A stretch of DNA of 64,000 nt, from assembly GCA_905178155.1 (NCBI GenBank), contig CAJINV010000011.1, forward strand, positions 431,914 through 495,913, read 5' to 3'. This stretch comes from Amoebophrya sp. A120. Its lineage: Eukaryota > Protista > Dinoflagellata. Below are positions 1 to 64,000 of the stretch, piece by piece. The position numbers were made by a program, and so were the translations under genes. The notes beneath the pieces are model-generated. The model was not told the DNA's origin. It searched no databases and saw only the letters and a list, made by a program, of their open reading frames with translations. Numbering within the stretch: the first letter of the stretch is position 1; each line of letters opens with the position of its first letter.

Positions 1-3000
1 CTTGGGCGCCGTGGACACAGGACCTGCTGTTTTGCGGTTGCTGATCCCGGGTTGTTCATCGCGCATGCGGTTCGGCAGGTGCTGTCGAAGATGAACTTCT
101 GTTGATGTTCCACTTGCAGCTTGTTTTTCCTGCGGTTCCGGAGAGGTAGCAGAATCCTGGTTCTTTTCAGAGAGACGGAGCTTGACCTGAATGAAGAATA
201 AATGTTTTCATGTTCTTGTTGTACACACACACACACACACACATGCTTGACGACCGGAAAAAGAACTATATAAATCTGCTCAATTTGGTACAAATTTCTA
301 CCTGTTCCCAGAGCTTCAAAAAGTCCCTCCGATTCGCGCTCATGTCGTTGCAAAACCCCTCGGGGAGCAACGCCTGTCCGCGGTCGTGCGCCGAACCGAA
401 CGAAAGTTCTGCCTCAAACGCTACCTCGTGCATGAACTCTTGCTGCTCGCGCGTCTCCTGCTCCTGAATCCAGCGGCTGACCTCCGCGTCCCAAGAAGAA
501 GTGAAGGGAAGAGCTGGAGTATGGCGTCCTCCTCTGTGCGTGCCAGGGTCGTGGTGGTCTACTTCCGCCCACACATCCTTTTCGTACGCCTTGTCCACGT
601 CATTGGCTATCCAGTGGAGTTGGAGCTTGTGTGAAAGGCGGCGTAGTAGCTCCGGGGCGTCGACTTCGGCAACATCGGGTTTATGATTTTTCGGTTTGTT
701 CGTGACATCATCGCCTTCGGAGGTTTCCGCAGCTCCGTTAGTGTCCGTGTCGGCCTCTTTCGTATAATCCTCGGACTCTCTTTCTGCAGTTCTTTCACTG
801 TCACCTTCCGAGCAGGTCGGAGATGAGGCCCCCGACGAGGATGGCAAAAGCCGCTCTGCTTGCCTTCCGCCCGGCTCGTTCCGGGATAAAGTTCCTTCGG
901 TTCTTCCGCAACTGCGATCCCGAAAATCGCCTTCTTCTTTCTGTGAACCATCGGATTCTTGCTCAAAAAAGTTGTTCGAACAGTACTTTTTCACGAGCCG
1001 CAGAATTTCTTTTTTTGTCCACTCCAGATCCGCTTGCGCCTCCATTGCACACCCGAATAGGTCATCTTCCTCTAGTGCATCTACTCCCGCAGAAGTCGCA
1101 TTTTCGACAAGCTTCGTGCCGTAAATCGGGTTTTGCAGGAGTAGAGGGAGGTAACTGCGCTCGTTATCAAATGTAAAAATGTCTGGGTCTGGAAGAATGC
1201 AGATTTTTGTCATGCTGTTTTTGCATGACACAAAGTGTCTGTCATGGAAGCCCTAGCATCACAGATTTCGAGAAGCTTCCGCATTGCTTAATCCGCATGA
1301 CAAATCCCCCATTTTGGTGACAGGAAGTGGGCGCCTTTTGCTGCCTATGCATGAGAGATTTGGCTGTGTTGTGAAATGCGTTTGCCAAGTTCGCATCCTT
1401 CCAGACCCAGACATTTTTACATTTGATACTCGTCCAGGTTGTCCAATTGCAGAAAGTCCGGACATTGATGCTCCGCTGAAAAATCCCCGTTTTGTCGAAG
1501 TAGATCATCTCGATCTCCGGTTCCGATCGTGTTGTTGCTTTTCAAGAAAGCTGCAGCATTTTTCGTGGACAATAATTCTCCAGGTCGCGTCGCGCTGGAT
1601 AATTTCCGCGTGCCACTACCCGGCGAGCGCGCGGATCTTGTTGTCTTGATTGACTTAGTACTGCTAGCCGAAGTAGGGGACAGCTTCTTGAACTCCTTTT
1701 CCGCGCACATTGCCGCTTTCAAAACCACGTTTTCTAAATCAACACCGTTCTTTTCCATGTCGCCCTGCCAGTAAGTGGACAGCCGAGGCGCTAAATGGCT
1801 GATGAAAAGTTCCTCGAACCGCGGACTTGATGACTTCGGGGTGGTAGAGTCGTTTTGATGTTGCCCGCAAGTATTCGTGGTGCTGCTGGGAGACAGATTC
1901 AGATGTCTACTACTCCTACTACTCCCCCCGCCCGGCGTTCGCTGCGCCACGAACTCCCGCCAGGCCTTATTGAGAGGAAAAATCCACCCTCCCCATATTG
2001 AAAAAGTATGTCTCCGGAAATTTGTGCTGCTGATTTGAGGCCACAAATCTCATCTGTCTTGCCAGAAGACAGGGACAGAAGCTTCCGCCATATTATAGAG
2101 GCGATTTGTCATGCCGTTGGGCCTAAAGGGAGGCCGTTTGCCATGCTGAGCAACTAGACCCATACGCCCCCAGCTTGCCTGCGGATCTGGCCGCCATGCC
2201 TTTCTGCAACACAAATCTGATTTGTGTATCCAAATCCAGCATCAGAAGTTTCGTTTTGATTATGGGGAGGGGGGATTTTTCCTTTTGATAGGCCTGCATC
2301 GAGGCCTTGTTGAAGTCCGCCTGCTGGTTATTCTGTGTAAAAACGTCCCCACCCCAGAGTTGTCATGCAGATTTGCCATGACAGGAACATTTGTGATGCG
2401 CAACCCCATGACAGGCATTTTCAATCGTGTTTGGGAACTTGTAATGCTGTAAACAAGATCAGAAGGTCGATTTGTGATGCGGCTTTCTTTGCTAACTTGC
2501 ACTACCTTACGGACTGAAACTTGTCATGCGTGACTCCCAAAACTCCTAGGCTTGTGTTGCAAAATCCCCATCCTGACTCTGGTGTGGGTACGTTTTTACT
2601 CAGGATACTGGTCTGCTTTGGGCACCTCGGGTCGGTCGCAGCCGCTAAACACGTACTGGTGGGGCAGTTGCCCTTCCCGAATGGACTTTTTCATGCCCTG
2701 ATCGCGATGGGGGTTCAGCCGCCCGATCCCCTTGTAGGCGGGGCTGCAAAACTCATCGATCAAAGACCGGATTTTTTCGCGGAACGGCCCCGGTTGCTGC
2801 GAAATCTTGCTCCAGTCAATGTCGTGCGCCGTCCTGCCAATCATGCTGCGGTAGGTCTTCAAATTATTCCCCACGCCCTGATACTGCTCCATCTTCGCGA
2901 CCCGTTCTTTGCGCAGCTCGAGTTCGATTTCCTCGGTTCGCTCCGTATCAATTGCAAAAGTATCGTACTCGTACTAGTTGCAATCATGCATATACAAATC

Positions 3001-6000
3001 TGCTTCCTAACGTAAATCTGCATTACCAATTTCATTTGTCATGCTACTCAAATTTGTCATGCGATTTCTACTAGTACGATACTTTTGCAATGCATACTCC
3101 GCCACCTGCTGCAAAATCCCCGCCACACACCGGTACCGCTTCAGCGCAATCACCCACTCCACCTGCTCATGCACCCCCGTCAGCATCCGCCGGTCCGCCC
3201 AGGGGCTCATCCCGTAGGAGAGCAGTTCGAACAGCGGGGCGAGCCGGGTCACCACCAGATCTGAGCTATAACGCCCCAAAGATGGACGACCAACTTCTGT
3301 CGTTGTGCTACCATTCAACAAGCGCCTGTGTTCTTCTTCTTGCAGCTCCTGCCACTTGTATCCCCTCTGCCCGAAGTGGAAGGTGTGCTCGAAGCCTTTT
3401 AACGCATTGGGGTAGTTGAACCGCAACGTCTTCGCATCCACGACTTTTCCGCTCACGGCACCCAGCCAGCGTGCGCGACGCGAACTTTTCGGCACGGAAC
3501 GGAGGATGGGGAGGATCGCCGCGGGAATTAGAGTTTTGTCAGCGCCTCCTCCCAGGTGATCGGAATAAATGGAGTTGCATTCGTAACGCCTCAAGCGCCG
3601 TAACGCCCGACGGGATTCCTCTTGCTCAAAAAGGGATAAAGACAGGATGGGATCTGTTGTTGTAGTACCATCGTGCTGTCCACCGCTTGACAGTGCTCCG
3701 AAATTCATCTCGCTCGGCGCTGGTGGATGTTCCTCGCCCGTGTATTTTTCCCCTGCGAGAAACTGTTCATAGAAATCCAAAAGGACATTGACGTAGTCCG
3801 CCGCGTCCACCGGACCCGACTGGCCCTGGAGTGGCTTGTGCTCCGCTGCACAGTGCTGCAAGGCGACAACCGACAAAGCTTCTGTGCGAAAATCTTTCTT
3901 CCTGCTTTCGTCCGGCACAGTTGTACAATCAATTCCCGCTACAGAAACAGAAGTACTACAACTTCGACAGGATGCCAGGACCGACAGCAAATACTCGGTT
4001 TCTCGCAGCACCCGTTGGTGTAATCCCCGCTGCGTCGTGTGGAGCTTTTCGTAAAAATCTGGGAGGGAGGAGTGGAGCGCTGCATCGGCCGAAAACTTTA
4101 CCTCGATGGGGTTTAACTCCAGCAACTGTGCGATGGCGTCAAGAACTTGTGGGAGCGTGAAGTCTCGTGGTCCGGGAGAAGAAGTAGAAGCTTCTGTAGT
4201 TTTCACGACGGTAGTAGTCGTTGTTCCCTGCTGCTTTGCGAGTTCTTGCAGTAGTACCCCTACCGCCTCTGAAGATGTGTGGTCGTTTTTAGTCGTCGTG
4301 TCCGCTGCTTCTTCTTCTTCTTCATCGCATTGTCTCTCTGCAGCATCGCCTTCGACTTTTCCGAGAGGTGATATCATGCCAATTTCATCTCCCACTTCTG
4401 CCACATCAGAAAACGGCGCAGACGTTGAACTGCGGTAACGAAGAACCAAAGTCTTCAGATACAGTTCGCAAAGCTTTGCTGCCTCGGCCTCCTTTCCGAG
4501 CAAAGACGCCTCTTCTACAGCTGCGTTTAGGACTTTGGGACGACGACGACGATTGTAAGCTGTTGAAACGCTAGTTTTAGTACCTTCGTCTTCTGAAGGA
4601 TTGCCATCAGCCTTTTCCAGGTTATTGTGGTCGCTGAGCTCCTCTTCAACTTCTTCTTCTTCCTCCTCCTCCACAATTTTCGCCAGCTTATTGTAGGGCA
4701 GGAACTCGCCAGGTATGTAGGGCAAGAACTCCGGCATGAAGAGATCAGATTCGAGCCCCCCTGGCGGAGCCCGACCCGGGAGGAATTGGATAACACCATC
4801 GGAGGAGGACTCCTGCTCGCTCGATGTTGCTCGGCTCGAGTTCTTATTTTCATCACTCCGATTAATCTTTTCTACGGAGGTTTCCTCGGAGTCGCTTGTG
4901 TCAGAACTGTCTGAGGAAGAGGACGAACTGGAAGAGGCAGATGAGGAGGTCGAGGACTGCATAGACGAAGAAGAAAATTCGCTGGAACTACAAGAAGACC
5001 TCGATGCCGACCTGGCTGCACTCCGGCCAGAAGACCTCGTTGACCCGCTAGACGTTCTTGTGCTGCTGCCAAAAGAACCCGAGGATCCACTGGAAGCCTC
5101 GCTCGACGATGACCCTTCAGAAAACCATGTCGGAGATTCCTCGGAAGACGACCTCCGACGACGTTCTTGTGCTGCACCAGTAGATGATATTTTCGTCGCT
5201 AACAACTTATTCAAAGGTTGCATTTTCGCAGACGCCCGCCGCGCACTCCTCTCTAAAGACTCCTTCGACAAGAAAGCCGGCATTCCTGCAGAACACTGAC
5301 GGCCCCGCTGTTCTGCTTCTTCTTCCGTGGACGAGGAACTACTTCTAGTGCACAACTTGGAAGGCATCGAAGACGAGCGTCGCGCTCTGGAGGAGATCTT
5401 CTTCTTCGACGACAATGGCGCGAATTTTGCTGCAGCTTTCATCCTCGAAGAAGCTGGCTTGGAGGAACTACTGGACGAGCTGTGAGCCCTGGAAGCAGAC
5501 GACGACGAGGACCTAGGTGAAATTCCGTCCCTGACAGACACCGCGTTTTCCGAGAATGAATCCGAAGTCACACCATGCTCGCCGACCAGGTTTTTAACAT
5601 CGGGACGACGGTCCGCTTTTTGTTCTCTGCTGCAGCTCTCCGAGGAATAATTTTTCCTGTATTTCTGTTGCTTCCGGTGCGCCAGTTTGAGGAGCAGGTT
5701 GAAGTTGGACAGAATCTCGTGGAAGTGTGCCTCGATTTCGCTTGCTAGATTCGCGCGCACCTCTTGGTCCTGGAAAATCAGCTGGTCCCGCAACGCCTCC
5801 AATGCAGTGTCATGGTATGGCGTGATCCTAGTCATTTCCGTTGACATTTTTATGCTGGGTGAACAATTCGGTGCTGCAGGTCCAGGTGGACCAGGGAGGA
5901 CTTCTGCAGCCGGAGGTTCACGCTCACCTTGTAGTTCTTGCGAGTCCTGATCGACTCTAAGCGGTTGTTGATCTTGATCTCTGTCGGTACTGCTATCCTC

Positions 6001-9000
6001 CAAACCCAAAGGTTGACCTGAATGTTCACCAGGCCCCCCGACGCCAAAAAACACGTTCCAGGAGGGCTGTCGTGCGGCCAAGCACTCCTGTGCACGTCGC
6101 AACTGCATGTTCGTCCCAGCTGTTGCGCCCTGATTCTCAGCCAGGGCGAGCTGTGACTGGTGACGGAGATGCTGCAAAAATGATCCGAGCTGCATTTCAT
6201 TTCCATCATCCGTGAGGACGCCAGCGGTTTTGCTTCTGCTGCTTCCAAGACCAAGTCCCAACGCGGTGACATGCGAATGAAAACGCAGCAGCTGCAAGAG
6301 CACTTTTGAAGATTTTTCGACGGTCTTTGAAACAACAAGATCTTCGCGTTTGACACCACAATGGCGCTGCGTGGTCCTTGTGCTCTTCCCGTAAGAACTT
6401 CTTCCCGAAGGCGCCTCAAATAGCGTCGCTGCTGATTTTTTTTGAACAAAGGGGGCAAGCACGCCTCGCGGCACGCCGTCGTTGCAGACAAAGCCGACGC
6501 CAGGTTCGTCCTCATATTCTCTTACGCGCGCAGCCACTTCGCGGAGACAGTTGTCAGCAAACGTAACGTTGCCGAGAGTTTCGCTGGTTCTTGCAGGTGC
6601 AGACGTGAGGTAATCTTGGGTGGCAGCATTCTTTGTGTGCTCTGAAGGGTCTTTATTTCCCGCGTGGTCCTCGTGCGCTCGGTTCAGATTCCCGCGGAAT
6701 TGCTCCTCCACCGCAGCGGACCAGGCCTTTTCCGCGCCGACGTCAGCCGGGTTCGCACAGTACTCGGCGATCCCCAGGAGATAGGGGGGTAGAAAGGTGC
6801 TGTACGGATGCTCTGCTCCGGCCTGCTGCATCGCCACTGCCTCGGAGGCTGCAAAATTGGCAAACTCAGTAACTTGCTGCTGTCGATGCACCTGCAAGTG
6901 CGCTTGCCCCTCGAGGTACCTTGAAAAAGGATAAACATAAATTCAGTTTTGAGAGTATCATGATCGAGATAAACAAATGACCTCTTGACATAACGAACAG
7001 GTTAGAGATCCTCGTGTCGTGTTCGGGAGATATAGACTGAAAAAAATGACGGAGCAGCGCCGTGCCAAAACGAAATCGCAAATCGGCAAACGCGAAACAC
7101 ACAAAATCCTATAATACCAGTCCCGCTTCTTTTGTTGCAAGCGCTTCCTGTCCTCTGCATTGTAGTACCACAGCGGCAGAGTGGAAAAAGTTTCCTCGCC
7201 GTCTGAACGACCCGCGACCCGGTACGGAATTCTGACCAGCGGCGCGTGGCCGTTCTTCGCGTTCACCGGTCGCAAGAAGAACATCAACACCGGTGAGGCT
7301 TGCAGCCAAGCCTTGAACTTTTCCGCCTGGTCGGGGTAAAACTCCGTCCAGTTTCCGGCATGGTTCGAGACACACACGATCTGGGACTCCGTGTTATAAA
7401 GCCGGGACCACTTTTGTATTTCGATTCGAGTTCTCGTTTCGTAATAATCCCAGGAACTGTGGTCGCCCTGAAACAGTTCGCGCGTTCGGCTGTTCCGCCG
7501 CGGTGGGGTGGCGAGCTGCAGGAAAGACCCGCAAAAGTCCCAATCAAGGTCGACATACATACCGCACGGCTCCTCGACGTAGGTCGTTCTTTGGAGAATA
7601 ACTTTCTCCAAATATTTCATCTCAACGAGGGGACTCTCGTCAGGTGCTCTGGTCTTCCTGTCGTACGACGTACTTCCTTTCTCTCCCTCTTCAAGCCGCG
7701 CCATTTGACGTTGTTTCCGTTTCGCAACTTGACTCATCTGCACGGAAAGCAGAATCAGTTGCGCGTTCCGCAACGTGATTTTCTGCAACAGGTCCTGCTG
7801 GAAAAACGGGGTGGAGAGCCGTGCCGGCGACACAAACTGCGGATCTTCGGACGAAGCAACCCACTTCTGCCAATACCGCTTTTTTGCTTCCAACGGGGGA
7901 ACCTGATTTTTTTTTCAGAGGGTCCTGGGTGGGGGTTTGAGAAGCACATATCAATGTTGATTTTGCTTCGTACAACTACGAGTAGGCAAAATTTCTGCAT
8001 TAAACAGAACTTCCAAGAACTTTTGCTCGTGGAAGAAAGAACTACTGGCCTAGTCGATGAACAATGTGAATCTACTGTCAGTACTTTGAGAATGACAACC
8101 GCGGGAAACTTTCGCTCATCCATGCGCCACTTCATCAGAATGCGGGGGTCGGCGAATCCACCCATGGCCCCGTACCCCGTGAGCACTGTCCCAGCGGAAA
8201 TCCAGCGCAAACGGCGGTAAATTCCGCAACTTCGCGGCACTTCGTGGTCGCTCGGCGCTTTATTGTGTAGCGAGGACGAGGAAAGTGGGAACGACCCTTG
8301 ATCTACTTCCTGGCCCCCCAACGCGACTTCCTTCTCGGCTATCGCCGCTCGAATCTCCGCCAACCGATCTGCACGGTATTCCCGCACTTCCTTGAGAGCG
8401 GGCCGAACGCGTCTTGGGCGCGCGTCGGAAAGCAGCAGTGCCGGGTCGGCAAATCGAGGAAGGATTTCCAACGGCTCAACATGGTCGTGCCCGTCTCGTT
8501 TGTTTCCTACGCTGTTCTTGTTCACTCCCTTTTTCACCATCTTCTCTGCAGCTTTTTTCCACCTCCGACGTGGCAGCCCTGCAGCGGTTCTATTTTTCCA
8601 ACTTCTAATATTCTGCGTTTGCCAAGAAATAGTGGCCGAAGATGATCTGTTGAGTTTTTTTGACTGTCGTTCTTTCCCCCTACGTGCAATTATTTCCCGA
8701 TGATCCCGACGTGCTATCACCTTCCCTGCTTTTTTATACTCTTGCAGGACTTTCGCCGCCCTTTCTTCCCAATCGGGTTCGCATTCCCGCATACCGGTGT
8801 ACGCGGTTTGTAGTTCGTTGTGCAAATTCAAGTTTAAATTGGGCTGTTTGTGGCTTCCCCAGAGCGTGTCGCGCCGAAACTTCAGATCACTGTCCACACA
8901 ATGCACGAGGAACTCGCGGTCGATGGTGTCGTCCAGCCACAGCATCTGGTAGCACGTCGACTGCAGCCACGCGTCCGGGTGCCGGTTGCACTGGTACACG

Positions 9001-12000
9001 TAGCCGTCGCGGATTTTCGGTTTCTTTTCGCGCATCTGGCGCTCTTTCCGCGCCTGCAAAGCGTCTGGGTCAAGTGTGTTCTTGCTGCGCTGGCACGCCA
9101 AATGGTAGTCGCCGAGCATCGTGAAACGGTTTCCGCAGTCCGCCGGCCAGCGCGGGTCGCCGTAGGAAAGCGGCGAGGTCGACTGCGACGACAAGACTCC
9201 CTTGCGGCCCAGCCCCACCATGGTAATCAGGGAAATCTTCGGTGCCAGCCGCACAAAGGTGTCGAGAAAACCCTTCATGTCCGGCTTTTCAAATTCGTCT
9301 TCCAGCTCGGGGTATCCAAATGCATAATATGTCTGGGGCTGCGTGAGTTCACATGTTTCGTTCCATGCGGTTTTTACATGTTGACCCAAAAGCTGCTGCC
9401 CTGGAATGCAAGTACTAGCACGCTACAGGTTTCATCGAGAAGGTCCCTCAATGTTGCGTATCCCGCTGCACGATGAATCTCTCACCTTAATGGCAAGACT
9501 TGGTCTACTTTTATTCCTGTCCACGCATGACAAATTTGTCTTTGTGTGTGATGTGAAATGCGCATCACAAGTTCGCGATCTTCCTGACCCAGACATGTTT
9601 GCGGTAAATACGTGGTCCCGCGGTGCGGGTACTTCGAAGTCGCGCCAGAATGGGTCCTATCAAATGCAAAAATGTCTGGGTCTGGAATATTGCTGGGGTT
9701 GTCATGCATAATTTGCATGACCGAGAATGTCCGTAATGCACGACCTAGCATCACAGATCTTTCCTAGAGGGCTTCCTGATGCCTACTCCGCATGACAAAT
9801 GCCCTCCCCGCGTAGCACAAACTAGACTCCTCTTGCTGGTCATGCAATACAGATTTTTTTAGAGTCCAAAGTTAGCATCACAAGTTCCAACCTTTCAGAC
9901 CCAGACATTTTTGCATTTGATAGGTCCGGCACGAAGGGATCCGGGCGTTTGTCGTACGTTCCCGGATGGTGGTACCACTTTTGCAGATGCGAATGCTCGT
10001 CGTGCAAGTACTGTCGCCAGCTCCCGTCGCGCCGGTCCACCGCTTCGAGTTGCGCCTCTCTCTTGCCCTGGACCACCATTGCGACGACCTGGTGGATGAT
10101 CATTTTTGCCATTTTCTTGAAGTCTTTCTTCAACTGCTTCTTCTTGAAAAACACCTTCCCCTGCTCGTAAATCTTCGCGATCTGGTCTTCAAAGTCGGGC
10201 TGCTTATCGCCGAGCAGTGCTTTTTGCGAGTCGAACATTTCGCCGAGCAAGCGCTGCAGCTCCTCTTCAGAGATTTCCTCGGGCTCCGAATAAAAACCAC
10301 TGTCGCAGCTGCTGTTGTCCGTACCATCGTCGTCAGACGACCAATTTGTTCTGTAAAAGTCTGCCGCGTGATGTTGCTGCTGCTGTAGTAGAGAGAACGT
10401 CGTAGCAGATCCTGAATTGTGTTTGACAACTGCTTCTGTCGGTCCGGATTTGTTTTCGCTTTCTCCAGCACCATCGGAACAAGTATCACTTTCAGAATCA
10501 CTACTGTCCTCTTCTGATAACGAATCCAGCACTTCTCTTTCCGGTGTCAGCCGCAGTTCCGCACCGCAAACGCGCGCGAGGTACTTTCGCATCGAGAATT
10601 TCGCCAGCACTTTCGCGAGCTTCTGCTGCGTCCACTTGTCTCGGTACAGTTCCACCCGGCTTCGCGGCAAGAGCTTGTCCACCTTCCGAAAGACGGAGTA
10701 GTCGATCCACCAATCTTGCACCCAATTCACGGCCAATTGCTCCTCGTTGTTTCCAACATCAGAGCTGTCGATGGAGTTCCAGTCGCTGCAGCGCCGCGGG
10801 TTGTCGGGATCTTCAGGTTCTTTTAGGGAATGTTGACTGGGGTCGTCCTCCAGGTAGTAGTCTTCGGAAGAGGAAGATGTAGAGAACAGGGATGAAACAT
10901 CTTCCCGTGCCAATCCATTTTTTGCCCAAGAAGCTAGTTCTTCGCTTGAAGAAGTAGGTGCGGAGGCGCCGCTGGATGAAAAAGATCCGGTGGACGATGA
11001 TCTGCCGCGGGTGTTGGTGGGGCGACGACGTAGAGATGATGACGTTCTTCCACATGAAGATTGAGAGCGTCGTCCTCCTGTACTGTTGGACGAAGTCATT
11101 TGTTGTTCCGAAGAAGAGGTGGAACTGCACGACCGCGAAGATGTTGTCCTCTTGCTGCTCATGTAGTTCTTACTTCTCCTTCGCCCCCGTTCGCCCACTC
11201 GTTGGCCGTGTTGGTAAAACCCATGCTTTTCCCTCCGCGCTTCTTCCATTTTCTCCCGTTCCGCCCGTTCCATCGCTTTCTCCCCTTCCCAACAGGTTTT
11301 CGCAGCCATGGACATCTGTTTCCGTCTCCCTTCCCGGAGTACTAGCCGCTTCAGGGGTTGGTAAGCCATCGTGCATTTTTGCATTTCAGACTTCATCCTC
11401 GCGAGAGTTTGTTGTACGTTTTTAGGGAGGTAGCGCATAGGAAGTAGATACGCGCACGGGTGAAAGAAGGGCAGCGCCGCGCCGACTTCCGTATTGTTGT
11501 GTCCTGCAAGTCGTGGTCTTTCAACTACCCCGGTGAAAATTTCTACCCCACACTGGTCTTTCAGTTGCTCGAGGAAATTTCCCAGTTCGAGCTGTTTCTG
11601 GTGCAGACGCATGAAGTTCTTCCAGTCTAAAACGTGGACTTTTTTCCGGACCGCGTGCGGCACTTTTTCCGCCAGGCCGACGCGAAACTGCTCGTTCGTA
11701 ATCGCATACCGCCAACACTGCTGCGACCGGAGATAGACCTGTTGCTTGGCGTCCTCAAGCTCGAGGGAATATGCGTGGCGCTGGAACACCTTGTCGCTAG
11801 TATAACGTCGGTAGAACCAGCACCCGTTCCTGTGCACGTACTGCAGAAGTGCTTTGACTAGCGCGGTCGCATTGCAGACAGAGGGGTCGGGTGTACGGGG
11901 AAAGCGAGGAGGACCTGTTGTAAAAAGTTGACTTGATCAGAAATGGGTCTATCCTCAAATGGCAACCCAAGGACGAACTTCATCGACCCACTTTATGCGA

Positions 12001-13096
12001 CAGACAACAAGAACGACACCATGATCAGAAACAAGTAGATGAGTCTTTTTTTATCAACACTAATTGCGAAGCATCAGCAAATTCGAATGCTCAAAACTTT
12101 CATAGTTCCTCGACCCCTTCGTCGCGGCCAAAAAAACTACGAACCTCCTGCTACGTCGCTTTCTTTCGAATCCACGCCTTTTTCTCCTCCGACGAAATTT
12201 TCTTTTTCGGTTGGTGAATTCATTCCTTGATCCCGCCCCCGCGGGTCCTCATCTTCACAATTACTAAGTGCGAGTTTCATTTTCCTTTCCGCACCAGCGA
12301 TCAACTTCCGCATCCGCCTTTGCATTTCCACCTTCGCGGCCCTGACCGACACGAGCTCGACCAGCCGGCAGGCCGCGGCGAGCCGCGCTCGCTCCTCTTC
12401 CTCCTGCTGCAGTTTCTCCGCAAACATGCGGGCGAACCGACGAACCAGTCCGCGCGTTTGCAGTTTTTTGTCCATCTCCACGAACTTGGGTCCTTGGAAC
12501 CAGAACGCGCTGTGCTGGTTGGTTTGCAGCTCGCACACACTGTTCCGGGACGTGAAGGTGGTGCGCGAACTGACCAGCTCGCGGTTGTATCCCTGCAGCC
12601 AAAGGCGGCGCTCCGCCGCGTCCACTAATTTCGCTCTAGCAAGCGCGAGGGGATTCAGAGTTGGTGTAGTCCTAGTCGTGCCATCTGCTTCTACAACGTT
12701 CGGGTTTGGTGGCAGAGGAGACCGGCTTTTTGCTTTCATCTTCGTCGTGGTGGGTGTACTGCTGCAGGAGCTCCTGCCGCCTTTGGAAGTTGGAGTTGTA
12801 CTGATAGAGCTCGTGTCCTCGTAGCCGAACGTCGAAGATGGTGCAGTAGTAGTTGCAGCGCCAAAATAGTCGAACTCCAGCTCCTCTTGGTGCAAGCAGG
12901 TAACCTCTTCGTCGCTGTCGTCGTTGTTGTAGCGCTTCAATACCTTTTCGATTTGGACGTCGTGTCCGAATCCCGCCCCGCCTTTGGCTTTTTTCCTCGG
13001 GAAACACTTCAGCAAGGTCTGTTGTACAACATGCTGTTGCGGAAGGTTTTCCGGCGAAAAAGAACCATCACTTGAAGGGCGAAAAACGGCGTGCAT
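1..13096 (-). CDS. Giant multi-exon hypothetical protein (>3,500 aa, Ser/Glu-rich), apparently running off the left edge
   Basis: ORFs 12137..13096, 9840..11837, 7755..9389, 6958..7893, 3007..6897, 2596..2892, 1417..2046 and 266..1231 join in frame via 6 introners and predicted GT-AG introns 11915-12144, 7903-8084, 6920-7117 and 187-301. Example junctions: LDE|RSY, MQA|WRE, VAE|RTE, DW|YLEG. No domain recognised. Confidence 0.6.
187..301 (-). other. Predicted canonical GT-AG intron containing a (CA)n/(TG)n microsatellite (about 223-243)
   Basis: Minus strand CAG|GTAGAA ... CATTCAG|GT. Downstream frames are open to the window edge, but the phase is uncertain. Confidence 0.45.
1165..1428. mobile_element. 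Introner family F1 (TIR TATCAAATGYAAAAATGTCTGGGTCTGGAA)
   Basis: About 31-bp TIR, direct repeat CTCGT on both sides. Removal plus 5 nt gives LDE|RSY in frame. Confidence 0.92.
1968..2290. mobile_element. Introner family F2 (TIR TATCAAAAGGAAAAATCCCCCCTCCCCATA)
   Basis: TIR, direct repeat GGCCT. Junction MQA|WRE in frame. Confidence 0.9.
2329..2607. mobile_element. Introner family F3 (TIR TATYCTGWGTAAAAACGTCCCCAC)
   Basis: TIR, direct repeat CTGGT. Junction ADQ|QAD in frame. Confidence 0.9.
2946..3096. mobile_element. Introner family F4 (TIR TAT...TGCAAAAGTATCGTACT)
   Basis: TIR, direct repeat CTCCG. Junction VAE|RTE in frame. Confidence 0.9.
6920..7117 (-). other. Predicted canonical GT-AG intron
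   Basis: TG|GTATTA ... CTTTTTCAAG|G, phase 2. Joins ORF 6958..7893 to 3007..6897. Confidence 0.55.
7903..8084 (-). other. Predicted canonical GT-AG intron
   Basis: AAA|GTACTG ... ATCAG|GTT, phase 0, giving LK|VPPLEAK. Confidence 0.55.
9313..9610. mobile_element. Introner F1, degenerate
   Basis: Eroded TIR, direct repeat CGGGG/CGTGG. Junction RDH|ELE in frame. Confidence 0.8.
9658..9922. mobile_element. Introner F1
   Basis: TIR, direct repeat GGTCC. Junction VPD|PFW in frame. Confidence 0.92.
11915..12144 (-). other. Predicted canonical GT-AG intron
   Basis: G|GTTCGT ... CAACAG|GT, phase 1. Confidence 0.55.
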
Positions 13097-13249
13097 CGGG
13101 TGCAGACGGTCAAATTTCTCGCCCGATTTTTTGGTAGAAGGTTTATTTTTCGACAGATATTTTCGTATCCGCGCTGCAAACCGAGGTGCGAAAGACCGTG
13201 CCAGCTGAGAAGAATTGTTCTTGTCGTGCGAGGTAATACCAAATATAGC

Positions 13250-13930
13250 CGCCGGGGCGGAGGTAGTGAGGTCGTGGGCGTTTTCTTGCCGGCCGTCGCC
13301 TTGGCCGCGGCTTTGCTTTTTCTTGGCTCGCCATACCGCCGTGAGTAACGTTAGGCCGCACGGTATGGCGGCCGCTTGATAAACGTCGCAAATTTTGGCA
13401 AATTACCGAAATTCCTTTCCGAAGGCCAGCCCCCATGCTATGGGGCCGATCCAGGTGCCACGGGGGGCGCCCAAAAAGCGAAGAAAAATCGGGCCCATAG
13501 CATGCCGATTGGCTTCGCGCGTCTGGGGTGCTTTTTCTTTTTCGCGTTTTTATTTTTCACGCCAGCGCTTTCACAAAGCTTCCCAGGCTCTGAAACCGGC
13601 GAAAAGGCCGCCGCTTTCGCGGCCGCCAAAAATGCTCCGAAATCGCGGCCGTGCCATGCTGTTTCGCTGTTCTGATTTTGGGCGCGTTTTTTGCGCGCCC
13701 CTTTTTGGGCGCCCCAAATCGCCAGAAACCAAGGCGGTGGGCGCCTCAGAAGGGCGCCCCTTTTGCCGGCTCCCCTGCGTCGTTTTATCAAGTGCGAATC
13801 GATAGTTTTCGACCGGGCTTGTTTGCCGCAAACGCCCCGGCCGCTTGATAAGTGAAAACTTTTTATGCTCAAAAACACTTCCGGCCGCTTGAAAACTGCC
13901 GGTCGTTTTGCTGTCTGGCTGGCAAAAAAA
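13250..13930. other. GC-rich non-coding island (GC blocks alternating with A/T runs)
   Basis: Clear composition shift with many CGGCCG/GGCGCC palindromes. No credible protein in any frame. Confidence 0.5.
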
Positions 13931-13960
13931 CTCCCTGATTAGAACCGTTCGGTGACCTCA

Positions 13961-16900
13961 CTACATACAATTCAAATTTGTCCCGCCGGCACTGCATTTC
14001 TTGCCCCACTCGCCGCGCGCCTCAAGAACACTCGGCGGAACGCCCCAGGCGGTCTGCAATCGTCCAGAGAAGCGGCAGCGATGGTAGTAGATCTGGCGTT
14101 TTTTGCAGTACTCGAACTCCACACCTTGCGCGAACCCCGGGATGCGGTAGACCCCACGGAGGGGAATTTGTTTGTGTTTGACAGCGCCATCGGCTTTTCG
14201 AGTCGGGGCACAAGGAGAACGACTGGAGCTAGTAGTGGGAAAAGCAGATGACCTTCTCATGGTAGACGTGGTTTTTGACGCTTGCTGGTGTCCTCCTCGA
14301 TGAGCTTTGGCTGCAGCCTTCGAAGTCTGTCGCAGAAAAGATCGCGTTTTTAACGCCGTTATTTTTACCGCATAATCATCCCCCGACGTGGTTGTTGCAC
14401 AAAGACCTTGTTCTTCTCCGCTGGGGATACTCTGCACATCCAACCTCTCTTGTTCTGCTCTAATTCGCGCACACAAAGCGGAGCTACCCGATTCCACATT
14501 GCACCACTGCGCCGCCGCTGCCGCTAAGACTTGCAGCCGCGGCGGATTTTCAAAAACGCTGTGCGCCGTGCTGCGACTGCCCAGAAGCACGGACTCGCGC
14601 AACGCGTCCCCCGTCGTGGTCGCGGAGATGGCGTCGTCCGCCATGCGCCGCATGTCCACGGCCAGAAAGGTCATATCCCCGAGCTCCGGCCGCAGCAGGG
14701 AGTCTTTCACGGCTCCGGTCTTCTCCGAAACGACCACGTTTTCCAGGGGCAGCGGAATGCCGTCGCTGTTCCGCTTGAGCCCCTCTACTAAGTCCCGTAG
14801 AACGTTCTTCTGGCCGTAGGTAAAAACCGGGAACTTGCCGTAGCGGTGCGTGTCGATCTGCGGCCCCGTGCGGTTCACGATGTTGTCCCCCGTCTCCTCC
14901 TCTAGCCACCGCCGGTAGCGCGTCTTGTTTTTCTTCCTTCTGTCTCGCCGCTTCCGCCGCTTGCGCGTGGGCCGCTGAAACCAGTGCCAGTTCTTCTCCC
15001 GGGCGGTCAAAGTGTCCCGCTCCATCTTGGACTTCACCACGTCATACTCATCTTCGTCGTCGTCGCGACCAGACCGAAACGGCCGCTGGCCCCGCGCTCC
15101 CCACTTCCGCACCGTCTTTTTGTCGCCTTGGAGTTGTTCCCCCACCCGGCGTATCAAGTGTAAAAATGTCTGGGTCTGGAAGAATTCATGTTTGTCATGC
15201 TTGTCTGGCATGACTCTTAAATCTGTCATGCACGTTAACCAAGAGCTCCGTTTTTCTGTGATGCAGAAGCGTAGTTTGTCATGCAGAATAGGCAACACCT
15301 AGGAGCTCAGAAACTTGTCATGCTGAGCCAGCATTTGTAGCCTCATCATGAGACGCCACCCAGCATCACAAGTTTCCAGACCCAGACATTTTTACTTTTG
15401 ATACGGCGCATGCGGTTCGCGACGCGATCAAAATTTACCCGGTAACGCCGCCCGTCGAGCTCGGCCGCCATCAAATTCTTGCGGCGTATGGATTGTAAAA
15501 ATGTCTGGGTCTGGAAGGTTGGAACTTGTCATGCTAAGTCTGGATAGTGCAGAAATTTGTGTTGCATGATTACCAAAAGGCGTCCACGTGCGAACAAGTG
15601 TAGCTGCAGTTTGTCATGCGGGATAGACATGATCGAGACTTCACAGAACCTGTCATGCTAAGTCCTGCATTGCAGACCTCTTGGGGCATGCAAAATATGC
15701 ATGACAAATTCGCACTCTTCCAGACCCAGACATTTTTACAGTTGATACGGCGCCAGTGCTTGTCAAAAAAAGCAGGTGGACGACCAGGTGATGAAGAAGA
15801 AAAAGTGCTACTAGGGGCAGCTGCTGCAGAGTTGTACAAAGAAGAGCAAAAATTGACGGCGGGAGAAGAATTGTTCCTGCTCGTCGTCCCGGCGGAGTTG
15901 TAATAATTTGTTGGAAAAATTTGCTTACTACAATTTCGCAGATGACCGTCTTCTTCTTCTTCCACAGGAGGCAGCTGCCATTCCAAATCGTCAGCGCGAA
16001 TACTGCTGCTTCCAGTAGTTGTATCACAAAACCCCGGCAAAACTTCCTCTTTGCTGGACATTTTTAACTCTGCGGCCTGTGGGCCAGAAGTCAACCCGTA
16101 GCCCAGGATTTTGCTGCGCATTTCGTTGTCCTGTCGCGCGCGGCGAGCAAGGTTCGTGCGGACAACCTTCTCCCACTCCCAGGCGACAGTCGCCATCCTC
16201 GTCTTATCGCGCTGGGCATCCTGTGGTTTTATTTTGTTTCAACAATAGCAATAGGCCCGGGCGGCGAGAAGCACTTGGAACATGTTGAAGCTTATATTTT
16301 CTGAAAAAATATTAAACAAGGCCCGAGTTCCACAGTGGGAGCCCAAAAAAAAAATTTTACCTCCTTACTCATCCACCAAAGATCTTGGCTAACATTTTTT
16401 GGTGGAAGCCACAACGGCACTAATCTTTTCCCCCGTCTCGTCCGACTCCGATATGGATTGCAAATATGTCTGGGTCTGGGAGAATACACACTTGTGATGC
16501 GCATTTCAGGACACAGAAAAATCTCTTATGCATAGATAGCAGAAGCTGCCCACTTTCTGCCACCAAAATGGGCGATTTGTCATGCGTATTCGGCATTGCG
16601 GAAGCTTCTCGAAACCTGTGATGCTAGAGCTCCCATGCCAGACCTTCTGTGTTATGCAAAAACAGCATGACTCTTCCAGGCCCAGACATTTTTGCATTTC
16701 ATATCCGAAACAAGTCTTTCGCACGTCCCAGGCGTTTCTTCAACGGTCCGTTTACCCACTTTTCGCTGGGCCGCTTCTTCGGGTGGAACTTGCTGAGGTC
16801 TGCTTTTTTTGGTATTCGCAGTGCGGAGAGAGGCGCGTTGCGCACTCGGTGCAGCGGATTATCGGCGATCAACTTCCTCGTGTCCTCCGTGAGAATCCGC

Positions 16901-17499
16901 AAACGCGGCTCCGGAGGAGACCGGGGGCAAGAAGGAGCAACGAGTTCCTTATTCTGCTCGCTCTGGAGGTGGTCCCCTGTCGGAGCAGCTTCTACGGGTG
17001 TTGAAATAACCGGCTTGCTGCGTGGAGGTTCTGCCTTGTTTTCTACTCCCGCCTGGGTTGAAGCACTTGAACTACCACCGTTGCTAGCTTTATGCGTAGT
17101 AGTTGACGAGCTTGTTTTCCCTGCTCTTACGACATCTGCCTCGATTTTCTTTTGCAAGCATGCCTCGTTGTACTTCTTCAGTGCCGCTTTCGCCAGCTTG
17201 TTCGGTGATTTGATTTTTGCGTCCCCTGCGCGCAACGCTTCGTCCATAACCAACTTGTCAACCCGGTGGGAATTCTGGATGGGGTCAACATTCTCTTTCC
17301 CCTTGCGCAGGAGCAGGATCGTGTAGAAAGAACTCTTCTTGGGATCATGCTGTTGCTCCCGATTCTCCTCGTCCTGGTAGTCTGTCACTGCCTGGACGAC
17401 GCCGATGAGCTCTTTGGTGGTATCCCCAGCGCGGAAGAACTTCACCGTGTCCCCGACACGCAGGACAGTGCGCGTCGGCTTCATCCACGAAAATGTCAT
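13961..17499 (-). CDS. Hypothetical protein (about 872 aa), 5 exons
   Basis: ORFs 16699..17499, 15570..16196 and 13961..15298 plus two small exons join via 3 introners and GT-AG intron 16221-16360. Spliced length 2619 nt is divisible by 3. Confidence 0.7.
15152..15403. mobile_element. Introner F1
   Basis: TIR, direct repeat CGGCG. Closely related to 44852-45103 (both 252 bp). Confidence 0.92.
15487..15747. mobile_element. Introner F1
   Basis: TIR, direct repeat CGGCG. Junction WRR|KNL in frame. Confidence 0.92.
16221..16360 (-). other. Predicted canonical GT-AG intron
   Basis: GAG|GTAAAA ... CCACAG|GAT, phase 0. Confidence 0.65.
16452..16703. mobile_element. Introner F1
   Basis: TIR, direct repeat TCCGA. 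Interior is the reverse complement of the 1165-1428 type. Confidence 0.92.
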
Positions 17500-18886
17500 G
17501 TGGTGAAAGACGCTTCACAAGCAACTCTTCCTGCAGGTTTGAGTCGAACCGTAGTTCTTCTGGCAGCTACTGCACACAAATGTGCTGCCAGGTCGTGGTT
17601 GTACTACTCGTTCCGTTCTTTTAGCGACGCACCGTCCACCTCCCATGCGGCGCAGACGCCACACAGTCCAGCTACGGCTCGCTCAAGGAGTACCGTCTGA
17701 TTTTGGTCGGGGGTTCCGATACGTTTCATTATTGGGGGGGTACTTATTTTCATGGGTACTATGGGTAGTGCAACATGTATGACATTATGTCAAAAAAATA
17801 TGTTATGCTGATAACCCGCTCGCGTCTGGGTTGTTCTCGGAAGAAAACTAAGTATCCTAGTGCTTCCTTTTCTTCCTCCACTATGGAAATGGGGTGTGTT
17901 CAGACGTTTGAGCGGTACTCAACAATACAGATACCTTTGTTTACGACATGCACTTCACATGTAAAAAGAAGAGAGCTGATTTTGTGTGGGACACGAATGT
18001 CTTCGATCTGAAGTTTCTGCGTACTTACGCAAATATCACACACGTTTTTCTTTTTCGAAAAGACTCCGAGGACCAGGCCGCACGGCAAAAATGACACAGA
18101 CTGCTACGTGTGTTGATCCTGTTGGAACAAGAAGCTGCTGTCTGATCCTGGTGATGATCTTCAAGCATAGATTGCTCCTGAGGTGGTCGAAGAGCTTTTT
18201 ATTCCGGTGTTTTTGAAGAAGAAAACACTTTGCTGGAAGACAAAAACAATGCGACCACGGCCACGCTGCGGAGAATACTTTCAGAGAAGGGAATGACATG
18301 AAGATCTTCTGGTTCTTCGTGAAACTGAAATCGCTAGAATTACACTTCACTGCGGAATGAAAGTGAATGACCAAAAGCAGCACAAGAAGATTGCTGCCGT
18401 TATAAACTGGGCCTGGCACGAGATAGCACAGTAGACACATCAATGTTTATTTCGACGGCACAGTCATGGATCATCAGCATCGGGATCTTGCTTTACTGAA
18501 TTTGACGCAGGGAAAGATATCTTGGCGAAACAAATCGGTCAGACGGAAATTTTCTTCGCGGCTACTTTCTGCATCTCAGCTCTTTACGAACCTAGAATCT
18601 CTACTGTGAGCCATCCGTCGAAAAACTATATGCCGGAAAGCACACAACTTTCAAAGTCGGTGGCTGAAAGGATCTCATCGCTGTTACCACTTATACACCA
18701 TTTCATGGAAAAGTCTGCTGCAGTGAAATTCGTCTAATGTTTTTTCGCCGTACGGCACACAGCGGATCGACTTCGCGTCCATTCGCACAGAATCCTTTTG
18801 AACAAAGTACGCTTCACATCGTGGTCGTGCAATGCATGTGCATGATCGACTCAGAAACAAATTTCAATGAAAACTGGACCTCATAC

Positions 18887-20627
18887 TTATCTGCTCCCGC
18901 CACTGTACTTGCTCGGCGGTAGAAACACCAGGTCCTGCGTTTTCGCCACGGTTCGGTAATCCGGCGTGCAGGAATACTGCAAATTCTGCGTCAAGAAGTC
19001 AAACATCTCCAGCTCTGCGTCCCTCTGCGGGTGATCGCGCACCCCCCAACCAAATTCCACCATCAAGACCGGCATGTTAACCATTTGCGATGTTGCACCA
19101 GAGCCCTGCTCGTCACTCGCTTGTTTTCTGGCCAGGTCGAATCCGCGTTGCAGCCAATTTCGCATCCCGCGCAGCACCTTGTATTCAGCTCCCTCCGTGT
19201 CGATCTTGATCAGCGCTGGCAGATGATTACGCATTTTTACGGAGGTAGACGCTCCTGCCGAGGACGATGATGATGATGATGATGATGATGATATCATTCC
19301 ATCCTCACCTCCCCCGTGGTCATTAAGTCCCAACGCCGCCTGCACATGGTGATCGTCCAGCCGGATTTGCTTCACCTTTACCTCCCGCATGCGTTGCCCT
19401 TTTGTTTGCTCCTGCACCATCGTGTTCCAACCGAGGTTGCCGTCGCTGGCTACGAACAGACTGGTCTCGCCGGTTTCGTCGGACACACAAGCAGGCACCA
19501 CGTGCAGATTCTTGTCGAACCGCCGGGAGTCGCGGATATACGCGGCGTACTCCGGCACGCACTCGAAGGCGAGGATCCGGCAGGTGGGGCACATATGCAT
19601 TGCAAATATGTCTGGGTCTGGAACGCTGGAACTTGTCATGCTAATTCTGGATAGTGCAAAAATCTGTGTTGCGTGATTTGCAAAAGCTGCCAACTTTTGA
19701 CCAAGTTGAGAGGCAGTTTCTAATGCAGGCGAGGCATGGTAGAGGTCGCGCAGAATCTGTCATGCTAAATCATATATGGCAGACATCATGTCATGGGTCA
19801 TGAAAAACCTGCATGACAAGTTTACACCCTTCCAGTATTTGCAGTGGATAGCACATGGCACGGATCCGCCCGGTGAACGCGCCGGCGTTCGCGCCGATGT
19901 CTAAAACTAGTGGCGGCTGCTGGTCCTCGTGTGGAGTTGTGCCACGACGATTATGATAGGGCGAATTATTTCTACTATTCACCTGTTGCAATGCTCGAAA
20001 CACAGCGTTGGGAATCTCCGGCAGCATGGCGGAAATTTGTCGATACCAACCATCCAGCTGGTATCTGCGGTTTTGGTCCAACGATGGCGCGGCAGCTGGA
20101 GAGAGAATCAGTGGCTCAAAGACGACCTCAGGCCGCGCGTGTGCAGGCCGTGAAGGCGGAGTAGCAATGTTAAATTGGTTCGATCTAGTCGTTGTTGCTG
20201 TCGTGAGAACTACATCTGTCGCAATGCTCTGTTCCACTTTCTTCGTTTCCGGAATTTTAACTGGTAGAGGAGGTGATGGTTCCGTACTGGTGCTGTCGCT
20301 CAACGCTGAGGTAGAAGTTCTGGAATTATGTTCTGGCGCCAGAAGATCTTCTGGATTTCTTTGACTCGTCGTTGCTCCGCGTGCAGAGGTCGACGGTGAC
20401 CCTCGAATATTAACTTCTTCACGTCGATTCCAACGCTTTTTTTGCCGTCGCACACGATACACAACCCGGGCGGAACGGGCCACGTCCTGACCTTCTGGGT
20501 GCGCCAGCTTGTTGTCCAAATTATCCGTCGCAACACGACCCATTAGACTGCGGACGTTGCCATATTGAGGGTGGCGCACACCGATGTAAGAAAGCACGAG
20601 GGACACGAGGAGAAACGGAGACAACAT
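18887..20627 (-). CDS. FkbM-family SAM-dependent methyltransferase with N-terminal signal anchor (about 492 aa)
   Basis: Motifs LVLDIGANAGAFT, ILAFEC, LIKIDTEGAEYKVLRG and VLMVEF. Two exons joined at AMC|PTC. Hydrophobic N-terminus MLSPFLLVSLVLSYIG. Confidence 0.85.
19594..19850. mobile_element. Introner F1 (right TIR has lost its ACCCAGACA core)
   Basis: Direct repeat GCACA. Removal restores the FkbM domain in frame. Confidence 0.9.
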
Positions 20628-21160
20628 CTTTCTTACTTTGGACAAAGCAAAACTTGTGTGAAGTTGTGCTGCACTTGTTCTCTCTTCTGTACACGCGTGC
20701 TGCTGATGTCGGGAAAACAAGTAAAACTAGAAACCGACAGATTGGTATAGCGCCGTTGTAACAGCGAAAAATTTGAAAAAGTGCTCGTTTTCCTTTACAG
20801 TTCGAGACGAATCACGGCGGCACGCTCGATTTTTTGTCTATTAAATTGACATGAAAAATACTACCTTGCGTGCGCTCGTCACAGTCGCAAAATTTTGAAA
20901 AAAAAGCGAGCATACTGTCGTGTTTCGTGACGAACTCGAAAGAAACTAACAACGAAATATGTGTTTCAAATGATTTTCGAATACCGAGGGTACGGTGGAA
21001 ATGCGTGCTTGGAAATACATCACGATGGTGTGCTTCAAATTGAAAAAAACTATGATTTTGTCAAAACTATGATTTTTAATTTTCCGACAATTTACAGACA
21101 CGACGAAACAAATTTCGCAGTTTCCACGCACGGCTATTTTCACGAACTAAAAAAGTGATA

Positions 21161-21300
21161 TATGCGCTGTCGCTTTTTCTCTCAGTACTAGTTGCATTTG
21201 CGTTCGACGAAGTTTCGCGTTGTACCACTGGGCTCCTCCACCTAAAGCTTAAACACTTTTCAGACAGCTCCCAGCGGGCGGTCCCGCGACGTGGGCCAAG
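21161..21300. repeat. Dispersed non-coding repeat, copy 1 (others about 30737-30793 and 31350-31493)
   Basis: Shared CAGTACTAGTTGCATTTGCGTTCGACGAAGTT...TTGTACYACTGGGC...AAACACTTTWCAGACA. Confidence 0.75.
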
Positions 21301-21706
21301 TGCAAGTATCCTCAAGCGACTGGTGAACATCGTACATCGTGCAGCGGCGGAACTGCATGGCAGTTTCTCCTCGCGACTGAGAAACCGGAACTGAGGTGAA
21401 AAATAGTGATTTACTAGAGCATCGCACTAGAGTGGTTAGATAATTACCCAGTGGCCGTTTTCGCACTAGACCCGATGAGAAAGTGAGAAGCAAAAAAAAC
21501 TTTCGACGCGAGACATCATCAACGAGAAACTGCAGCTTGCTCATCCAAATCCAAAATCCAAATGCAGCTTCGCCCAGTCAAACACAACCACGACAAGCAG
21601 TAGTTGCTCCGTGCTCTACTCATTTTCTTGCTGCCTGCTGCTAAGCTTCAAACGAGCAGAAGAAAGTACTATATACAATATCCCAGAGAGGACTTTGAAG
21701 TTTGCA

Positions 21707-21918
21707 TTGGTGCTTCATCATACACTTCTACTTGTTTTTTTGGTGCTTTCTTTCTTTCCGTGCCCGGGCATGGCATCAAAGGTTCAAGGCCCTAGAAAAT
21801 CCATCGTGATCAAGCCACTTTTGGTACTTTACTGTGTATCATACAACTACGCTGGTGCTTCAACATCATACAATTCTACTTGTTTTTTTGGTGCTTCATC
21901 GTGATCATACAACTACGC
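21707..21918. repeat. Local degenerate direct repeats (TGGTGCTTCA..TCATACA..TTCTACTTGTTTTTTTGGTGCTT)
   Basis: Two near-copies at about 21707-21750 and 21853-21900, plus ATCATACAACTACGC twice. Confidence 0.6.
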
Positions 21919-22350
21919 CCACTCAGTCAAGAGGCTTATCATCTTTGTCTTTAATTGTAATACTAGAAGTATAGTATGGTTTATGGAAATTTTGCAGGAG
22001 GCACAAGACCGACGGTCGAGTGTCAACTATCGAAGTTGACATTTTTTTGTGAGCCCGTGTAAACATTTTTTGTGAATCAAAATGACTGCTCTAGATGCCA
22101 AGTCACGGCCTAAATATGATGACGACGATCATGCAAGAGGATTGCTCTGATATAGCGTGATCGCCGCGATCAACATACTTAGCAGGCTATGAATAACAAA
22201 TAAGGAAACAAATGAAAATGAACTTTTTTGAAGAGCACAAAGTCAATAAAAAAAAACAATCGAAGCTATAACTTAAATTTCCATTACTCTACGTTTATGT
22301 GGTGTTGTCTTTGATGAATAACTCAATCGTACTGGTGAGCAGCAGCTTCC

Positions 22351-25300
22351 TCATTGACCATCCTGTATGGCTTCCTATGCACTGCAAAAGTATCGTACTC
22401 GTCGTACTAATTGCAGTACATCTGTGGTTCTTTCTTAGCATAATTCAGCATGACAAATTTTACTTTTATTTCCTTTATGGAAAAATTGTATATGCTATTC
22501 CTACTGAGTAGTACGATACTTTTGCTGCACAGGATACTTCCAACGTGACCGCAATTGCATCGCTCGAGGAGTCGGCGTCCGACCAACGCGTGAGGAACTA
22601 TCGACTGCAAATATGTCTGGGTCTGGGAACTTGTGATGCAAGGAGGGGGATAGGGAGCGTACTGTCATGCGCTGCCAAGCAGGGAGCGCACTGTCATGTG
22701 CTGCCAAGCATGACAAGTTTTTCCATGGTTCTCAGTTGCGTACTCCGCATGAGAAACAGCGTTTTTGCATGACAGGCAAGAGGAGATCTTCATTGCGACC
22801 ACGCACTCCAGCCTTGTTCAGAGTCATGCGCATGCCACGCAAGCATGACAAATTAATTATTTCGCGGCAATCTCCCAGACCCAGACAGATTTGCATTCGA
22901 TAGGAACCTCGTCCGCGCAATCCGTCCGGCGGCCTGCAGTTCTTTGACTGTGTCCGCGCCTATCGCGCGCAGGAACTCGACCACGGTGGTGGAAGAGGAA
23001 CCTGGCGCCAGCAAAGAACCTGGCGCCAGCACAGAAAAGTCCTTCCAGTTATAATTTCCCAGGTGCCACCGCCACAGCTTCTGCTGCTTCTCGGACGAAA
23101 GCACTGGAATACACCCCAGCGCCAAGCTGTCCAGCATACCCTTGCGAGAGGGAGTGTCTCCCTCCGGCTGCAGGCAGAACGTGGAACGGAGCATGGCTTT
23201 GACCAACCCTGGGAGCATGCCTTCCACCGTGGGATCCACCGCAACGCAATCGTCGCTGTGGTCCCTGCACTGTGCATTCCAGAGGTCGCGGACGCCCGCA
23301 GCGGCATGGCCAGGAGCCCGTTTTCCAAGTGCGGCCATGACCAGAGAAGGGCGGCCGGTTTGCTGCGTTGCGTCGACGATGGTGAACAGGTGATCCAGTT
23401 GCGTATTGGTCAAACCGGCGCCAAGGGTCGGATACGGAATAGCACGCTCCGGCCGATTCCCCCCGAGAGCATATTCGTCTTCCAGGGCCAGCTTTCTGAT
23501 TTTCTGAATCAGCGGCTCGTCGCTTTTCCAAAAATCGCAGACATCATCGCCGGAAAGCCCCCCGACTCGCGGAGACATCAGAAAGTGCTGGCGCGCCGTA
23601 TTATCCGACAAGTAGGGGAGAGCCCTCAAAACTTCCGCTGCGGTTGGGCACTCGGCCGGGTCGGGCTTGTAATTCTCACGCCAGATAGGCACGAAAAAAA
23701 CATCGGCGTGTGTAGCATCAGCCACTTGGCAAGCCGTGCGCGTCAGGCGCGACTGGAAGATGCGGCCCATGCGAAACTGGTCAGTGCTGCGAAGCGTCAC
23801 TTTCGTCGTTTCTTGCAGCGGGACGAGTGCAGCGTCGATCGTGACTGAGAACTCCGGACCAAAAACACAATCGCGTTCCCCGGCCGAGCCAGACGGATGC
23901 GCTCTTTCGCAGTAAGCGTCCTCCCGCCAAACGATCGTACGCCCATTCGGCAACTGCACCTTGTCCGGAAGATATCCAAGAAGAAAACTGTGTTAGTGTA
24001 ACTTTCTTTGGTTGACAGCATTACAAATTTGCTCTACATGACAGAGAAAACCTGTCATGCGTGGGTTGTAAGGGAAAATACACAGGAAAAGAGGACTTCA
24101 TGGGTGTCTGGCATGACACGTGTAACTCTGTTGCATGTTCTGCATTACAGAGTTACACTTACACAGTTTTTTTCTTGCATAGAAGAGGATAGACATACAC
24201 TTTCGGTGCCTCGGGTGGGCAAGTTGGGCGGCTAGAATCAGTTTTCTCAAATGCAAAAATGTCAGGAACTAAAACAGTGCCAGACTTGTCACGCAGGTTC
24301 TCCATGACCCATGAGGTCTGGTATGTAGGACATAGCTTGACAGATTCATCTGTGAGAGTTCTATCATGCGGCCTATCCTGCTGCATGAGAAACTGCCTCT
24401 GGATTTTTAGGTCAAAAGTGGACAGCTTGTGGTAATCATGCAACACAGATTTTTACATGATTCAGATTTAGCATGACAATTTCCTTTGTTCCAGACCCAG
24501 ACATTTTTGCATTTGATAAGTTTGCCGCGCGGCCTGCATCTGCACAGGATACGGCTCTGTAGCTGGCAAGAGTTGAGGAAGTTGTCGGTCTTCTCTTTTG
24601 TAAGCGGGAAAAAGAGGAGCGGGAAGTACAACTTCAGCATCTTCACTTTTGTAAAAACCCCGGTTGTTCCACATTTCCACGTAGTTGGTACCGCGGAGCT
24701 CTCGCACTCGCTTGCTGCCATTCCCTGCAAATAACCCGTCCCTCCTGTTGGTGCACTTCCATCCTTCCCCGGCGCCTCCCTTCCAGACCTTCTTTACGAG
24801 CTGAAGGCTGGCCTTCTGCTATCAAAAGGAAAAATTTCCCCTCCCCCCATCGAAAACGTGGACCACAAGGAAGGCTGTGCCGCTGATTTGTCGTGCACGG
24901 CGCAAATGCCTCTGCATTGCATACTTACTTGGGAAGCAAAAGCGAGGCGACACACTGAGCAGGCCATATGACCCCATTCCATATTATGTAAAAATGCGTT
25001 TTAGCCTACAGCAGCAACGTACTTCACGCGAAAGAGCTAGACATCTTTCAAGGAACCCAAACAGGCCTAGCATGCACCTCCACTTCGTTTATTCTGCAAG
25101 ACAATTTTTTTCGTTTATTCTGCATTGAGCTGATTTGTGGCCACAAATCTGCATCACAGATTTCCATTTTGATGAAAGGAGGGCGGATTTTTGCTGTTGA
25201 TATCTGCACTGGATCATGATCGAAGTCTCCGCTCTTGAATTTCTGCGCGTCGCCGCGATTCGCGAACCAGGTATTAGTGTTAATGTCAAACAGGATAAAG

Positions 25301-28300
25301 GCCGCGCCCCCCATATCAAAAGGAAAAATCCCCCCTCCCCATATCGAAATGGAAATCTGTGATGCAGGATTTGCGCACACAAATTTGTGTTGTGGTGGAG
25401 GACTGCAGACAGATACATACAAAGCCCGGAAAGGTGTGGCTTGGTGTAGGTACTCAGCATGGCAGACGTCTTCCCTCGTAGCGTAGCAGCATTACAAATC
25501 GGCTGCGAAATGCAGCGGAGGCCCTGGCTTTGCTCTCTTGCAAGACAGACTCGATTTGTAACCACAAATCAGCATCGCAAATTTTGAAAAGCACGCCTTT
25601 TCGATATGGGGAGGGGGGATTTTTCCTCACAATACCCCACGCCCCCCTGGTATTGCTCGCAGGGAATCCGTATGCATCGCAAATATGTCTGGGTCTGGAA
25701 GATTGCCAGATTTGTCATGCTTGTCTGCCATGACTCGAAACTCTGTCATGCGTAGATGCAAAAAGATCGTTTTGTCTGCGGTGCAAACGCGCAGTCTGCG
25801 ATGCGGAATACGCTACACATAGCAGCTCAAAAACTTGCATTCCCTGGCTTGCATCACAAGTTTCCAGACCCAGGCATATGTGCATTTGATAATCCGACCC
25901 AGGTGAAGCGGCAAGTCGTCGTCTGTCGGCACCAGCTCTGGTGTAACTGTAAACGGAAACTTTTTAGAGGGAATCCCTTCCCACACATTCGTCCACTCCT
26001 CCGGGGAGAGCCGCGCCAGCTTTAAGCTTTTCATCGGAGCAGGAGGATCACCGGCCGCTGGTGCACCCGTAGTTCCATTCTCCTCCACCACCAACTCCGG
26101 CGCCCTCAGGAGAGCGGTCCACAGCCCGGTTGGCCCAGTGGGGTCGAACGGCGTGCGGCCGTGGTATTTCGCTTCCAAATTCGCCAGCAGGACATACAGC
26201 AGATCGCCCACCAGCTCGTTGCCCGGCTTCGCAGCGAGAAAAGCGTTCATCAAGCCCTCGGGCTGGGAGAACTGTATCCCCGCGGGGTTTTCTTCTTTAC
26301 TGCCGTTAATCCAGCCAAAATCTTGACAACCGCCGAGGAAACCCACATCATGCCTGGATGTCATCTCTGAGCGCCGCTTCTCGAAGATTTTTTTGCCGAC
26401 TTCCGGCACTTCTTTGGCGTGATACTCCACAAAGGGCTTCCGAAACTTTTTCGTTCCCTGAAAGGCCGTTTCCAGGATAGCGTCCCAAGCTTGTACCGGG
26501 GCGATCTTGTGGTCCATGTACACGCCCCCGTGCCGGTACAGTGTCAAAAGCCGGAAAAAGTCCGACTTCATCTGGTTGGGCTCTACCGAGTCGAAAGCGC
26601 GGAGAACCCGCGGCTGGTAGTGTTCGGAAAGGTACTGCCGGGCCTCGTCTAGGTTGAAAAAGGCGAGCTCAAAGTCGGGGTTCAACGCCTGCCATATTTT
26701 CCGTCCCTCGTTCATCACCGGGTCTTTGCACTGGAAGAAAGCATAAAACTCTTCCCGAGTGCAGTTGCTCTCGTCCTTGAAAAAAGCAGTCTGTACCAAC
26801 CGTCTCGGGATTTGATTCTCCATTGTGTCCCGCTGCCCATACATGGCAGTAACCTCAGACGGGTTCTTCAAAAAGCCGTGACAAGCTCGGTTCAGATCCC
26901 CCACAAATCCAGCATCCGCGTCTTTTTCTATTTTTTCCTTTAAGTGTGTACTCGCGCAGCTGGCGGCGAAAAGTGTGTCCAGGGGCTCTACTTGAACTTC
27001 TTTCTTGGCCTCTACTAAAATGGAATGTTTCTTCTCAGGTCCTGCTTTTCCTCTCGTCAGCCTGTCTGTGAAGCTGTTCGTTTTCTTTTGAATAAAAAGG
27101 CTGCGCACCTCTTCCGTGAGAGGACGACTTTTCCTTTTGCGGCGCGAAGCAAGAAGGGCTGCAATTTGCTCCAGCTTGGGTTTTAATTTGACGAAGGGGT
27201 CAGTCGCAGAAGTCGCAGCAGAAGAAAATGTTCTTGCGGCCGAAGCGCCGCTGGTGGGCACCACATGATGAAGTTCTTCGGCGTGGTCCTCGTTGCGAGC
27301 GATGTGTCGTAGGGATTTTCTCCAATTGAGCTTGGTTCGCGCAATGTGCAACATGAGCTCTGCGGCACGCGTGGGGTCGAAGGCCTCGGCGCGCATCCTT
27401 GCTTGCAGGGCGAGCATCGCCGCTTCCAGTCTTTCAAAATTCATCACCGGCTGCCCATCGTGACGAGGGCCACCACCCACCAGCAAACCGATCCCGTCCG
27501 TGATGGATGTAGCCACAAGCGCATCAGGTGTAAGAAGGTTCCTCTCGTAGTACCAGTTCAGTTCATCTTGTTCACTCTGCGGACCACGACCATCAGCAGT
27601 AGAACCACGACGACCCATCAGAATGTGGTGTGCGCTCTTAACATAGACGCCCACCTTGGCGCGCGCGAGAGCCGTCGCGTTCAGCGTTTGTTCGTTCTGA
27701 TAGGGCAGTCCGACAAGCGGCACCCGCGCTTGCAGGGCTTCGTTGACGCTCGACATTCCGCAGTGGGACACAAAAACAAAGCGGGGGTGCATTCCGGAAT
27801 TTTTACTATCATTCGACCTGCTCATCGCACCGAAATAGCACAGAAACGCGGCCTGGTCGATCAGGTTCCTCTCGAGTCGCATGTTGGGGAACAATTTGTT
27901 TTCCGCAGCTTGTTCATCCTCTGGAGCTTGCATTTTCAAGGAAAGACGAAGAACCACGTAGTATTCGGTCGCGTTCAGTCGCGTCAAATCCGCAAGGATG
28001 GCATCCCAAGTGCGTTGATCCACGTCAAAAAGCGTTCCCAAGGAGAAATACACGATTTTTCGCCCGTCCGCGGCCAATTCGATTTCGCGCAGGTACTTAT
28101 GCATCCCAACGTCCGGTTGATGTTGGTACGTTGCACAGTGATCTACTTCAAGATCATGGTCTACTTCTTGTTGCCCTCTGGGACGAACAACTGACGGCGG
28201 GCGCCAACCGGCCGGTTGCAACTTCTTGCCGGAAGTAGAAGAGAACAAGGCGGTAAATGGCCTGCTATCTGCCCCGTCGTCGTGTAGGGGAAAAACACGC

Positions 28301-29749
28301 CCCACGACACGCGGTGCAGTTTTCTTTCTGTGCTGGCGTGCTCCAACTAAACCTTCATCTTGATCTACTTCAACGTGAACGTCGGCGGCGCCCTCGGTTC
28401 GCAAGGAGGGGAGGGACGTGGCGTCTGCGGTAACGGCCGGCACCCACTCGACGTACCGATTTTGCCCGCGCCAGGGGCCGTTCCACCCCCCCGGCTGCGC
28501 TGCCGCCCGGCTATCTATGCTCATCGCGTGCTTCTCGGAGTTTCCGAACCACACGGACTGCGCCACCTGGTCGGGTGAAAAGGTCTCGGACGCAAACTCG
28601 GGAAAGGGGGAGATCCAGTCCGCGACCCATATCAACTACAAACCTCGATCTGGATCTGGAAGATTTATTTTTCCATGGTTGTCATCAAGCATATTTTTCA
28701 TGAAAACCCATGATGTCTGCTGTAATGCATGCCCTAGCATCACAAATCTTTAGAGGGTTTACTAATGGCTAGTATTTTTCCGCATGAGAAAGAACGCCCT
28801 CTCCGCGTGGCACAAACTAGAGTGGTCCTCTTGCTGGTCATGGAATGCAAATTTTTTTCGAATCCAGAGACAGCATCACAAGTTTAGAATCTGCCAGACC
28901 CAGACATATTTGTATCTGATAATCCAGTAGTCGACTCGATTTTCCATCTTCTCCTTCACCACCTGCAGATATGAGAGTGCACAACTCCCCCTCGTCCCCC
29001 TCATTTGTCATGCAAAATACCTAATGTAATCACTGCCTTGCCTCTTCCTCTTGGCTCTGTCTGCATGACAAGTTCTGGCAGTCCAAATGAAATAGCACTA
29101 CACTCCTGTGACACTCCACCTGTGCATCAAATTAGTGATGCAAAAGAACCGGTATTATGCAATACAAATCCAAATGAGTGGGAGGGGGAGTGGTGCACTT
29201 TCGTAGCAGAAGCCACCGTCGCAGGGTGGGCGTTACCGTCCTCGTGTTGCCGGGGGCCCCCAGCCAGTGCTCTTTTTCCGCTTCCGGGCCGACAATGTGA
29301 ACCACGTTGGGGGCACTTTTTTCCACTCGTGCGGCCAGCAAGGGGGAGAAATTCAGAAAAAACACATTCGTCTTGTCCGCAAAGTGCTCGCTTAGCACCT
29401 TCATCGGCAAGATCGCTTGCATCATTTCCGTATCCAGAAAGCCGCCGGCAAAAACAATGTTCAGTTTCTTCTCGTTCCTCCCTATGATAGTATTTTCTTG
29501 TTCAGTAGCAGTAGCACGTTCTCCTTGAAGGCTCAGGGCCGCCCCCGAAACAGCTTGCAACTGTCCACCACTTTGCAAGCAGATGGACAAGATTACAAAT
29601 GATCCCAATAAGTAGAAAACCGCCACCCCTGCCGACCAACAGGATTTTTGTGAACGCAGGATTGTCATTTTTTTGCAATTTTTACCATAACCTTTCATCT
29701 TACAGATCATGTCGAAAATAATTGTACACCCGAGCCTTTGTTTGCTCAT
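22351..29749 (-). CDS. Type II membrane multi-glycosyltransferase: GT1/UDPGT + GT32 + GT47/exostosin (about 1,650 aa, 10 exons)
   Basis: TM segment VAVFYLLGSFVILSICL. GT1 motifs IVYFSLGT and FVSHCGMSSVNEALQARVPLVGLPYQNEQTLNA. GT32 motifs IPRRLVQT and SDFFRLLTLYRHGGVYMD. GT47 motifs KVYVYPLP, ADVFFVP and STFCLQPEGDTPSRKGMLDSLALGCIPV. Removing 9 introners gives 4953 nt, open to the stop at 22351. Confidence 0.8.
22376..22536. mobile_element. Introner F4
   Basis: TIR, direct repeat CTTCC. Junction TLE|AIQ. Confidence 0.88.
22599..22902. mobile_element. Introner F1
   Basis: TIR, direct repeat GGAAC. Junction TRF|LTR. Confidence 0.9.
23973..24181. mobile_element. Introner family F5 (TIR TATSCAAGAARAAAACTGTGT..GTGTAACT)
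   Basis: TIR, direct repeat GAAGA. Removal completes the exostosin motif KVYVYPL|PDK. Confidence 0.9.
24245..24518. mobile_element. Introner F1 (left end TC instead of TA)
   Basis: Direct repeat AGTTT. Junction RQT|DSS. Confidence 0.85.
24820..25202. mobile_element. Introner F2
   Basis: Eroded TIR, direct repeat TCTGC. Junction PVQ|KAS. Confidence 0.85.
25314..25634. mobile_element. Introner F2
   Basis: TIR, direct repeat CCCCA. Junction GVG|GAA. Confidence 0.9.
25671..25891. mobile_element. Introner F1
   Basis: TIR, direct repeat ATCCG. Junction GRI|PCE. Confidence 0.9.
28630..28921. mobile_element. Introner F1, degenerate left TIR
   Basis: Direct repeat ACCCA/ATCCA. Junction DYW[I/V]ADW. 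Interior resembles 9658-9922. Confidence 0.85.
28970..29205. mobile_element. Introner family F7 (TIR TATGAGAGTGCACAACTCCCCCT)
   Basis: TIR, direct repeat GCAGA. Junction WLL|QVV. Confidence 0.88.
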
Positions 29750-30528
29750 TGATACTATAGTTCGTGATAAAAAATTTGTGATTTAATTGTGATTTAACTA
29801 GTTACTCGAAGAAGGATGAGCCGGCCTCGAGGACCGGCGATGCTTGAAGAGAGTTAGAAATAACAGGTACTTTTACTATGCAATGCAAAATCAAATGCTA
29901 TAGGTTCAAGAATCCAGGAAACGTAGGATAGGTGAACAAAACAATACTTGAAGTTTGAAATTAAGCAAAAGCAGTAGCAGAGCGAACTGGACAAAATAAT
30001 ATTCACTTTCAATTTCTTGTTTAATTTTCCTCTCTGCGTTCTTTGCTCTCAATGTCTCTCGTGCCTTTTCTGTCTCTCATGGGAATCAGTCCAGTCCCTG
30101 CAAGGCTGAGAAAAACAGAGCCGGAGCCCCATGCGCTCGAAAGCCTCGCCGGGTTTCGCTGGACAATTAAAAATATTTAATCGCCTCAAACACCGATGTT
30201 GCTAGACTCGTCGATTAAATACAATTTAATTTCAAAAGTTCGATCACTTTCATGACTTCGCTTCTCCGAATTTCTCACACTACTTCTGCCCTTGCCAGGT
30301 GTGATTCTCCTGGAAAAATCAAACTCGTATGACAAAGGCAATTCGGAGGCGCCCCATTTTTTAGCTTGAGCAAGATAGCGATCGCCGATCTTCGGTGAGA
30401 CGACCGTACTAATTTATTTTTTTGAACCGTACTAATTTATTTTCGGCGCGCTCTATTTTGTTCAACAACATGCAGAGGAGTCGATCTTCGTCCCCACATG
30501 TTCGGCCAATTTTGTTTGCAGATTGATC

Positions 30529-30693
30529 TATGAACTGCAAAACCAAAACTATCGTACTCGTATAAATGCATTACAGACTTCATCAGCATGGGGAATAAAA
30601 TTTGTGGAATAAAATTTGTAATGCGGATTTCCCTTGGGAAAAAGATTTGTAATGCATGATTACAGTACGAGTACGATACTTTTGCACAGGATA
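30529..30693. mobile_element. Introner F4 outside any annotated gene
   Basis: TIR, direct repeat TGATC. Confidence 0.85.
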
Positions 30694-30736
30694 TGATCGT
30701 CTGATCTACAACTTCTGGAGGCCTTTTCAGTGACAA

Positions 30737-30793
30737 AGCTTCGCGTTGTACTACTGGGCTCCTTCACCTAAAGCGTAAACACTTTTCAGACAA
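30737..30793. repeat. Dispersed repeat, partial copy 2
   Basis: Matches about 21210-21266. Confidence 0.7.
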
Positions 30794-31349
30794 AATGGAT
30801 CTTTGCTTATTTTTCAGGCTAGCTGCTGGCTGAAGAGCACGCGGCCAGTACTTCCGGTGCTATTATTTTTACATCACTGCATACCATGTCAGCAAGTCAT
30901 TTCAACGAGAACTAAAAGGAAAAAGTCGTCTAACAAGAAGTCCGACTTTGCTACAACACAGGTGGTCTGTTGATGTAAGTAAGACTAGGGCGGGAGGCCT
31001 TTCCAGTAGTTTCCTCTTTCTGAGAAACCGCGAGTGTAAGTGCCAGTTTTATTTTCTGTGGAAACAAGTCATGGCTCTATCCAGCCGGAACCGTTCATTT
31101 GACACGTGCGCGAATGTGTCAACATATGTGTTGTGTGTGAATTAGAGTTTCAATTTGTGATGCTACATCAAAAGCTGAACCCTTTGTCGAAGTTTTCTGT
31201 CGATAATGCCGTCGCGATTGCGTTTTTCTCAACTCGAATCACGACGGTGCGATAATTATGATCATGTACTAAAACGATCCCACGTTCAGTCACGATCATG
31301 GCACCACACGCTTACAGGATCAGCTTAGAAGCCACTAACTCGTGAAGAT

Positions 31350-31493
31350 TATGCGCTGGTGTCGCTTTGTTCAGTACTAGTTGCATTTGCGTTCGACGAA
31401 GTTGTACATTGTACTACTGGGCCCTTCTTGAAGCTTATTAAACACTTTACAGACAGCTGCCCGCAGTTCCGCGAAGTTCAAGTTGTGGGCCAG
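31350..31493. repeat. Dispersed repeat, copy 3, just 3' of the calpain stop codon
   Basis: Matches 21161-21300. Confidence 0.75.
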
Positions 31494-31516
31494 CACTCGT
31501 TATATATAAAACTTCC

Positions 31517-34500
31517 CTACAACCCATTGCGCATGTTCGCCTGCCGCCTGCGTTCCGCTGCTTCCTGAGCGCGCCGTCGCCGCTCTGCAATCGTATGATC
31601 CTCCGGTGCAGCGAGAGGACCATCCGGCGGTCGTGGCTGGTCTTGTACGGTCGTGGAGTTCGGTTTGCGCCGCTTTTGTGCACGTGGGTGATTATGATTA
31701 TCCGCGCCCTCCTCACTACTTGAATCCAACTCGATCACCTCATTCGCTGGTGGACGAGGTGGTGGAACTGGTACGGCGACATTTCTAGTTGTACCACCGG
31801 AGGTGCTTGATGTTGCTCCACCCGACTGCTGCACAACATGCAAAAATGAACTGCTCGTGCTTGCACCCGCGCCCGCCGCGCCCGGCTGGGGTTGAATACT
31901 CAATGTTGTCTCTTGCAAAGAAAGTCGTAGCGCAGCTTCCAGATCGTCGTCGCGTGTGACGATTCCGGCTGCCGGTGCCATCCACGAAGAGGTGCTGGCG
32001 CCACTACCGCTAGCTGCGGCAGCCGAAAGCGCCAGGGCGGCCTGCAAAGCCGCATCTTGGTCTACTTCATCTGCAAATGGGGGCACTGACGGTACTAACG
32101 CTGGCGCGCCCGGTGCACCATCATTGCTACCTGCACCCGCTTGCTGCAAGCTCTCCTGCATTGCCCGCTGCAAATCTTGCTCCTCACTCCGCTGGGCCTC
32201 ATCTACGCCTTCACGCGAGAGCGCCAGGGCCTGCTGTAACTCGAAATCCAGGGAAGGATGCTCGATAGCTGGGTGTTGTTGACCGCCGGGTTGTATTATA
32301 TCGATCTCTCCCCGCGACGCTGCCAGCGCTTGCGCCAGCTCGTCGTCCTCGATTTGGTTCATTGATATTGATGCAAGAACATTGCCAGTAGTTATTCCCA
32401 TCAGCGGTAAGGACTGCCAATCCGACGGCGACACAACATTGTCCGTTGCTGCAAAAACACCACGCTGGCTGTAGTCAGGATCGTCTTCGTGTGTTCTTAG
32501 TGCCGACGAAAAATGACTAGTCACGGGAGTGGTCTTTGCTGTTGTCGACGAGCTGAGTGTATTTGTTTTTCCCGCGTTGTTCTTGCTGTGGCCTGCAGCT
32601 TTGCTCGCTGATGCTGGCGCATTACGAAATTGTGCATCATCGTCGTCGTCGTCGTCGTCCGGGGAAGATAAATCCGCAGAAGAATCGGACAGCTCTACCA
32701 CCTGCGGAGGAACTTGTTTTCCACCATGCGTACTCGCAGCTTGATGTTCCGGCTTTGATGTTCCGCGCGTGGGTGCGGTGCTGGGGTCGTGCAGCTGCAG
32801 CCCCACTGTGGCGGGCGCAGCATTTCTCTTGGCTGCACCTGCATTTCTGGATGAAGCTGACGGCGCATTGTTCGTAGCCTGCTTTGAAGATGGCATAAAG
32901 TCCATCAAATTTGCAAACTTCTGCTTCTCCATTTTCATATCTCTGTCATTGTTTGTCCCACCCGCACGCCTTCCCGCAAGCTTTTGGAACCGAGACTTGG
33001 CGTCCGCTTCGATGCTTTCCAGGGATCTCGCTGCTGCCTGTTGGTTTTCAGCAGGAGGAGGAGGGGGTCCTTTCGCTGACTGCGCCTCGCCGGAAGGACC
33101 AACCACCTGCGGGGGCGGGGGCGCCGCCACGTCACTTCTATCCCGCAGTCCCTCGTCTCGCTCCGAAGCCGAAGAGGCGGAAGAAGCGGAAGACAGCTGC
33201 AGCACCAGTTTAGGCAGGGAGCCGAGCTTTTGCGCCGGCTGGAAAGTATGGCAAGAAACGTGACCGAGCTCGAAATCCATACCGGACTGCACTAAGACCA
33301 TGAGCAGCCGGGATTTGGTCTCATTTTCAAACTCTGCCTCGTACCGCCTCCACACCGCCTTGAACTTCTCGCGCTCCTGGTTTTCCACCGTCTTGTGCGC
33401 TATCAGTCCGGCGGACGTGCGGCAGGACATACCTCGAACCAGAGCGGTTACGCGGAATGACAGGCATAGTGGTCCTTGTTGTTGAGAGGCTGGTTCTTGA
33501 TCAAGATTATTTTTACCTGATAGATGGATTTTGGCATTGGCAGCGCCGTCCTGCGCAGTTCTCCTTCCATCATCGCCCACCATCAGGTAAAGAAACGCGG
33601 TGTTCGCTACACGAGGTCGGCAAAGCAAAACGCGATAGGCCGGCGCGCCGTCGAGAACCACATTGCGCACCAGGTTTTCCTGCAGGAGGCAGAAGCCTTA
33701 TCAAACTAAAAAAGTTGCTGCCCTCGCGCGCCCAGGAACGAATGCTGAGGCCTGATAATGTTTGTCCTCACGCGGATCTGAATGGAAAGAACTTCAGCTG
33801 CACTAATGAATGCCGACGTCAGCAACAGAAATTATCGCATTCGCCGCCGATGAATATACAAAATGAGGCCCCGAGTTTTTGTCTTTGCTGGCGATATTTC
33901 TACATCAAGTACTCGTGGTCAGTTCACGTTTACAGGCACTGGGGCACAACTTTTCAGTTCGATAGCTTCTGCAACGGGGCCCGGAAGTCCGGAAGCACCG
34001 GAAGCCGACGTACCTGCACCGCGCCCGAACAGACGAAGCGAACGACGTAGGAGAGTTCCTTGTCTGTGGCTGCTGGGTGACCAAACGAAACGGGAATGAC
34101 GACTGCGCGGTCAAAGTCCGTGTCGCCAATGTTGCCAACATCACCCTGCAGAGGATGACCAGATGGACCGCCACTTCCGCTCCACACACTATCTCGGAAA
34201 GGATTTGAGTCGTGTAAATATGATCGTGCAGCTGGACCCCGGGGCGGCGAGCCCTGGGTTGCCATTGCGTGGACGGGGTCGACAAAATTCCTCGACGCCC
34301 CAGCAGTAGTACCACTCGTATTAACCAGCCGAAAGTGCGTGTGCCCGTTGCGGCGCTGCCCTAGCATTTTTCCGAAAACGCGAAACCTCGCGGGATCGCA
34401 GTACCAGGGAATCACATTTTTCTTACTCCCCATCGATGAAGATGATGATTTCTCCTCTGGGCCGCCCGAGGACGTAGTTCTTCGCACCGGGGTGAGCACC

Positions 34501-36545
34501 AGAAAACCGACGTCGCACTGCTTATACGAAACTTTGCGGTCCGCGCGCCCGGCCCAGGCACCGCGGCGCGTCTTCTGAATCCCCATTACGTACACTTCCA
34601 CGGCCTCCTGCAAGTAGGACTGTGCGGAGGTAGAAGAAGATGAGCCCGAAGCCGCATGACCACTTCTCTCGGGCGGAAGTACCACTTCGAAGGCGTGCAT
34701 ACCCCGCAAGGTGGCCTTTTTCGCGGGAAAATTCGTGTCGAAGCTCTTGGCGTGCAGTCCGGGAAACGCGAGGCAGACGTCCACGTTGCTGAAGCCCATG
34801 AGAAAGTGGTCGTAGTCGATCCAGAACGTGCCATCGTTTTCGTTGCTGCGATCCAGACTGGCACGGTCCAGATCCAGCGTGCGCGCCAGCTGCTTCCATT
34901 TCGCCGACTTGTCGCTCCAATCGCCCTTCCACTCGCCCTGCCCGTGCGGGTTGCGAATCTTCAGCAACCGCAGCACCCCGTCGGCGCCGAACCCGCTCAC
35001 ATTTCCGCACCCGTGGGTCAGGCTCGGGTCGGGCAGGTTGCGGAACTCGCGCACCTCCAGGATGGAATAGGCGTGGTTGCCCACCAGCCCCACCTCCCGG
35101 AGCTGCCCCCGGCCGCCACCGCTGGTACCGCAGCCCATCGGCAGTTTCTTGGCGTGAAACCCGCGCAGCTGGGTCCATATCAAATGCAAAAGTGTCTGTG
35201 TCTGGAAAGTTGGAACTTGTGATGCTAACTTTGGACTCTAAAAAAATCTGTAGTGCATGGCCAGCAAGAGGAGCCACATTTGTGCTACGCGAGGAGGGCA
35301 TTTGTCATGCGGAAATGGCATCAAGACGGCTTCCAAAAATCTGTGATACTGGGTTATGCATTACAAGCATTATTGGTCATGCCAGACAAGCATGACAAGC
35401 CTTGCATTCTTCCAGACCCAGACATATTTGCACTTGATAGTCCAGAAAGACCGGCTATTGTGATTCCGGTCGTCGAACGAGAACGCCAAAGTGGGGCAGC
35501 CGGTCAGGTCCAGAAAAGCTTCGGCGACCTCCCCACCCGATATCGCCTGGTAGCAGCCGTGGGCCTTGGCGTATGCCTTCTCGAGGAACTGCACCCAGCA
35601 CTGGTAATCGTTGGCCTTACTGTAGGCGAGGTCCAGCGCATTGGCTGTCCGCGTCACCAGCGTCTGCGGGTCCAGGCGTATCGATTGGCCCCCCGACAGA
35701 AAATTATTGCGCCCCTGTTGCCGTTCTCGCTGCGCCTCCAGGTAGTCCCGCGTGTGTGCGATCGCGTCCCGGTTCGCCGCCGAAAGGGCGAACGGGTCGG
35801 TGCTCGCATTTCCGCCTGCCGAGGAAAATGTAGCAGTAGCACTTTGCTCCGGGCGTAGTCCCGTAGTTGCCGTGTCGCTCCTCAAAATGCGCCCGGCGGC
35901 ACCACTACCATTAGCACTACGCAGCTTGTCCGGATTGGTCTCGTCAATGATGCAGGGCAGAAAATTATCGATGAGTACGGAGCGCCACCACCCATCGAGA
36001 AACAAATAAACCTCCACGAACCCGCGGTCACTCAGCTCGAGGCGCGGGAACAACCGGTGCGCGAGGTCCGCGCGTTCCGCAATCACGGCCAGGGCGGACA
36101 GGAACCAGCAGTCGCCCACTTTTCCCTGCACCAGGTCATCCGCGCGGAAGCCCTGGGGCCCGACAAGAACGTGGTGGTTGTGCGTGCCGAACCGGTACCA
36201 TTGCATCTGTTCCGCGGAGAAGGCCCACCGGAAGAAGTTGCACCGCCGGTTGGCGCAATGGAAGTACGCCTTCCCGGCATTTTTCCCCGACCGACCCACG
36301 TACGACAATTTCGGCTCCTGGTTGCACCGACACTTCAGCTTCCTTCCCTTTTCACCCTCAATCGATTTGGCCAGCGGGGGAAACTCGTCCGCGTCTTCGA
36401 AGAGCCGGTCGCTCGAAGCGAGCTGGTGAGCGCGCGCGCGGCCCTCGGCGACAAACGCGGAGGTTTCAATTTCGTTGGGAACCACCCAGTTGTCATGGGC
36501 CCCTAAATCGCAGGCTACTCCGCGGACGAAGCCTCGGTCGCTCAT
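31517..36545 (-). CDS. Calpain-family cysteine protease with GRF zinc finger and C-terminal SIM/UIM/VIM-like motifs (about 1,496 aa)
   Basis: GRF finger CRC...SGKNAGKAYFHCANRRCNFFRW. CysPc triad QGKVGDCWFLSAL / GNHAYS / IRNPHG, plus LEKAYAK. Five UIM-like repeats. The join to ORF 31517..33670 is in frame either by introner removal or by GT-AG intron 33680-34013. Confidence 0.8.
33699..33964. mobile_element. Introner family F6, old (TIR TATCRAACTRAAAAGTTG.TGCCC)
   Basis: Imperfect TIR and no clean direct repeat. Removal plus 5 nt gives QKL|CLLQEN in frame. Confidence 0.6.
35178..35439. mobile_element. Introner F1 inside the calpain catalytic domain
   Basis: TIR, direct repeat GTCCA. Junction FWT|QLR. 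Confidence 0.92.
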
Positions 36546-37340
36546 TCTTCCCGTGTCGGTTGCTGCGTGGTAGAGGGGGGCTGAGCAAGCCCCTGATCCT
36601 CATCAATCAAATGCGACACGTCGTGTAGAAGTGGGCCATAGTTCCTCTAACATTCATATAATATATGCATTTCAATGCACATCTTTAAGCAAAACTGAGG
36701 ACAAGTAGTTGTAGAAAACAAAGTCAGAAACTTCGCGTAGCAGAAAATTGATTCGGGAGAACGAAAAAAACCGCAATCGCCGCCCAGCACAGTGAACAAT
36801 AAACCATGAACAAGGTACAGCCGCACTCTCTCTCCTCATGTGCAAACCACTGTGAAAAAGAAAATTGAAGCCGGGATCTCATTGACCAAAAAACACCTGG
36901 AGAGCAAAAACCTCAATACAGGCAGGTGCTACGTGATGTCAACTGTCCAAAATCAGCGAAGACAAACGCGATCGATGTTTTCATGGTGGAGATTAGAACT
37001 GAACAAGATAATCTTTTTGTGATAGAAGCTCGGCGTGGTACAGAGATCTTTTGCATTTACATAGGGGGCGAATTTGTTCACCAAGAGCTGGCACAGGTAG
37101 ACGAACACGAGTTATTACGTTTCACATGTTCCACGACGTCTCAGTTATTTTCATATTCCATCAGCCAACGCTATCGCGTGTAAAAATTTCAGTTGCATTC
37201 ATAACATTCTCGGAGTCGCTATATTTATCGTTCTTGCTGGGTAGAAGTTCTTGAAGAAAAAACTCGGCACGGCAGTCTGAGCAAGCAGTTCCGCGTAGAT
37301 GAGGCCCAGCAAGCCGGCCCTGACCCGCTCCGGGTCATCA

Positions 37341-40046
37341 TCAAACTCTTTGCTTCAAACGACAGTAATTTCTGTGCTGCTGCAGAGCACGGTGTTCGAT
37401 GAAAGACTTTCCGCAGGAGTCGCACTCCAGGTTCAACCCCAACAGCGGCCGCAGGGTCCGCAGGTGCTCGTCCAAAGTCCACGTAGAGGGAACCGCTTGC
37501 CCACAAATTTCGCACGGCCTGAAGCTACTAGTAGTACTCGGCTGTATCGAGGACCCCAGTGCAGCTGCTCCAGGACCTGTGCAAGACCTCGTCGTGTTCT
37601 TCCCCGATTCGTAGTCACCCTGCTCAACACCAGCCTCAGGACATATTGCGCTCGTCGTGTCGCTGTTTGTCGTAGCTTTGTCGGCCCCAGTTGTACCGCC
37701 ACCGTTTCGTCCTCTCGTCTTGTTAGTCGCCATAAAGCTCGTAGATTTGTGTTCCTGCTCTGGGGGGCCATCAGGATCAAAAAACAGGTACTTATCCCGC
37801 AGTAAATGCGAACCGCTTGCGATGGAGTACCGGTTAAGCACGACATTCTTAACGGTGTCTGCTGCGGGATCTGAAAGAGGACCCTCCACAGGTGAAGAAG
37901 ATGTCGTGGCGGATGATAGAAGTTCTTGTTGTGCATCAATTTGTAGTTGTTCCACCCCAGCCGCAGGAGGAGCTCCGGATTGTGGTCGTCCTTCACCTCC
38001 GTCTCCCCTTGTCTGCATCTGTTGAAAGCATTCCTTCGTGTGTTTTGCTAGCTGGTGTTGCCACAACGCCTCGGCGTTGGGAAAGGTCTTCCGTTTAAAA
38101 ATCGTCTTTGTTGGGTCCTCATCGTCGTTGTCCTCATTACACAAGGGCGGGCAGTACTTGCAGACAAACTGGTGCTCCTGTCCTAGCGCAGGAGATGTTG
38201 AGAGGACATTGCTGTCGACGTTGGCAATGTCATTGTTCCCCAAAGCTACAACAGGAAGCTTCTCAATAATCTTGTCATACTTCTTCAGCTCGTGGACTTG
38301 TCGCACGTGCGTCCGCAATCCCTGCTCCGATCGGAACGACCGGTCGCAGTGAGTGCAGGAAAAGTTGTTCGAAAGACCAAGACTGGCGCCCCGTTTGTTC
38401 TTGTTCTTATTTTCCATTACTACGACTTCTCTCCTCGCTGGAACCGTGCTGTTCTTGAGAACCACCTCTTCTGTGATGCTTGTCTCGTTCAAATGATTCT
38501 TAGGTCGCCCTGACGGGCTATCGTTGCAGAAGAGCTCCGTCATTGTCTTTTTTCCAGTTCTTGCAGCTGCCGCTGCCGCGGTTGCATCTGCGTCAACAAC
38601 GTCTGCCCTCGTCGAGGACGATGATTCTTTTTCCTCCACTGGATAATCATTTTTCGACAGAGTACTACTAGCTGCGATATCGTCAAGAAGGTGTCGTCCC
38701 GAGGTTGGTGTACTGCTGGAGGTGGTTGTTGTGCGAGGATCGTTTTTCATCTCCTGCCCTGGCTTAAGTTTAACACTATCTTCCGGCTGCTCTTCTCCTT
38801 CCTCACCTTGCAACACAAACCGGTACACGTAACTGATCATCTCTGTGGTGCTGGCCGTTGTGCGGGAGGAGGCCGAGTTGTCTTTCTGCGCTCGCCTTAT
38901 TTGATCCTGTACACCATCTTCTTCAGCTTCACAAGACGAGGACCCTGCTGCTCCCACATAATTGCTATTTTTCTTCTTCATGCCCGGTCGCCACTGCTTT
39001 TTCGTTTCCGTGTTTTTGAAGCTCTTGCCGCTCTTGTTGCGCTTGGACTCGTAGCCGGGGAACCGACTCGCGTCCAGAACCGAGTAGCTGTGCAGAGCGA
39101 AACCGCACTTCGCCGCCGCCTCCTCGAGGCGCCACCGGTGTGCTTGTCCCTCTACCAGGGAGATGATCACTCTAGGGTGAGTTTGATTTGTTGTTTTCCT
39201 GACGGGCGGATGTTGTATGGAGGGTCTGTCGCTGTTCACAAGACCTTTAGAAGAACGATCTCCCTTTGATATCGCCGTAGGAGTCGACGTCTCCGTGCTG
39301 GTTTCATCCTGTAGTTCCTCCTCCTCGCGGGAAGTAGAAGTACGCGCTAGAGTTCCTTCTTCCGCCATAGTTTCAAGACCCGCTAATCTTCCCTTCGCCG
39401 CGAAGAAGAAATGGCAGAGGAGAAAATGGTGCAAGCGGCAGTCTTCGGTCCCCAAATGCGGATGGTTCCAGCAGATCGTATCAAAACGCCGAATTTCTAC
39501 GATGTCTTTCGCCTTCTCGGTGATGCCGTTCTCGCAATTGATGTCGCTTCTAGTGGGAGGCACAGCTTCATCTACGAGTGGAGCCGCTCTATGATTCTCG
39601 TCTTCCCCTAATATCACGACCTCTTCGCCCCGAGGACCACCGTCTACTGCGTTTAGTATTGCCGCGGTTTTTATTGCGTAGTTTCCGGTGTGTTCATCCT
39701 CGTCCAAGGATGCCACGACTCTATCCAACGTGACCGCGTCGACGCCGTGTCGCAGGTCGATCCTGCCCTGCATGCGCTTCTGCATGTGCCGAAAGTCTGG
39801 GTACTTCTCATGCAGCTCCTCTTCCTGGTCGAAGCTGCTCGCGCAGACGGTTTTTGGTACGAATCCAAAGTAGCCCTGCAACACATTTTCGTCGACGCGC
39901 AGGAGACTGTGCGTGAAGCTGAAATTCCCCTCGCCGACGAAAAGAACGGCGTTCGTAGCACAGTCACCGGGAGAGCCGATGGCTGCGGTCTTGGAAGTCG
40001 TCGTCGGGGATATCATGTTCTGTTTTGTTATTTTTTGGCTCACCAT
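37341..40046 (-). CDS. BMT5-like (DUF2431) rRNA methyltransferase-domain protein with C2H2 zinc fingers, single exon, 901 aa
   Basis: VLFVGEGNFSFTHSL, HGVDA, RFDTICWNHPHLG and HFFFAA motifs. Fingers FSCTHCDRSFRSEQGLRTHVRQVH, CEICG...H and CDSCGKSFIEHRALQQH. Confidence 0.8.
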   Translation of the reverse strand: MVSQKITKQNMISPTTTSKTAAIGSPGDCATNAVLFVGEGNFSFTHSLLRVDENVLQGYFGFVPKTVCASSFDQEEELHEKYPDFRHMQKRMQGRIDLRHGVDAVTLDRVVASLDEDEHTGNYAIKTAAILNAVDGGPRGEEVVILGEDENHRAAPLVDEAVPPTRSDINCENGITEKAKDIVEIRRFDTICWNHPHLGTEDCRLHHFLLCHFFFAAKGRLAGLETMAEEGTLARTSTSREEEELQDETSTETSTPTAISKGDRSSKGLVNSDRPSIQHPPVRKTTNQTHPRVIISLVEGQAHRWRLEEAAAKCGFALHSYSVLDASRFPGYESKRNKSGKSFKNTETKKQWRPGMKKKNSNYVGAAGSSSCEAEEDGVQDQIRRAQKDNSASSRTTASTTEMISYVYRFVLQGEEGEEQPEDSVKLKPGQEMKNDPRTTTTSSSTPTSGRHLLDDIAASSTLSKNDYPVEEKESSSSTRADVVDADATAAAAAARTGKKTMTELFCNDSPSGRPKNHLNETSITEEVVLKNSTVPARREVVVMENKNKNKRGASLGLSNNFSCTHCDRSFRSEQGLRTHVRQVHELKKYDKIIEKLPVVALGNNDIANVDSNVLSTSPALGQEHQFVCKYCPPLCNEDNDDEDPTKTIFKRKTFPNAEALWQHQLAKHTKECFQQMQTRGDGGEGRPQSGAPPAAGVEQLQIDAQQELLSSATTSSSPVEGPLSDPAADTVKNVVLNRYSIASGSHLLRDKYLFFDPDGPPEQEHKSTSFMATNKTRGRNGGGTTGADKATTNSDTTSAICPEAGVEQGDYESGKNTTRSCTGPGAAALGSSIQPSTTSSFRPCEICGQAVPSTWTLDEHLRTLRPLLGLNLECDSCGKSFIEHRALQQHRNYCRLKQRV

Positions 40047-40829
40047 GCTGCTCCTGCGCTGGATTGTCTGACCAGGCTTTGCGACCCAGGAAAATGAAAA
40101 TCAGAAGAGGGAGTATGGGTAAAACTTGTAAATTGCTGGTTCTTGCGGACCATACCAGGAGTAGGACGAGAGGGTACACTTTAGATAGACACGACTCTAC
40201 TCAGGTGTGGTCGCTTATCGTTTGCTCTAATAGGGCCGTGGCAATAAAAATGCCGTTCGTTTACCATCTAACTAAAGCGAGGGAAGAGGCAGGGCGGCCT
40301 GAAATAATGTGCCAGAGCTTTTCAGATTCAGCTTGTCCTTGTTCTCAATGTAGAAAGGTGAAGGTCTGAACGCGCAGAGAAAAACATAAGTAAGTATAAT
40401 TCCGTAGCATTTTATTCTTTCGAAAACACGAACGATGATCATTTCAGCATTTACTGATTGGTAGAGGGTCAGGCTACTTCCCACTTAACGACTTGGATCT
40501 GTTATGGTGATCGTTATTTCATCAAGAATTCAACGAATTTAGAACGTCATGCTGCTAAGTACCGCTTGGTACAACTTGCTTGCTAGAACCAAATGGATTT
40601 GGAGACCTTCAAATAACCCCGGCAAAAGCGTCAGCACTCAGCCTGTTGTTTGCAAGAATTCACAGCTGCGCCACTACTGATTCATTCTAGTAAGTGGGAT
40701 TCAATGAACCGGCGCGGGATTCGACTGGCGCGACCAAGCGACGCGGGGCTTTGATCCATTCACAAAGGAAGCACTATCTCGCTCCAAAAGACCCTATCCA
40801 AAGAACACTCAGCGAGAAGAGTAAAGCAG

Positions 40830-42470
40830 AACCGTCGCACCCCTGCCAGGGTCCGCGATCAACTATTGTGTGCGCTGGCTGTGCGCACACGCAGTGGCGA
40901 GTCCGCCGCCGCCGCAACTACTCAGGAGATGAGCACATTTGCATTATCCTGCACTGGCCGGGCGAACATCGCAATGCAATACAGAAACACAATGCTTGCT
41001 TGCATGCACAAGGGCCGGCGGGCCCAAGCATTTTACCAAACTGCGGAGGGACCCCACCCGCGCCGGCCCCCCGCCCCGCCGGGGGAGAGGTGGGGGCGGT
41101 GCCCTGTCCGCTGCGCGACACCCCACGCCGCGCGCGCCGGGACACTCATTGCATGCGCCCGCGCGGAACCAACTAGCCGGCCGGCGGGCCCGGTTCGAAA
41201 GCGGGGGGCGGGGCGCCGGGAAGGAAGCCACCATGGGCCAGGCAGACACGGAGCGCCCGGCCGCCTCGCCGAATTCTGCAAGCACCAACGCCAGGCTGGC
41301 GCGGGCCGCTTGGCTTCGTCGCCCACCCCGCCCGGCGAGGCGGCCACACCGCTGGGGCGCGACCACCGCCGCCCCTCGCGGGCCATTCTCCCCGCCACAC
41401 GCCACAAAGGAAGCGGCGCGCGGGCGCTACATGATCCATATCGCCCGGCCCGGCGTCGTCGGCTTACTCTTCGCATTGTAGCAAAGCCCGGCGCCGTCGG
41501 TACTTCCCGGCCGCCGCCCCGGCGCCTGTTCGGGGTTGTCGGCCCCGGGGAGCCCGCGCCGGCGGACGCGGTTGCAGCGGGGGGGCCGCGTGCACGGGCG
41601 CCGGCGCGCCGAAGGCGAAGCGCCCGGGCATGGGGCGCAGGGCCGGGCGAGAAAAAAAAAGGCCGGCCCGGGCGGGTTGCGCGAGTGCCCCAATCCCTTC
41701 GGCGCTACAAATTCGCAGCCGGCCCCCATGCCGAAGCCGCGCCGCGTTTTCTCCAGCGCGGCAGCCCCCCTGCGTCTGTGCTGGCGGCCCACCTGCAGTG
41801 GGGGCCCAAGCAACGCCCCGAAGGAGCCGCGCCAAGATGGCCAAACAATTCTGGGGAACCGGCCCGGCCCTCACGGCCCCACTGGCTGGATACGATTGGC
41901 GCACGTTCCAGCCGCGTAGGCAACGACAACGCGGCGACCTCGGCCACGGGTTCGACAGCCGGAAACTGTTCCGGGCCTCCGCGCACACGGATGCGCAACT
42001 TCGGCCCTTCGACCGGGCCGGTCGCTGTTACGCGTGTGGCGACATGCCCCCGGGCGCAGAGCTATGCATCAACGAACAGAACCGGCCCGGCGCCGGCCGC
42101 CCTCTGCCCCGCAAATCGGCCAAGGAAGCGCGCGCCAAGCCTTCCGGCACGGCGCCCCACTCCGCGAGCGAAATTCTCCGAAAGGGCCCGCGCCTCGCTT
42201 CTCGTTTGCTGCAAAAGCGCGGGGCGCGCGATAAACATGGGCCGCGAAGGCCCTCGACGTCGCACGGGGTGCGCGACATTCTACGCCAGCTGTTGCTGGG
42301 GGATAAAAGTGAACACGGGCGCCGGACCCGCGGCGCCGGCCGGCAACCGCCGGAGGCTTCGGCGTAATAATTTGCGCCAGCCGTGAGCCCGGCGGCGTGT
42401 TTTACGCCAAGAGGCGAGCCCCTTCCGCACCGGGCCACTTCCTGCATCCTCTCTTGTCGCAGTCCTCGCA
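40830..42470. other. Extremely GC-rich non-coding island
   Basis: CCGG/GCGC-dense. Overlapping Arg/Ala/Gly/Pro ORFs on both strands with no motif. Confidence 0.5.
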
Positions 42471-42918
42471 GTTAAGCTTTTCAACAAAGTTCGCCGCGAA
42501 TCTCCTTTTCGGAATCTCGGTTCTCGAACACTACCATAACTTCGCAAAACGGTCTGCCAAGCCGTGGCGATAGTCTTATGAGTACGTTTTTTCAGTTTTG
42601 GCCCAAATAAAGGGTACTACTTCTTTTTCACATTTGCTGCGAAGATGAAGTTCTTGATCAACATCAAATTTTTGTGTATGACTACAGAGCTTTTTCCGTT
42701 CGAGGCTGGCTTTTTCAATCAAACGCAGCAAGACGTGCGGAACCATCGAGTGCAACAGGAACTCCCTGCTAGAACTTAGTACACATCAAAAAGTGGATCA
42801 GCACAGCCTACTCTTTTACATAGTCGACTCTTGCACTTTCTTCCATCGCGACACTACAACTTTTTACTTTATATTTATATATTTTGCTGTGGCTGCCTAG
42901 TACCGTAAGTTTCTAATT

Positions 42919-45464
42919 CTATCTGTTGTTTACTGCGTAGTAACCTCCATTTTTCCTCTTCTCTTTCTCCTCCTCCCGCAACTCTGCACAGGTCCGCTTG
43001 TGCAGCGGCCAGTGCTTGTGCTGGCAATGCGTCGAACAGTAGAGCGCGCGCCCGCACTTCTGACACAGCAGCGTCGCGTTCTTCACTCGACACCGTGCGC
43101 AGACCATCACAAACTCCGACGCGTCACCAGGCTGTTTTTTACCGTCGTTGTTCACGTGTGTTGAAGTCATTGCTTTCCGTGGGGAAATAGTTCTTCCCAG
43201 TCTTCCCGATGACGACGGACTGGCCGGACAAGTTGTTCTTGCATCTCTGTCATCCACCTGCTGTGTGCCGGAAGTAGAAGTCAGTTTGTCATTGTCGCCT
43301 CCAGATCTTGCAGAAAGCAAATCTTTATTCCCTGATCCACGTTCCGCGTACACCCACCCAGTGAGGTGTCTTTTTCGCAAGAGGTCCAAGGGCGTCAAAT
43401 CCAACTCATCCGCGTTGTGGTACAACTTCTCAGTAAAAGCACCCTCAATCTCCATCTCGTTTCGACCATTTGGATTTGGATTTCCATTCGTTCCCTGTGG
43501 TCCACCATCCTGTGTAGTTGAAAGAGCAAACATCAATTCCCTCCCTCCTCCTCCTCCGCCGCCCTCGCGAATGGCCCTCCACAATGCCTCCAGTGTGCCG
43601 TACCTATCCCGGCTCAAAGCCGCGAAGTGTAATGCCGTGCGCTCGTGCATTTCCACGGCGTTGCCCGCGGCGTCTTCGGGTAGTAGTTTTTCATCCACCA
43701 AAACGATGGCCTTGTGCGCCAGAAGCAGTTTCACAATGTCCGTGGCGCCGGACCGGCACGCGTGCATCAAAGCTGTCGTGCCTGTTCTGGCGTGCACGAC
43801 ATTCACGTCTAAATCGCACTCGGCGACGAAAAACTCGCACACCTCGCGGTGCCCCGCCCCGGCCGCGATCTGCAAGGGGGGGAGAGCGTACCCCGAGTCC
43901 ACCTCGATGTTGTTTATCTTGCGGGAAGGGGATGAAGCAGTAGTGTCGTGCAGGTTGTTCCCACGACCAATCCGGCGAGACGACGGACTCGGCGAAGTAG
44001 ATTTGAACTGATTTCCTCCCTTCGGCGAAGTTGATAATGGCGAAATAGCACAGGTTGTAGGTTCTTTTATCATCATCGACGCGACTTTTTCGCGCCTGGT
44101 CAACACGGAATCCGTATCCGCCGCTAAAGTAGTCGTGTTGGTACTATTGTTCGTCGTCCCTTCGCTGTCTGCCACGAACTTGTGCAACAGCGCGACGGAC
44201 GCCTGCGCCACGTCCTCCGCGCTTGCTGCCTCCTCACTGTCAGAAAGGAAAACTTCCTCCGCCAGTGTCGCACAGCGGTTTTTCAACATCATGCGCTTGG
44301 TAGAAGCGGCAGACGACGCGCTGGCGCCGAAGAGCTGTGGTTGTTGTCCTCTTGTTGCGGTCCCACTGTTCGGACTGGGACTCGTGCTCGAGGGTTGATG
44401 CGATGAAGTGGTTTTTAACATGATTGCCGTCGTGGTTTTATTTGACGTCATCCTGGTACTTTTATTTTTCCCAAACTGGAACCCGTGGTCCCGCGCCAGC
44501 TTTTGCAAAGCCTCCAGGTTCCCCGCGAATGCGGCGAAGTGGAGCACACCCCATCCGCTGTGGTCCAACAGCTGCAGGTCCGCGTGGTGCAGGAAGAAGT
44601 CGATTATATCATCAGTGATGTTCAAAAGCGTCAAGTAGTGCAAGCAGGTCATGCCTGCCGCCTTGTCCTGGATGTCTAAATTCACGGTCGGCCAGTTGGA
44701 ACACAGCAAGTGCATCATCGCGGTCTCGCGGTCCTTCGCCGCGACCAGCAACGGCGTGTCTCCCCGGCTGTTTACCTGGTTCCACAATTTCGTGTCATTG
44801 TTAACATTCGGCGACTGGAGGTAGGTGCGAATTTTGTTCACCTTGCCTTGTTATCAAGTGCAAATATGTCTGGGTCAGGAAGAATGCATGTTTATCATGC
44901 TTGTCTGGCATGCCTCTTGAGTCTGTCATGCACATTACCCAAGAGCCCCACTTTTCTGCCATGCAGAAACGCGGTTTGTCATGCAGAAGAGGCAACACCT
45001 AGAAGCTCAGAAACTTGTCATGCTGAGCCAGCACTTGTGGCCTCCTCATGATACGCCACCCAGCATCACAAGTGTCCAGACCAAGACATATTTGCAATGC
45101 ATACTTGTTCCACCGCACGGATGATGATCATTTTGCGTTCCTCGGTACTCAACAAATTCTCTTCCTGCTTCGCGACGTCCTCCATCACGCTGAAGCTACG
45201 CCGTTTTACCGTCGTGCGGCGCCGACTATTGCTATTTTCCGGTGAGTTGTTGCCGCTTGGAGCGCCGGTTGGCGCACCTTGTTGTTTTCCGTGGTCCGGT
45301 GAGCTGTCAGTGTGGGATTCGTTTTGATGTTCTAAAAACCCGCTGCGGTCCCCGCTGTTTAAGCCCTCCATGGCGTAATTCACCAAAAACCGACGCAGGT
45401 TGAAAAACCGCCGCCTGGCGCGCTCGTGCAACCGCCATTCCCTCTGCAGGTCCGGGAAATCCAT
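42919..45464 (-). CDS. Ankyrin-repeat protein with C-terminal MYND zinc finger (about 762 aa)
   Basis: Ankyrin motifs GDTPLLVAA, GMTCLHY, GWGVLHFAAFAGN and GTTALMHACRSG. MYND CARC...CQKCGRALYCSTHCQHKHWPLHKRTC. Junction VEQ|GKV. Confidence 0.88.
44852..45103. mobile_element. Introner F1
   Basis: TIR, direct repeat CTTGT. Confidence 0.92.
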
Positions 45465-46840
45465 GATCGATGCAGCAGGGGAGGCCGCGGGTGTCGCTCG
45501 CTAGCACGACTTGGGAGGTACTTAGAAACAAACAAATAAAGTGAAGACGGAAGAAGTGCATGTAACAGATCAAAGCCTTTGCAAGACAGATTTCTTGCTC
45601 TTGAATTTTTTGTGTTGCAATGAGACTTAAACAACACTTGATGTTGATCCGGGTCCTTTATTTTCCTCACAAATTTATCTCGTATACACAAGCGTGCACG
45701 ACAAACCTCCTTCCACCAGCGGTCTACAACTCTACTCAGATTCAGATTCAGATAGTGTTCTGAAATCACTCACCAGGTGAGTGCTTGCAGATGCTCGCTC
45801 GTGATGAGCGGCGGTAGAAATGTTTTTTCTCGAGATAGGCAGCGAATAAAGACGAAAACTGCCACGCTCAACCCTGCTTAGCCTACGCATAACCTTTGAC
45901 CTACCAAGAAAACAATAGAGGGCACAAAAACCTACCAACCAGAACTACCGTAAGTACCTATTATAGCCAGTGCTTCTTACCTACCGATACTGTAGATACT
46001 AACACGACCCTGCTTCTATAATTTTGCAAACATACATCGCAAACATTAGTCACAATGCCATAGGCAATCAACCGGAACAACAGAAAAAAAAAAACGCTAC
46101 TGATCGAGAAAAGCATCCTGATGCGCAGTGATGAACTGACACACTCTTTTTGTGCGTTGGAAATCGCTTCGAGCAGTTCTCGCAACAAAACCGAAATTCC
46201 AATTCAAAAAAATGCTCCATCAAAACAAATCGAGATGAAGTAATAAAGTTACGAACGCTACTAGCGCTAAGAAGACCCATGAATTAATCTTCTCCAATCG
46301 AAAGCGATTTTGACATGACAATTATGTACTAAGTGGACGTAGTTGTATACATAGTATTTTAACAAAGAACGCACAATTAAAATATGTTGACTCACATGAA
46401 TGTATTACTGAAATGGATCTCTTTCTACTGAAATGGATCTCTTTCATCCTAATACCTTCTACTCGTAGCGGCTAACAAAGATACAAATCTAGTGCTTATG
46501 TAGATGTACAGGGAAAGACAAGTGCGCCAACGCCACCCTAAAGGCAAAAAGAAATAACACAGCAATACTCAAGTAGATGTAGACGCAGAGTGTCAACATT
46601 AGTAATAGTTAATTACGTGGCAAGACGAAGCAGAAGCGTGCGCGAAACTACGTAAACATACGGTGACGTATGGCGTCAAACAAGAGTCAGACACTCATCA
46701 TCCTGCTTTTCTGGTGAGGGTCGGCAGAAAAGTACACAAAATGGTCAGTCAGGAATCCAGTCCACGAGAGGAACCACGTCGGTTCTTCCACCACTTCGAA
46801 TACAACCTGATCAAGATGAAATTTACTGATGTGTATCTCT

Positions 46841-49636
46841 TCATTTGACGATCCGGATGCCCGTCAGCAACGCGGGCCCTGCTCCACCGCGGACTGACGA
46901 ACGGCGGTCGGTCAACCTGGAGGTGGTTTTTTTCACAGGCAACCCGCTCACTGCATTTGGATCCGCATCGGATTTGCTCTTCGTGACCGGCCTGCTCGTC
47001 GTAATGTGCGCCGCACCAGCTGCACTCGACGAGAAGCGGTTGCTCGGCGCCTTGATTGCGCTGGAAGGACCGCCTGCCGTGTCGAAACCGCCAATCAGCA
47101 ACGCCGGACCCTGAAAGGACTTGCGCCGAACAGGGGATGCTAGGGGCTCAGACTTGGTGCCGGGAACACCAAGATTGGACGAGTTCTTGCCGCCCTGCTT
47201 ATGCATTGCAAATAAGTAATCTGATTACATCTGGAATAGTGCAGAAGTTCTTTGATGTTTTCATGCCCCACCAGGTCTGGAATGCAAGCCGAAGCATCAC
47301 AGATATCCAAAAGCTTTCTCGTCATGCCTATAATTCCACATGCGATAGCATCAACTATCCGATCTCCACAGGTGGATAGATTTAAAATCTGCTCTTCATG
47401 CAAGACAGATTTTTGTGTCAACACAACCATACTATGTCATTAGCATCACAAGCATGCATCCTTGTCCTTCCTCCAGAAACAGGAGATGGATCTATATTTG
47501 CAATGCATAGTTCTTCCTCTCGGGCTTCTCCTGGTGCGTCACCATTGCGATGGCAGCGGTTAGGTCGTCTGCAGCTGGAATGCGAGTGGAAAAACTGTCA
47601 TTCCCGAGGTGGTCCGTCGTTTCATTCTGAAAACGCATGGCGGGGCTGCAAGGGCTGCTGTCTGCACCTCGAGCAGTCGTGGTATCGGCCTTTCCTCCAC
47701 CACGCGTCGGAGATGTTGACGTCGACCCGGTGATCTTCTTCTTTTTCTTCTTGACCACTTCTTGCTCCTGTTGTCCTTGTCGCTCCGCCGATTTGGATTT
47801 GCTTATACTTTTCGGCCGCGTGGGGGGCGTTCGGGCATTCTGCAACGCAGCGGCGAGATTTTGGCAGCTGGCCGAGGTTTTGATGTTCGAGGTGGTTGCT
47901 CGCAGCGAGGACTTCCGGCGGTCCTGGTGCAGGCTGCTGCCAGTTTTAGGACCACACGACACTGCTCCTGCTGTTGGTTTTTTGATGTTACTGTTACTTT
48001 CGACTCCTGGTTCCTTGTGAAAAATTTTGCTCGCCCCCGAAGCAGGAGGAGGCGCACGACCCTGCTCATCATGAACTTCACGTGCAGTAGTTGTACTGGA
48101 AATACGAACGAGGATTGATGTACTGTCGTGCTCGAGGTTGTGACCATGTTCTATTTGTTTGTAGAAGTTGCTTTTCCTTTTACTGCTTCTTCGGTTCGTT
48201 TCTCTGCTCGTCTCTCCGCTCATCTTCCGAAGCGGCGATGCTGCCTGGCCGCCATCATTGTTCATCATCTCACCTCCGACGCACTGTTCTTTTGACGCCC
48301 TTCGCGGAGCAGATGAGGACTGTTCTTTTGACGCCCTTCGCGGAGCAGTATTAATGGATGAGTGTAGTTCTACTTTCTTGGCATGTTTACTAACACCGCT
48401 TTTGTTTTCGGCCGGAGTATTTCTTGCTGTGCTCCTGCGTTTTCGTCCTGCCGCCGGTGGTGGAATACTATCGTTCATCGATCCGCTTCTCTTCAAGTTA
48501 AAGGGCATCGTGGTCCACCGCATGACGAATCCGGAAAGTCGGCGGAACACATTTTTCAGCGGCAGTGCAGCAAACTGAAAAGCAGACCACGTCTGCTGCT
48601 GCGAGGACCATTGTGGCTCCAGTGAACGCTTGTTGTCTTGCGAGAGCGGAAAACTGCTCGTCGGTTGGTGGTGACGATTCTTGTGTAGTGCAGCCTGTGG
48701 CGCGGCTGCTCCGAACGCACCTCCAAGAACCTCGCTCGTCGAGATGAACGTCTTCACTTCGTCCCGCGGCTGCCCGGCTGCGGCGGGAACGGGATCAACG
48801 TCGAGCCGACGCAATAAGAACTCTTCCTGGTCTTCAAAAAGCTGATAGGAGCGCCGGGCGGAAGAGCTTGAAGGGCTGCAACACGACGGTGAGGAGTGCG
48901 CCAGCAGCCGGGTCAGCGAGTTGTTCTTACACACCGAGTGCCAGGAGACTGATTGACGGATGGGCTCCGGAGAAATAAGTATCCCAAGTACGCCGTCATC
49001 GTCCTCCAGGCGGGGTAGGCATGGTGGACTCAGGCTCCGCTCTGCGTTAGCCGCTGGTGGCACTCGTTCTTGTTCCACTCTTTTTTCATGTTCGCGTTCA
49101 CCGGCTGCTTTTGTCTTCGTAAAAAATCCGCCACCGGCGGTCGCACGCGCGCGGAGGTCATCTTTTGGTAGAACAGAGTGGAGTTGTCCAGGCCGCTTTT
49201 GATGATCCTCCTGTACGAAGAGGCTCGGGGCGCTGAACCTGCGCACCATAGTGCCCCGCGCAGAAGATCTTGAGCGGGCTACTAGTTGCTCCGGACGAGA
49301 CGTCGCTGAGCACTTGGCCTCGGTAAAATTCATTCCACGAGCGGCCTTGCTGAAAATCTCTGGCACCGGAATAATGGAGATCCGTTGGACGTCATCTAAC
49401 ATCTTCCCGTCGTGCACTTCCCGACCGCTGGCTGAGCACCAGCGGCAGGTGCTGCAAGGCAAGCAGGAGACCGCTCTTGTCCAAACACTACTACAGACGC
49501 TGGAGGAGGTCGCGCAGCAGCTCCTCGCTTTCTCGCATTTTTTGTAGATGATGAAGAAGCCAAGAACAACAGCGAACACCGCACCTGAGATGGCGACGGA
49601 GACAAGGAAGGTCTCGTTTACGACGGGCGCGGCCAT
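46841..49636 (-). CDS. Hypothetical single-pass membrane protein, largely low-complexity (about 826 aa)
   Basis: N-terminal TM FLVSVAISGAVFAVVLGFFII followed by a Cys cluster. ORFs 47492..49636 and 46841..47206 join in frame. Confidence 0.7.
47200..47509. mobile_element. Introner, F1-like and degenerate
   Basis: 15-bp TIR TATGCATTGCAAATA, direct repeat CTGCT/GTTCT. Frame restored by removal plus 5 nt. Confidence 0.78.
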
Positions 49637-50914
49637 GGCGAGTGGAACTCAATTCTTGTTTTCAACTAACTTGTGCTCTGTACAAAGTACCACAGTAATT
49701 TTCAACCAAGGGTGTACCTAAACAATTTCAAGACCACACATTCTAATGTTAGCTCCGGCCTCCGCCTCGTCCCACCAAAAATATATATCGATCAAGCCGC
49801 TTGTACTATGGTGTATAGTCATGCAAGTAGAGAGAGAACAAGTAGAGACACTTCTAGTACAAAGGATTACCGCATAATTCCCCTTCCTCCCCCAAAACTA
49901 AACAAAGATTCGGTGCCTCGTTCGAGCAGAACAAAAGCGGTGTGCTTGACGTGCAAGAGAAACCATACCAATACAATTTTTGTCTGCGTTTTTGTTTTTA
50001 TTTAATTACACAAAATAAAAAATTCAGAGCAGCCATCGTGCTGGTTGAAGTAAATCATAGAATTCATGTACTTGAGAATCATGGAGGTGGTACCTAGTAA
50101 GCGCGCCTGCACATCTGTAGACAAGAAATCATAGGAAAACGCCAACATCTTCTGCCTGCGTGCTTTTTGATTTACACTTCTGTACTTACCTCTAACGTAA
50201 GCCCAGAAACGAGCACGAAGTGCAACCATAGCCGCTACAACAAACTTTTTCTTGCGAGTACGACAAAAAAAGCAACTCAGCCTGAAAAAAAAACTCGCTC
50301 GACGTCAAAAAAGGCAGCGGAAGCTGCTCCTGCTCCTCAATAGAATTAGGACAACTACTACTAAGTAGAGTGAAGTCCCAACTCTGCACGTCCTCTCAAC
50401 GAGGCACGACACTGCGTGTCGAAGGTGGCCAGAGGAATCAATAAACAAAGAACCGAAGGCAAAAACAAAGACACGACGACGGACTAGTTCCACAAAACTA
50501 CTTCTTAGTTCCATACAGAAAAAAACACCGACCGACAAGTCATCGCTTTGCAAAGTTAAGTGACTCTCTTTGCTGTTTTCGACGAACAACCAACTACAAC
50601 TCCAAAGCTTGGCTCTTGCGCGAGAAAAGCCTTCTGAATCAGCCAAACGCTGACCACAACTTTAGCCGTCGTGTACGAGTACGATGATGTTTCCTTCTAT
50701 TTTACCTTGAGTACTTCTATCGATCCGTGCGTCTTACTCTTGCGGAGCAAGCGTCTGCGAAGTGAAGTTAAGCGAAAACAAACCGTCAGCAGTGTAGCTG
50801 TAAGTGTACTAGTTCTAGGGTCGTACTAAACCTAGGAAAAAGTTTTTAAGCGTTATGATACTAGATGGGTAATATTATAACAAATTGACAGAACTGCAGC
50901 GTCTGTAAGTATGC

Positions 50915-53900
50915 TCAGCTGAACCTGAGCCCCAGCACGGCCCGTGGCGGCGGACCACCGCCAGATTTGTTTCTGGGAAACACGTCGCCGAGATAGGCGG
51001 ACGGAACGATGTCTGTGCCGTCGGGGTGCTGGAGGTTGAGCCGCTCGGCCGCGGTGCCGGGTAGGCGGTTCTCGAAAAGCAGCAACAATTCGAACACCGT
51101 GGACAGCTCGTTGCACTCCACGCGTTCCGAGAGATTGTTGGGAAAAAACGAACTGGAAATGCTCAGAACCACCGTTTGGGCTTGCGTCGTCGAGCTCCCC
51201 TCGGGTCGTGAAGCTCTACTACTTGTTCTACTACTGCCTATCGCTTCTATTCGGGCTTTCAACCGGTTCTCTATCGCCTCCTGCTGTGTCGGCGGTATGT
51301 TATTCCGCTGCTCCACTATGCGGATGAGTTGCACTGTGGTTTTTGGCGTCACGTACAGGTCGCGCAATGTTCGAGTGTCGCCTTCCGCCATGCATTTCCC
51401 ATCGATCAGCAGCAGCTCCGTGCGCTCGGCGGCCTGTTATGGGTTGAGTGATGGTATGTGTCTATTCGTCTTTGTTTCATCAGAGGACAAAATTGTGTAG
51501 AAGAACTGACGTTGTGTAGTGCAAATAAATTATGGATTGAAATGTTGAACATTAGCATGACGTGCTGCCCACAACACTTATCGTGCAGCACATGCACAGG
51601 TCTCTACAAAAATAAACCCTATCTATACCTCCTCCGCCACCGACCCGCTGCTACTTGCTATCCTGTGCAAAAGTATCGTACCCGTTCGTAGTAATTGCAA
51701 TCATGCATTACAAATCTTTTCCTTAAGGCAAATCCCCATTACAAATTTAATTTCTCATGCTGAGGAAATTTGTAATGCATTTATACGAGTACGATGCTTT
51801 TGCGGTTCATACTTGCTCGGGAAAGGCAATGTTTCCGCAAAATTTCCCGGAGCTCTGACACCGTCTGGTCGTGCGCAACCTGCATCCTATGCATTGCAAA
51901 AATATCGTACTAGTTCTAGTATGAATTGCATCACAAATTTTTTCAGAAGGAAAAACGGAACTTGTCATGCTGAATTACCTCTAGAAATCACATCTGTCAT
52001 GCAAGTCTTGCATTTATACGAGTACGATGCTTTTGCAATGCATACATCCGGGCCGAGTACAACTTTTCTTGTGTGGAAGCTGTTCCACTGTTTGATGTCC
52101 CTCGTCTATTTGGCGATAAACTGCTGCTGTTCGTCGCACCAATACCAAAATTCGTTTCCCTGAACGGCTCAAACAGTTTCGCCTTTTTCGCGGCTTCCAA
52201 CTTGGTCTGGAACCGATTTGGCGAGTTCACGATGCGCGACACCTGCTCGTTGACTGCGACCGTCGGCGTGGGTGTGAAAGTAGTCTTTGGGGAAGATGGG
52301 TTGGAAGGCGTGGCCCCACCTATTGGGGGTAGGGAGAACGAAGATGTAGTTGTACTGGAAGAGGTTGTTGTAGCGGTCGTTTTGAGTAGCGGAAACGGGA
52401 GTTCCACGTTGACCGGAAACACGTCCTTGTAGTCGAGCCAAAAAACCCGAACGGGACTGGAACCCGTCCCAGAAAACACGTTGCCTGCGATCGTCACGTC
52501 AGACCTGGTCGGTGTAGAAGTTAGAGAGGCATTTTCACAACAGAGTCCGCAATAATTCGCCTCTAATGCTTGCCAAACAAAAAAAAAAAGCTCGATGAAT
52601 TAAAGCGAAGGAGCAAGCATTTCTGTATACCCTTCCTGCCCGCCCTCCTCTTTCCTCTGCAACAACTCCGGCGCCAAAGGGATGTAGGACGCCACCGTGC
52701 GGCTATCCTGCCAAGGCAGCTCGTCCGACGCGGAAAAAAGGTCGAACCGCCGCCCCAAAAACATGTCCCGGTAGACATAGAACAGGCCGTTTTTGAAGTC
52801 CGCCACCGTCGTATCCGAAAACACCGCCATTTTCTGCACCTGCGCGACGCTGCTGGATTTGGAAGAGGATGAAAATGGCGCCACTACGCTCGGCAGCATC
52901 ACGTCGCGGAACGGCACGTAGACGATTTTCCGCGTTTTGCTCAAGGGCTCGATGCTTAGCAAGTACCGTCTCGCAAGCTCGTCGCGCTCTGCCGGAGAAA
53001 CGGAGAAGTCAACTGCGGCCGGGCGCTGATGTTCTTGACCCCTATTAGTACCCGCGGTACTAGGAGATGATGCTGAAAACCCTCCCTGAGACGCCATTTT
53101 CAAGCTGCTTCTATTGGGAGAGAGCGCGAGAAACACCCCCCGCTCCTCTTCCTCCCTCATTCTCTGCTGCCGCGCTTTTTCTCTCGTTGCTTCCGCATCG
53201 GAAAAGGGAAACCAAAAACAGGCCCCGTTGAACAGTTCCGCATACAGTTCCTTCGTGCGCGCCTGCCGCGTGCTCACGGGGAGCGTAAACTGCACCTGCT
53301 TTACGGAGGGGAGCTGTTTCAGAACTACATTCGAGGAAGTAGATGCAGGAGGTCTTCCCGGAAGATCTTCTGGTGGTCCACAAATACCTCCTAGAAGTTC
53401 TACTGCTGGCGTTCGTAATATTGTTTCCCTTTGTTCCGTGGTGCCTGCATCTGCCAGAACCTGGAACAGTTTTTTCTGCAGCCTTTTCTTCCGTTTCCGA
53501 ACGTCCTCCGGCGCGAATTTCCGCCTCTCTTTCGCGGGCGGCACTGCAAACGAGCTCCGCCCGCTGCTGCGGATCGACGAGCTGGCGCCCAGCCGGTCCG
53601 AAAACGCGCTTTTTCGGGATTATCAACTGTAAAAATGTCTGGGTCTGGAAGGTTGCAACTTGTCATGCTGTTTTTGGACTCTAAAAAAATTTGTAATGCA
53701 TGACCAGCAAGAGGGGCGCAATTTGTGCTACACGGACAGGGCATTTCTCATGCGGAAGGTGCATCAGGAAGCCCTCTAAAAGTCTGCAATGCTGGGTCAT
53801 GCATTACAGGCATCCTGGGTCATGAGAAATATGCATCACAAAGCTTGCATTCTTCCAGACCCAGACATTTTTGCATTTGATAGGGATCCCGTCAACCCGA

Positions 53901-56900
53901 ATCCGGACGACGCCGAGGAACTGCAACTGCTACCGGTTGTATATCAAATGCAAAAGTGTCTGGGTCTGGAAGAATGCAACTTGTCATGCTAAATCTGAAC
54001 CAGGCGAAAACCTGTGTTGCATGATTGCCAAAAGCTGTGCACTTTTGACCTAATCGAGAGGCAGTTTCTTATGCAGCTTAGGCATTAGAAAGGTCCCGCA
54101 GAATGTGTCATGCTATGTCATGCATACCAAACCTCATGGGTCATGGAAAACCTGCATGACAAATCTCGCAATCTTCCAGACCCAGACATTTTTGCAATGC
54201 ATATTGCACCTTCATGAACTAACTTCCGGGCCCTCTGCAGCGCTTCCTGCTGCGCGGTAATCAGCGCAGCCATTGCGGACCGGAGATCCGACCGCTTTTC
54301 CTCCAGATCCCGCTGGGCGCTCACCTCGGCGCGCAGCCCGGACAGCGGTTTATGCAAAAGCAAATTGCAAAAGTTGTACTACCGTAGGGATAGGTACTCG
54401 TACAAATTTTTGCACAGTCAGTCTATCTTCATGACAGATGACAAATTCTCTTTTTCCTTGTTCAGTTTGCAATGCAGGAATTCCTACATTAGTACGGTAG
54501 CGGTACTACTTTTGCAGAATTGCATACTCTTCCAGTTCTAGCAATTCCAGTTCCGCTGACCGCAAGGTCGTTCGAGCACTGTATCCTTTGTAAAAACGTC
54601 CCCAAGAAACGAGTTACGCAAACATTTGTAATGCGCATCCCCGTGAGTGTGAGAGGAATTTCCAATCGTGCTTTGGGAGAATTTGTAATGCTTTAAACAG
54701 GATAAGGAGACGCATTCGTTATGCGGGATCCCTTGCAAGACTAGGACTACACGACACTACAGCGAAAATAAACTTGTCATGCGTGACTCCCAAAACTTCT
54801 GAACCTGTGCTGCAGCTGTTCCCAAATCGACTGTAGCGCGCGGACGTTTTTACGCAGGATACGCGGCGGATCTCGCCGTCTACCGAGAGCTCCTCTTCGG
54901 GCGGTTCCTGCCGATCCTCGGACAGTTCGCCGAGTCGCAACCGCATCTGAATCACCAGCTCGTCCACGGTCAACCGGTCTGGGTTTTTCGCCAGCAGCGC
55001 CTCCTTCAACGCGACCAAGTCGAGCGGCGTCGGCGCCGCGCGTCCCTCCACGGACGGCGGGCCCGAGCGGGAACTGACTTTCTTCATCTTGTCGGCTGCG
55101 GTGGTGTCCAGGTTGCCTTCTACGGCTGCGTCGCTTGCCGCGGTAGTGGTGCCACCTCCGATCTTCGTCGGCAAGGACTTCGCACTGCGCGCGCTCTTTT
55201 CGCTCAACACGTCCGACTTGTCTTGTTTGTTATCGTTAGTACCATCGTGGTCCGCTGCGGCTTTGTCCCCTGTATCAGCCCCGCCCTCAGTAGTAGGTTC
55301 TTCTCCTTTCGCATCCGCATCACCGTCGTTGGGTTCATTTTCTTTATCCGCAGCAGTATTCTCTTCTTCTGGTTTCTTCTCTTCCTCCGGGGCCGCGGCT
55401 TCTTCTGGTTTCTTCTCTTCTTCACCAGCGGCTCCTTCTACCGCGTCCGGAGCGGCTTTTTCGACATTATTTTCATGTATTTTATTCGTCTCACCAGCGT
55501 TTACATCCTCGTCTTTATTTCCGTCCTCTCCGGCCACTGCTGCATCTTCGCCCGGTGCAGACGCGACGCTCTTCGCCGCAGTATCTGCCGTGTTGCCTTC
55601 CTCCTATGCATTGCAAATATGTCTGGGTCTGGAAGGTTGGAACTTGTAATGCTAGCTTTCCATACCTAGGAAACCTGTATTGCATAACCAACAAAGGTCG
55701 CAACCTCTTTTGTACATGCAAACATGCAGTCTGTCATGCGGATTGCCTGTGAGAACAAAACGTTCTGGAAAGTTGTCATGCTAGGTTGCATTCGGATCGG
55801 TTTCCACCATCCACATTTTAGCATCACAAGTTTCCAGACCCAGACATTTTTGCAGTTGATACCTCCGCAGGAGCTGCAACTTCCGACTTCATCGGGGCTT
55901 GCAGCGACGCCGACGCGCTCCCCGTTGTTCCTGAAAGGCCGCCGTCTGCAGCTGCTTCTTCAGGTACGTCGTCCAGCAGTCTGGTTGCCGCTTGTTCTAT
56001 CCCAGCTGGTGCCGTGGCTTCTGGTGCCGGCTCGGCTGTTTAGGAGTTCATCAGGAGAATTCGATTTGGACATTAATTCTTTTTATGTTTCCTTTTATTC
56101 CGCCCGAAAAGTGAACTGATCGGCGCGAGAATAAATCTGTGTGTCAACAGTCTATCAAAAGACCTTCTGTGCTGCTCTCGACGTCGATGAGGATGAATAA
56201 AACGCAAACTCAATAACTCATGAAAAAAAAAAGCCCTCAGGTCCCTCTATACCTTCCAAATACGCTTTTGCAACACCCGTGACAAACGCGGCGTAGTCTT
56301 CCGCAGAGCTCAAATGCAGTCTCCACAAGTCCTCCACGTTGGGCTTCGGCAGCGCCAAGTCTGGTTCCTCCAATTTCAGCACCAGAAACTTCACGTAGTC
56401 CTCAAAATCCTGTTCTGTGTCACCGTCGTCGCGGCTGTAGACCCGCTTATATAAATCCAGCAGCTCCTCCGGACGTGGAATGTTTGTCATCAAACTGTAG
56501 AAATTCACCACCATTTTCTTCAGCGTTGGGTCTTCCTCCTCGGATAGAAACTCGGGAGGAGGCTTTTTCAAGAAAGGAGCATTCGGGTCAACTTCTCCCG
56601 CAGAAATACCCCCTTTAGCGGACGAGGACGAAGAGGCGCTGCTACCGGTCGTGCCCTCACCTAGGTAGTTTTTTTTTCGCAGGATAGCTTCTCGTTTTTT
56701 GTAATAAATGTTGAAAGTGAGAAGTACAGGCAAGAACATATTTTTACGAGTTGCGATAGCAAGGAGACCTTGACAAAGAAACGTGAATCAGAGTCAATCG
56801 AACGAAGCTGTCCAGAAAAAAAAAATTATCCAACCTGCCGTGCTGGATTTGGAATTGCTACTGCTGCTACTTTTCGATGACCCGGATATGGCAGTGCACA

Positions 56901-57231
56901 ACCCCCCCTGCTCCCCCTCACTTGTATAGCACGAACGGCAATACACGCATGAGCAAGAGTGTCGGTTTTGCATGACAAATTTGCACTGGATTGTAGTGCT
57001 ACTTGGGCTACTAGAACTCGTAATGCAAACAGTGCCAAGAGGCAAAGGGTGGATTGGGTATTTTGCGTGACAAATGAGGCGGAGGGGGGAGTTGTGAACT
57101 CTCATACCGGAAGAAGCGCTGCTTGAACCGGACGAAGATGCGGAATCATTGTCCGACTCACCTCCACTCCGAGCGGGCGGCGCCTCTGCCTCCGCGGGCG
57201 GTGCAGGGGGCTCCTCGTTGTTCTCACTCAT
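50915..57231 (-). CDS. Hypothetical protein with acidic region, coiled coil and 2-3 ubiquitin-like domains (about 1,265 aa, 13 exons)
   Basis: Joined via 8 introners and GT-AG introns 56661-56834, 56036-56252, 52505-52630 and 51434-51628; 3798 nt open. UBL-like QVAHDQTVSELR...LLIDGKCMAEGDTRTLRDLYVTPKTTVQL and DTTVADFK...DSRTVASY. Confidence 0.6.
51659..51811. mobile_element. Introner F4
   Basis: TIR, direct repeat CTTGC. Confidence 0.9.
51888..52044. mobile_element. Introner F4
   Basis: TIR, direct repeat CATCC. Junction ARM|QVA. Confidence 0.9.
52505..52630 (-). other. Predicted canonical GT-AG intron
   Basis: GG|GTATAC ... CTCTAAC (branch-like) ... ACCAG|G, phase 2. Confidence 0.6.
53621..53882. 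mobile_element. Introner F1
   Basis: TIR, direct repeat GGGAT. Junction TGS|RKS. Confidence 0.92.
53942..54203. mobile_element. Introner F1
   Basis: TIR, direct repeat TTGTA/TTGCA. Confidence 0.9.
54351..54526. mobile_element. Introner, F4-like and degenerate
   Basis: Eroded TIR (TGCAAAAGTWGTAC..TACCGTA), direct repeat CGGTT/CTCTT. Junction LEE|LSG. Confidence 0.75.
54582..54861. mobile_element. Introner F3
   Basis: TIR, direct repeat CACTG/CGCGG. Junction IRR|ART. Confidence 0.82.
55605..55861. mobile_element. Introner F1 (can also be read as GT-AG)
   Basis: TIR, direct repeat CCTCC. Junction PAE|EGN. Confidence 0.92.
56887..57106. mobile_element. Introner F7, reverse orientation relative to 28970-29205
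   Basis: TIR, direct repeat CCGGA. Junction SSG|SSK. Confidence 0.88.
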
Positions 57232-58382
57232 ACTGATGCTGTGCTGGTTTTGATTCGTCGTTCTTGCAGTGCCTTTTTATCAAACAGGCTGCACAACGGA
57301 CGTCCTGCTCACCGCGGTCATATCAGGATACGTACGACCAGAATAGTAAATGCTGGGGCTATCACTATGTAGAACGCCGGCCACTCTCGCGGCGGATTGA
57401 AAGCAGAAACAAAAGTAATGATAAGAAAGTAGTTGTGAAAGTGGTCCTGCTTCAATAGCATCTTCACAAATAAATCACCCGACAACAGCACCTCATCCAT
57501 CTCGCTCACGACTCTCTCCACCAACTTCTCTCGTAGCAGATCGTCTTCGCATTATCTTCCAGTTTGCCAAAAACAATCCGACTCCGATGATACTGAAAAC
57601 GCGAAAATCCGAATCTTTCGAAGTTTGGAAAAGGACTCCACTTCTTCTTCGTCGCTACAGGTCTTATCAAGCCGCAATGCAGCTGAGCCATTTGCATTTT
57701 TTACAAGAAGTGTTGCGAACACGACAAACACAAACGGCGTGCGCTTATTTTTTACGACGGAACAAATTGATGTTCAGTGCTGGTGGCGAAACATTGGGCC
57801 CCAGTGCTGGTGATAGGTGCACAAACTAACATGATTTAAATGCTGGTGAGATGACCCAACATAAGACAAAATAAATTATTTGAAAGTGATTCAGACCACT
57901 CAATTACTTATGCATTTCATCCACTCGGATAATCCATCGACCCTGACAAGGTACGAGATGAAGCTACCGTATCAGTGGTAAATCTAAGTAGAACTCAACC
58001 AAATTCGTTTTGTCAGACAAAAAGGGTACTAGTTTTCGAGTTTATGCAAAAAGTAAAAGCAATACTTATATCAGATCATTGAAAGTCCTAGAACTAGTGG
58101 TTCATTTTTTAGCAAAATTTGTTTCAAATCAGACATGCAACAGGGCTGCATTCACGAAGCTACAGCTCGTGCAAAAATTTTTATGCTCATTTAAAAATAA
58201 GTTCACTGTATTCCCGACAAAAAAAATACTTATGAAATAAATTTGGTGCATTCAATATATATAGACCCGGGAAAGGTAGAAATTGCCCGAAAATACTGAA
58301 ATCGTGAAGCACTTTATCACTCCCCGCGTACCCTTACCCGAAACCACTCCAGCGATACCCTTACCCGAAACCACTCCAGGGT

Positions 58383-58486
58383 TTCCCGGTTTCCCGGCTT
58401 CCCGGTTTCCCGGCTTCCCGGCTTCCCGGTTTCCCGGCTTCCCGGCTTCCCGGCTTCCCGGCTTCCCGGCTTCCCGGCTTCCCGGT
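58383..58486. repeat. Tandem 8-mer array (TTCCCGGY)x13
   Basis: Directly visible. Preceded by two copies of TACCCTTACCCGAAACCACTCCAG. Confidence 0.9.
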
Positions 58487-58545
58487 TCTTTTCGCTGTAG
58501 CTGACGCCGACACTGTAGCTGACGCCGGTCGTTTAGCTGAGCACG

Positions 58546-60112
58546 CCGGTTTCTTCTTTAGCGGAAGCCGGTTTTTTAGCTGAAGCCGATTTTTTAGCTG
58601 AAGCCGGCTTGTTAGCTAAACCCGGCTTGTTAGCTAGACCCGGCTTGTTAGCTCGAGCCGTTCCTTTAGCTAAAACCGGTTTTGTAGAGCTGCCGCAGTT
58701 GTTTCAGGCGCGCCAGCCAGTCTAGCTGCTGAAGCTGCAGCACGGGGGCCCCGCCGCGCCTCCTTTGGGCTCTGCGGCCGCTGGGCTTTTCCATGGAGCT
58801 GCTGGCCTCTCGGTTGCCCTAGCAGTTCTAGGACAGAAAAACAGCCGCCGCAATAAAGAGAAAGGCGGAACAGCTTCCCGAGTCTGTTCGCACATAGAGA
58901 AAGGCGGCGCGAACGCCCTCCCGCTCTAGGCACGCAAATTCTACGCCGAGGCCTCCCGGCAAGTCAGCGCCTTCGCTTCCAAGCTTGCTCGCTTCCCAGC
59001 CTGTCTGCCTCCTGGCTTTTTCGTTTTCGCTTCTCCGTTTTTAGCCTTTGGCCCTCCAAGCCCCCAAGCCCCCCACCTTCCCAGCAAGCCTGTCCACCTC
59101 CCAGCCTGTCGGCCTCCCAGCTTCGTTCCCGGCTCTTTTAGCTAAGACCGGTTTTCTAGCTAAAGCCCAAGCCGGCTTTTTAGCTGAAGCCGGTTTGTTA
59201 GCCGCGGCCGGTTTCTTTTTTAGCGGAAGCCGGTTTTTTAGCTGAAGCCGATTTTTTAGCTAAAGCCGGTTTTTTACCCAAAGCCGGCTTGTTAGCTAAA
59301 CCCGGCTCGTTAGCTCCACCCGCCTTGTTAACTAAAGCCGGTCCTTTAACTACCTACAGCCGGTTTTGTAGCTACCCCGGGCTTTTCCTGCCTGCTCCGC
59401 TTACTTATCGAGCTGCCACAGCTGTTTCAGGCGCGCCAGCCAATCTGCCTGCTGAAGCTGCGAAGCTGCAGCAACGGGGCCCCGCCGCGCCTCCTTTGGG
59501 CTCTGCGGCCGCCGGACTTTTCCATGGAGCTGCTGGCCTCTCGGTTGCCTTAGCAGTTCTATGACAGAAAAACAGCCGCCGCAACAAAGAGAAACGCGGA
59601 ACAGCTTCCGGAATCTGTTCGCACATAGAGAGGGAGGCGGCGCGAACGCCCTCCAGCTCTAGGCAAAAGCGACGCCGAGGCCTCTCAGCAAGTCAGCGCC
59701 TTCGCTTCCAGGCTTGCTCGCTTTCGTTTCCCCGCCTTCCCAGGTTTTCAGCCTTCCCGGCTTCTCCAGTTTGCCCAACCTTTCGAACCTCATTCGCCTT
59801 TTGAGCTTCTCAGCCCCCTCAGCCGCCCCAGTCTTTCTTACAGGCTTCCCTAGCCCTCCCAGTTCTCGCAGTCTGTTCAGTTTTTCCCGCCTTTTTCGTC
59901 TTTCCACTCTTTCCCGTCTCTATCTTCCTTGTCCCGAAGGTCTGGCCTCCCCGCCTCGTTGTGTTCCGCCGTTTGCCTCGTCGCTTCTGCGTGGTTTTCA
60001 AACTGTTCGCAGATAGAGAAACAGGCCCCGCAACAGACACAAGAAAACACGGGAGAAAATGGCCGCCGGAATCTGTTCGCACATAGAGAAGGAGGCGGCG
60101 CGAACGCCCTCC
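58546..60112. repeat. Composite repeat: about 19-20-bp GCCGGTTTTTTAGCTGAA-type arrays plus a duplicated block of about 310 bp
   Basis: 58688-58994 matches 59410-59723. 58546-58635 matches 59208-59307. A third partial copy lies at about 60067-60112. Confidence 0.85.
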
Positions 60113-61362
60113 CGATCTTTCTACGCAAAAGCTCCGGCCAAGCTTCCGAGAAAGTCCCGCCGCGGAAAATATGAAGCGCGCCATGATCTTCAAACGCGCA
60201 TAGTTCTCAAAATAAACGCACAAGCAAAGATCCACAAAACGGCCCACACCTGCGGAAAAATAAGATCGGCAGCCAGCGGCTTGCCAAGTTAAATGCCGCT
60301 CCATAGCCAGAATTATCCGCAAGAGCTCCGCAAATATATAATTTGGCCAAGAGCAGAGCGGCCGCGTCTCGAATCTCATCGAAACAACCAGGACCCCAGT
60401 GGCTACCTGAAACTGACTAGCTGACACACCCGCACCCTTCCCCCCCGTCCTTTCCTTCTAGTTCTGCTTCCCCCCTCCCAGTGCTCTCGATTTCGCTTCG
60501 GGATAGAGATTCCTTCCCCCTGGCTAGTAAGGAAAAACGTATCAACATTCGATACGGTGGATAAAAATAAAATTCTTATCAAGCCAGTTTCTACTTAATA
60601 GCGCGAATCAAGACTCGCGAGGAGGTGGAGCTGCCGACCATATAAAAATTGGCTTTCCGGGGTCTACTTCGTGTACGGGAATGGGCACGGACGCTTGTAG
60701 CGAGTTTTCTCTGTCCTAGCCTTGACCCTAAGATTATGTGGTAAAAGAAAGAAGTTTACTCAACGACTGCAGCAGCCGCGGAACTTCACATTTTCTCCGA
60801 ATGAGGGGAAAAAGGCAATAAAATTCAATTACATCTAGATTTATTCGGCAACACTTTCATCTTGTGAAAAAACCGGAATAGAAGTACTTCTACGGGGTGG
60901 AGATTTGGATTTAGCTTGTGCAAGTAAGTAGATGGAGTTTTTTGCGCTTGTTGTAGGAAGTTGTGGTGTGATGTGCACTTTCTTCTTCGGTAGTGTTAGA
61001 ATTGGTACTTTTGCTTGATTGGAAGATTGCTTGGTTAGTTACGGTATACACTGTAGTTTCTTCTGAAAACTTTGATTTTCGTTTTCCTTTCAGGGACTGT
61101 CACACACATCAAAAGCTCTTGTTTCAACAAATAGAGTAATACTATTTAGAAGTCCTTTTGCATTTTCTTAAAATTCTTCAAAATCTTTTTACTCGGCCTA
61201 GCGAAAACCTGGTTTGCATCAACCCAGGCACTTACTTAAAGTCGGTACTACTAGAGAGTTGCCTTCAACATAGCGACAAATTGCACCAAGGTGCGGCGGC
61301 CGGCGCGCTGGGGAATAAATTGCTGATCCCCTGCTTCATCCTTTGTTCTATATCTGTGTGGC

Positions 61363-63936
61363 TCATGCGGTTAGCCCGAGCCTCAGCAAGGCCTCCTGGT
61401 CCTTTTGCCGGTCTTCGTCCGTGTACCCAAATAGCGGTGGGTCATCGAGTCGCCTTTGCATATCCATTGCAAAAGTATCGCACTCGTGCTAATGCAATCG
61501 CAGCTGCGCATTACAAATCAGGTTGTCACGGTAAAAAAATCCGCACTACAAATTGAATTTGTAATGCTGAGCCGATTTGTACTTTGCAATTTATGATGGT
61601 GGTGCGATACTTTTGCAATGCATATTGCAGTTCGCTCTGCAACCTCCGTCGCTGGATAATTTTGCAGGGACCCGCCGAGCACATGTTGGACAAGGAGTTC
61701 TGCCGGCTTCGCGACTTGTTGTCAAAATTGTCGTTATCCTCGTCGGACGTGCTGATCTGGTCGAGAAAGTCGTCGTGGTCTTGCGGGTAGAGTAGTCCTC
61801 TCGTACTTAACATGGAAGGAGGATTCAAATCAAGCCCCGCCCCTTGTTGTGCACCTGCTCGTGGCGGCTTTTTTATATCGTCCCAGCGCACGGACTTCTT
61901 AGTGCTCGACGTAGTCCCTCCACCTGCGACCAAATCTACTTCCTGTGATGCCGGAAAGAAGGCGGAGCCACCTCCTGCGTAATTCGTCTTGCTGCCCAAC
62001 CTTGACCCGGCTGCGGAGACCGAAACTGATGCCGTGGTTGATGCTGCGGTAGAGGCTAAACTCTCTTCCGAAAAGGAACTGCCAATCACGCGCGGCGACG
62101 CACCAGGATGACCAGCTGCTCCTGCTCTCGGAAATGAACCGAAGCCAGACCTGCTCTTGCTCGGGAGGGATCTGGAAAAAGCTCCGCCGGATATCCAACA
62201 AAAAAAGATTGTAGGTGTAACTTTTTTGGCGGATCAGCATTACAAGCCTGGCTGGCATGAGAGCAGAAACCTGTCATGCGCAGATAGCAGGCCAAAACGC
62301 GCGTGAACGGACCCTGCAATGCATATCCAGCATGACAGACGCAATCATCCTACGTGTTGCGCATCACAAACTTACAGCTAACAATGTTTTTTTCCTGCAT
62401 ATCGGAGTTGTGACCACCGCCATTATTGCTGTCGTTGGAATTCCTTCTCCCGAACGAGCCACTGTTCCCACCACCAGAAGAACCTCCACCGAAGGACCCC
62501 GATCCACCTCCGAAGGAGCCGTTTGCCGACCCTGGCCCTCCTGGTCCGCCGCCCCCGCTCATGGGGTCGTCTGGGTCCGAAGAATCGGTCCTTCTCCGGG
62601 GTGGTTGCTTTTCTTTCTCCTCCGCTACCGTGGTGACCCCGAAGTTCTTATACGCCTCCGGCGTGGGAAATATCCGCCGGTCGATGATTTTGTAGCAGGT
62701 AACCTCCTGCGAGTCCGTGTGGTCCACGTCCACCGGGTAGCTGGCCAGGCGAGGCCCAAAGTTGCGCTCGAACAGCAGCTTCAAGGCCTTCCCACCGAGT
62801 TTTACCTCCATCGAGGAGTCGCACTTCAGCCACGAGCGACCTGAGGTGTATTGGTCGTTGTGATTTTTGATTTTCAAAATGAACAGGTGAATATCTTCTA
62901 CTAGCAGAAGTGCTCGGCTGAGATCCTTTGTGTTGTACCGCTACGTTGTACCAGCACGGCGAATTATCCCGCGCTATAATAAAACCAAGTCCATGTTCAG
63001 TACCGAGCTTCGTATCTTTACTGCCCATGGATCGCACCCGGCTGTCTTCCGACTTCAGCCCGTTCCGCTGTCTCGGCGAGGCCAGCACGCCAGTACCTTT
63101 CGACAGCAAATCCCGCAGTTGGTCCTCCTGCAGAGTCCGGTGGGCAAAGCTCTCCGTCACCTGCATTTTGGTTGCCGACGGAAAGACGCCGATGCTCATC
63201 GCCCGCACATTCCGGTGCTGGCGCGACTGTGCTAGCTTTTCCAGCTTCACGCGGCGCCAGTACCGCGCGTCGTTCTGATGTGCCGCTTTTGCTTTATTTT
63301 CCTGTCTATGAAATGCAAAAGCATCCTATCGTACTCGTATAAATGCATTACAAATTTACTCAGCATGTGAAATATAATTTGTCATGCTGATTTGCCTTGG
63401 GAACAAGATTTGTAATGCAAGACTTGCATTTATACGAGTACGATACTTTTGCACAGGATACTGTCCGGTGGCCGCGGCCACGGCGCGGTCGGCCCCGCCA
63501 GTCGTCTCTAGAGTCTGGGAAGATGCCATATGGTATTGAAAAACCTCCCCACCTTATACTGTAGTTGTAATGCAACTCTGCATGCTGAAAATCTTTCTCA
63601 TGCGGAGCCCCATGAGAAGCATTTTACAGCTGCGCTCTGGAATTTGCCATGCTCCAATCAGCATGATGTGCGAGATCTGTGATGCTACAGGGCTAACTCA
63701 AACAGGACTACTCTACGTGTCCAAACTTGTCATGCAAAACAGCCAAAACTCGTGGATTTGTCTAGCCGATTCCCCATCTTGACTATGGAGTGGGGACGTT
63801 TTTACATAGGATATGCCAGCGCCTTGCCGTAGCTGTCCTCAACTTCGACGGTCAGAAAGTCCCCGACCTTCAGCCTGGCTCCCTCCTGATACGCCACCTC
63901 ACGGGGCAGGCTATCGGTGTGATGCTGATGAATACC
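61363..63936 (-). CDS. Hypothetical protein, 3' part (5' exons beyond the right edge)
   Basis: Exons join via 4 introners (ALA|SSQ, TGQ|ENK, NSD|GAF, ELQ|RRL) to the stop at 61363. One frame change near 62880-62950 is unresolved. Confidence 0.6.
61461..61624. mobile_element. Introner F4
   Basis: TIR, direct repeat TTGCA. Confidence 0.9.
62192..62401. mobile_element. Introner F5
   Basis: TIR, direct repeat CCGGA/TCGGA. Confidence 0.82.
63307..63460. mobile_element. Introner F4
   Basis: TIR, direct repeat CTGTC. Confidence 0.9.
63529..63813. mobile_element. Introner F3
   Basis: TIR, direct repeat TGCCA. Confidence 0.87.
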
Positions 63937-64000
63937 TGAAGATTCAAATAGAATAAATATCGGGCGATTTTGAATTCAAAAAGGAGGTGCGTAAAAACGT

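What the first reader, a model, noticed from the sequence alone, without database searches (positions are those of the whole stretch)
1165..63813. Unrelated families share a terminal TAT[CG]..AAAA signature and a repeated internal GCAT[GCT]ACAA motif
Seen: the TIR cores of F1-F7 differ, but nearly all ends read TAT(C/G), then a few variable bases, then an A-rich run. Those variable bases often differ between the two ends of one element (15487: TATGGATTG versus TATCAACTG). Interiors of most families carry several GCATGACAA/GCATCACAA/GCATTACAA motifs and their reverse complements, which by eye are rare in exons and canonical introns. Inference: one shared trans-acting factor (transposase, chromatin protein or RNA-binding splicing factor) reads this code. 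The resemblance to the GCAUG motif of Rbfox proteins may be coincidental.
Basis: partly seen in the sequence, partly recalled or inferred. Interest (0 to 1): 0.72.

Follow-up and report, generated by a model that had tools for sequence, protein, structure and literature searches.

The report
Helically phased code inside jumping introns
These are known transposon-like introns of a parasitic marine protist type, but their otherwise unalignable families all carry one short motif, on either strand and at DNA-helix spacing, which likely marks where one shared DNA-binding protein grips them to copy them around the genome.

Summary
The elements are TAT…ATA inverted-repeat inserts with a 5-bp target duplication. 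Ten of 14 in the tested stretch are skipped exactly (element + 5) in likely-RNA contigs from two samples. They match the published Amoebophrya A120 introners, whose TAT–N7–AAA end signature is already in print (PMC7789003).

The internal motif GCAT[GCT]ACAA is real: 74 hits in 8.4 kb of elements against 1 in 55.6 kb outside. It recurs in all 13 end-families among 390 further elements from another assembly. Interiors do not align between families once the motif is masked. The motif changes about three times more slowly than spacers, so neutral decay fails.

New here is a spacing grammar. Twelve of 13 families have a same-direction pair 31–33 bp apart, and site distances fit a 10.5-bp period (p 0.004). 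The motif is strand-neutral (372 sense, 404 antisense), and one spliced element has no copy on its mRNA strand, so an Rbfox-like RNA reader is unlikely. The A-run is not universal.

Best reading: a double-stranded-DNA binding array used in transposition. The protein is unidentified. I found no paper describing the motif. Earlier scan notes report similar introns in other genomes, not this motif.

The parts
1165..1428 (.). Family A element (end core ATGTCTGGGTCTGG), duplication CTCGT; reverse orientation relative to 16452
1968..2290 (.). Family B element (C-run core), duplication GGCCT
2329..2607 (.). Family C element; six motif sites all in one direction, spaced 31, 48, 33, 49, 31
2946..3096 (.). 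Family D element (GTATCGTAC core)
9313..9610 (.). Degenerate family A element; duplication has one mismatch; two exact motifs
9658..9922 (.). Family A element
15152..15403 (.). Family A element; motif offsets 49, 80, 113, 133, 172, 212; up to 97% identical to copies in the fetched loci
15487..15747 (.). Family A element with unlike ends TATGGATTG / TATCAACTG
16452..16703 (.). Family A element
19594..19850 (-). Family A element with one diverged arm; skipped with 5 extra bases in a contig of X3
   Evidence: table 8
22376..22536 (-). Family D element, skipped exactly; no GCAUNACAA within one mismatch and no GCAUG on the mRNA strand
22599..22902 (-). Family A element, skipped exactly
23973..24181 (-). 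Family E element, skipped exactly
24245..24518 (-). Degenerate family A element; left end reads TCT, still skipped exactly
24820..25202 (-). Family B element, skipped exactly
25314..25634 (-). Family B element, skipped exactly; no GCAUG on the mRNA strand
25671..25891 (-). Family A element, skipped exactly
28630..28921 (-). Family A element with unequal duplication copies (ACCCA / ATCCA); the joint places the 5' cut at the TAT end or one base before it, and the 3' cut 4-5 bases past the ATA end
28970..29205 (-). Family F element (CACAAC core, no A-run), skipped exactly
30529..30693 (.). Family D element
35178..35439 (-). Family A element splitting a calpain domain (Pfam PF00648 profile 23-114 before it, 177-296 after it)
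44852..45103 (.). Family A element, close relative of 15152
47200..47509 (.). Degenerate element with a distinct end core; one exact motif
51659..51811 (.). Family D element
51888..52044 (.). Family D element
53621..53882 (.). Family A element
53942..54203 (.). Family A element; duplication has one mismatch
54351..54526 (.). Candidate decayed family D-like element; no matching duplication, no exact motif; left out of all counts
54582..54861 (.). Family C-type element; duplication has two mismatches
55605..55861 (.). Family A element
56887..57106 (.). Family F element
61461..61624 (.). Family D element
62192..62401 (.). Family E element; same motif offsets as 23973 (46, 88, 139, 170) though the spacers do not align
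63307..63460 (.). Family D element
63529..63813 (.). Family C element

Best explanation
The elements are non-autonomous inverted-repeat transposons that are cut out of likely-mRNA contigs exactly, and their internal GCAT[GCT]ACA array is likely a set of binding sites on double-stranded DNA for one protein shared by all families, which would assemble and bend these short elements for transposition. Shown: TAT ends, a fixed 5-bp duplication, exact removal of element plus one duplicate, a motif in all 13 families, strand neutrality, constraint on core letters, a 31-33 bp pair and a 10.5-bp period. Inferred: the sites lie on one face of the helix and are bound by the transposase or by a host bending factor; bound sites bring the ends of a 110-320 bp element together; only copies with an intact array go on multiplying, which keeps the motif while spacers and end cores drift. 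Inferred from ends, duplication length and one published family: the enzyme is probably an integrase-like DDE transposase cutting at TAT. Splicing would be read from the paired ends rather than from the motif.
For: Enrichment: 74 versus 1 in the window; 806 hits in 95 kb of 390 independent elements. Strand neutrality: 372 sense versus 404 antisense sites in elements with an inferred gene strand; family 2 arrays are all-sense in 6 copies, all-antisense in 4, mixed in 1. Element 22376 is skipped exactly with no motif on its mRNA strand. Spacing: a 31-33 bp same-direction pair in 12 of 13 families, null maximum 6 in 1,000; best period 10.5 bp over a 6-20 scan of 100 distance classes, p 0.004, still 10.4 without the 31.5-bp multiples and 10.5 for divergent pairs alone. 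Constraint: private changes at core letters run at 0.43, 0.35 and 0.36 of the spacer rate in older copies and 0.73 (not significant) in the youngest; position 5 is not slowed in the three older bins. No pairing signal: position-5 letters of outer opposite sites match in 103 of 266 pairs against 129 permuted; G-U versus A-C mismatches in the arms are 165 versus 157. Precedent: helical-pitch spacing of transposase sites plus a host bending factor in Tn7-like ends (PMC10201428, passages). A120 family 38 is listed with a 5-bp duplication, TA/TA ends and LTR-integrase-like homology (PMC12130899, passages and supplement file 8).
Against: No protein was identified; three ORFs of a 1.1-kb element gave no Pfam hit. 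Farhat et al. found no transposase in A120 and argue against general transposase mobilisation. Simple Rayleigh scans of the loci put 15.9 bp level with 10.5 for same-direction pairs and 15.8 first for convergent pairs. Spacings of 18-20 and 39 are off-phase, and element lengths are not phased (p 0.49). Copies with a mutated duplication, presumed older, do not show lower motif density (1.23 versus 1.30 per 100 bp, p 0.31), which a transposition-only role would predict given enough time. In computed RNA folds 39% of motif bases pair with another motif copy. Gene strand in the loci was inferred from reading frames for only 180 of 421 elements, and families may not be independent. Family-specific end cores are also constrained, which one shared enzyme does not explain by itself.
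Confidence: 0.62

Rival explanations
1. A host DNA-binding protein reads the array on chromatin and marks each element for removal during transcription, so the motif serves splicing (with or without a role in copying) although it is read on DNA.
For: The strand neutrality and 10.5-bp phasing fit any DNA reader. Elements work in both orientations with no splice signal in the target site. Motif density is not lower in copies with mutated duplications. U1 snRNA and a transposase were not found in A120 (PMC7789003).
Against: Constraint is weakest in the youngest copies (motif/spacer 0.73, p 0.23), as expected if selection acts on copying lineages. Element 22376 is spliced with a single site in all. 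No precedent was found in the papers read.
Confidence: 0.17
2. The array positions chromatin proteins (nucleosomes or dinoflagellate viral nucleoproteins) or intrinsic bending, which favours the spread or tolerance of elements without a sequence-specific transposition factor.
For: The period of 10.3-10.5 bp resembles chromatin periodicity. Introners elsewhere are tied to nucleosome linkers (PMC9860276, passages).
Against: A 7-letter core with one free position and a few fixed spacings looks like specific protein recognition, not diffuse dinucleotide periodicity (inference). Lengths of 109-383 bp are not phased.
Confidence: 0.08
3. An RNA-binding splicing factor of the Rbfox kind, or motif-to-motif RNA pairing, reads GCAU[GCU]ACAA in the pre-mRNA.
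For: The elements are removed from likely-RNA contigs. Nine of the 10 skipped elements have at least one near-match on the mRNA strand. Inverted copies can pair in computed folds.
Against: There is no strand bias (372 versus 404). Ten elements have no site on the coding strand. One-directional arrays occur both ways round and cannot pair fully. Two skipped elements have no GCAUG at all and only 3 of 10 have UGCAUG. G at position 5 is only 54%.
Confidence: 0.07
4. All families descend from one element with internal sub-repeats, and the motif is a passive relic.
For: Families 4, 6 and 9 share a skeleton and similar ends; several end cores share C-runs. Common descent itself is plausible.
Against: Masked interiors give no cross-family hit at E<1e-3, and spacers between 31-33 bp pairs differ between families. 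Core letters change about three times more slowly than spacers while position 5 does not. Even within family A most spacers do not align while offsets are kept.
Confidence: 0.06

Closest known systems
Amoebophrya sp. A120 introner elements (Farhat et al. 2021, PMC7789003; abstract, passages, sections 12 and 16, supplement legends seen)
   Same: Non-canonical introns with terminal inverted repeats and short direct repeats. Ends start with TAT, then seven variable bases, then three or more A. About 240 nt on average, in one-directional gene blocks.
   Different: The text seen describes no internal motif, spacing rule or orientation test. It gives direct repeats of 3-5 nt, whereas here the duplication is a constant 5 bp. 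Some families here lack the A-run. Figure content (Figs 3, 4, S19-S25) could not be seen.
A120 introner family 38 and other A120 TIR families (Gozashti et al. 2025, PMC12130899; passages and 41 of 58 A120 rows of supplement file 8 seen)
   Same: TIR DNA elements; family 38 is annotated '5-bp TSD, TA/TA Termini'; listed lengths of 107-320 bp match the families here.
   Different: Family 38 is about 810 bp with homology to LTR-element proteins; no such element was among my loci. No internal motif appears in what I read.
IS3EU/GingerRoot and IS481EU integrase-like DNA transposons (PMC10045372, passages)
   Same: TA..TA or TNT..AYA termini with short inverted repeats.
   Different: Duplications are usually 6 bp (IS3EU) or about 4, 15 or 25 bp (IS481EU), against 5 bp here. 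No transposase is in hand.
Tn7-like transposon ends with several TnsB sites and an IHF site (PMC10201428, passages); subterminal repeat arrays of CACTA and hAT elements and the Mu enhancer (recalled, no call)
   Same: Several short protein-binding sites inside the ends, spaced at the helical pitch, with a host bending protein shared across elements of different end specificity.
   Different: These are bacterial or plant systems with known proteins and no intron role. Here the array spans the whole element and is shared by families with different end cores. This is an analogy, not membership.
Rbfox (U)GCAUG RNA element (recalled, no call)
   Same: Contains GCAUG when position 5 is G.
   Different: The motif here is strand-neutral, longer, free at position 5 and helically spaced.

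Membership tests
Amoebophrya A120-type introner element | Ends TAT + 7 variable bases + at least 3 A | tested here: met
   TAT 66 of 68 ends, AAA at 11-13 60 of 68; definition. Two families lack the A-run.
Amoebophrya A120-type introner element | Terminal inverted repeats with a 3-5 nt direct repeat | tested here: met
   Arms of about 25-35 bp and a 5-bp repeat.
Amoebophrya A120-type introner element | Removed from transcripts without GT-AG ends | tested here: met
   10 of 14 elements in 14801-31200 are skipped by length + 5 in contigs of X3 and/or X6. These runs are guessed, not recorded, to be RNA; the other 4 were not among the rows shown.
Amoebophrya A120-type introner element | Repeated, dispersed families | tested here: met
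   13 families of 3 or more among 421 elements.
Amoebophrya A120-type introner element | Host is Amoebophrya | not tested
   No genome is held; assignment rests on the match to the published description.
Non-autonomous TIR DNA transposon (MITE) | Short, non-coding, inverted ends, constant target duplication, both orientations | tested here: met
Non-autonomous TIR DNA transposon (MITE) | A cognate autonomous element or transposase | not testable with these tools
   No whole genome; three ORFs of the one 1.1-kb element gave no Pfam hit.
IS3EU/GingerRoot | TA..TA termini | tested here: met
   definition.
IS3EU/GingerRoot | Usually 6-bp target duplication | tested here: not met
   Exactly 5 bp.
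IS3EU/GingerRoot | Integrase-like DDE transposase | not testable with these tools
   No autonomous copy found.
Rbfox-type RNA splicing element | (U)GCAUG enriched on the transcribed strand | tested here: not met
   372 sense versus 404 antisense; UGCAUG in 3 of 10 skipped elements.
Phased transposition binding-site array (Tn7-like, by analogy) | [quoted passage not shown] | tested here: met
   Best period 10.5 bp, p 0.004; weaker in simple scans.
Phased transposition binding-site array (Tn7-like, by analogy) | Protein binding shown and needed for transposition | not testable with these tools
   Needs bench work.

The most novel reading that the evidence does not exclude
One host DNA-binding protein reads the phased GCAT[GCT]ACA array on chromatin and does two jobs: it licenses every family to be copied, and it tells the transcription machinery where the non-canonical intron is, so that introns are defined on DNA rather than on RNA. 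That would explain exact, orientation-free removal with no splice signals in a lineage reported to lack U1 and a transposase.
Probability: 0.17. Interest if true: 0.9.

Novelty: new variant of a known kind. Interest (0 to 1): 0.62.

Why it matters
How tens of thousands of Amoebophrya introners spread without an identified transposase, and how they are spliced without GT-AG ends, is an open question in the papers read (PMC7789003, PMC12130899). A shared, strand-neutral, helically phased motif gives a concrete DNA bait to pull out the factor. It argues against an RNA-sequence splicing code and offers a family-independent way to find these introns. It also suggests how many end-families can radiate under one machine.

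Tried and rejected
No whole genome was available, so no genome-wide count or transposase search was possible. The end pattern found nothing in viral contigs. No listed holder run is on record as RNA. Raw RNA runs X9 and X10 laid only 72 and 7 reads, all partial and on repeats, so they gave no junction, strand or level. No DNA-run control or second stretch was obtained, so further mismatched duplications (53942, 54582, 47200) remain unread and the cut position rests on one element. Rfam gave no match in the window. Helical phasing of element length was rejected (p 0.49). A target-site sequence preference or hidden GT/AG was not seen in 153 sites. Motif-to-motif pairing and G-U asymmetry were not supported. 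The L150 match to 23973-24518 proved to be two paralogous elements side by side, not an orthologous locus, so host-level selection on a fixed insertion could not be tested. No nested elements were found in the longer copies. One search conditioned on a perfect motif in one copy and so roughly halves the motif rate; removes that bias and is the one relied on. Literature: five 9-mers as whole words gave 0 papers; topic searches gave no description of the motif; the motif strings were absent from the Farhat supplement text. Figures, bioRxiv supplements and the Current Biology 2023 version of Roy et al. were not seen; its preprint passages do not mention Amoebophrya. A likeness of the reverse motif to the animal Sox-Oct composite site is recalled, untested and taken as coincidence.
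Full report
What is there. The window is a compact eukaryotic gene block; all ten-or-so long ORFs tested that hit Pfam lie on the minus strand. A caller blind to the motif found 42 candidate inverted-repeat inserts (1-4 per shuffled window). I kept 31 with TAT-type ends and dropped 11 by eye (two spanning neighbours, nine with weak ends), having already seen the motif list. Three degenerate copies were added later. Strong arm pairs picked without a duplication requirement have a flanking direct repeat of exactly 5 bp. Removing an element plus one repeat restores long minus-strand frames at most sites, and removing one or two bases more usually destroys them. The 31 fall into six end-core groups (A to F); 47200 has a seventh core.

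The observation. TAT begins 66 of 68 ends, TAT[CG] 62, and AAA stands at positions 11-13 in 60. The two ends differ at positions 4-10 in 29 of 34 elements. The exact 9-mer occurs 70 times in 7,514 bp of elements and 5 times outside; shuffled elements give 0.68. With the degenerate copies counted it is 74 against 1 in 55,604 bp, where 1.27 is expected. The fuller consensus is W-GCAT[GCT]ACA-RR-TTT; position 5 is G 611, C 308, T 203, A 12.

They are introns. Contigs of runs X3 and X6 (two samples, one study; guessed to be RNA) skip 10 of the 14 elements in 14801-31200, each by exactly length + 5. One 4.5-kb contig skips seven in a row with almost no other differences. The other four elements were not among the rows shown. 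These runs hold 0.62-0.68 of the words of a stretch that is 24.5% element, whereas X1 and X2 hold 0.85-0.86, which fits RNA versus DNA; no direct DNA control was obtained. At 28630 the two duplicate copies differ, and the joint puts the 5' cut at the TAT end or one base before it and the 3' cut 4-5 bases beyond the ATA end. This is one case. Element 24245, whose 3' end has TCT for TAT, is still skipped exactly.

Independent set. A scan with the family A end pattern returned 163 loci, all from one assembly. They share no exon sequence with the window beyond one 43-bp hit, but hold element copies up to 97% identical to the window's. They gave 390 non-redundant elements and, with the window's 31, 13 families of three or more plus 27 elements in smaller groups. 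Family A is over-represented by design. The 9-mer runs at 8.45 per kb inside and 0.71 per kb outside; of the 323 outside hits, 122 are near a locus edge, 80 lie between end-like signatures and 121 are unexplained. All 13 families carry it, in 33-100% of copies. Families 5 and 7 have no A-run (0 of 30 and 0 of 24 ends) yet carry the motif, so TAT[CG] and the motif are the shared part, and the A-run is not.

Not a neutral relic. With the motif and the ends masked, no family profile hits another family at E<1e-3, and spacers between paired sites differ between families (for the two shortest families masking left too little to find even their own members). Within family A most spacers no longer align while offsets are kept. 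Changes private to one copy fall on core letters at 0.73 (p 0.23), 0.43, 0.35 and 0.36 of the spacer rate from youngest to oldest bins; position 5 is not slowed in the three older bins. Families 4, 6 and 9 share a skeleton and similar ends, so 'unrelated' should read 'not alignable'.

A spacing grammar. The modal outermost site lies 34-63 bp from an end in every family. Twelve of 13 families have a same-direction pair 31-33 bp apart in at least 30% of copies; random skeletons reach at most 6. Taking 100 recurrent distance classes from 11 family groups, the best period over 6-20 bp is 10.5 (p 0.004 against 1,000 random skeletons). It stays 10.4 when same-direction multiples of 31.5 are dropped and is 10.5 for divergent pairs alone. 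The window alone gave 10.3-10.4. Against this, simple scans of the loci tie 15.9 with 10.5 for same-direction pairs and prefer 15.8 for convergent ones; spacings of 18-20 and 39 are off-phase; and element lengths are not phased.

DNA, not RNA. Gene strand could be inferred from frames for 180 of 421 elements. Sites are 372 on the coding strand and 404 on the other, and no family shows orientation bias. Family 2, whose sites all point one way, is all-sense in 6 copies and all-antisense in 4. Skipped element 22376 has no site within one mismatch and no GCAUG on its mRNA strand. Outer opposite sites match at position 5 less often than permuted pairs (103 versus 129 of 266). End positions 4-7 of one element are no more alike than ends of different elements (0.563 versus 0.574), while positions 8-30 are slightly more alike (z about 5). 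G-U and A-C mismatches in the arms are equal (165 versus 157). Computed folds do pair the arms, and 39% of motif bases pair with another copy, which inverted copies would do by construction.

Mechanism. The best reading (0.62) is an array of sites on one face of double-stranded DNA, bound by one protein shared by all families, that bends a 110-320 bp element so its TAT ends meet for cut-and-paste by a probably integrase-like enzyme making 5-bp staggered cuts. Selection among copying lineages would keep the array. The binding, the protein and the role in transposition are inferred. The main rival (0.17) has the same DNA reader marking the intron for removal; motif density is not lower in copies with mutated duplications, which leaves it open. 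Chromatin positioning (0.08), an RNA reader (0.07) and a neutral relic (0.06) fit worse.

What is known. Farhat et al. (PMC7789003; abstract, passages, sections 12 and 16, supplement legends) describe A120 introner ends as TAT, seven less-conserved bases and at least three A, so the terminal half of the finding is in print. Gozashti et al. (PMC12130899; passages, and 41 of 58 A120 rows of supplement file 8) class most families as TIR DNA of unknown superfamily and note a 5-bp duplication with TA/TA ends for family 38. IS3EU/GingerRoot share the TA ends but usually make 6-bp duplications (PMC10045372, passages), so I do not file the elements there. Tn7-like ends give a working analogy for phased sites with a host bending factor (PMC10201428, passages). 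Searches for the motif strings and for the topic found no description of the internal motif or its spacing; figures and subscription papers were not seen. The host organism was not tested directly.

Verdict. Known elements and a known end signature, with an apparently undescribed, well-supported internal DNA code that makes the missing mobilising factor directly searchable. New variant of a known kind; interest 0.62.

Noticed in passing
element ends, positions 4-10 (window and loci): These positions change 2-3 times faster than interior spacers between close relatives and switch among a few recurring alleles. This suggests end-specific mutation or exchange of ends.
   Followed up: partly
motif position 5: A is almost absent (12 of 1,134). 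It would create ATA/TAT, the terminal triplet, so it may be avoided as a cryptic end; this is speculation.
   Followed up: no
element ends reading TATGCATTGCAAAA, e.g. window 19594, 51888, 55605: One common end allele is itself a one-mismatch copy of the internal motif starting at position 4.
   Followed up: no
window 13370-13900: A different repeat between two minus-strand ORFs: TTGATAA...TTATCAA inverted ends about 420 bp apart and GGCCGCTTGA[TA]AA repeats, without the motif.
   Followed up: no
window 40755-42386: A stretch reaching 74% GC with plus-strand ORFs of 543 and 310 aa that have no Pfam hit.
   Followed up: partly
window 58380-60200: Tandem TTCCCGGCT-type units and a duplicated block of several hundred bases, seen in the sequence.
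   Followed up: no
window about 21185-21270, 30735-30795 and 31372-31460: A short similar non-coding stretch recurs three times, seen by eye.
   Followed up: no
L022 505-1608: A 1,104-bp TAT...ATA element with a 5-bp duplication, motif sites mostly in the first 220 bp and a GC-rich repetitive interior; three ORFs have no Pfam hit.
   Followed up: partly
family 0, end positions 10 and 14: Both arms of one element share the minor letter about twice as often as expected (32 versus 16.3; 43 versus 22.5). Subfamily structure or arm homogenisation could cause this.
   Followed up: no
window 21266-29990, minus strand: Removing the elements yields a 1,650-aa ORF with glycosyltransferase domains; two further skipped elements lie at or beyond its end.
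   Followed up: partly

What the first reader, a model, noticed from the sequence alone, without database searches (positions are those of the whole stretch)
9658..57106. The same introner subfamilies occur in both orientations within co-oriented genes
Seen: all host genes are minus-strand, yet element interiors occur both ways. 35178-35439 and 53621-53882 are reversed relative to 9658-9922 and 28630-28921. 1165-1428 is reversed relative to 16452-16703. 15487, 19594 and 53942 are reversed relative to 24245. F7 28970 is reversed relative to 56887. Known: spliceosomal introns are polar (donor, branch point, acceptor). Inference: the removal signal is symmetric and carried by the TIR ends or stem, so an insertion in either direction is immediately tolerated.
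Basis: partly seen in the sequence, partly recalled or inferred. Interest (0 to 1): 0.8.

Follow-up and report, generated by a model that had tools for sequence, protein, structure and literature searches.

The report
Two-way introners with a one-way cut
In the marine parasite Amoebophrya, small already-published jumping elements sit inside genes facing either way and are missing from probable-RNA contigs in both directions without normal GT-AG borders, likely because a loosened splicing machine reads their mirror-image ends and cuts at a fixed, lopsided offset.

Summary
Observation confirmed: 9 of 9 named pairs have reverse-complement interiors, and 34 of 35 elements interrupt minus-strand reading frames. 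They are the TAT…ATA, 5-bp-duplication introners published for Amoebophrya A120 (Farhat 2021). One probable-RNA contig skips two opposite-facing copies of one family 76 nt apart, plus four GT-AG introns. With 139 outside loci, 7 of 7 families of six or more copies occur both ways, mostly near 1:1; one subfamily is 17:37. Only 20 of 264 copies could use GT-AG. The ends carry the signal, but removal is likely polar: four damaged duplications fit one shared cut, 1 nt before TAT and 4 nt after ATA. That cut mimics the host's own GTAT donor. A role for the stem was not shown. Two-way introners are already known (Polarella, Aureococcus), but the Polarella ones use GT/GC/GA-type donors and lean to one orientation. 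This scan's earlier notes report the same pattern on other DNA of this genome. Verdict: new variant of a known kind.

The parts
1165..1428 (.). introner, ~260-nt superfamily, orientation A, perfect 5-bp TSD
   Evidence: frame restored in 1879-aa minus ORF
1968..2290 (.). introner, ~322-nt family, opposite to 25314
2329..2607 (.). introner, ~280-nt family
2946..3096 (.). introner, ~150-nt family, same way as 51659
9313..9610 (.). older introner, orientation A (like 1165), imperfect TSD
9658..9922 (.). introner, ~260-nt superfamily, orientation A
15152..15403 (.). introner, ~260-nt superfamily (252-nt subfamily), orientation B
15487..15747 (.). introner, orientation B, opposite to 24245
16452..16703 (.). 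introner, orientation B, opposite to 1165
19594..19850 (.). introner, orientation B, one inner TIR shortened; skipped with one TSD in a contig
   Evidence: (join 19588-19851)
22376..22536 (.). introner, ~150-nt family, same way as 51659 (weak call); skipped in contigs
22599..22902 (.). introner, orientation A; removed in published gene model
23973..24181 (.). introner, ~210-nt family; removed in gene model
24245..24518 (.). introner, orientation A, opposite to 15487/19594/53942; removed in gene model
24820..25202 (.). introner, 383 nt, family not resolved; removed in gene model
25314..25634 (.). introner, ~322-nt family, opposite to 1968; removed in gene model
25671..25891 (.). introner, orientation B; removed in gene model
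28630..28921 (.). introner, orientation A, imperfect TSD; gene model keeps the upstream TSD base
28970..29205 (.). introner, 'F7' family, opposite to 56887; removed in gene model
30529..30693 (.). ~150-nt family copy outside any reading frame
35178..35439 (.). introner, orientation B, splits a calpain domain
   Evidence: gap-free junction against 9 of 9 homologues tried
44852..45103 (.). introner, 252-nt subfamily, orientation B
47200..47509 (.). older introner, probably orientation A, imperfect TSD
51659..51811 (.). introner, ~150-nt family, one orientation; skipped in contigs
51888..52044 (.). introner, ~150-nt family, opposite orientation; skipped in the same contigs
53621..53882 (.). introner, orientation B; skipped in contigs
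53942..54203 (.). introner, orientation B, imperfect TSD; skipped in contigs, brackets the cut
54351..54526 (.). older introner, orientation unresolved, imperfect TSD; skipped in contigs, brackets the cut
54582..54861 (.). introner, ~280-nt family, imperfect TSD; skipped in contigs, brackets the cut
55605..55861 (.). introner, orientation B; skipped in contigs; reads GT-AG in the inferred register
56887..57106 (.). introner, 'F7' family; skipped in contigs
61461..61624 (.). introner, ~150-nt family, same way as 51659; skipped in contigs
62192..62401 (.). introner, ~210-nt family, imperfect TSD; skipped in a contig, brackets the cut from the other side
   Evidence: table 8
63307..63460 (.). introner, ~150-nt family, same way as 51888
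63529..63813 (.). introner, ~280-nt family
50666..57452 (-). host transcript: one 4268-nt contig skipping 8 introners and 4 GT-AG introns; 1280-codon open frame
22478..29749 (-). host gene (glycosyltransferase domains); published 1664-aa model removes 8 introners

Best explanation
These short elements with terminal inverted repeats and 5-bp target duplications sit in genes facing either way and are absent, together with one duplication copy, from probable-RNA contigs in both orientations; they are likely non-autonomous DNA transposons, likely removed by a relaxed spliceosome that reads the identical ends and likely cuts 1 nt before the 5' TAT and 4 nt after the 3' ATA. Shown: the anatomy, both orientations, exact removal of element plus 5 nt, and no need for GT-AG. 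Inferred from 4 informative copies, assuming one shared rule: the fixed -1/+4 cut, which runs with the transcript and not with the element. Inferred: the 5' TIR supplies positions +2 to +4 of a GTAT-like donor whose +1 comes from the target site, and the 3' TIR likely supplies a branch or ruler signal a fixed distance from an unconstrained acceptor. The terminal stem may help to bring the ends together but is not shown to be required. Because both TIRs are the same, turning the element round changes only the interior, which carries no needed signal.
For: One 4268-nt contig (run X1; the same joins in X3) skips 51659 and 51888, which match the ~150-nt family profile on opposite strands (72 vs 17 bits and 44 vs 14 bits), and also four GT-AG introns. 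12 of the 28 elements in the two laid stretches show an element+5 join. The published gene model removes element+5 at 8 of 8 sites, including 24245, 28630 and 28970. Both orientations occur in 7 of 7 families with 6 or more members. The 5' and 3' end logos of 264 gene-oriented copies are alike; 1 of 32 positions reaches p=0.04 uncorrected. Cut position: 54351 and 54582 allow only 0 or 1 nt upstream of TAT, 62192 only 1 to 5, 53942 0 to 3; 1 is the only value that fits all. That cut gives N-TAT, like the GTAT donor of 3 of 4 contig-verified canonical introns. GT-AG is possible in 20 of 264 copies against 9.6 +/- 3.1 by chance, half of them in this register. G is first in 7 of 12 verified elements (p=0.035). 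Intron phases become 119:67:78 with phase 0 ahead. All nine leading non-canonical A120 site pairs in Farhat's Table S4 have T second, and many are half-canonical. The paper found all but 6 of 89 spliceosomal proteins.
Against: No lariat, branch point or spliceosome dependence was observed. 244 of 264 copies have no GT-AG in any register; in the inferred register only 91 start with G and 27 end in AG. U1 snRNA was not detected in this organism (Farhat). The register rests on 4 copies, and only one (62192, one contig of depth 3.6) excludes a cut exactly at TAT. A codon-based test of the register on 36 damaged duplications was uninformative (15 vs 18 at positions 1-4). The phase-0 excess fits a cut at 4 nt equally well. 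The GT-AG and G excesses are small and uncorrected for several tests. Private changes in the terminal motif are not clearly rarer than in the interior (18 of 1475 vs 217 of 11804, p=0.09). 6 of 264 copies lack the first T, 2 of them with clean duplications. For the ~260-nt superfamily only one orientation was seen joined in contigs; the other rests on a gene model and open frames. The tool marks the runs as RNA only by guess.
Confidence: 0.55

Rival explanations
1. A structure-guided, non-spliceosomal (or spliceosome-independent at the recognition step) system removes the elements: the two TIRs pair into a stem, and an endonuclease and ligase cut at fixed distances from its base, as proposed for Euglena nonconventional introns.
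For: The ends are predicted to pair equally well in both directions (mean pairing probability of TIR positions 1-14: 0.70 sense, 0.71 antisense, 100 copies). Splice dinucleotides are nearly free. U1 snRNA was not found. Euglenid nonconventional introns also have a lopsided stem, +4..6 with -8..-6, and their authors argue for separate factors. 19594 is spliced although its inner TIR is shortened, so a short outer stem or motif suffices.
Against: No excess of G-U over A-C mismatches on the transcribed strand (122:109 and 147:150; derived changes 88:68 vs 572:543 in the interior, p=0.27). Positions 4 and 7 of the outer stem pair in only 130 and 95 of 264 copies while the motif positions stay fixed, which looks like sequence reading (or transposase needs). 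The inferred cut recreates the host's GTAT donor and carries the GT-AG excess. Half-canonical sites are common in A120, whereas hybrids are rare in Euglena.
Confidence: 0.32
2. Both orientations are spliced but not equally well; the minor orientation is tolerated only partly, and selection or insertion bias skews the ratio as in Polarella.
For: The largest subfamily is 17:37 (p=0.009; 0.11 after correcting for 12 subfamilies) and the pooled superfamily 70:99 (p=0.03). Roy et al. report a bias for every two-way class they name in that passage.
Against: Five other subfamilies of 20 or more copies are 14:18, 10:15, 11:10, 11:9 and 8:8. Retention would break the frame in 260 of 264 copies. Opposite copies are joined in the same contig. 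This rival can coexist with the best explanation.
Confidence: 0.1
3. The elements are excised from DNA (like ciliate IESs, recalled) or are absent from the strain that gave the contigs, so the joins are not RNA splicing.
For: The tool calls the runs RNA only by guess. DNA excision would be naturally blind to orientation.
Against: The same contigs skip four GT-AG introns and match the exons without a single difference in the listed pieces. Farhat et al. describe these as RNA-seq-supported introns. The retained duplication bases follow the transcript direction.
Confidence: 0.03

Closest known systems
Amoebophrya sp. A120 introner elements (Farhat et al. 2021, PMC7789003; seen: abstract, sections 10, 11, 12, 16, passage search, supplement searches and part 3 of 5; figures not held)
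   Same: Same organism label on a 100%-identical protein. IR begins with TAT, seven looser bases, then AAA; direct repeats of 3-5 nt; ~240-nt non-canonical introns; co-oriented gene blocks; hairpin proposed; no dinucleotide signature.
   Different: In the text searched, 'orientation' refers only to gene orientation, and the Fig. 3 legend calls the border position variable or unknown. Here both orientations are counted, shown joined in contigs, and one fixed -1/+4 cut is inferred.
Two-way introner-like elements of Polarella glacialis (Roy et al., bioRxiv 10.1101/2020.10.14.339549; seen: passages and section 5)
   Same: TSD-flanked elements that make introns in either orientation; class 12 has a 5-nt TSD with the donor split between the TSD's last G and the element's first base, the same geometry as here.
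   Different: Those classes need fitting target sites (GHNN, AGGH, NNAGG and the like), use GT/GC/GA donors and lean to one orientation.
Aureococcus anophagefferens introners (Huff et al. 2016; paper not held; known only through passages)
   Same: TIR and TSD DNA-transposon introns reported to insert in both orientations.
   Different: Described as having canonical splice motifs with one site co-opted from the TSD; here no canonical motif is needed.
Euglena nonconventional introns (PMC12501133, passages; PMC11282704, passages)
   Same: Non-GT-AG introns with terminal inverted repeats, ambiguous direct repeats, a lopsided stem position and a proposed MITE origin.
   Different: Different motif (CAG/CTG), circular excision products and few hybrid sites are reported there; no such products were examined here, and hybrids are common in A120. 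'Orientation' does not occur in that paper's text.
Fritillaria borealis non-canonical introns (bioRxiv 10.1101/2025.08.15.670264, passages; PMC11282704, passages)
   Same: TIR-transposon-derived introns whose non-GT/AG sites come from the TIRs and are attributed to an altered U2-type spliceosome.
   Different: They have preferred site pairs (AG-AC, AG-AT); here the first base and last four bases come from an unconstrained target site.

Membership tests
Amoebophrya A120 introner elements | terminal inverted repeat starting TAT, 7 looser bases, then AAA | tested here: met
   end logos of 264 copies; definition
Amoebophrya A120 introner elements | direct repeats of 3-5 nt at the borders | tested here: met
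   5 of 5 bases matched in 125 of 148 pattern-found copies, 4 of 5 in 19
Amoebophrya A120 introner elements | repeated in families across the genome | tested here: met
   families; copies up to 97% identical in 139 outside loci
Amoebophrya A120 introner elements | removed from transcripts at non-GT-AG borders | tested here: met
   12 element+5 joins in probable-RNA contigs; 1 of the 12 can read GT-AG
Non-autonomous TIR DNA transposon (MITE-like) | TIRs, fixed-length TSD, short, no coding capacity | tested here: met
Non-autonomous TIR DNA transposon (MITE-like) | a cognate autonomous transposase | not tested
   no genome held; Farhat et al. report none in A120
U2-type spliceosomal intron | GT (or GC) donor and AG acceptor | tested here: not met
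   GT-AG possible in 20 of 264, G[TCA]-AG in 38 of 264, in any register
U2-type spliceosomal intron | branch-point adenosine and lariat | not testable with these tools
   only contigs were available; no lariat reads
U2-type spliceosomal intron | polar geometry fixed to the transcript | tested here: inconclusive
   one register fits 4 informative copies and the gene model at 28630; sample small
Euglenid-type nonconventional intron | terminal base-pairing required for excision | tested here: inconclusive
   stem predicted; no G-U excess; no functional test possible
Euglenid-type nonconventional intron | CAG...CTG terminal motif | tested here: not met
   motif is TAT...ATA; Euglena motif

The most novel reading that the evidence does not exclude
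Amoebophrya A120 has an intron-definition code with no splice dinucleotides: a machine that has lost U1 (or a second, non-spliceosomal machine) reads the transposon's own terminal repeat and measures -1/+4 from it, so any insertion, at any target sequence and in either direction, becomes a perfectly excised intron. The host would have made a whole transposon superfamily harmless by treating its ends as the splice code.
Probability: 0.4. Interest if true: 0.8.

Novelty: new variant of a known kind. Interest (0 to 1): 0.5.

Why it matters
How Amoebophrya removes tens of thousands of non-GT-AG introns was left open by the genome paper. Orientation-blind removal restricts every needed signal to about 14 terminal bases plus target-site spacing, and the inferred -1/+4 cut gives exact borders for what the paper called unknown. 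That makes the question directly testable: lariat sequencing at a predicted distance, re-annotation of all borders, and minigenes that separate motif from stem. It also explains how such elements can spread: no suitable target sequence or direction is needed. The surprise is tempered because the elements are published and two-way introners are known in other algae.

Tried and rejected
No match in viral contigs. No RNA holder was listed for 9000-18900. Raw RNA runs X9 and X10 laid only short partial matches and gave no junctions. X7 covered mostly repeats and showed no exon joins. 16 of 28 elements in the laid stretches show no join row, but 10 and 14 join rows were hidden and many exons had no cover, so this says nothing on retention. 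A contig end near 23967 is compatible with splicing of 24245 but equally with retention, so it was not counted. De novo prediction of canonical introns to build a host donor logo was too noisy and was dropped; only the 4 contig-verified introns are used. The codon-usage test of which duplication base is exonic was uninformative. The G-U versus A-C test for stem selection was negative but has low power. The private-substitution test for selection on the ends was not significant. No Rfam family, including snRNAs, was found in the window. Rejected: that reversal is an artefact of internal palindromes (self-reverse scores at most 49 against 86-245); that hosts lie on mixed strands; that all copies use cryptic GT-AG within the duplication. 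Literature: the searches found no paper reporting element orientation or a fixed cut for Amoebophrya introners. The library lacks most subscription papers (Huff 2016 not held), figures are not held, supplements of the Gozashti papers were not opened, and bioRxiv supplements are closed.
Full report
Observation. The window holds 35 short elements (151-383 nt, 13% of the window) bounded by TAT...ATA terminal inverted repeats and a 5-bp target duplication: 31 picked from the de novo list, 3 from a relaxed search and 1 revealed by a contig join. 150 shuffled pairs reached at most 6.5, and an interior against its own reverse complement at most 49 (alignment). Removing element plus 5 nt restores long minus-strand frames for 34 of 35 elements; 30529 lies in no frame. 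Pfam domains were found on the minus strand in 8 of 20 exon pieces.

What it is. A 1664-aa protein 100% identical to a window exon is labelled Amoebophrya sp. A120 by its source. Farhat et al. 2021 (PMC7789003) describe A120 introner elements with inverted repeats beginning TAT, 3-5-nt direct repeats, co-oriented gene blocks, over 60% non-canonical introns, no dinucleotide signature and no detectable U1 snRNA. The elements are therefore published. The passages and supplement text I searched do not mention element orientation, and the Fig. 3 legend calls the border positions variable or unknown.

Are both orientations removed? Probable-RNA contigs (the tool only guesses RNA) show element+5 joins for 12 of the 28 elements in the two stretches laid: 19594 and 22376; 51659, 51888, 53621, 53942, 54351, 54582, 55605, 56887, 61461 and 62192. 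Hidden rows and missing cover leave the other 16 open. One 4268-nt contig skips eight elements and four GT-AG introns, which fixes it as a spliced minus-strand transcript. In it, 51659 and 51888 lie 76 nt apart and match a family profile built from 36 outside copies on opposite strands (72 vs 17 bits; 44 vs 14 bits). This is the direct evidence for two-way removal. The opposite copies 24245, 28630 and 28970 are removed exactly in the published gene model, 8 of 8 sites, which is an annotation and not my own read evidence. The calpain junction at 35178 is gap-free against 9 of 9 homologues tried, out of 120 listed. Retention would break the frame in 260 of 264 copies.

How common is each orientation? 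A TIR pattern found 139 loci, all in one public assembly (partial scan). They gave 148 pattern copies and 167 further de novo copies, with 0 de novo hits in 72 kb of shuffled sequence. A codon model trained on window genes called the host strand with an open junction for 117 of 315 copies, against 10 and 9 when 4 or 6 nt were removed instead of 5. A looser locus-level call covered 114 of 139 loci and agreed with the strict call in 104 of 106 copies; its check on the window is not independent of training. After removing duplicates and adding 33 window copies (340 in all), 7 of 7 families with six or more members occur both ways: 70:99, 16:20, 9:13, 6:12, 4:5, 6:2, 2:4. At subfamily level the six largest are 17:37 (p=0.009; 0.11 corrected), 14:18, 10:15, 11:10, 11:9 and 8:8. 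Orientation is thus close to random, with a possible twofold skew in one subfamily.

Where is the signal? In 264 gene-oriented copies in open frames (of 293 with a strand call), the duplications have no consensus and the 5' and 3' end logos are alike. GT-AG is possible in some register in only 20 copies (chance 9.6 +/- 3.1; antisense control 7). Perfect duplications hide the cut, but damaged ones expose it. 54351 and 54582 allow a cut 0 or 1 nt before TAT, 62192 1 to 5 nt, and 53942 0 to 3 nt, so 1 nt before TAT and 4 nt after ATA is the only shared rule. The gene model at 28630, which faces the other way from 53942, also keeps the upstream base. Weaker support: half of the GT-AG cases fall in this register (NNAGG 10 vs 4.4 expected, p=0.015 uncorrected); G is first in 7 of 12 verified elements; phases become 119:67:78 (p=2e-4, but a 4-nt cut gives the same); and all nine leading A120 non-canonical pairs in Table S4 have T second, though aligner preferences may shape that list. 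A codon-based test was uninformative. The cut yields N-TAT, like the GTAT donor of 3 of the 4 verified canonical introns.

Motif or stem? The ends are predicted to pair equally in both directions, but there is no G-U excess on the transcribed strand, and outer positions 4 and 7 pair in only 130 and 95 of 264 copies. The terminal motif is strongly conserved across copies, which transposition alone could explain; private changes there are not clearly rarer than in the interior (p=0.09). 19594 is spliced with a shortened inner TIR. I therefore favour a relaxed spliceosome reading the outer motif at fixed spacing (0.55) over a stem-measuring, Euglena-like system (0.32). No branch point was observed; that step is inference.

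Comparison. Two-way introners are described for Polarella (several classes, orientation-biased, GT/GC/GA donors and constrained target sites) and, second-hand, for Aureococcus. Gozashti et al. 2022 allowed for opposite-orientation insertions in their search method (passages); the 2025 paper treats A120 introners as diverse transposons (passages). Euglena and Fritillaria offer the two mechanistic models (diplonemid paper passages added nothing on orientation). What differs here is two-way removal with essentially free splice dinucleotides and free target sites.

Earlier notes of this scan on other pieces of the same genome report the same two-way removal and 1+4 cut. I looked them up after forming this reading; they are unreviewed and are not counted as evidence.

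Verdict. New variant of a known kind; interest 0.5.

Noticed in passing
window:58256-60527: Contigs of X3 and X4 skip a 2272-nt GC-richer block of 8- and 18-nt tandem repeats and ~730-nt duplications inside an AT-rich stretch downstream of the 62940-61366 frame. It has no GT-AG and no TAT...ATA/TSD anatomy, only a 2-nt TA overlap. It is either a long non-canonical 3'-UTR intron or a DNA presence/absence difference; no similar DNA in the window or the 139 loci.
   Followed up: partly
window:22376-22536: The published gene model ends inside this element, whereas contigs of X3 and X4 skip it, so the annotated C-terminus is probably wrong.
   Followed up: partly
window:51434-51628: A canonical GT-AG intron that begins GTAT and has ATA four bases before its end, the same geometry as the inferred introner cut; it may be an old introner that has become canonical.
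   Followed up: no
window:13240-13970: A non-introner repeat between two genes draws contigs and raw reads from several runs with many differences; probably another repeat family.
   Followed up: no
window:15152-15747: Two neighbouring introners of different subfamilies have the same 5-bp duplication sequence; chance or local re-insertion.
   Followed up: no
window:22354-29782: One gene joins three glycosyltransferase-type domains (GT47 exostosin, DXD sugar-binding, UDPGT/GT28-like) and carries 9 introners; no other protein of 1590-4540 residues matched it.
   Followed up: no
window:30529-30693: A ~150-nt family copy with a perfect duplication outside any reading frame, so the elements are not confined to coding exons.
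   Followed up: partly
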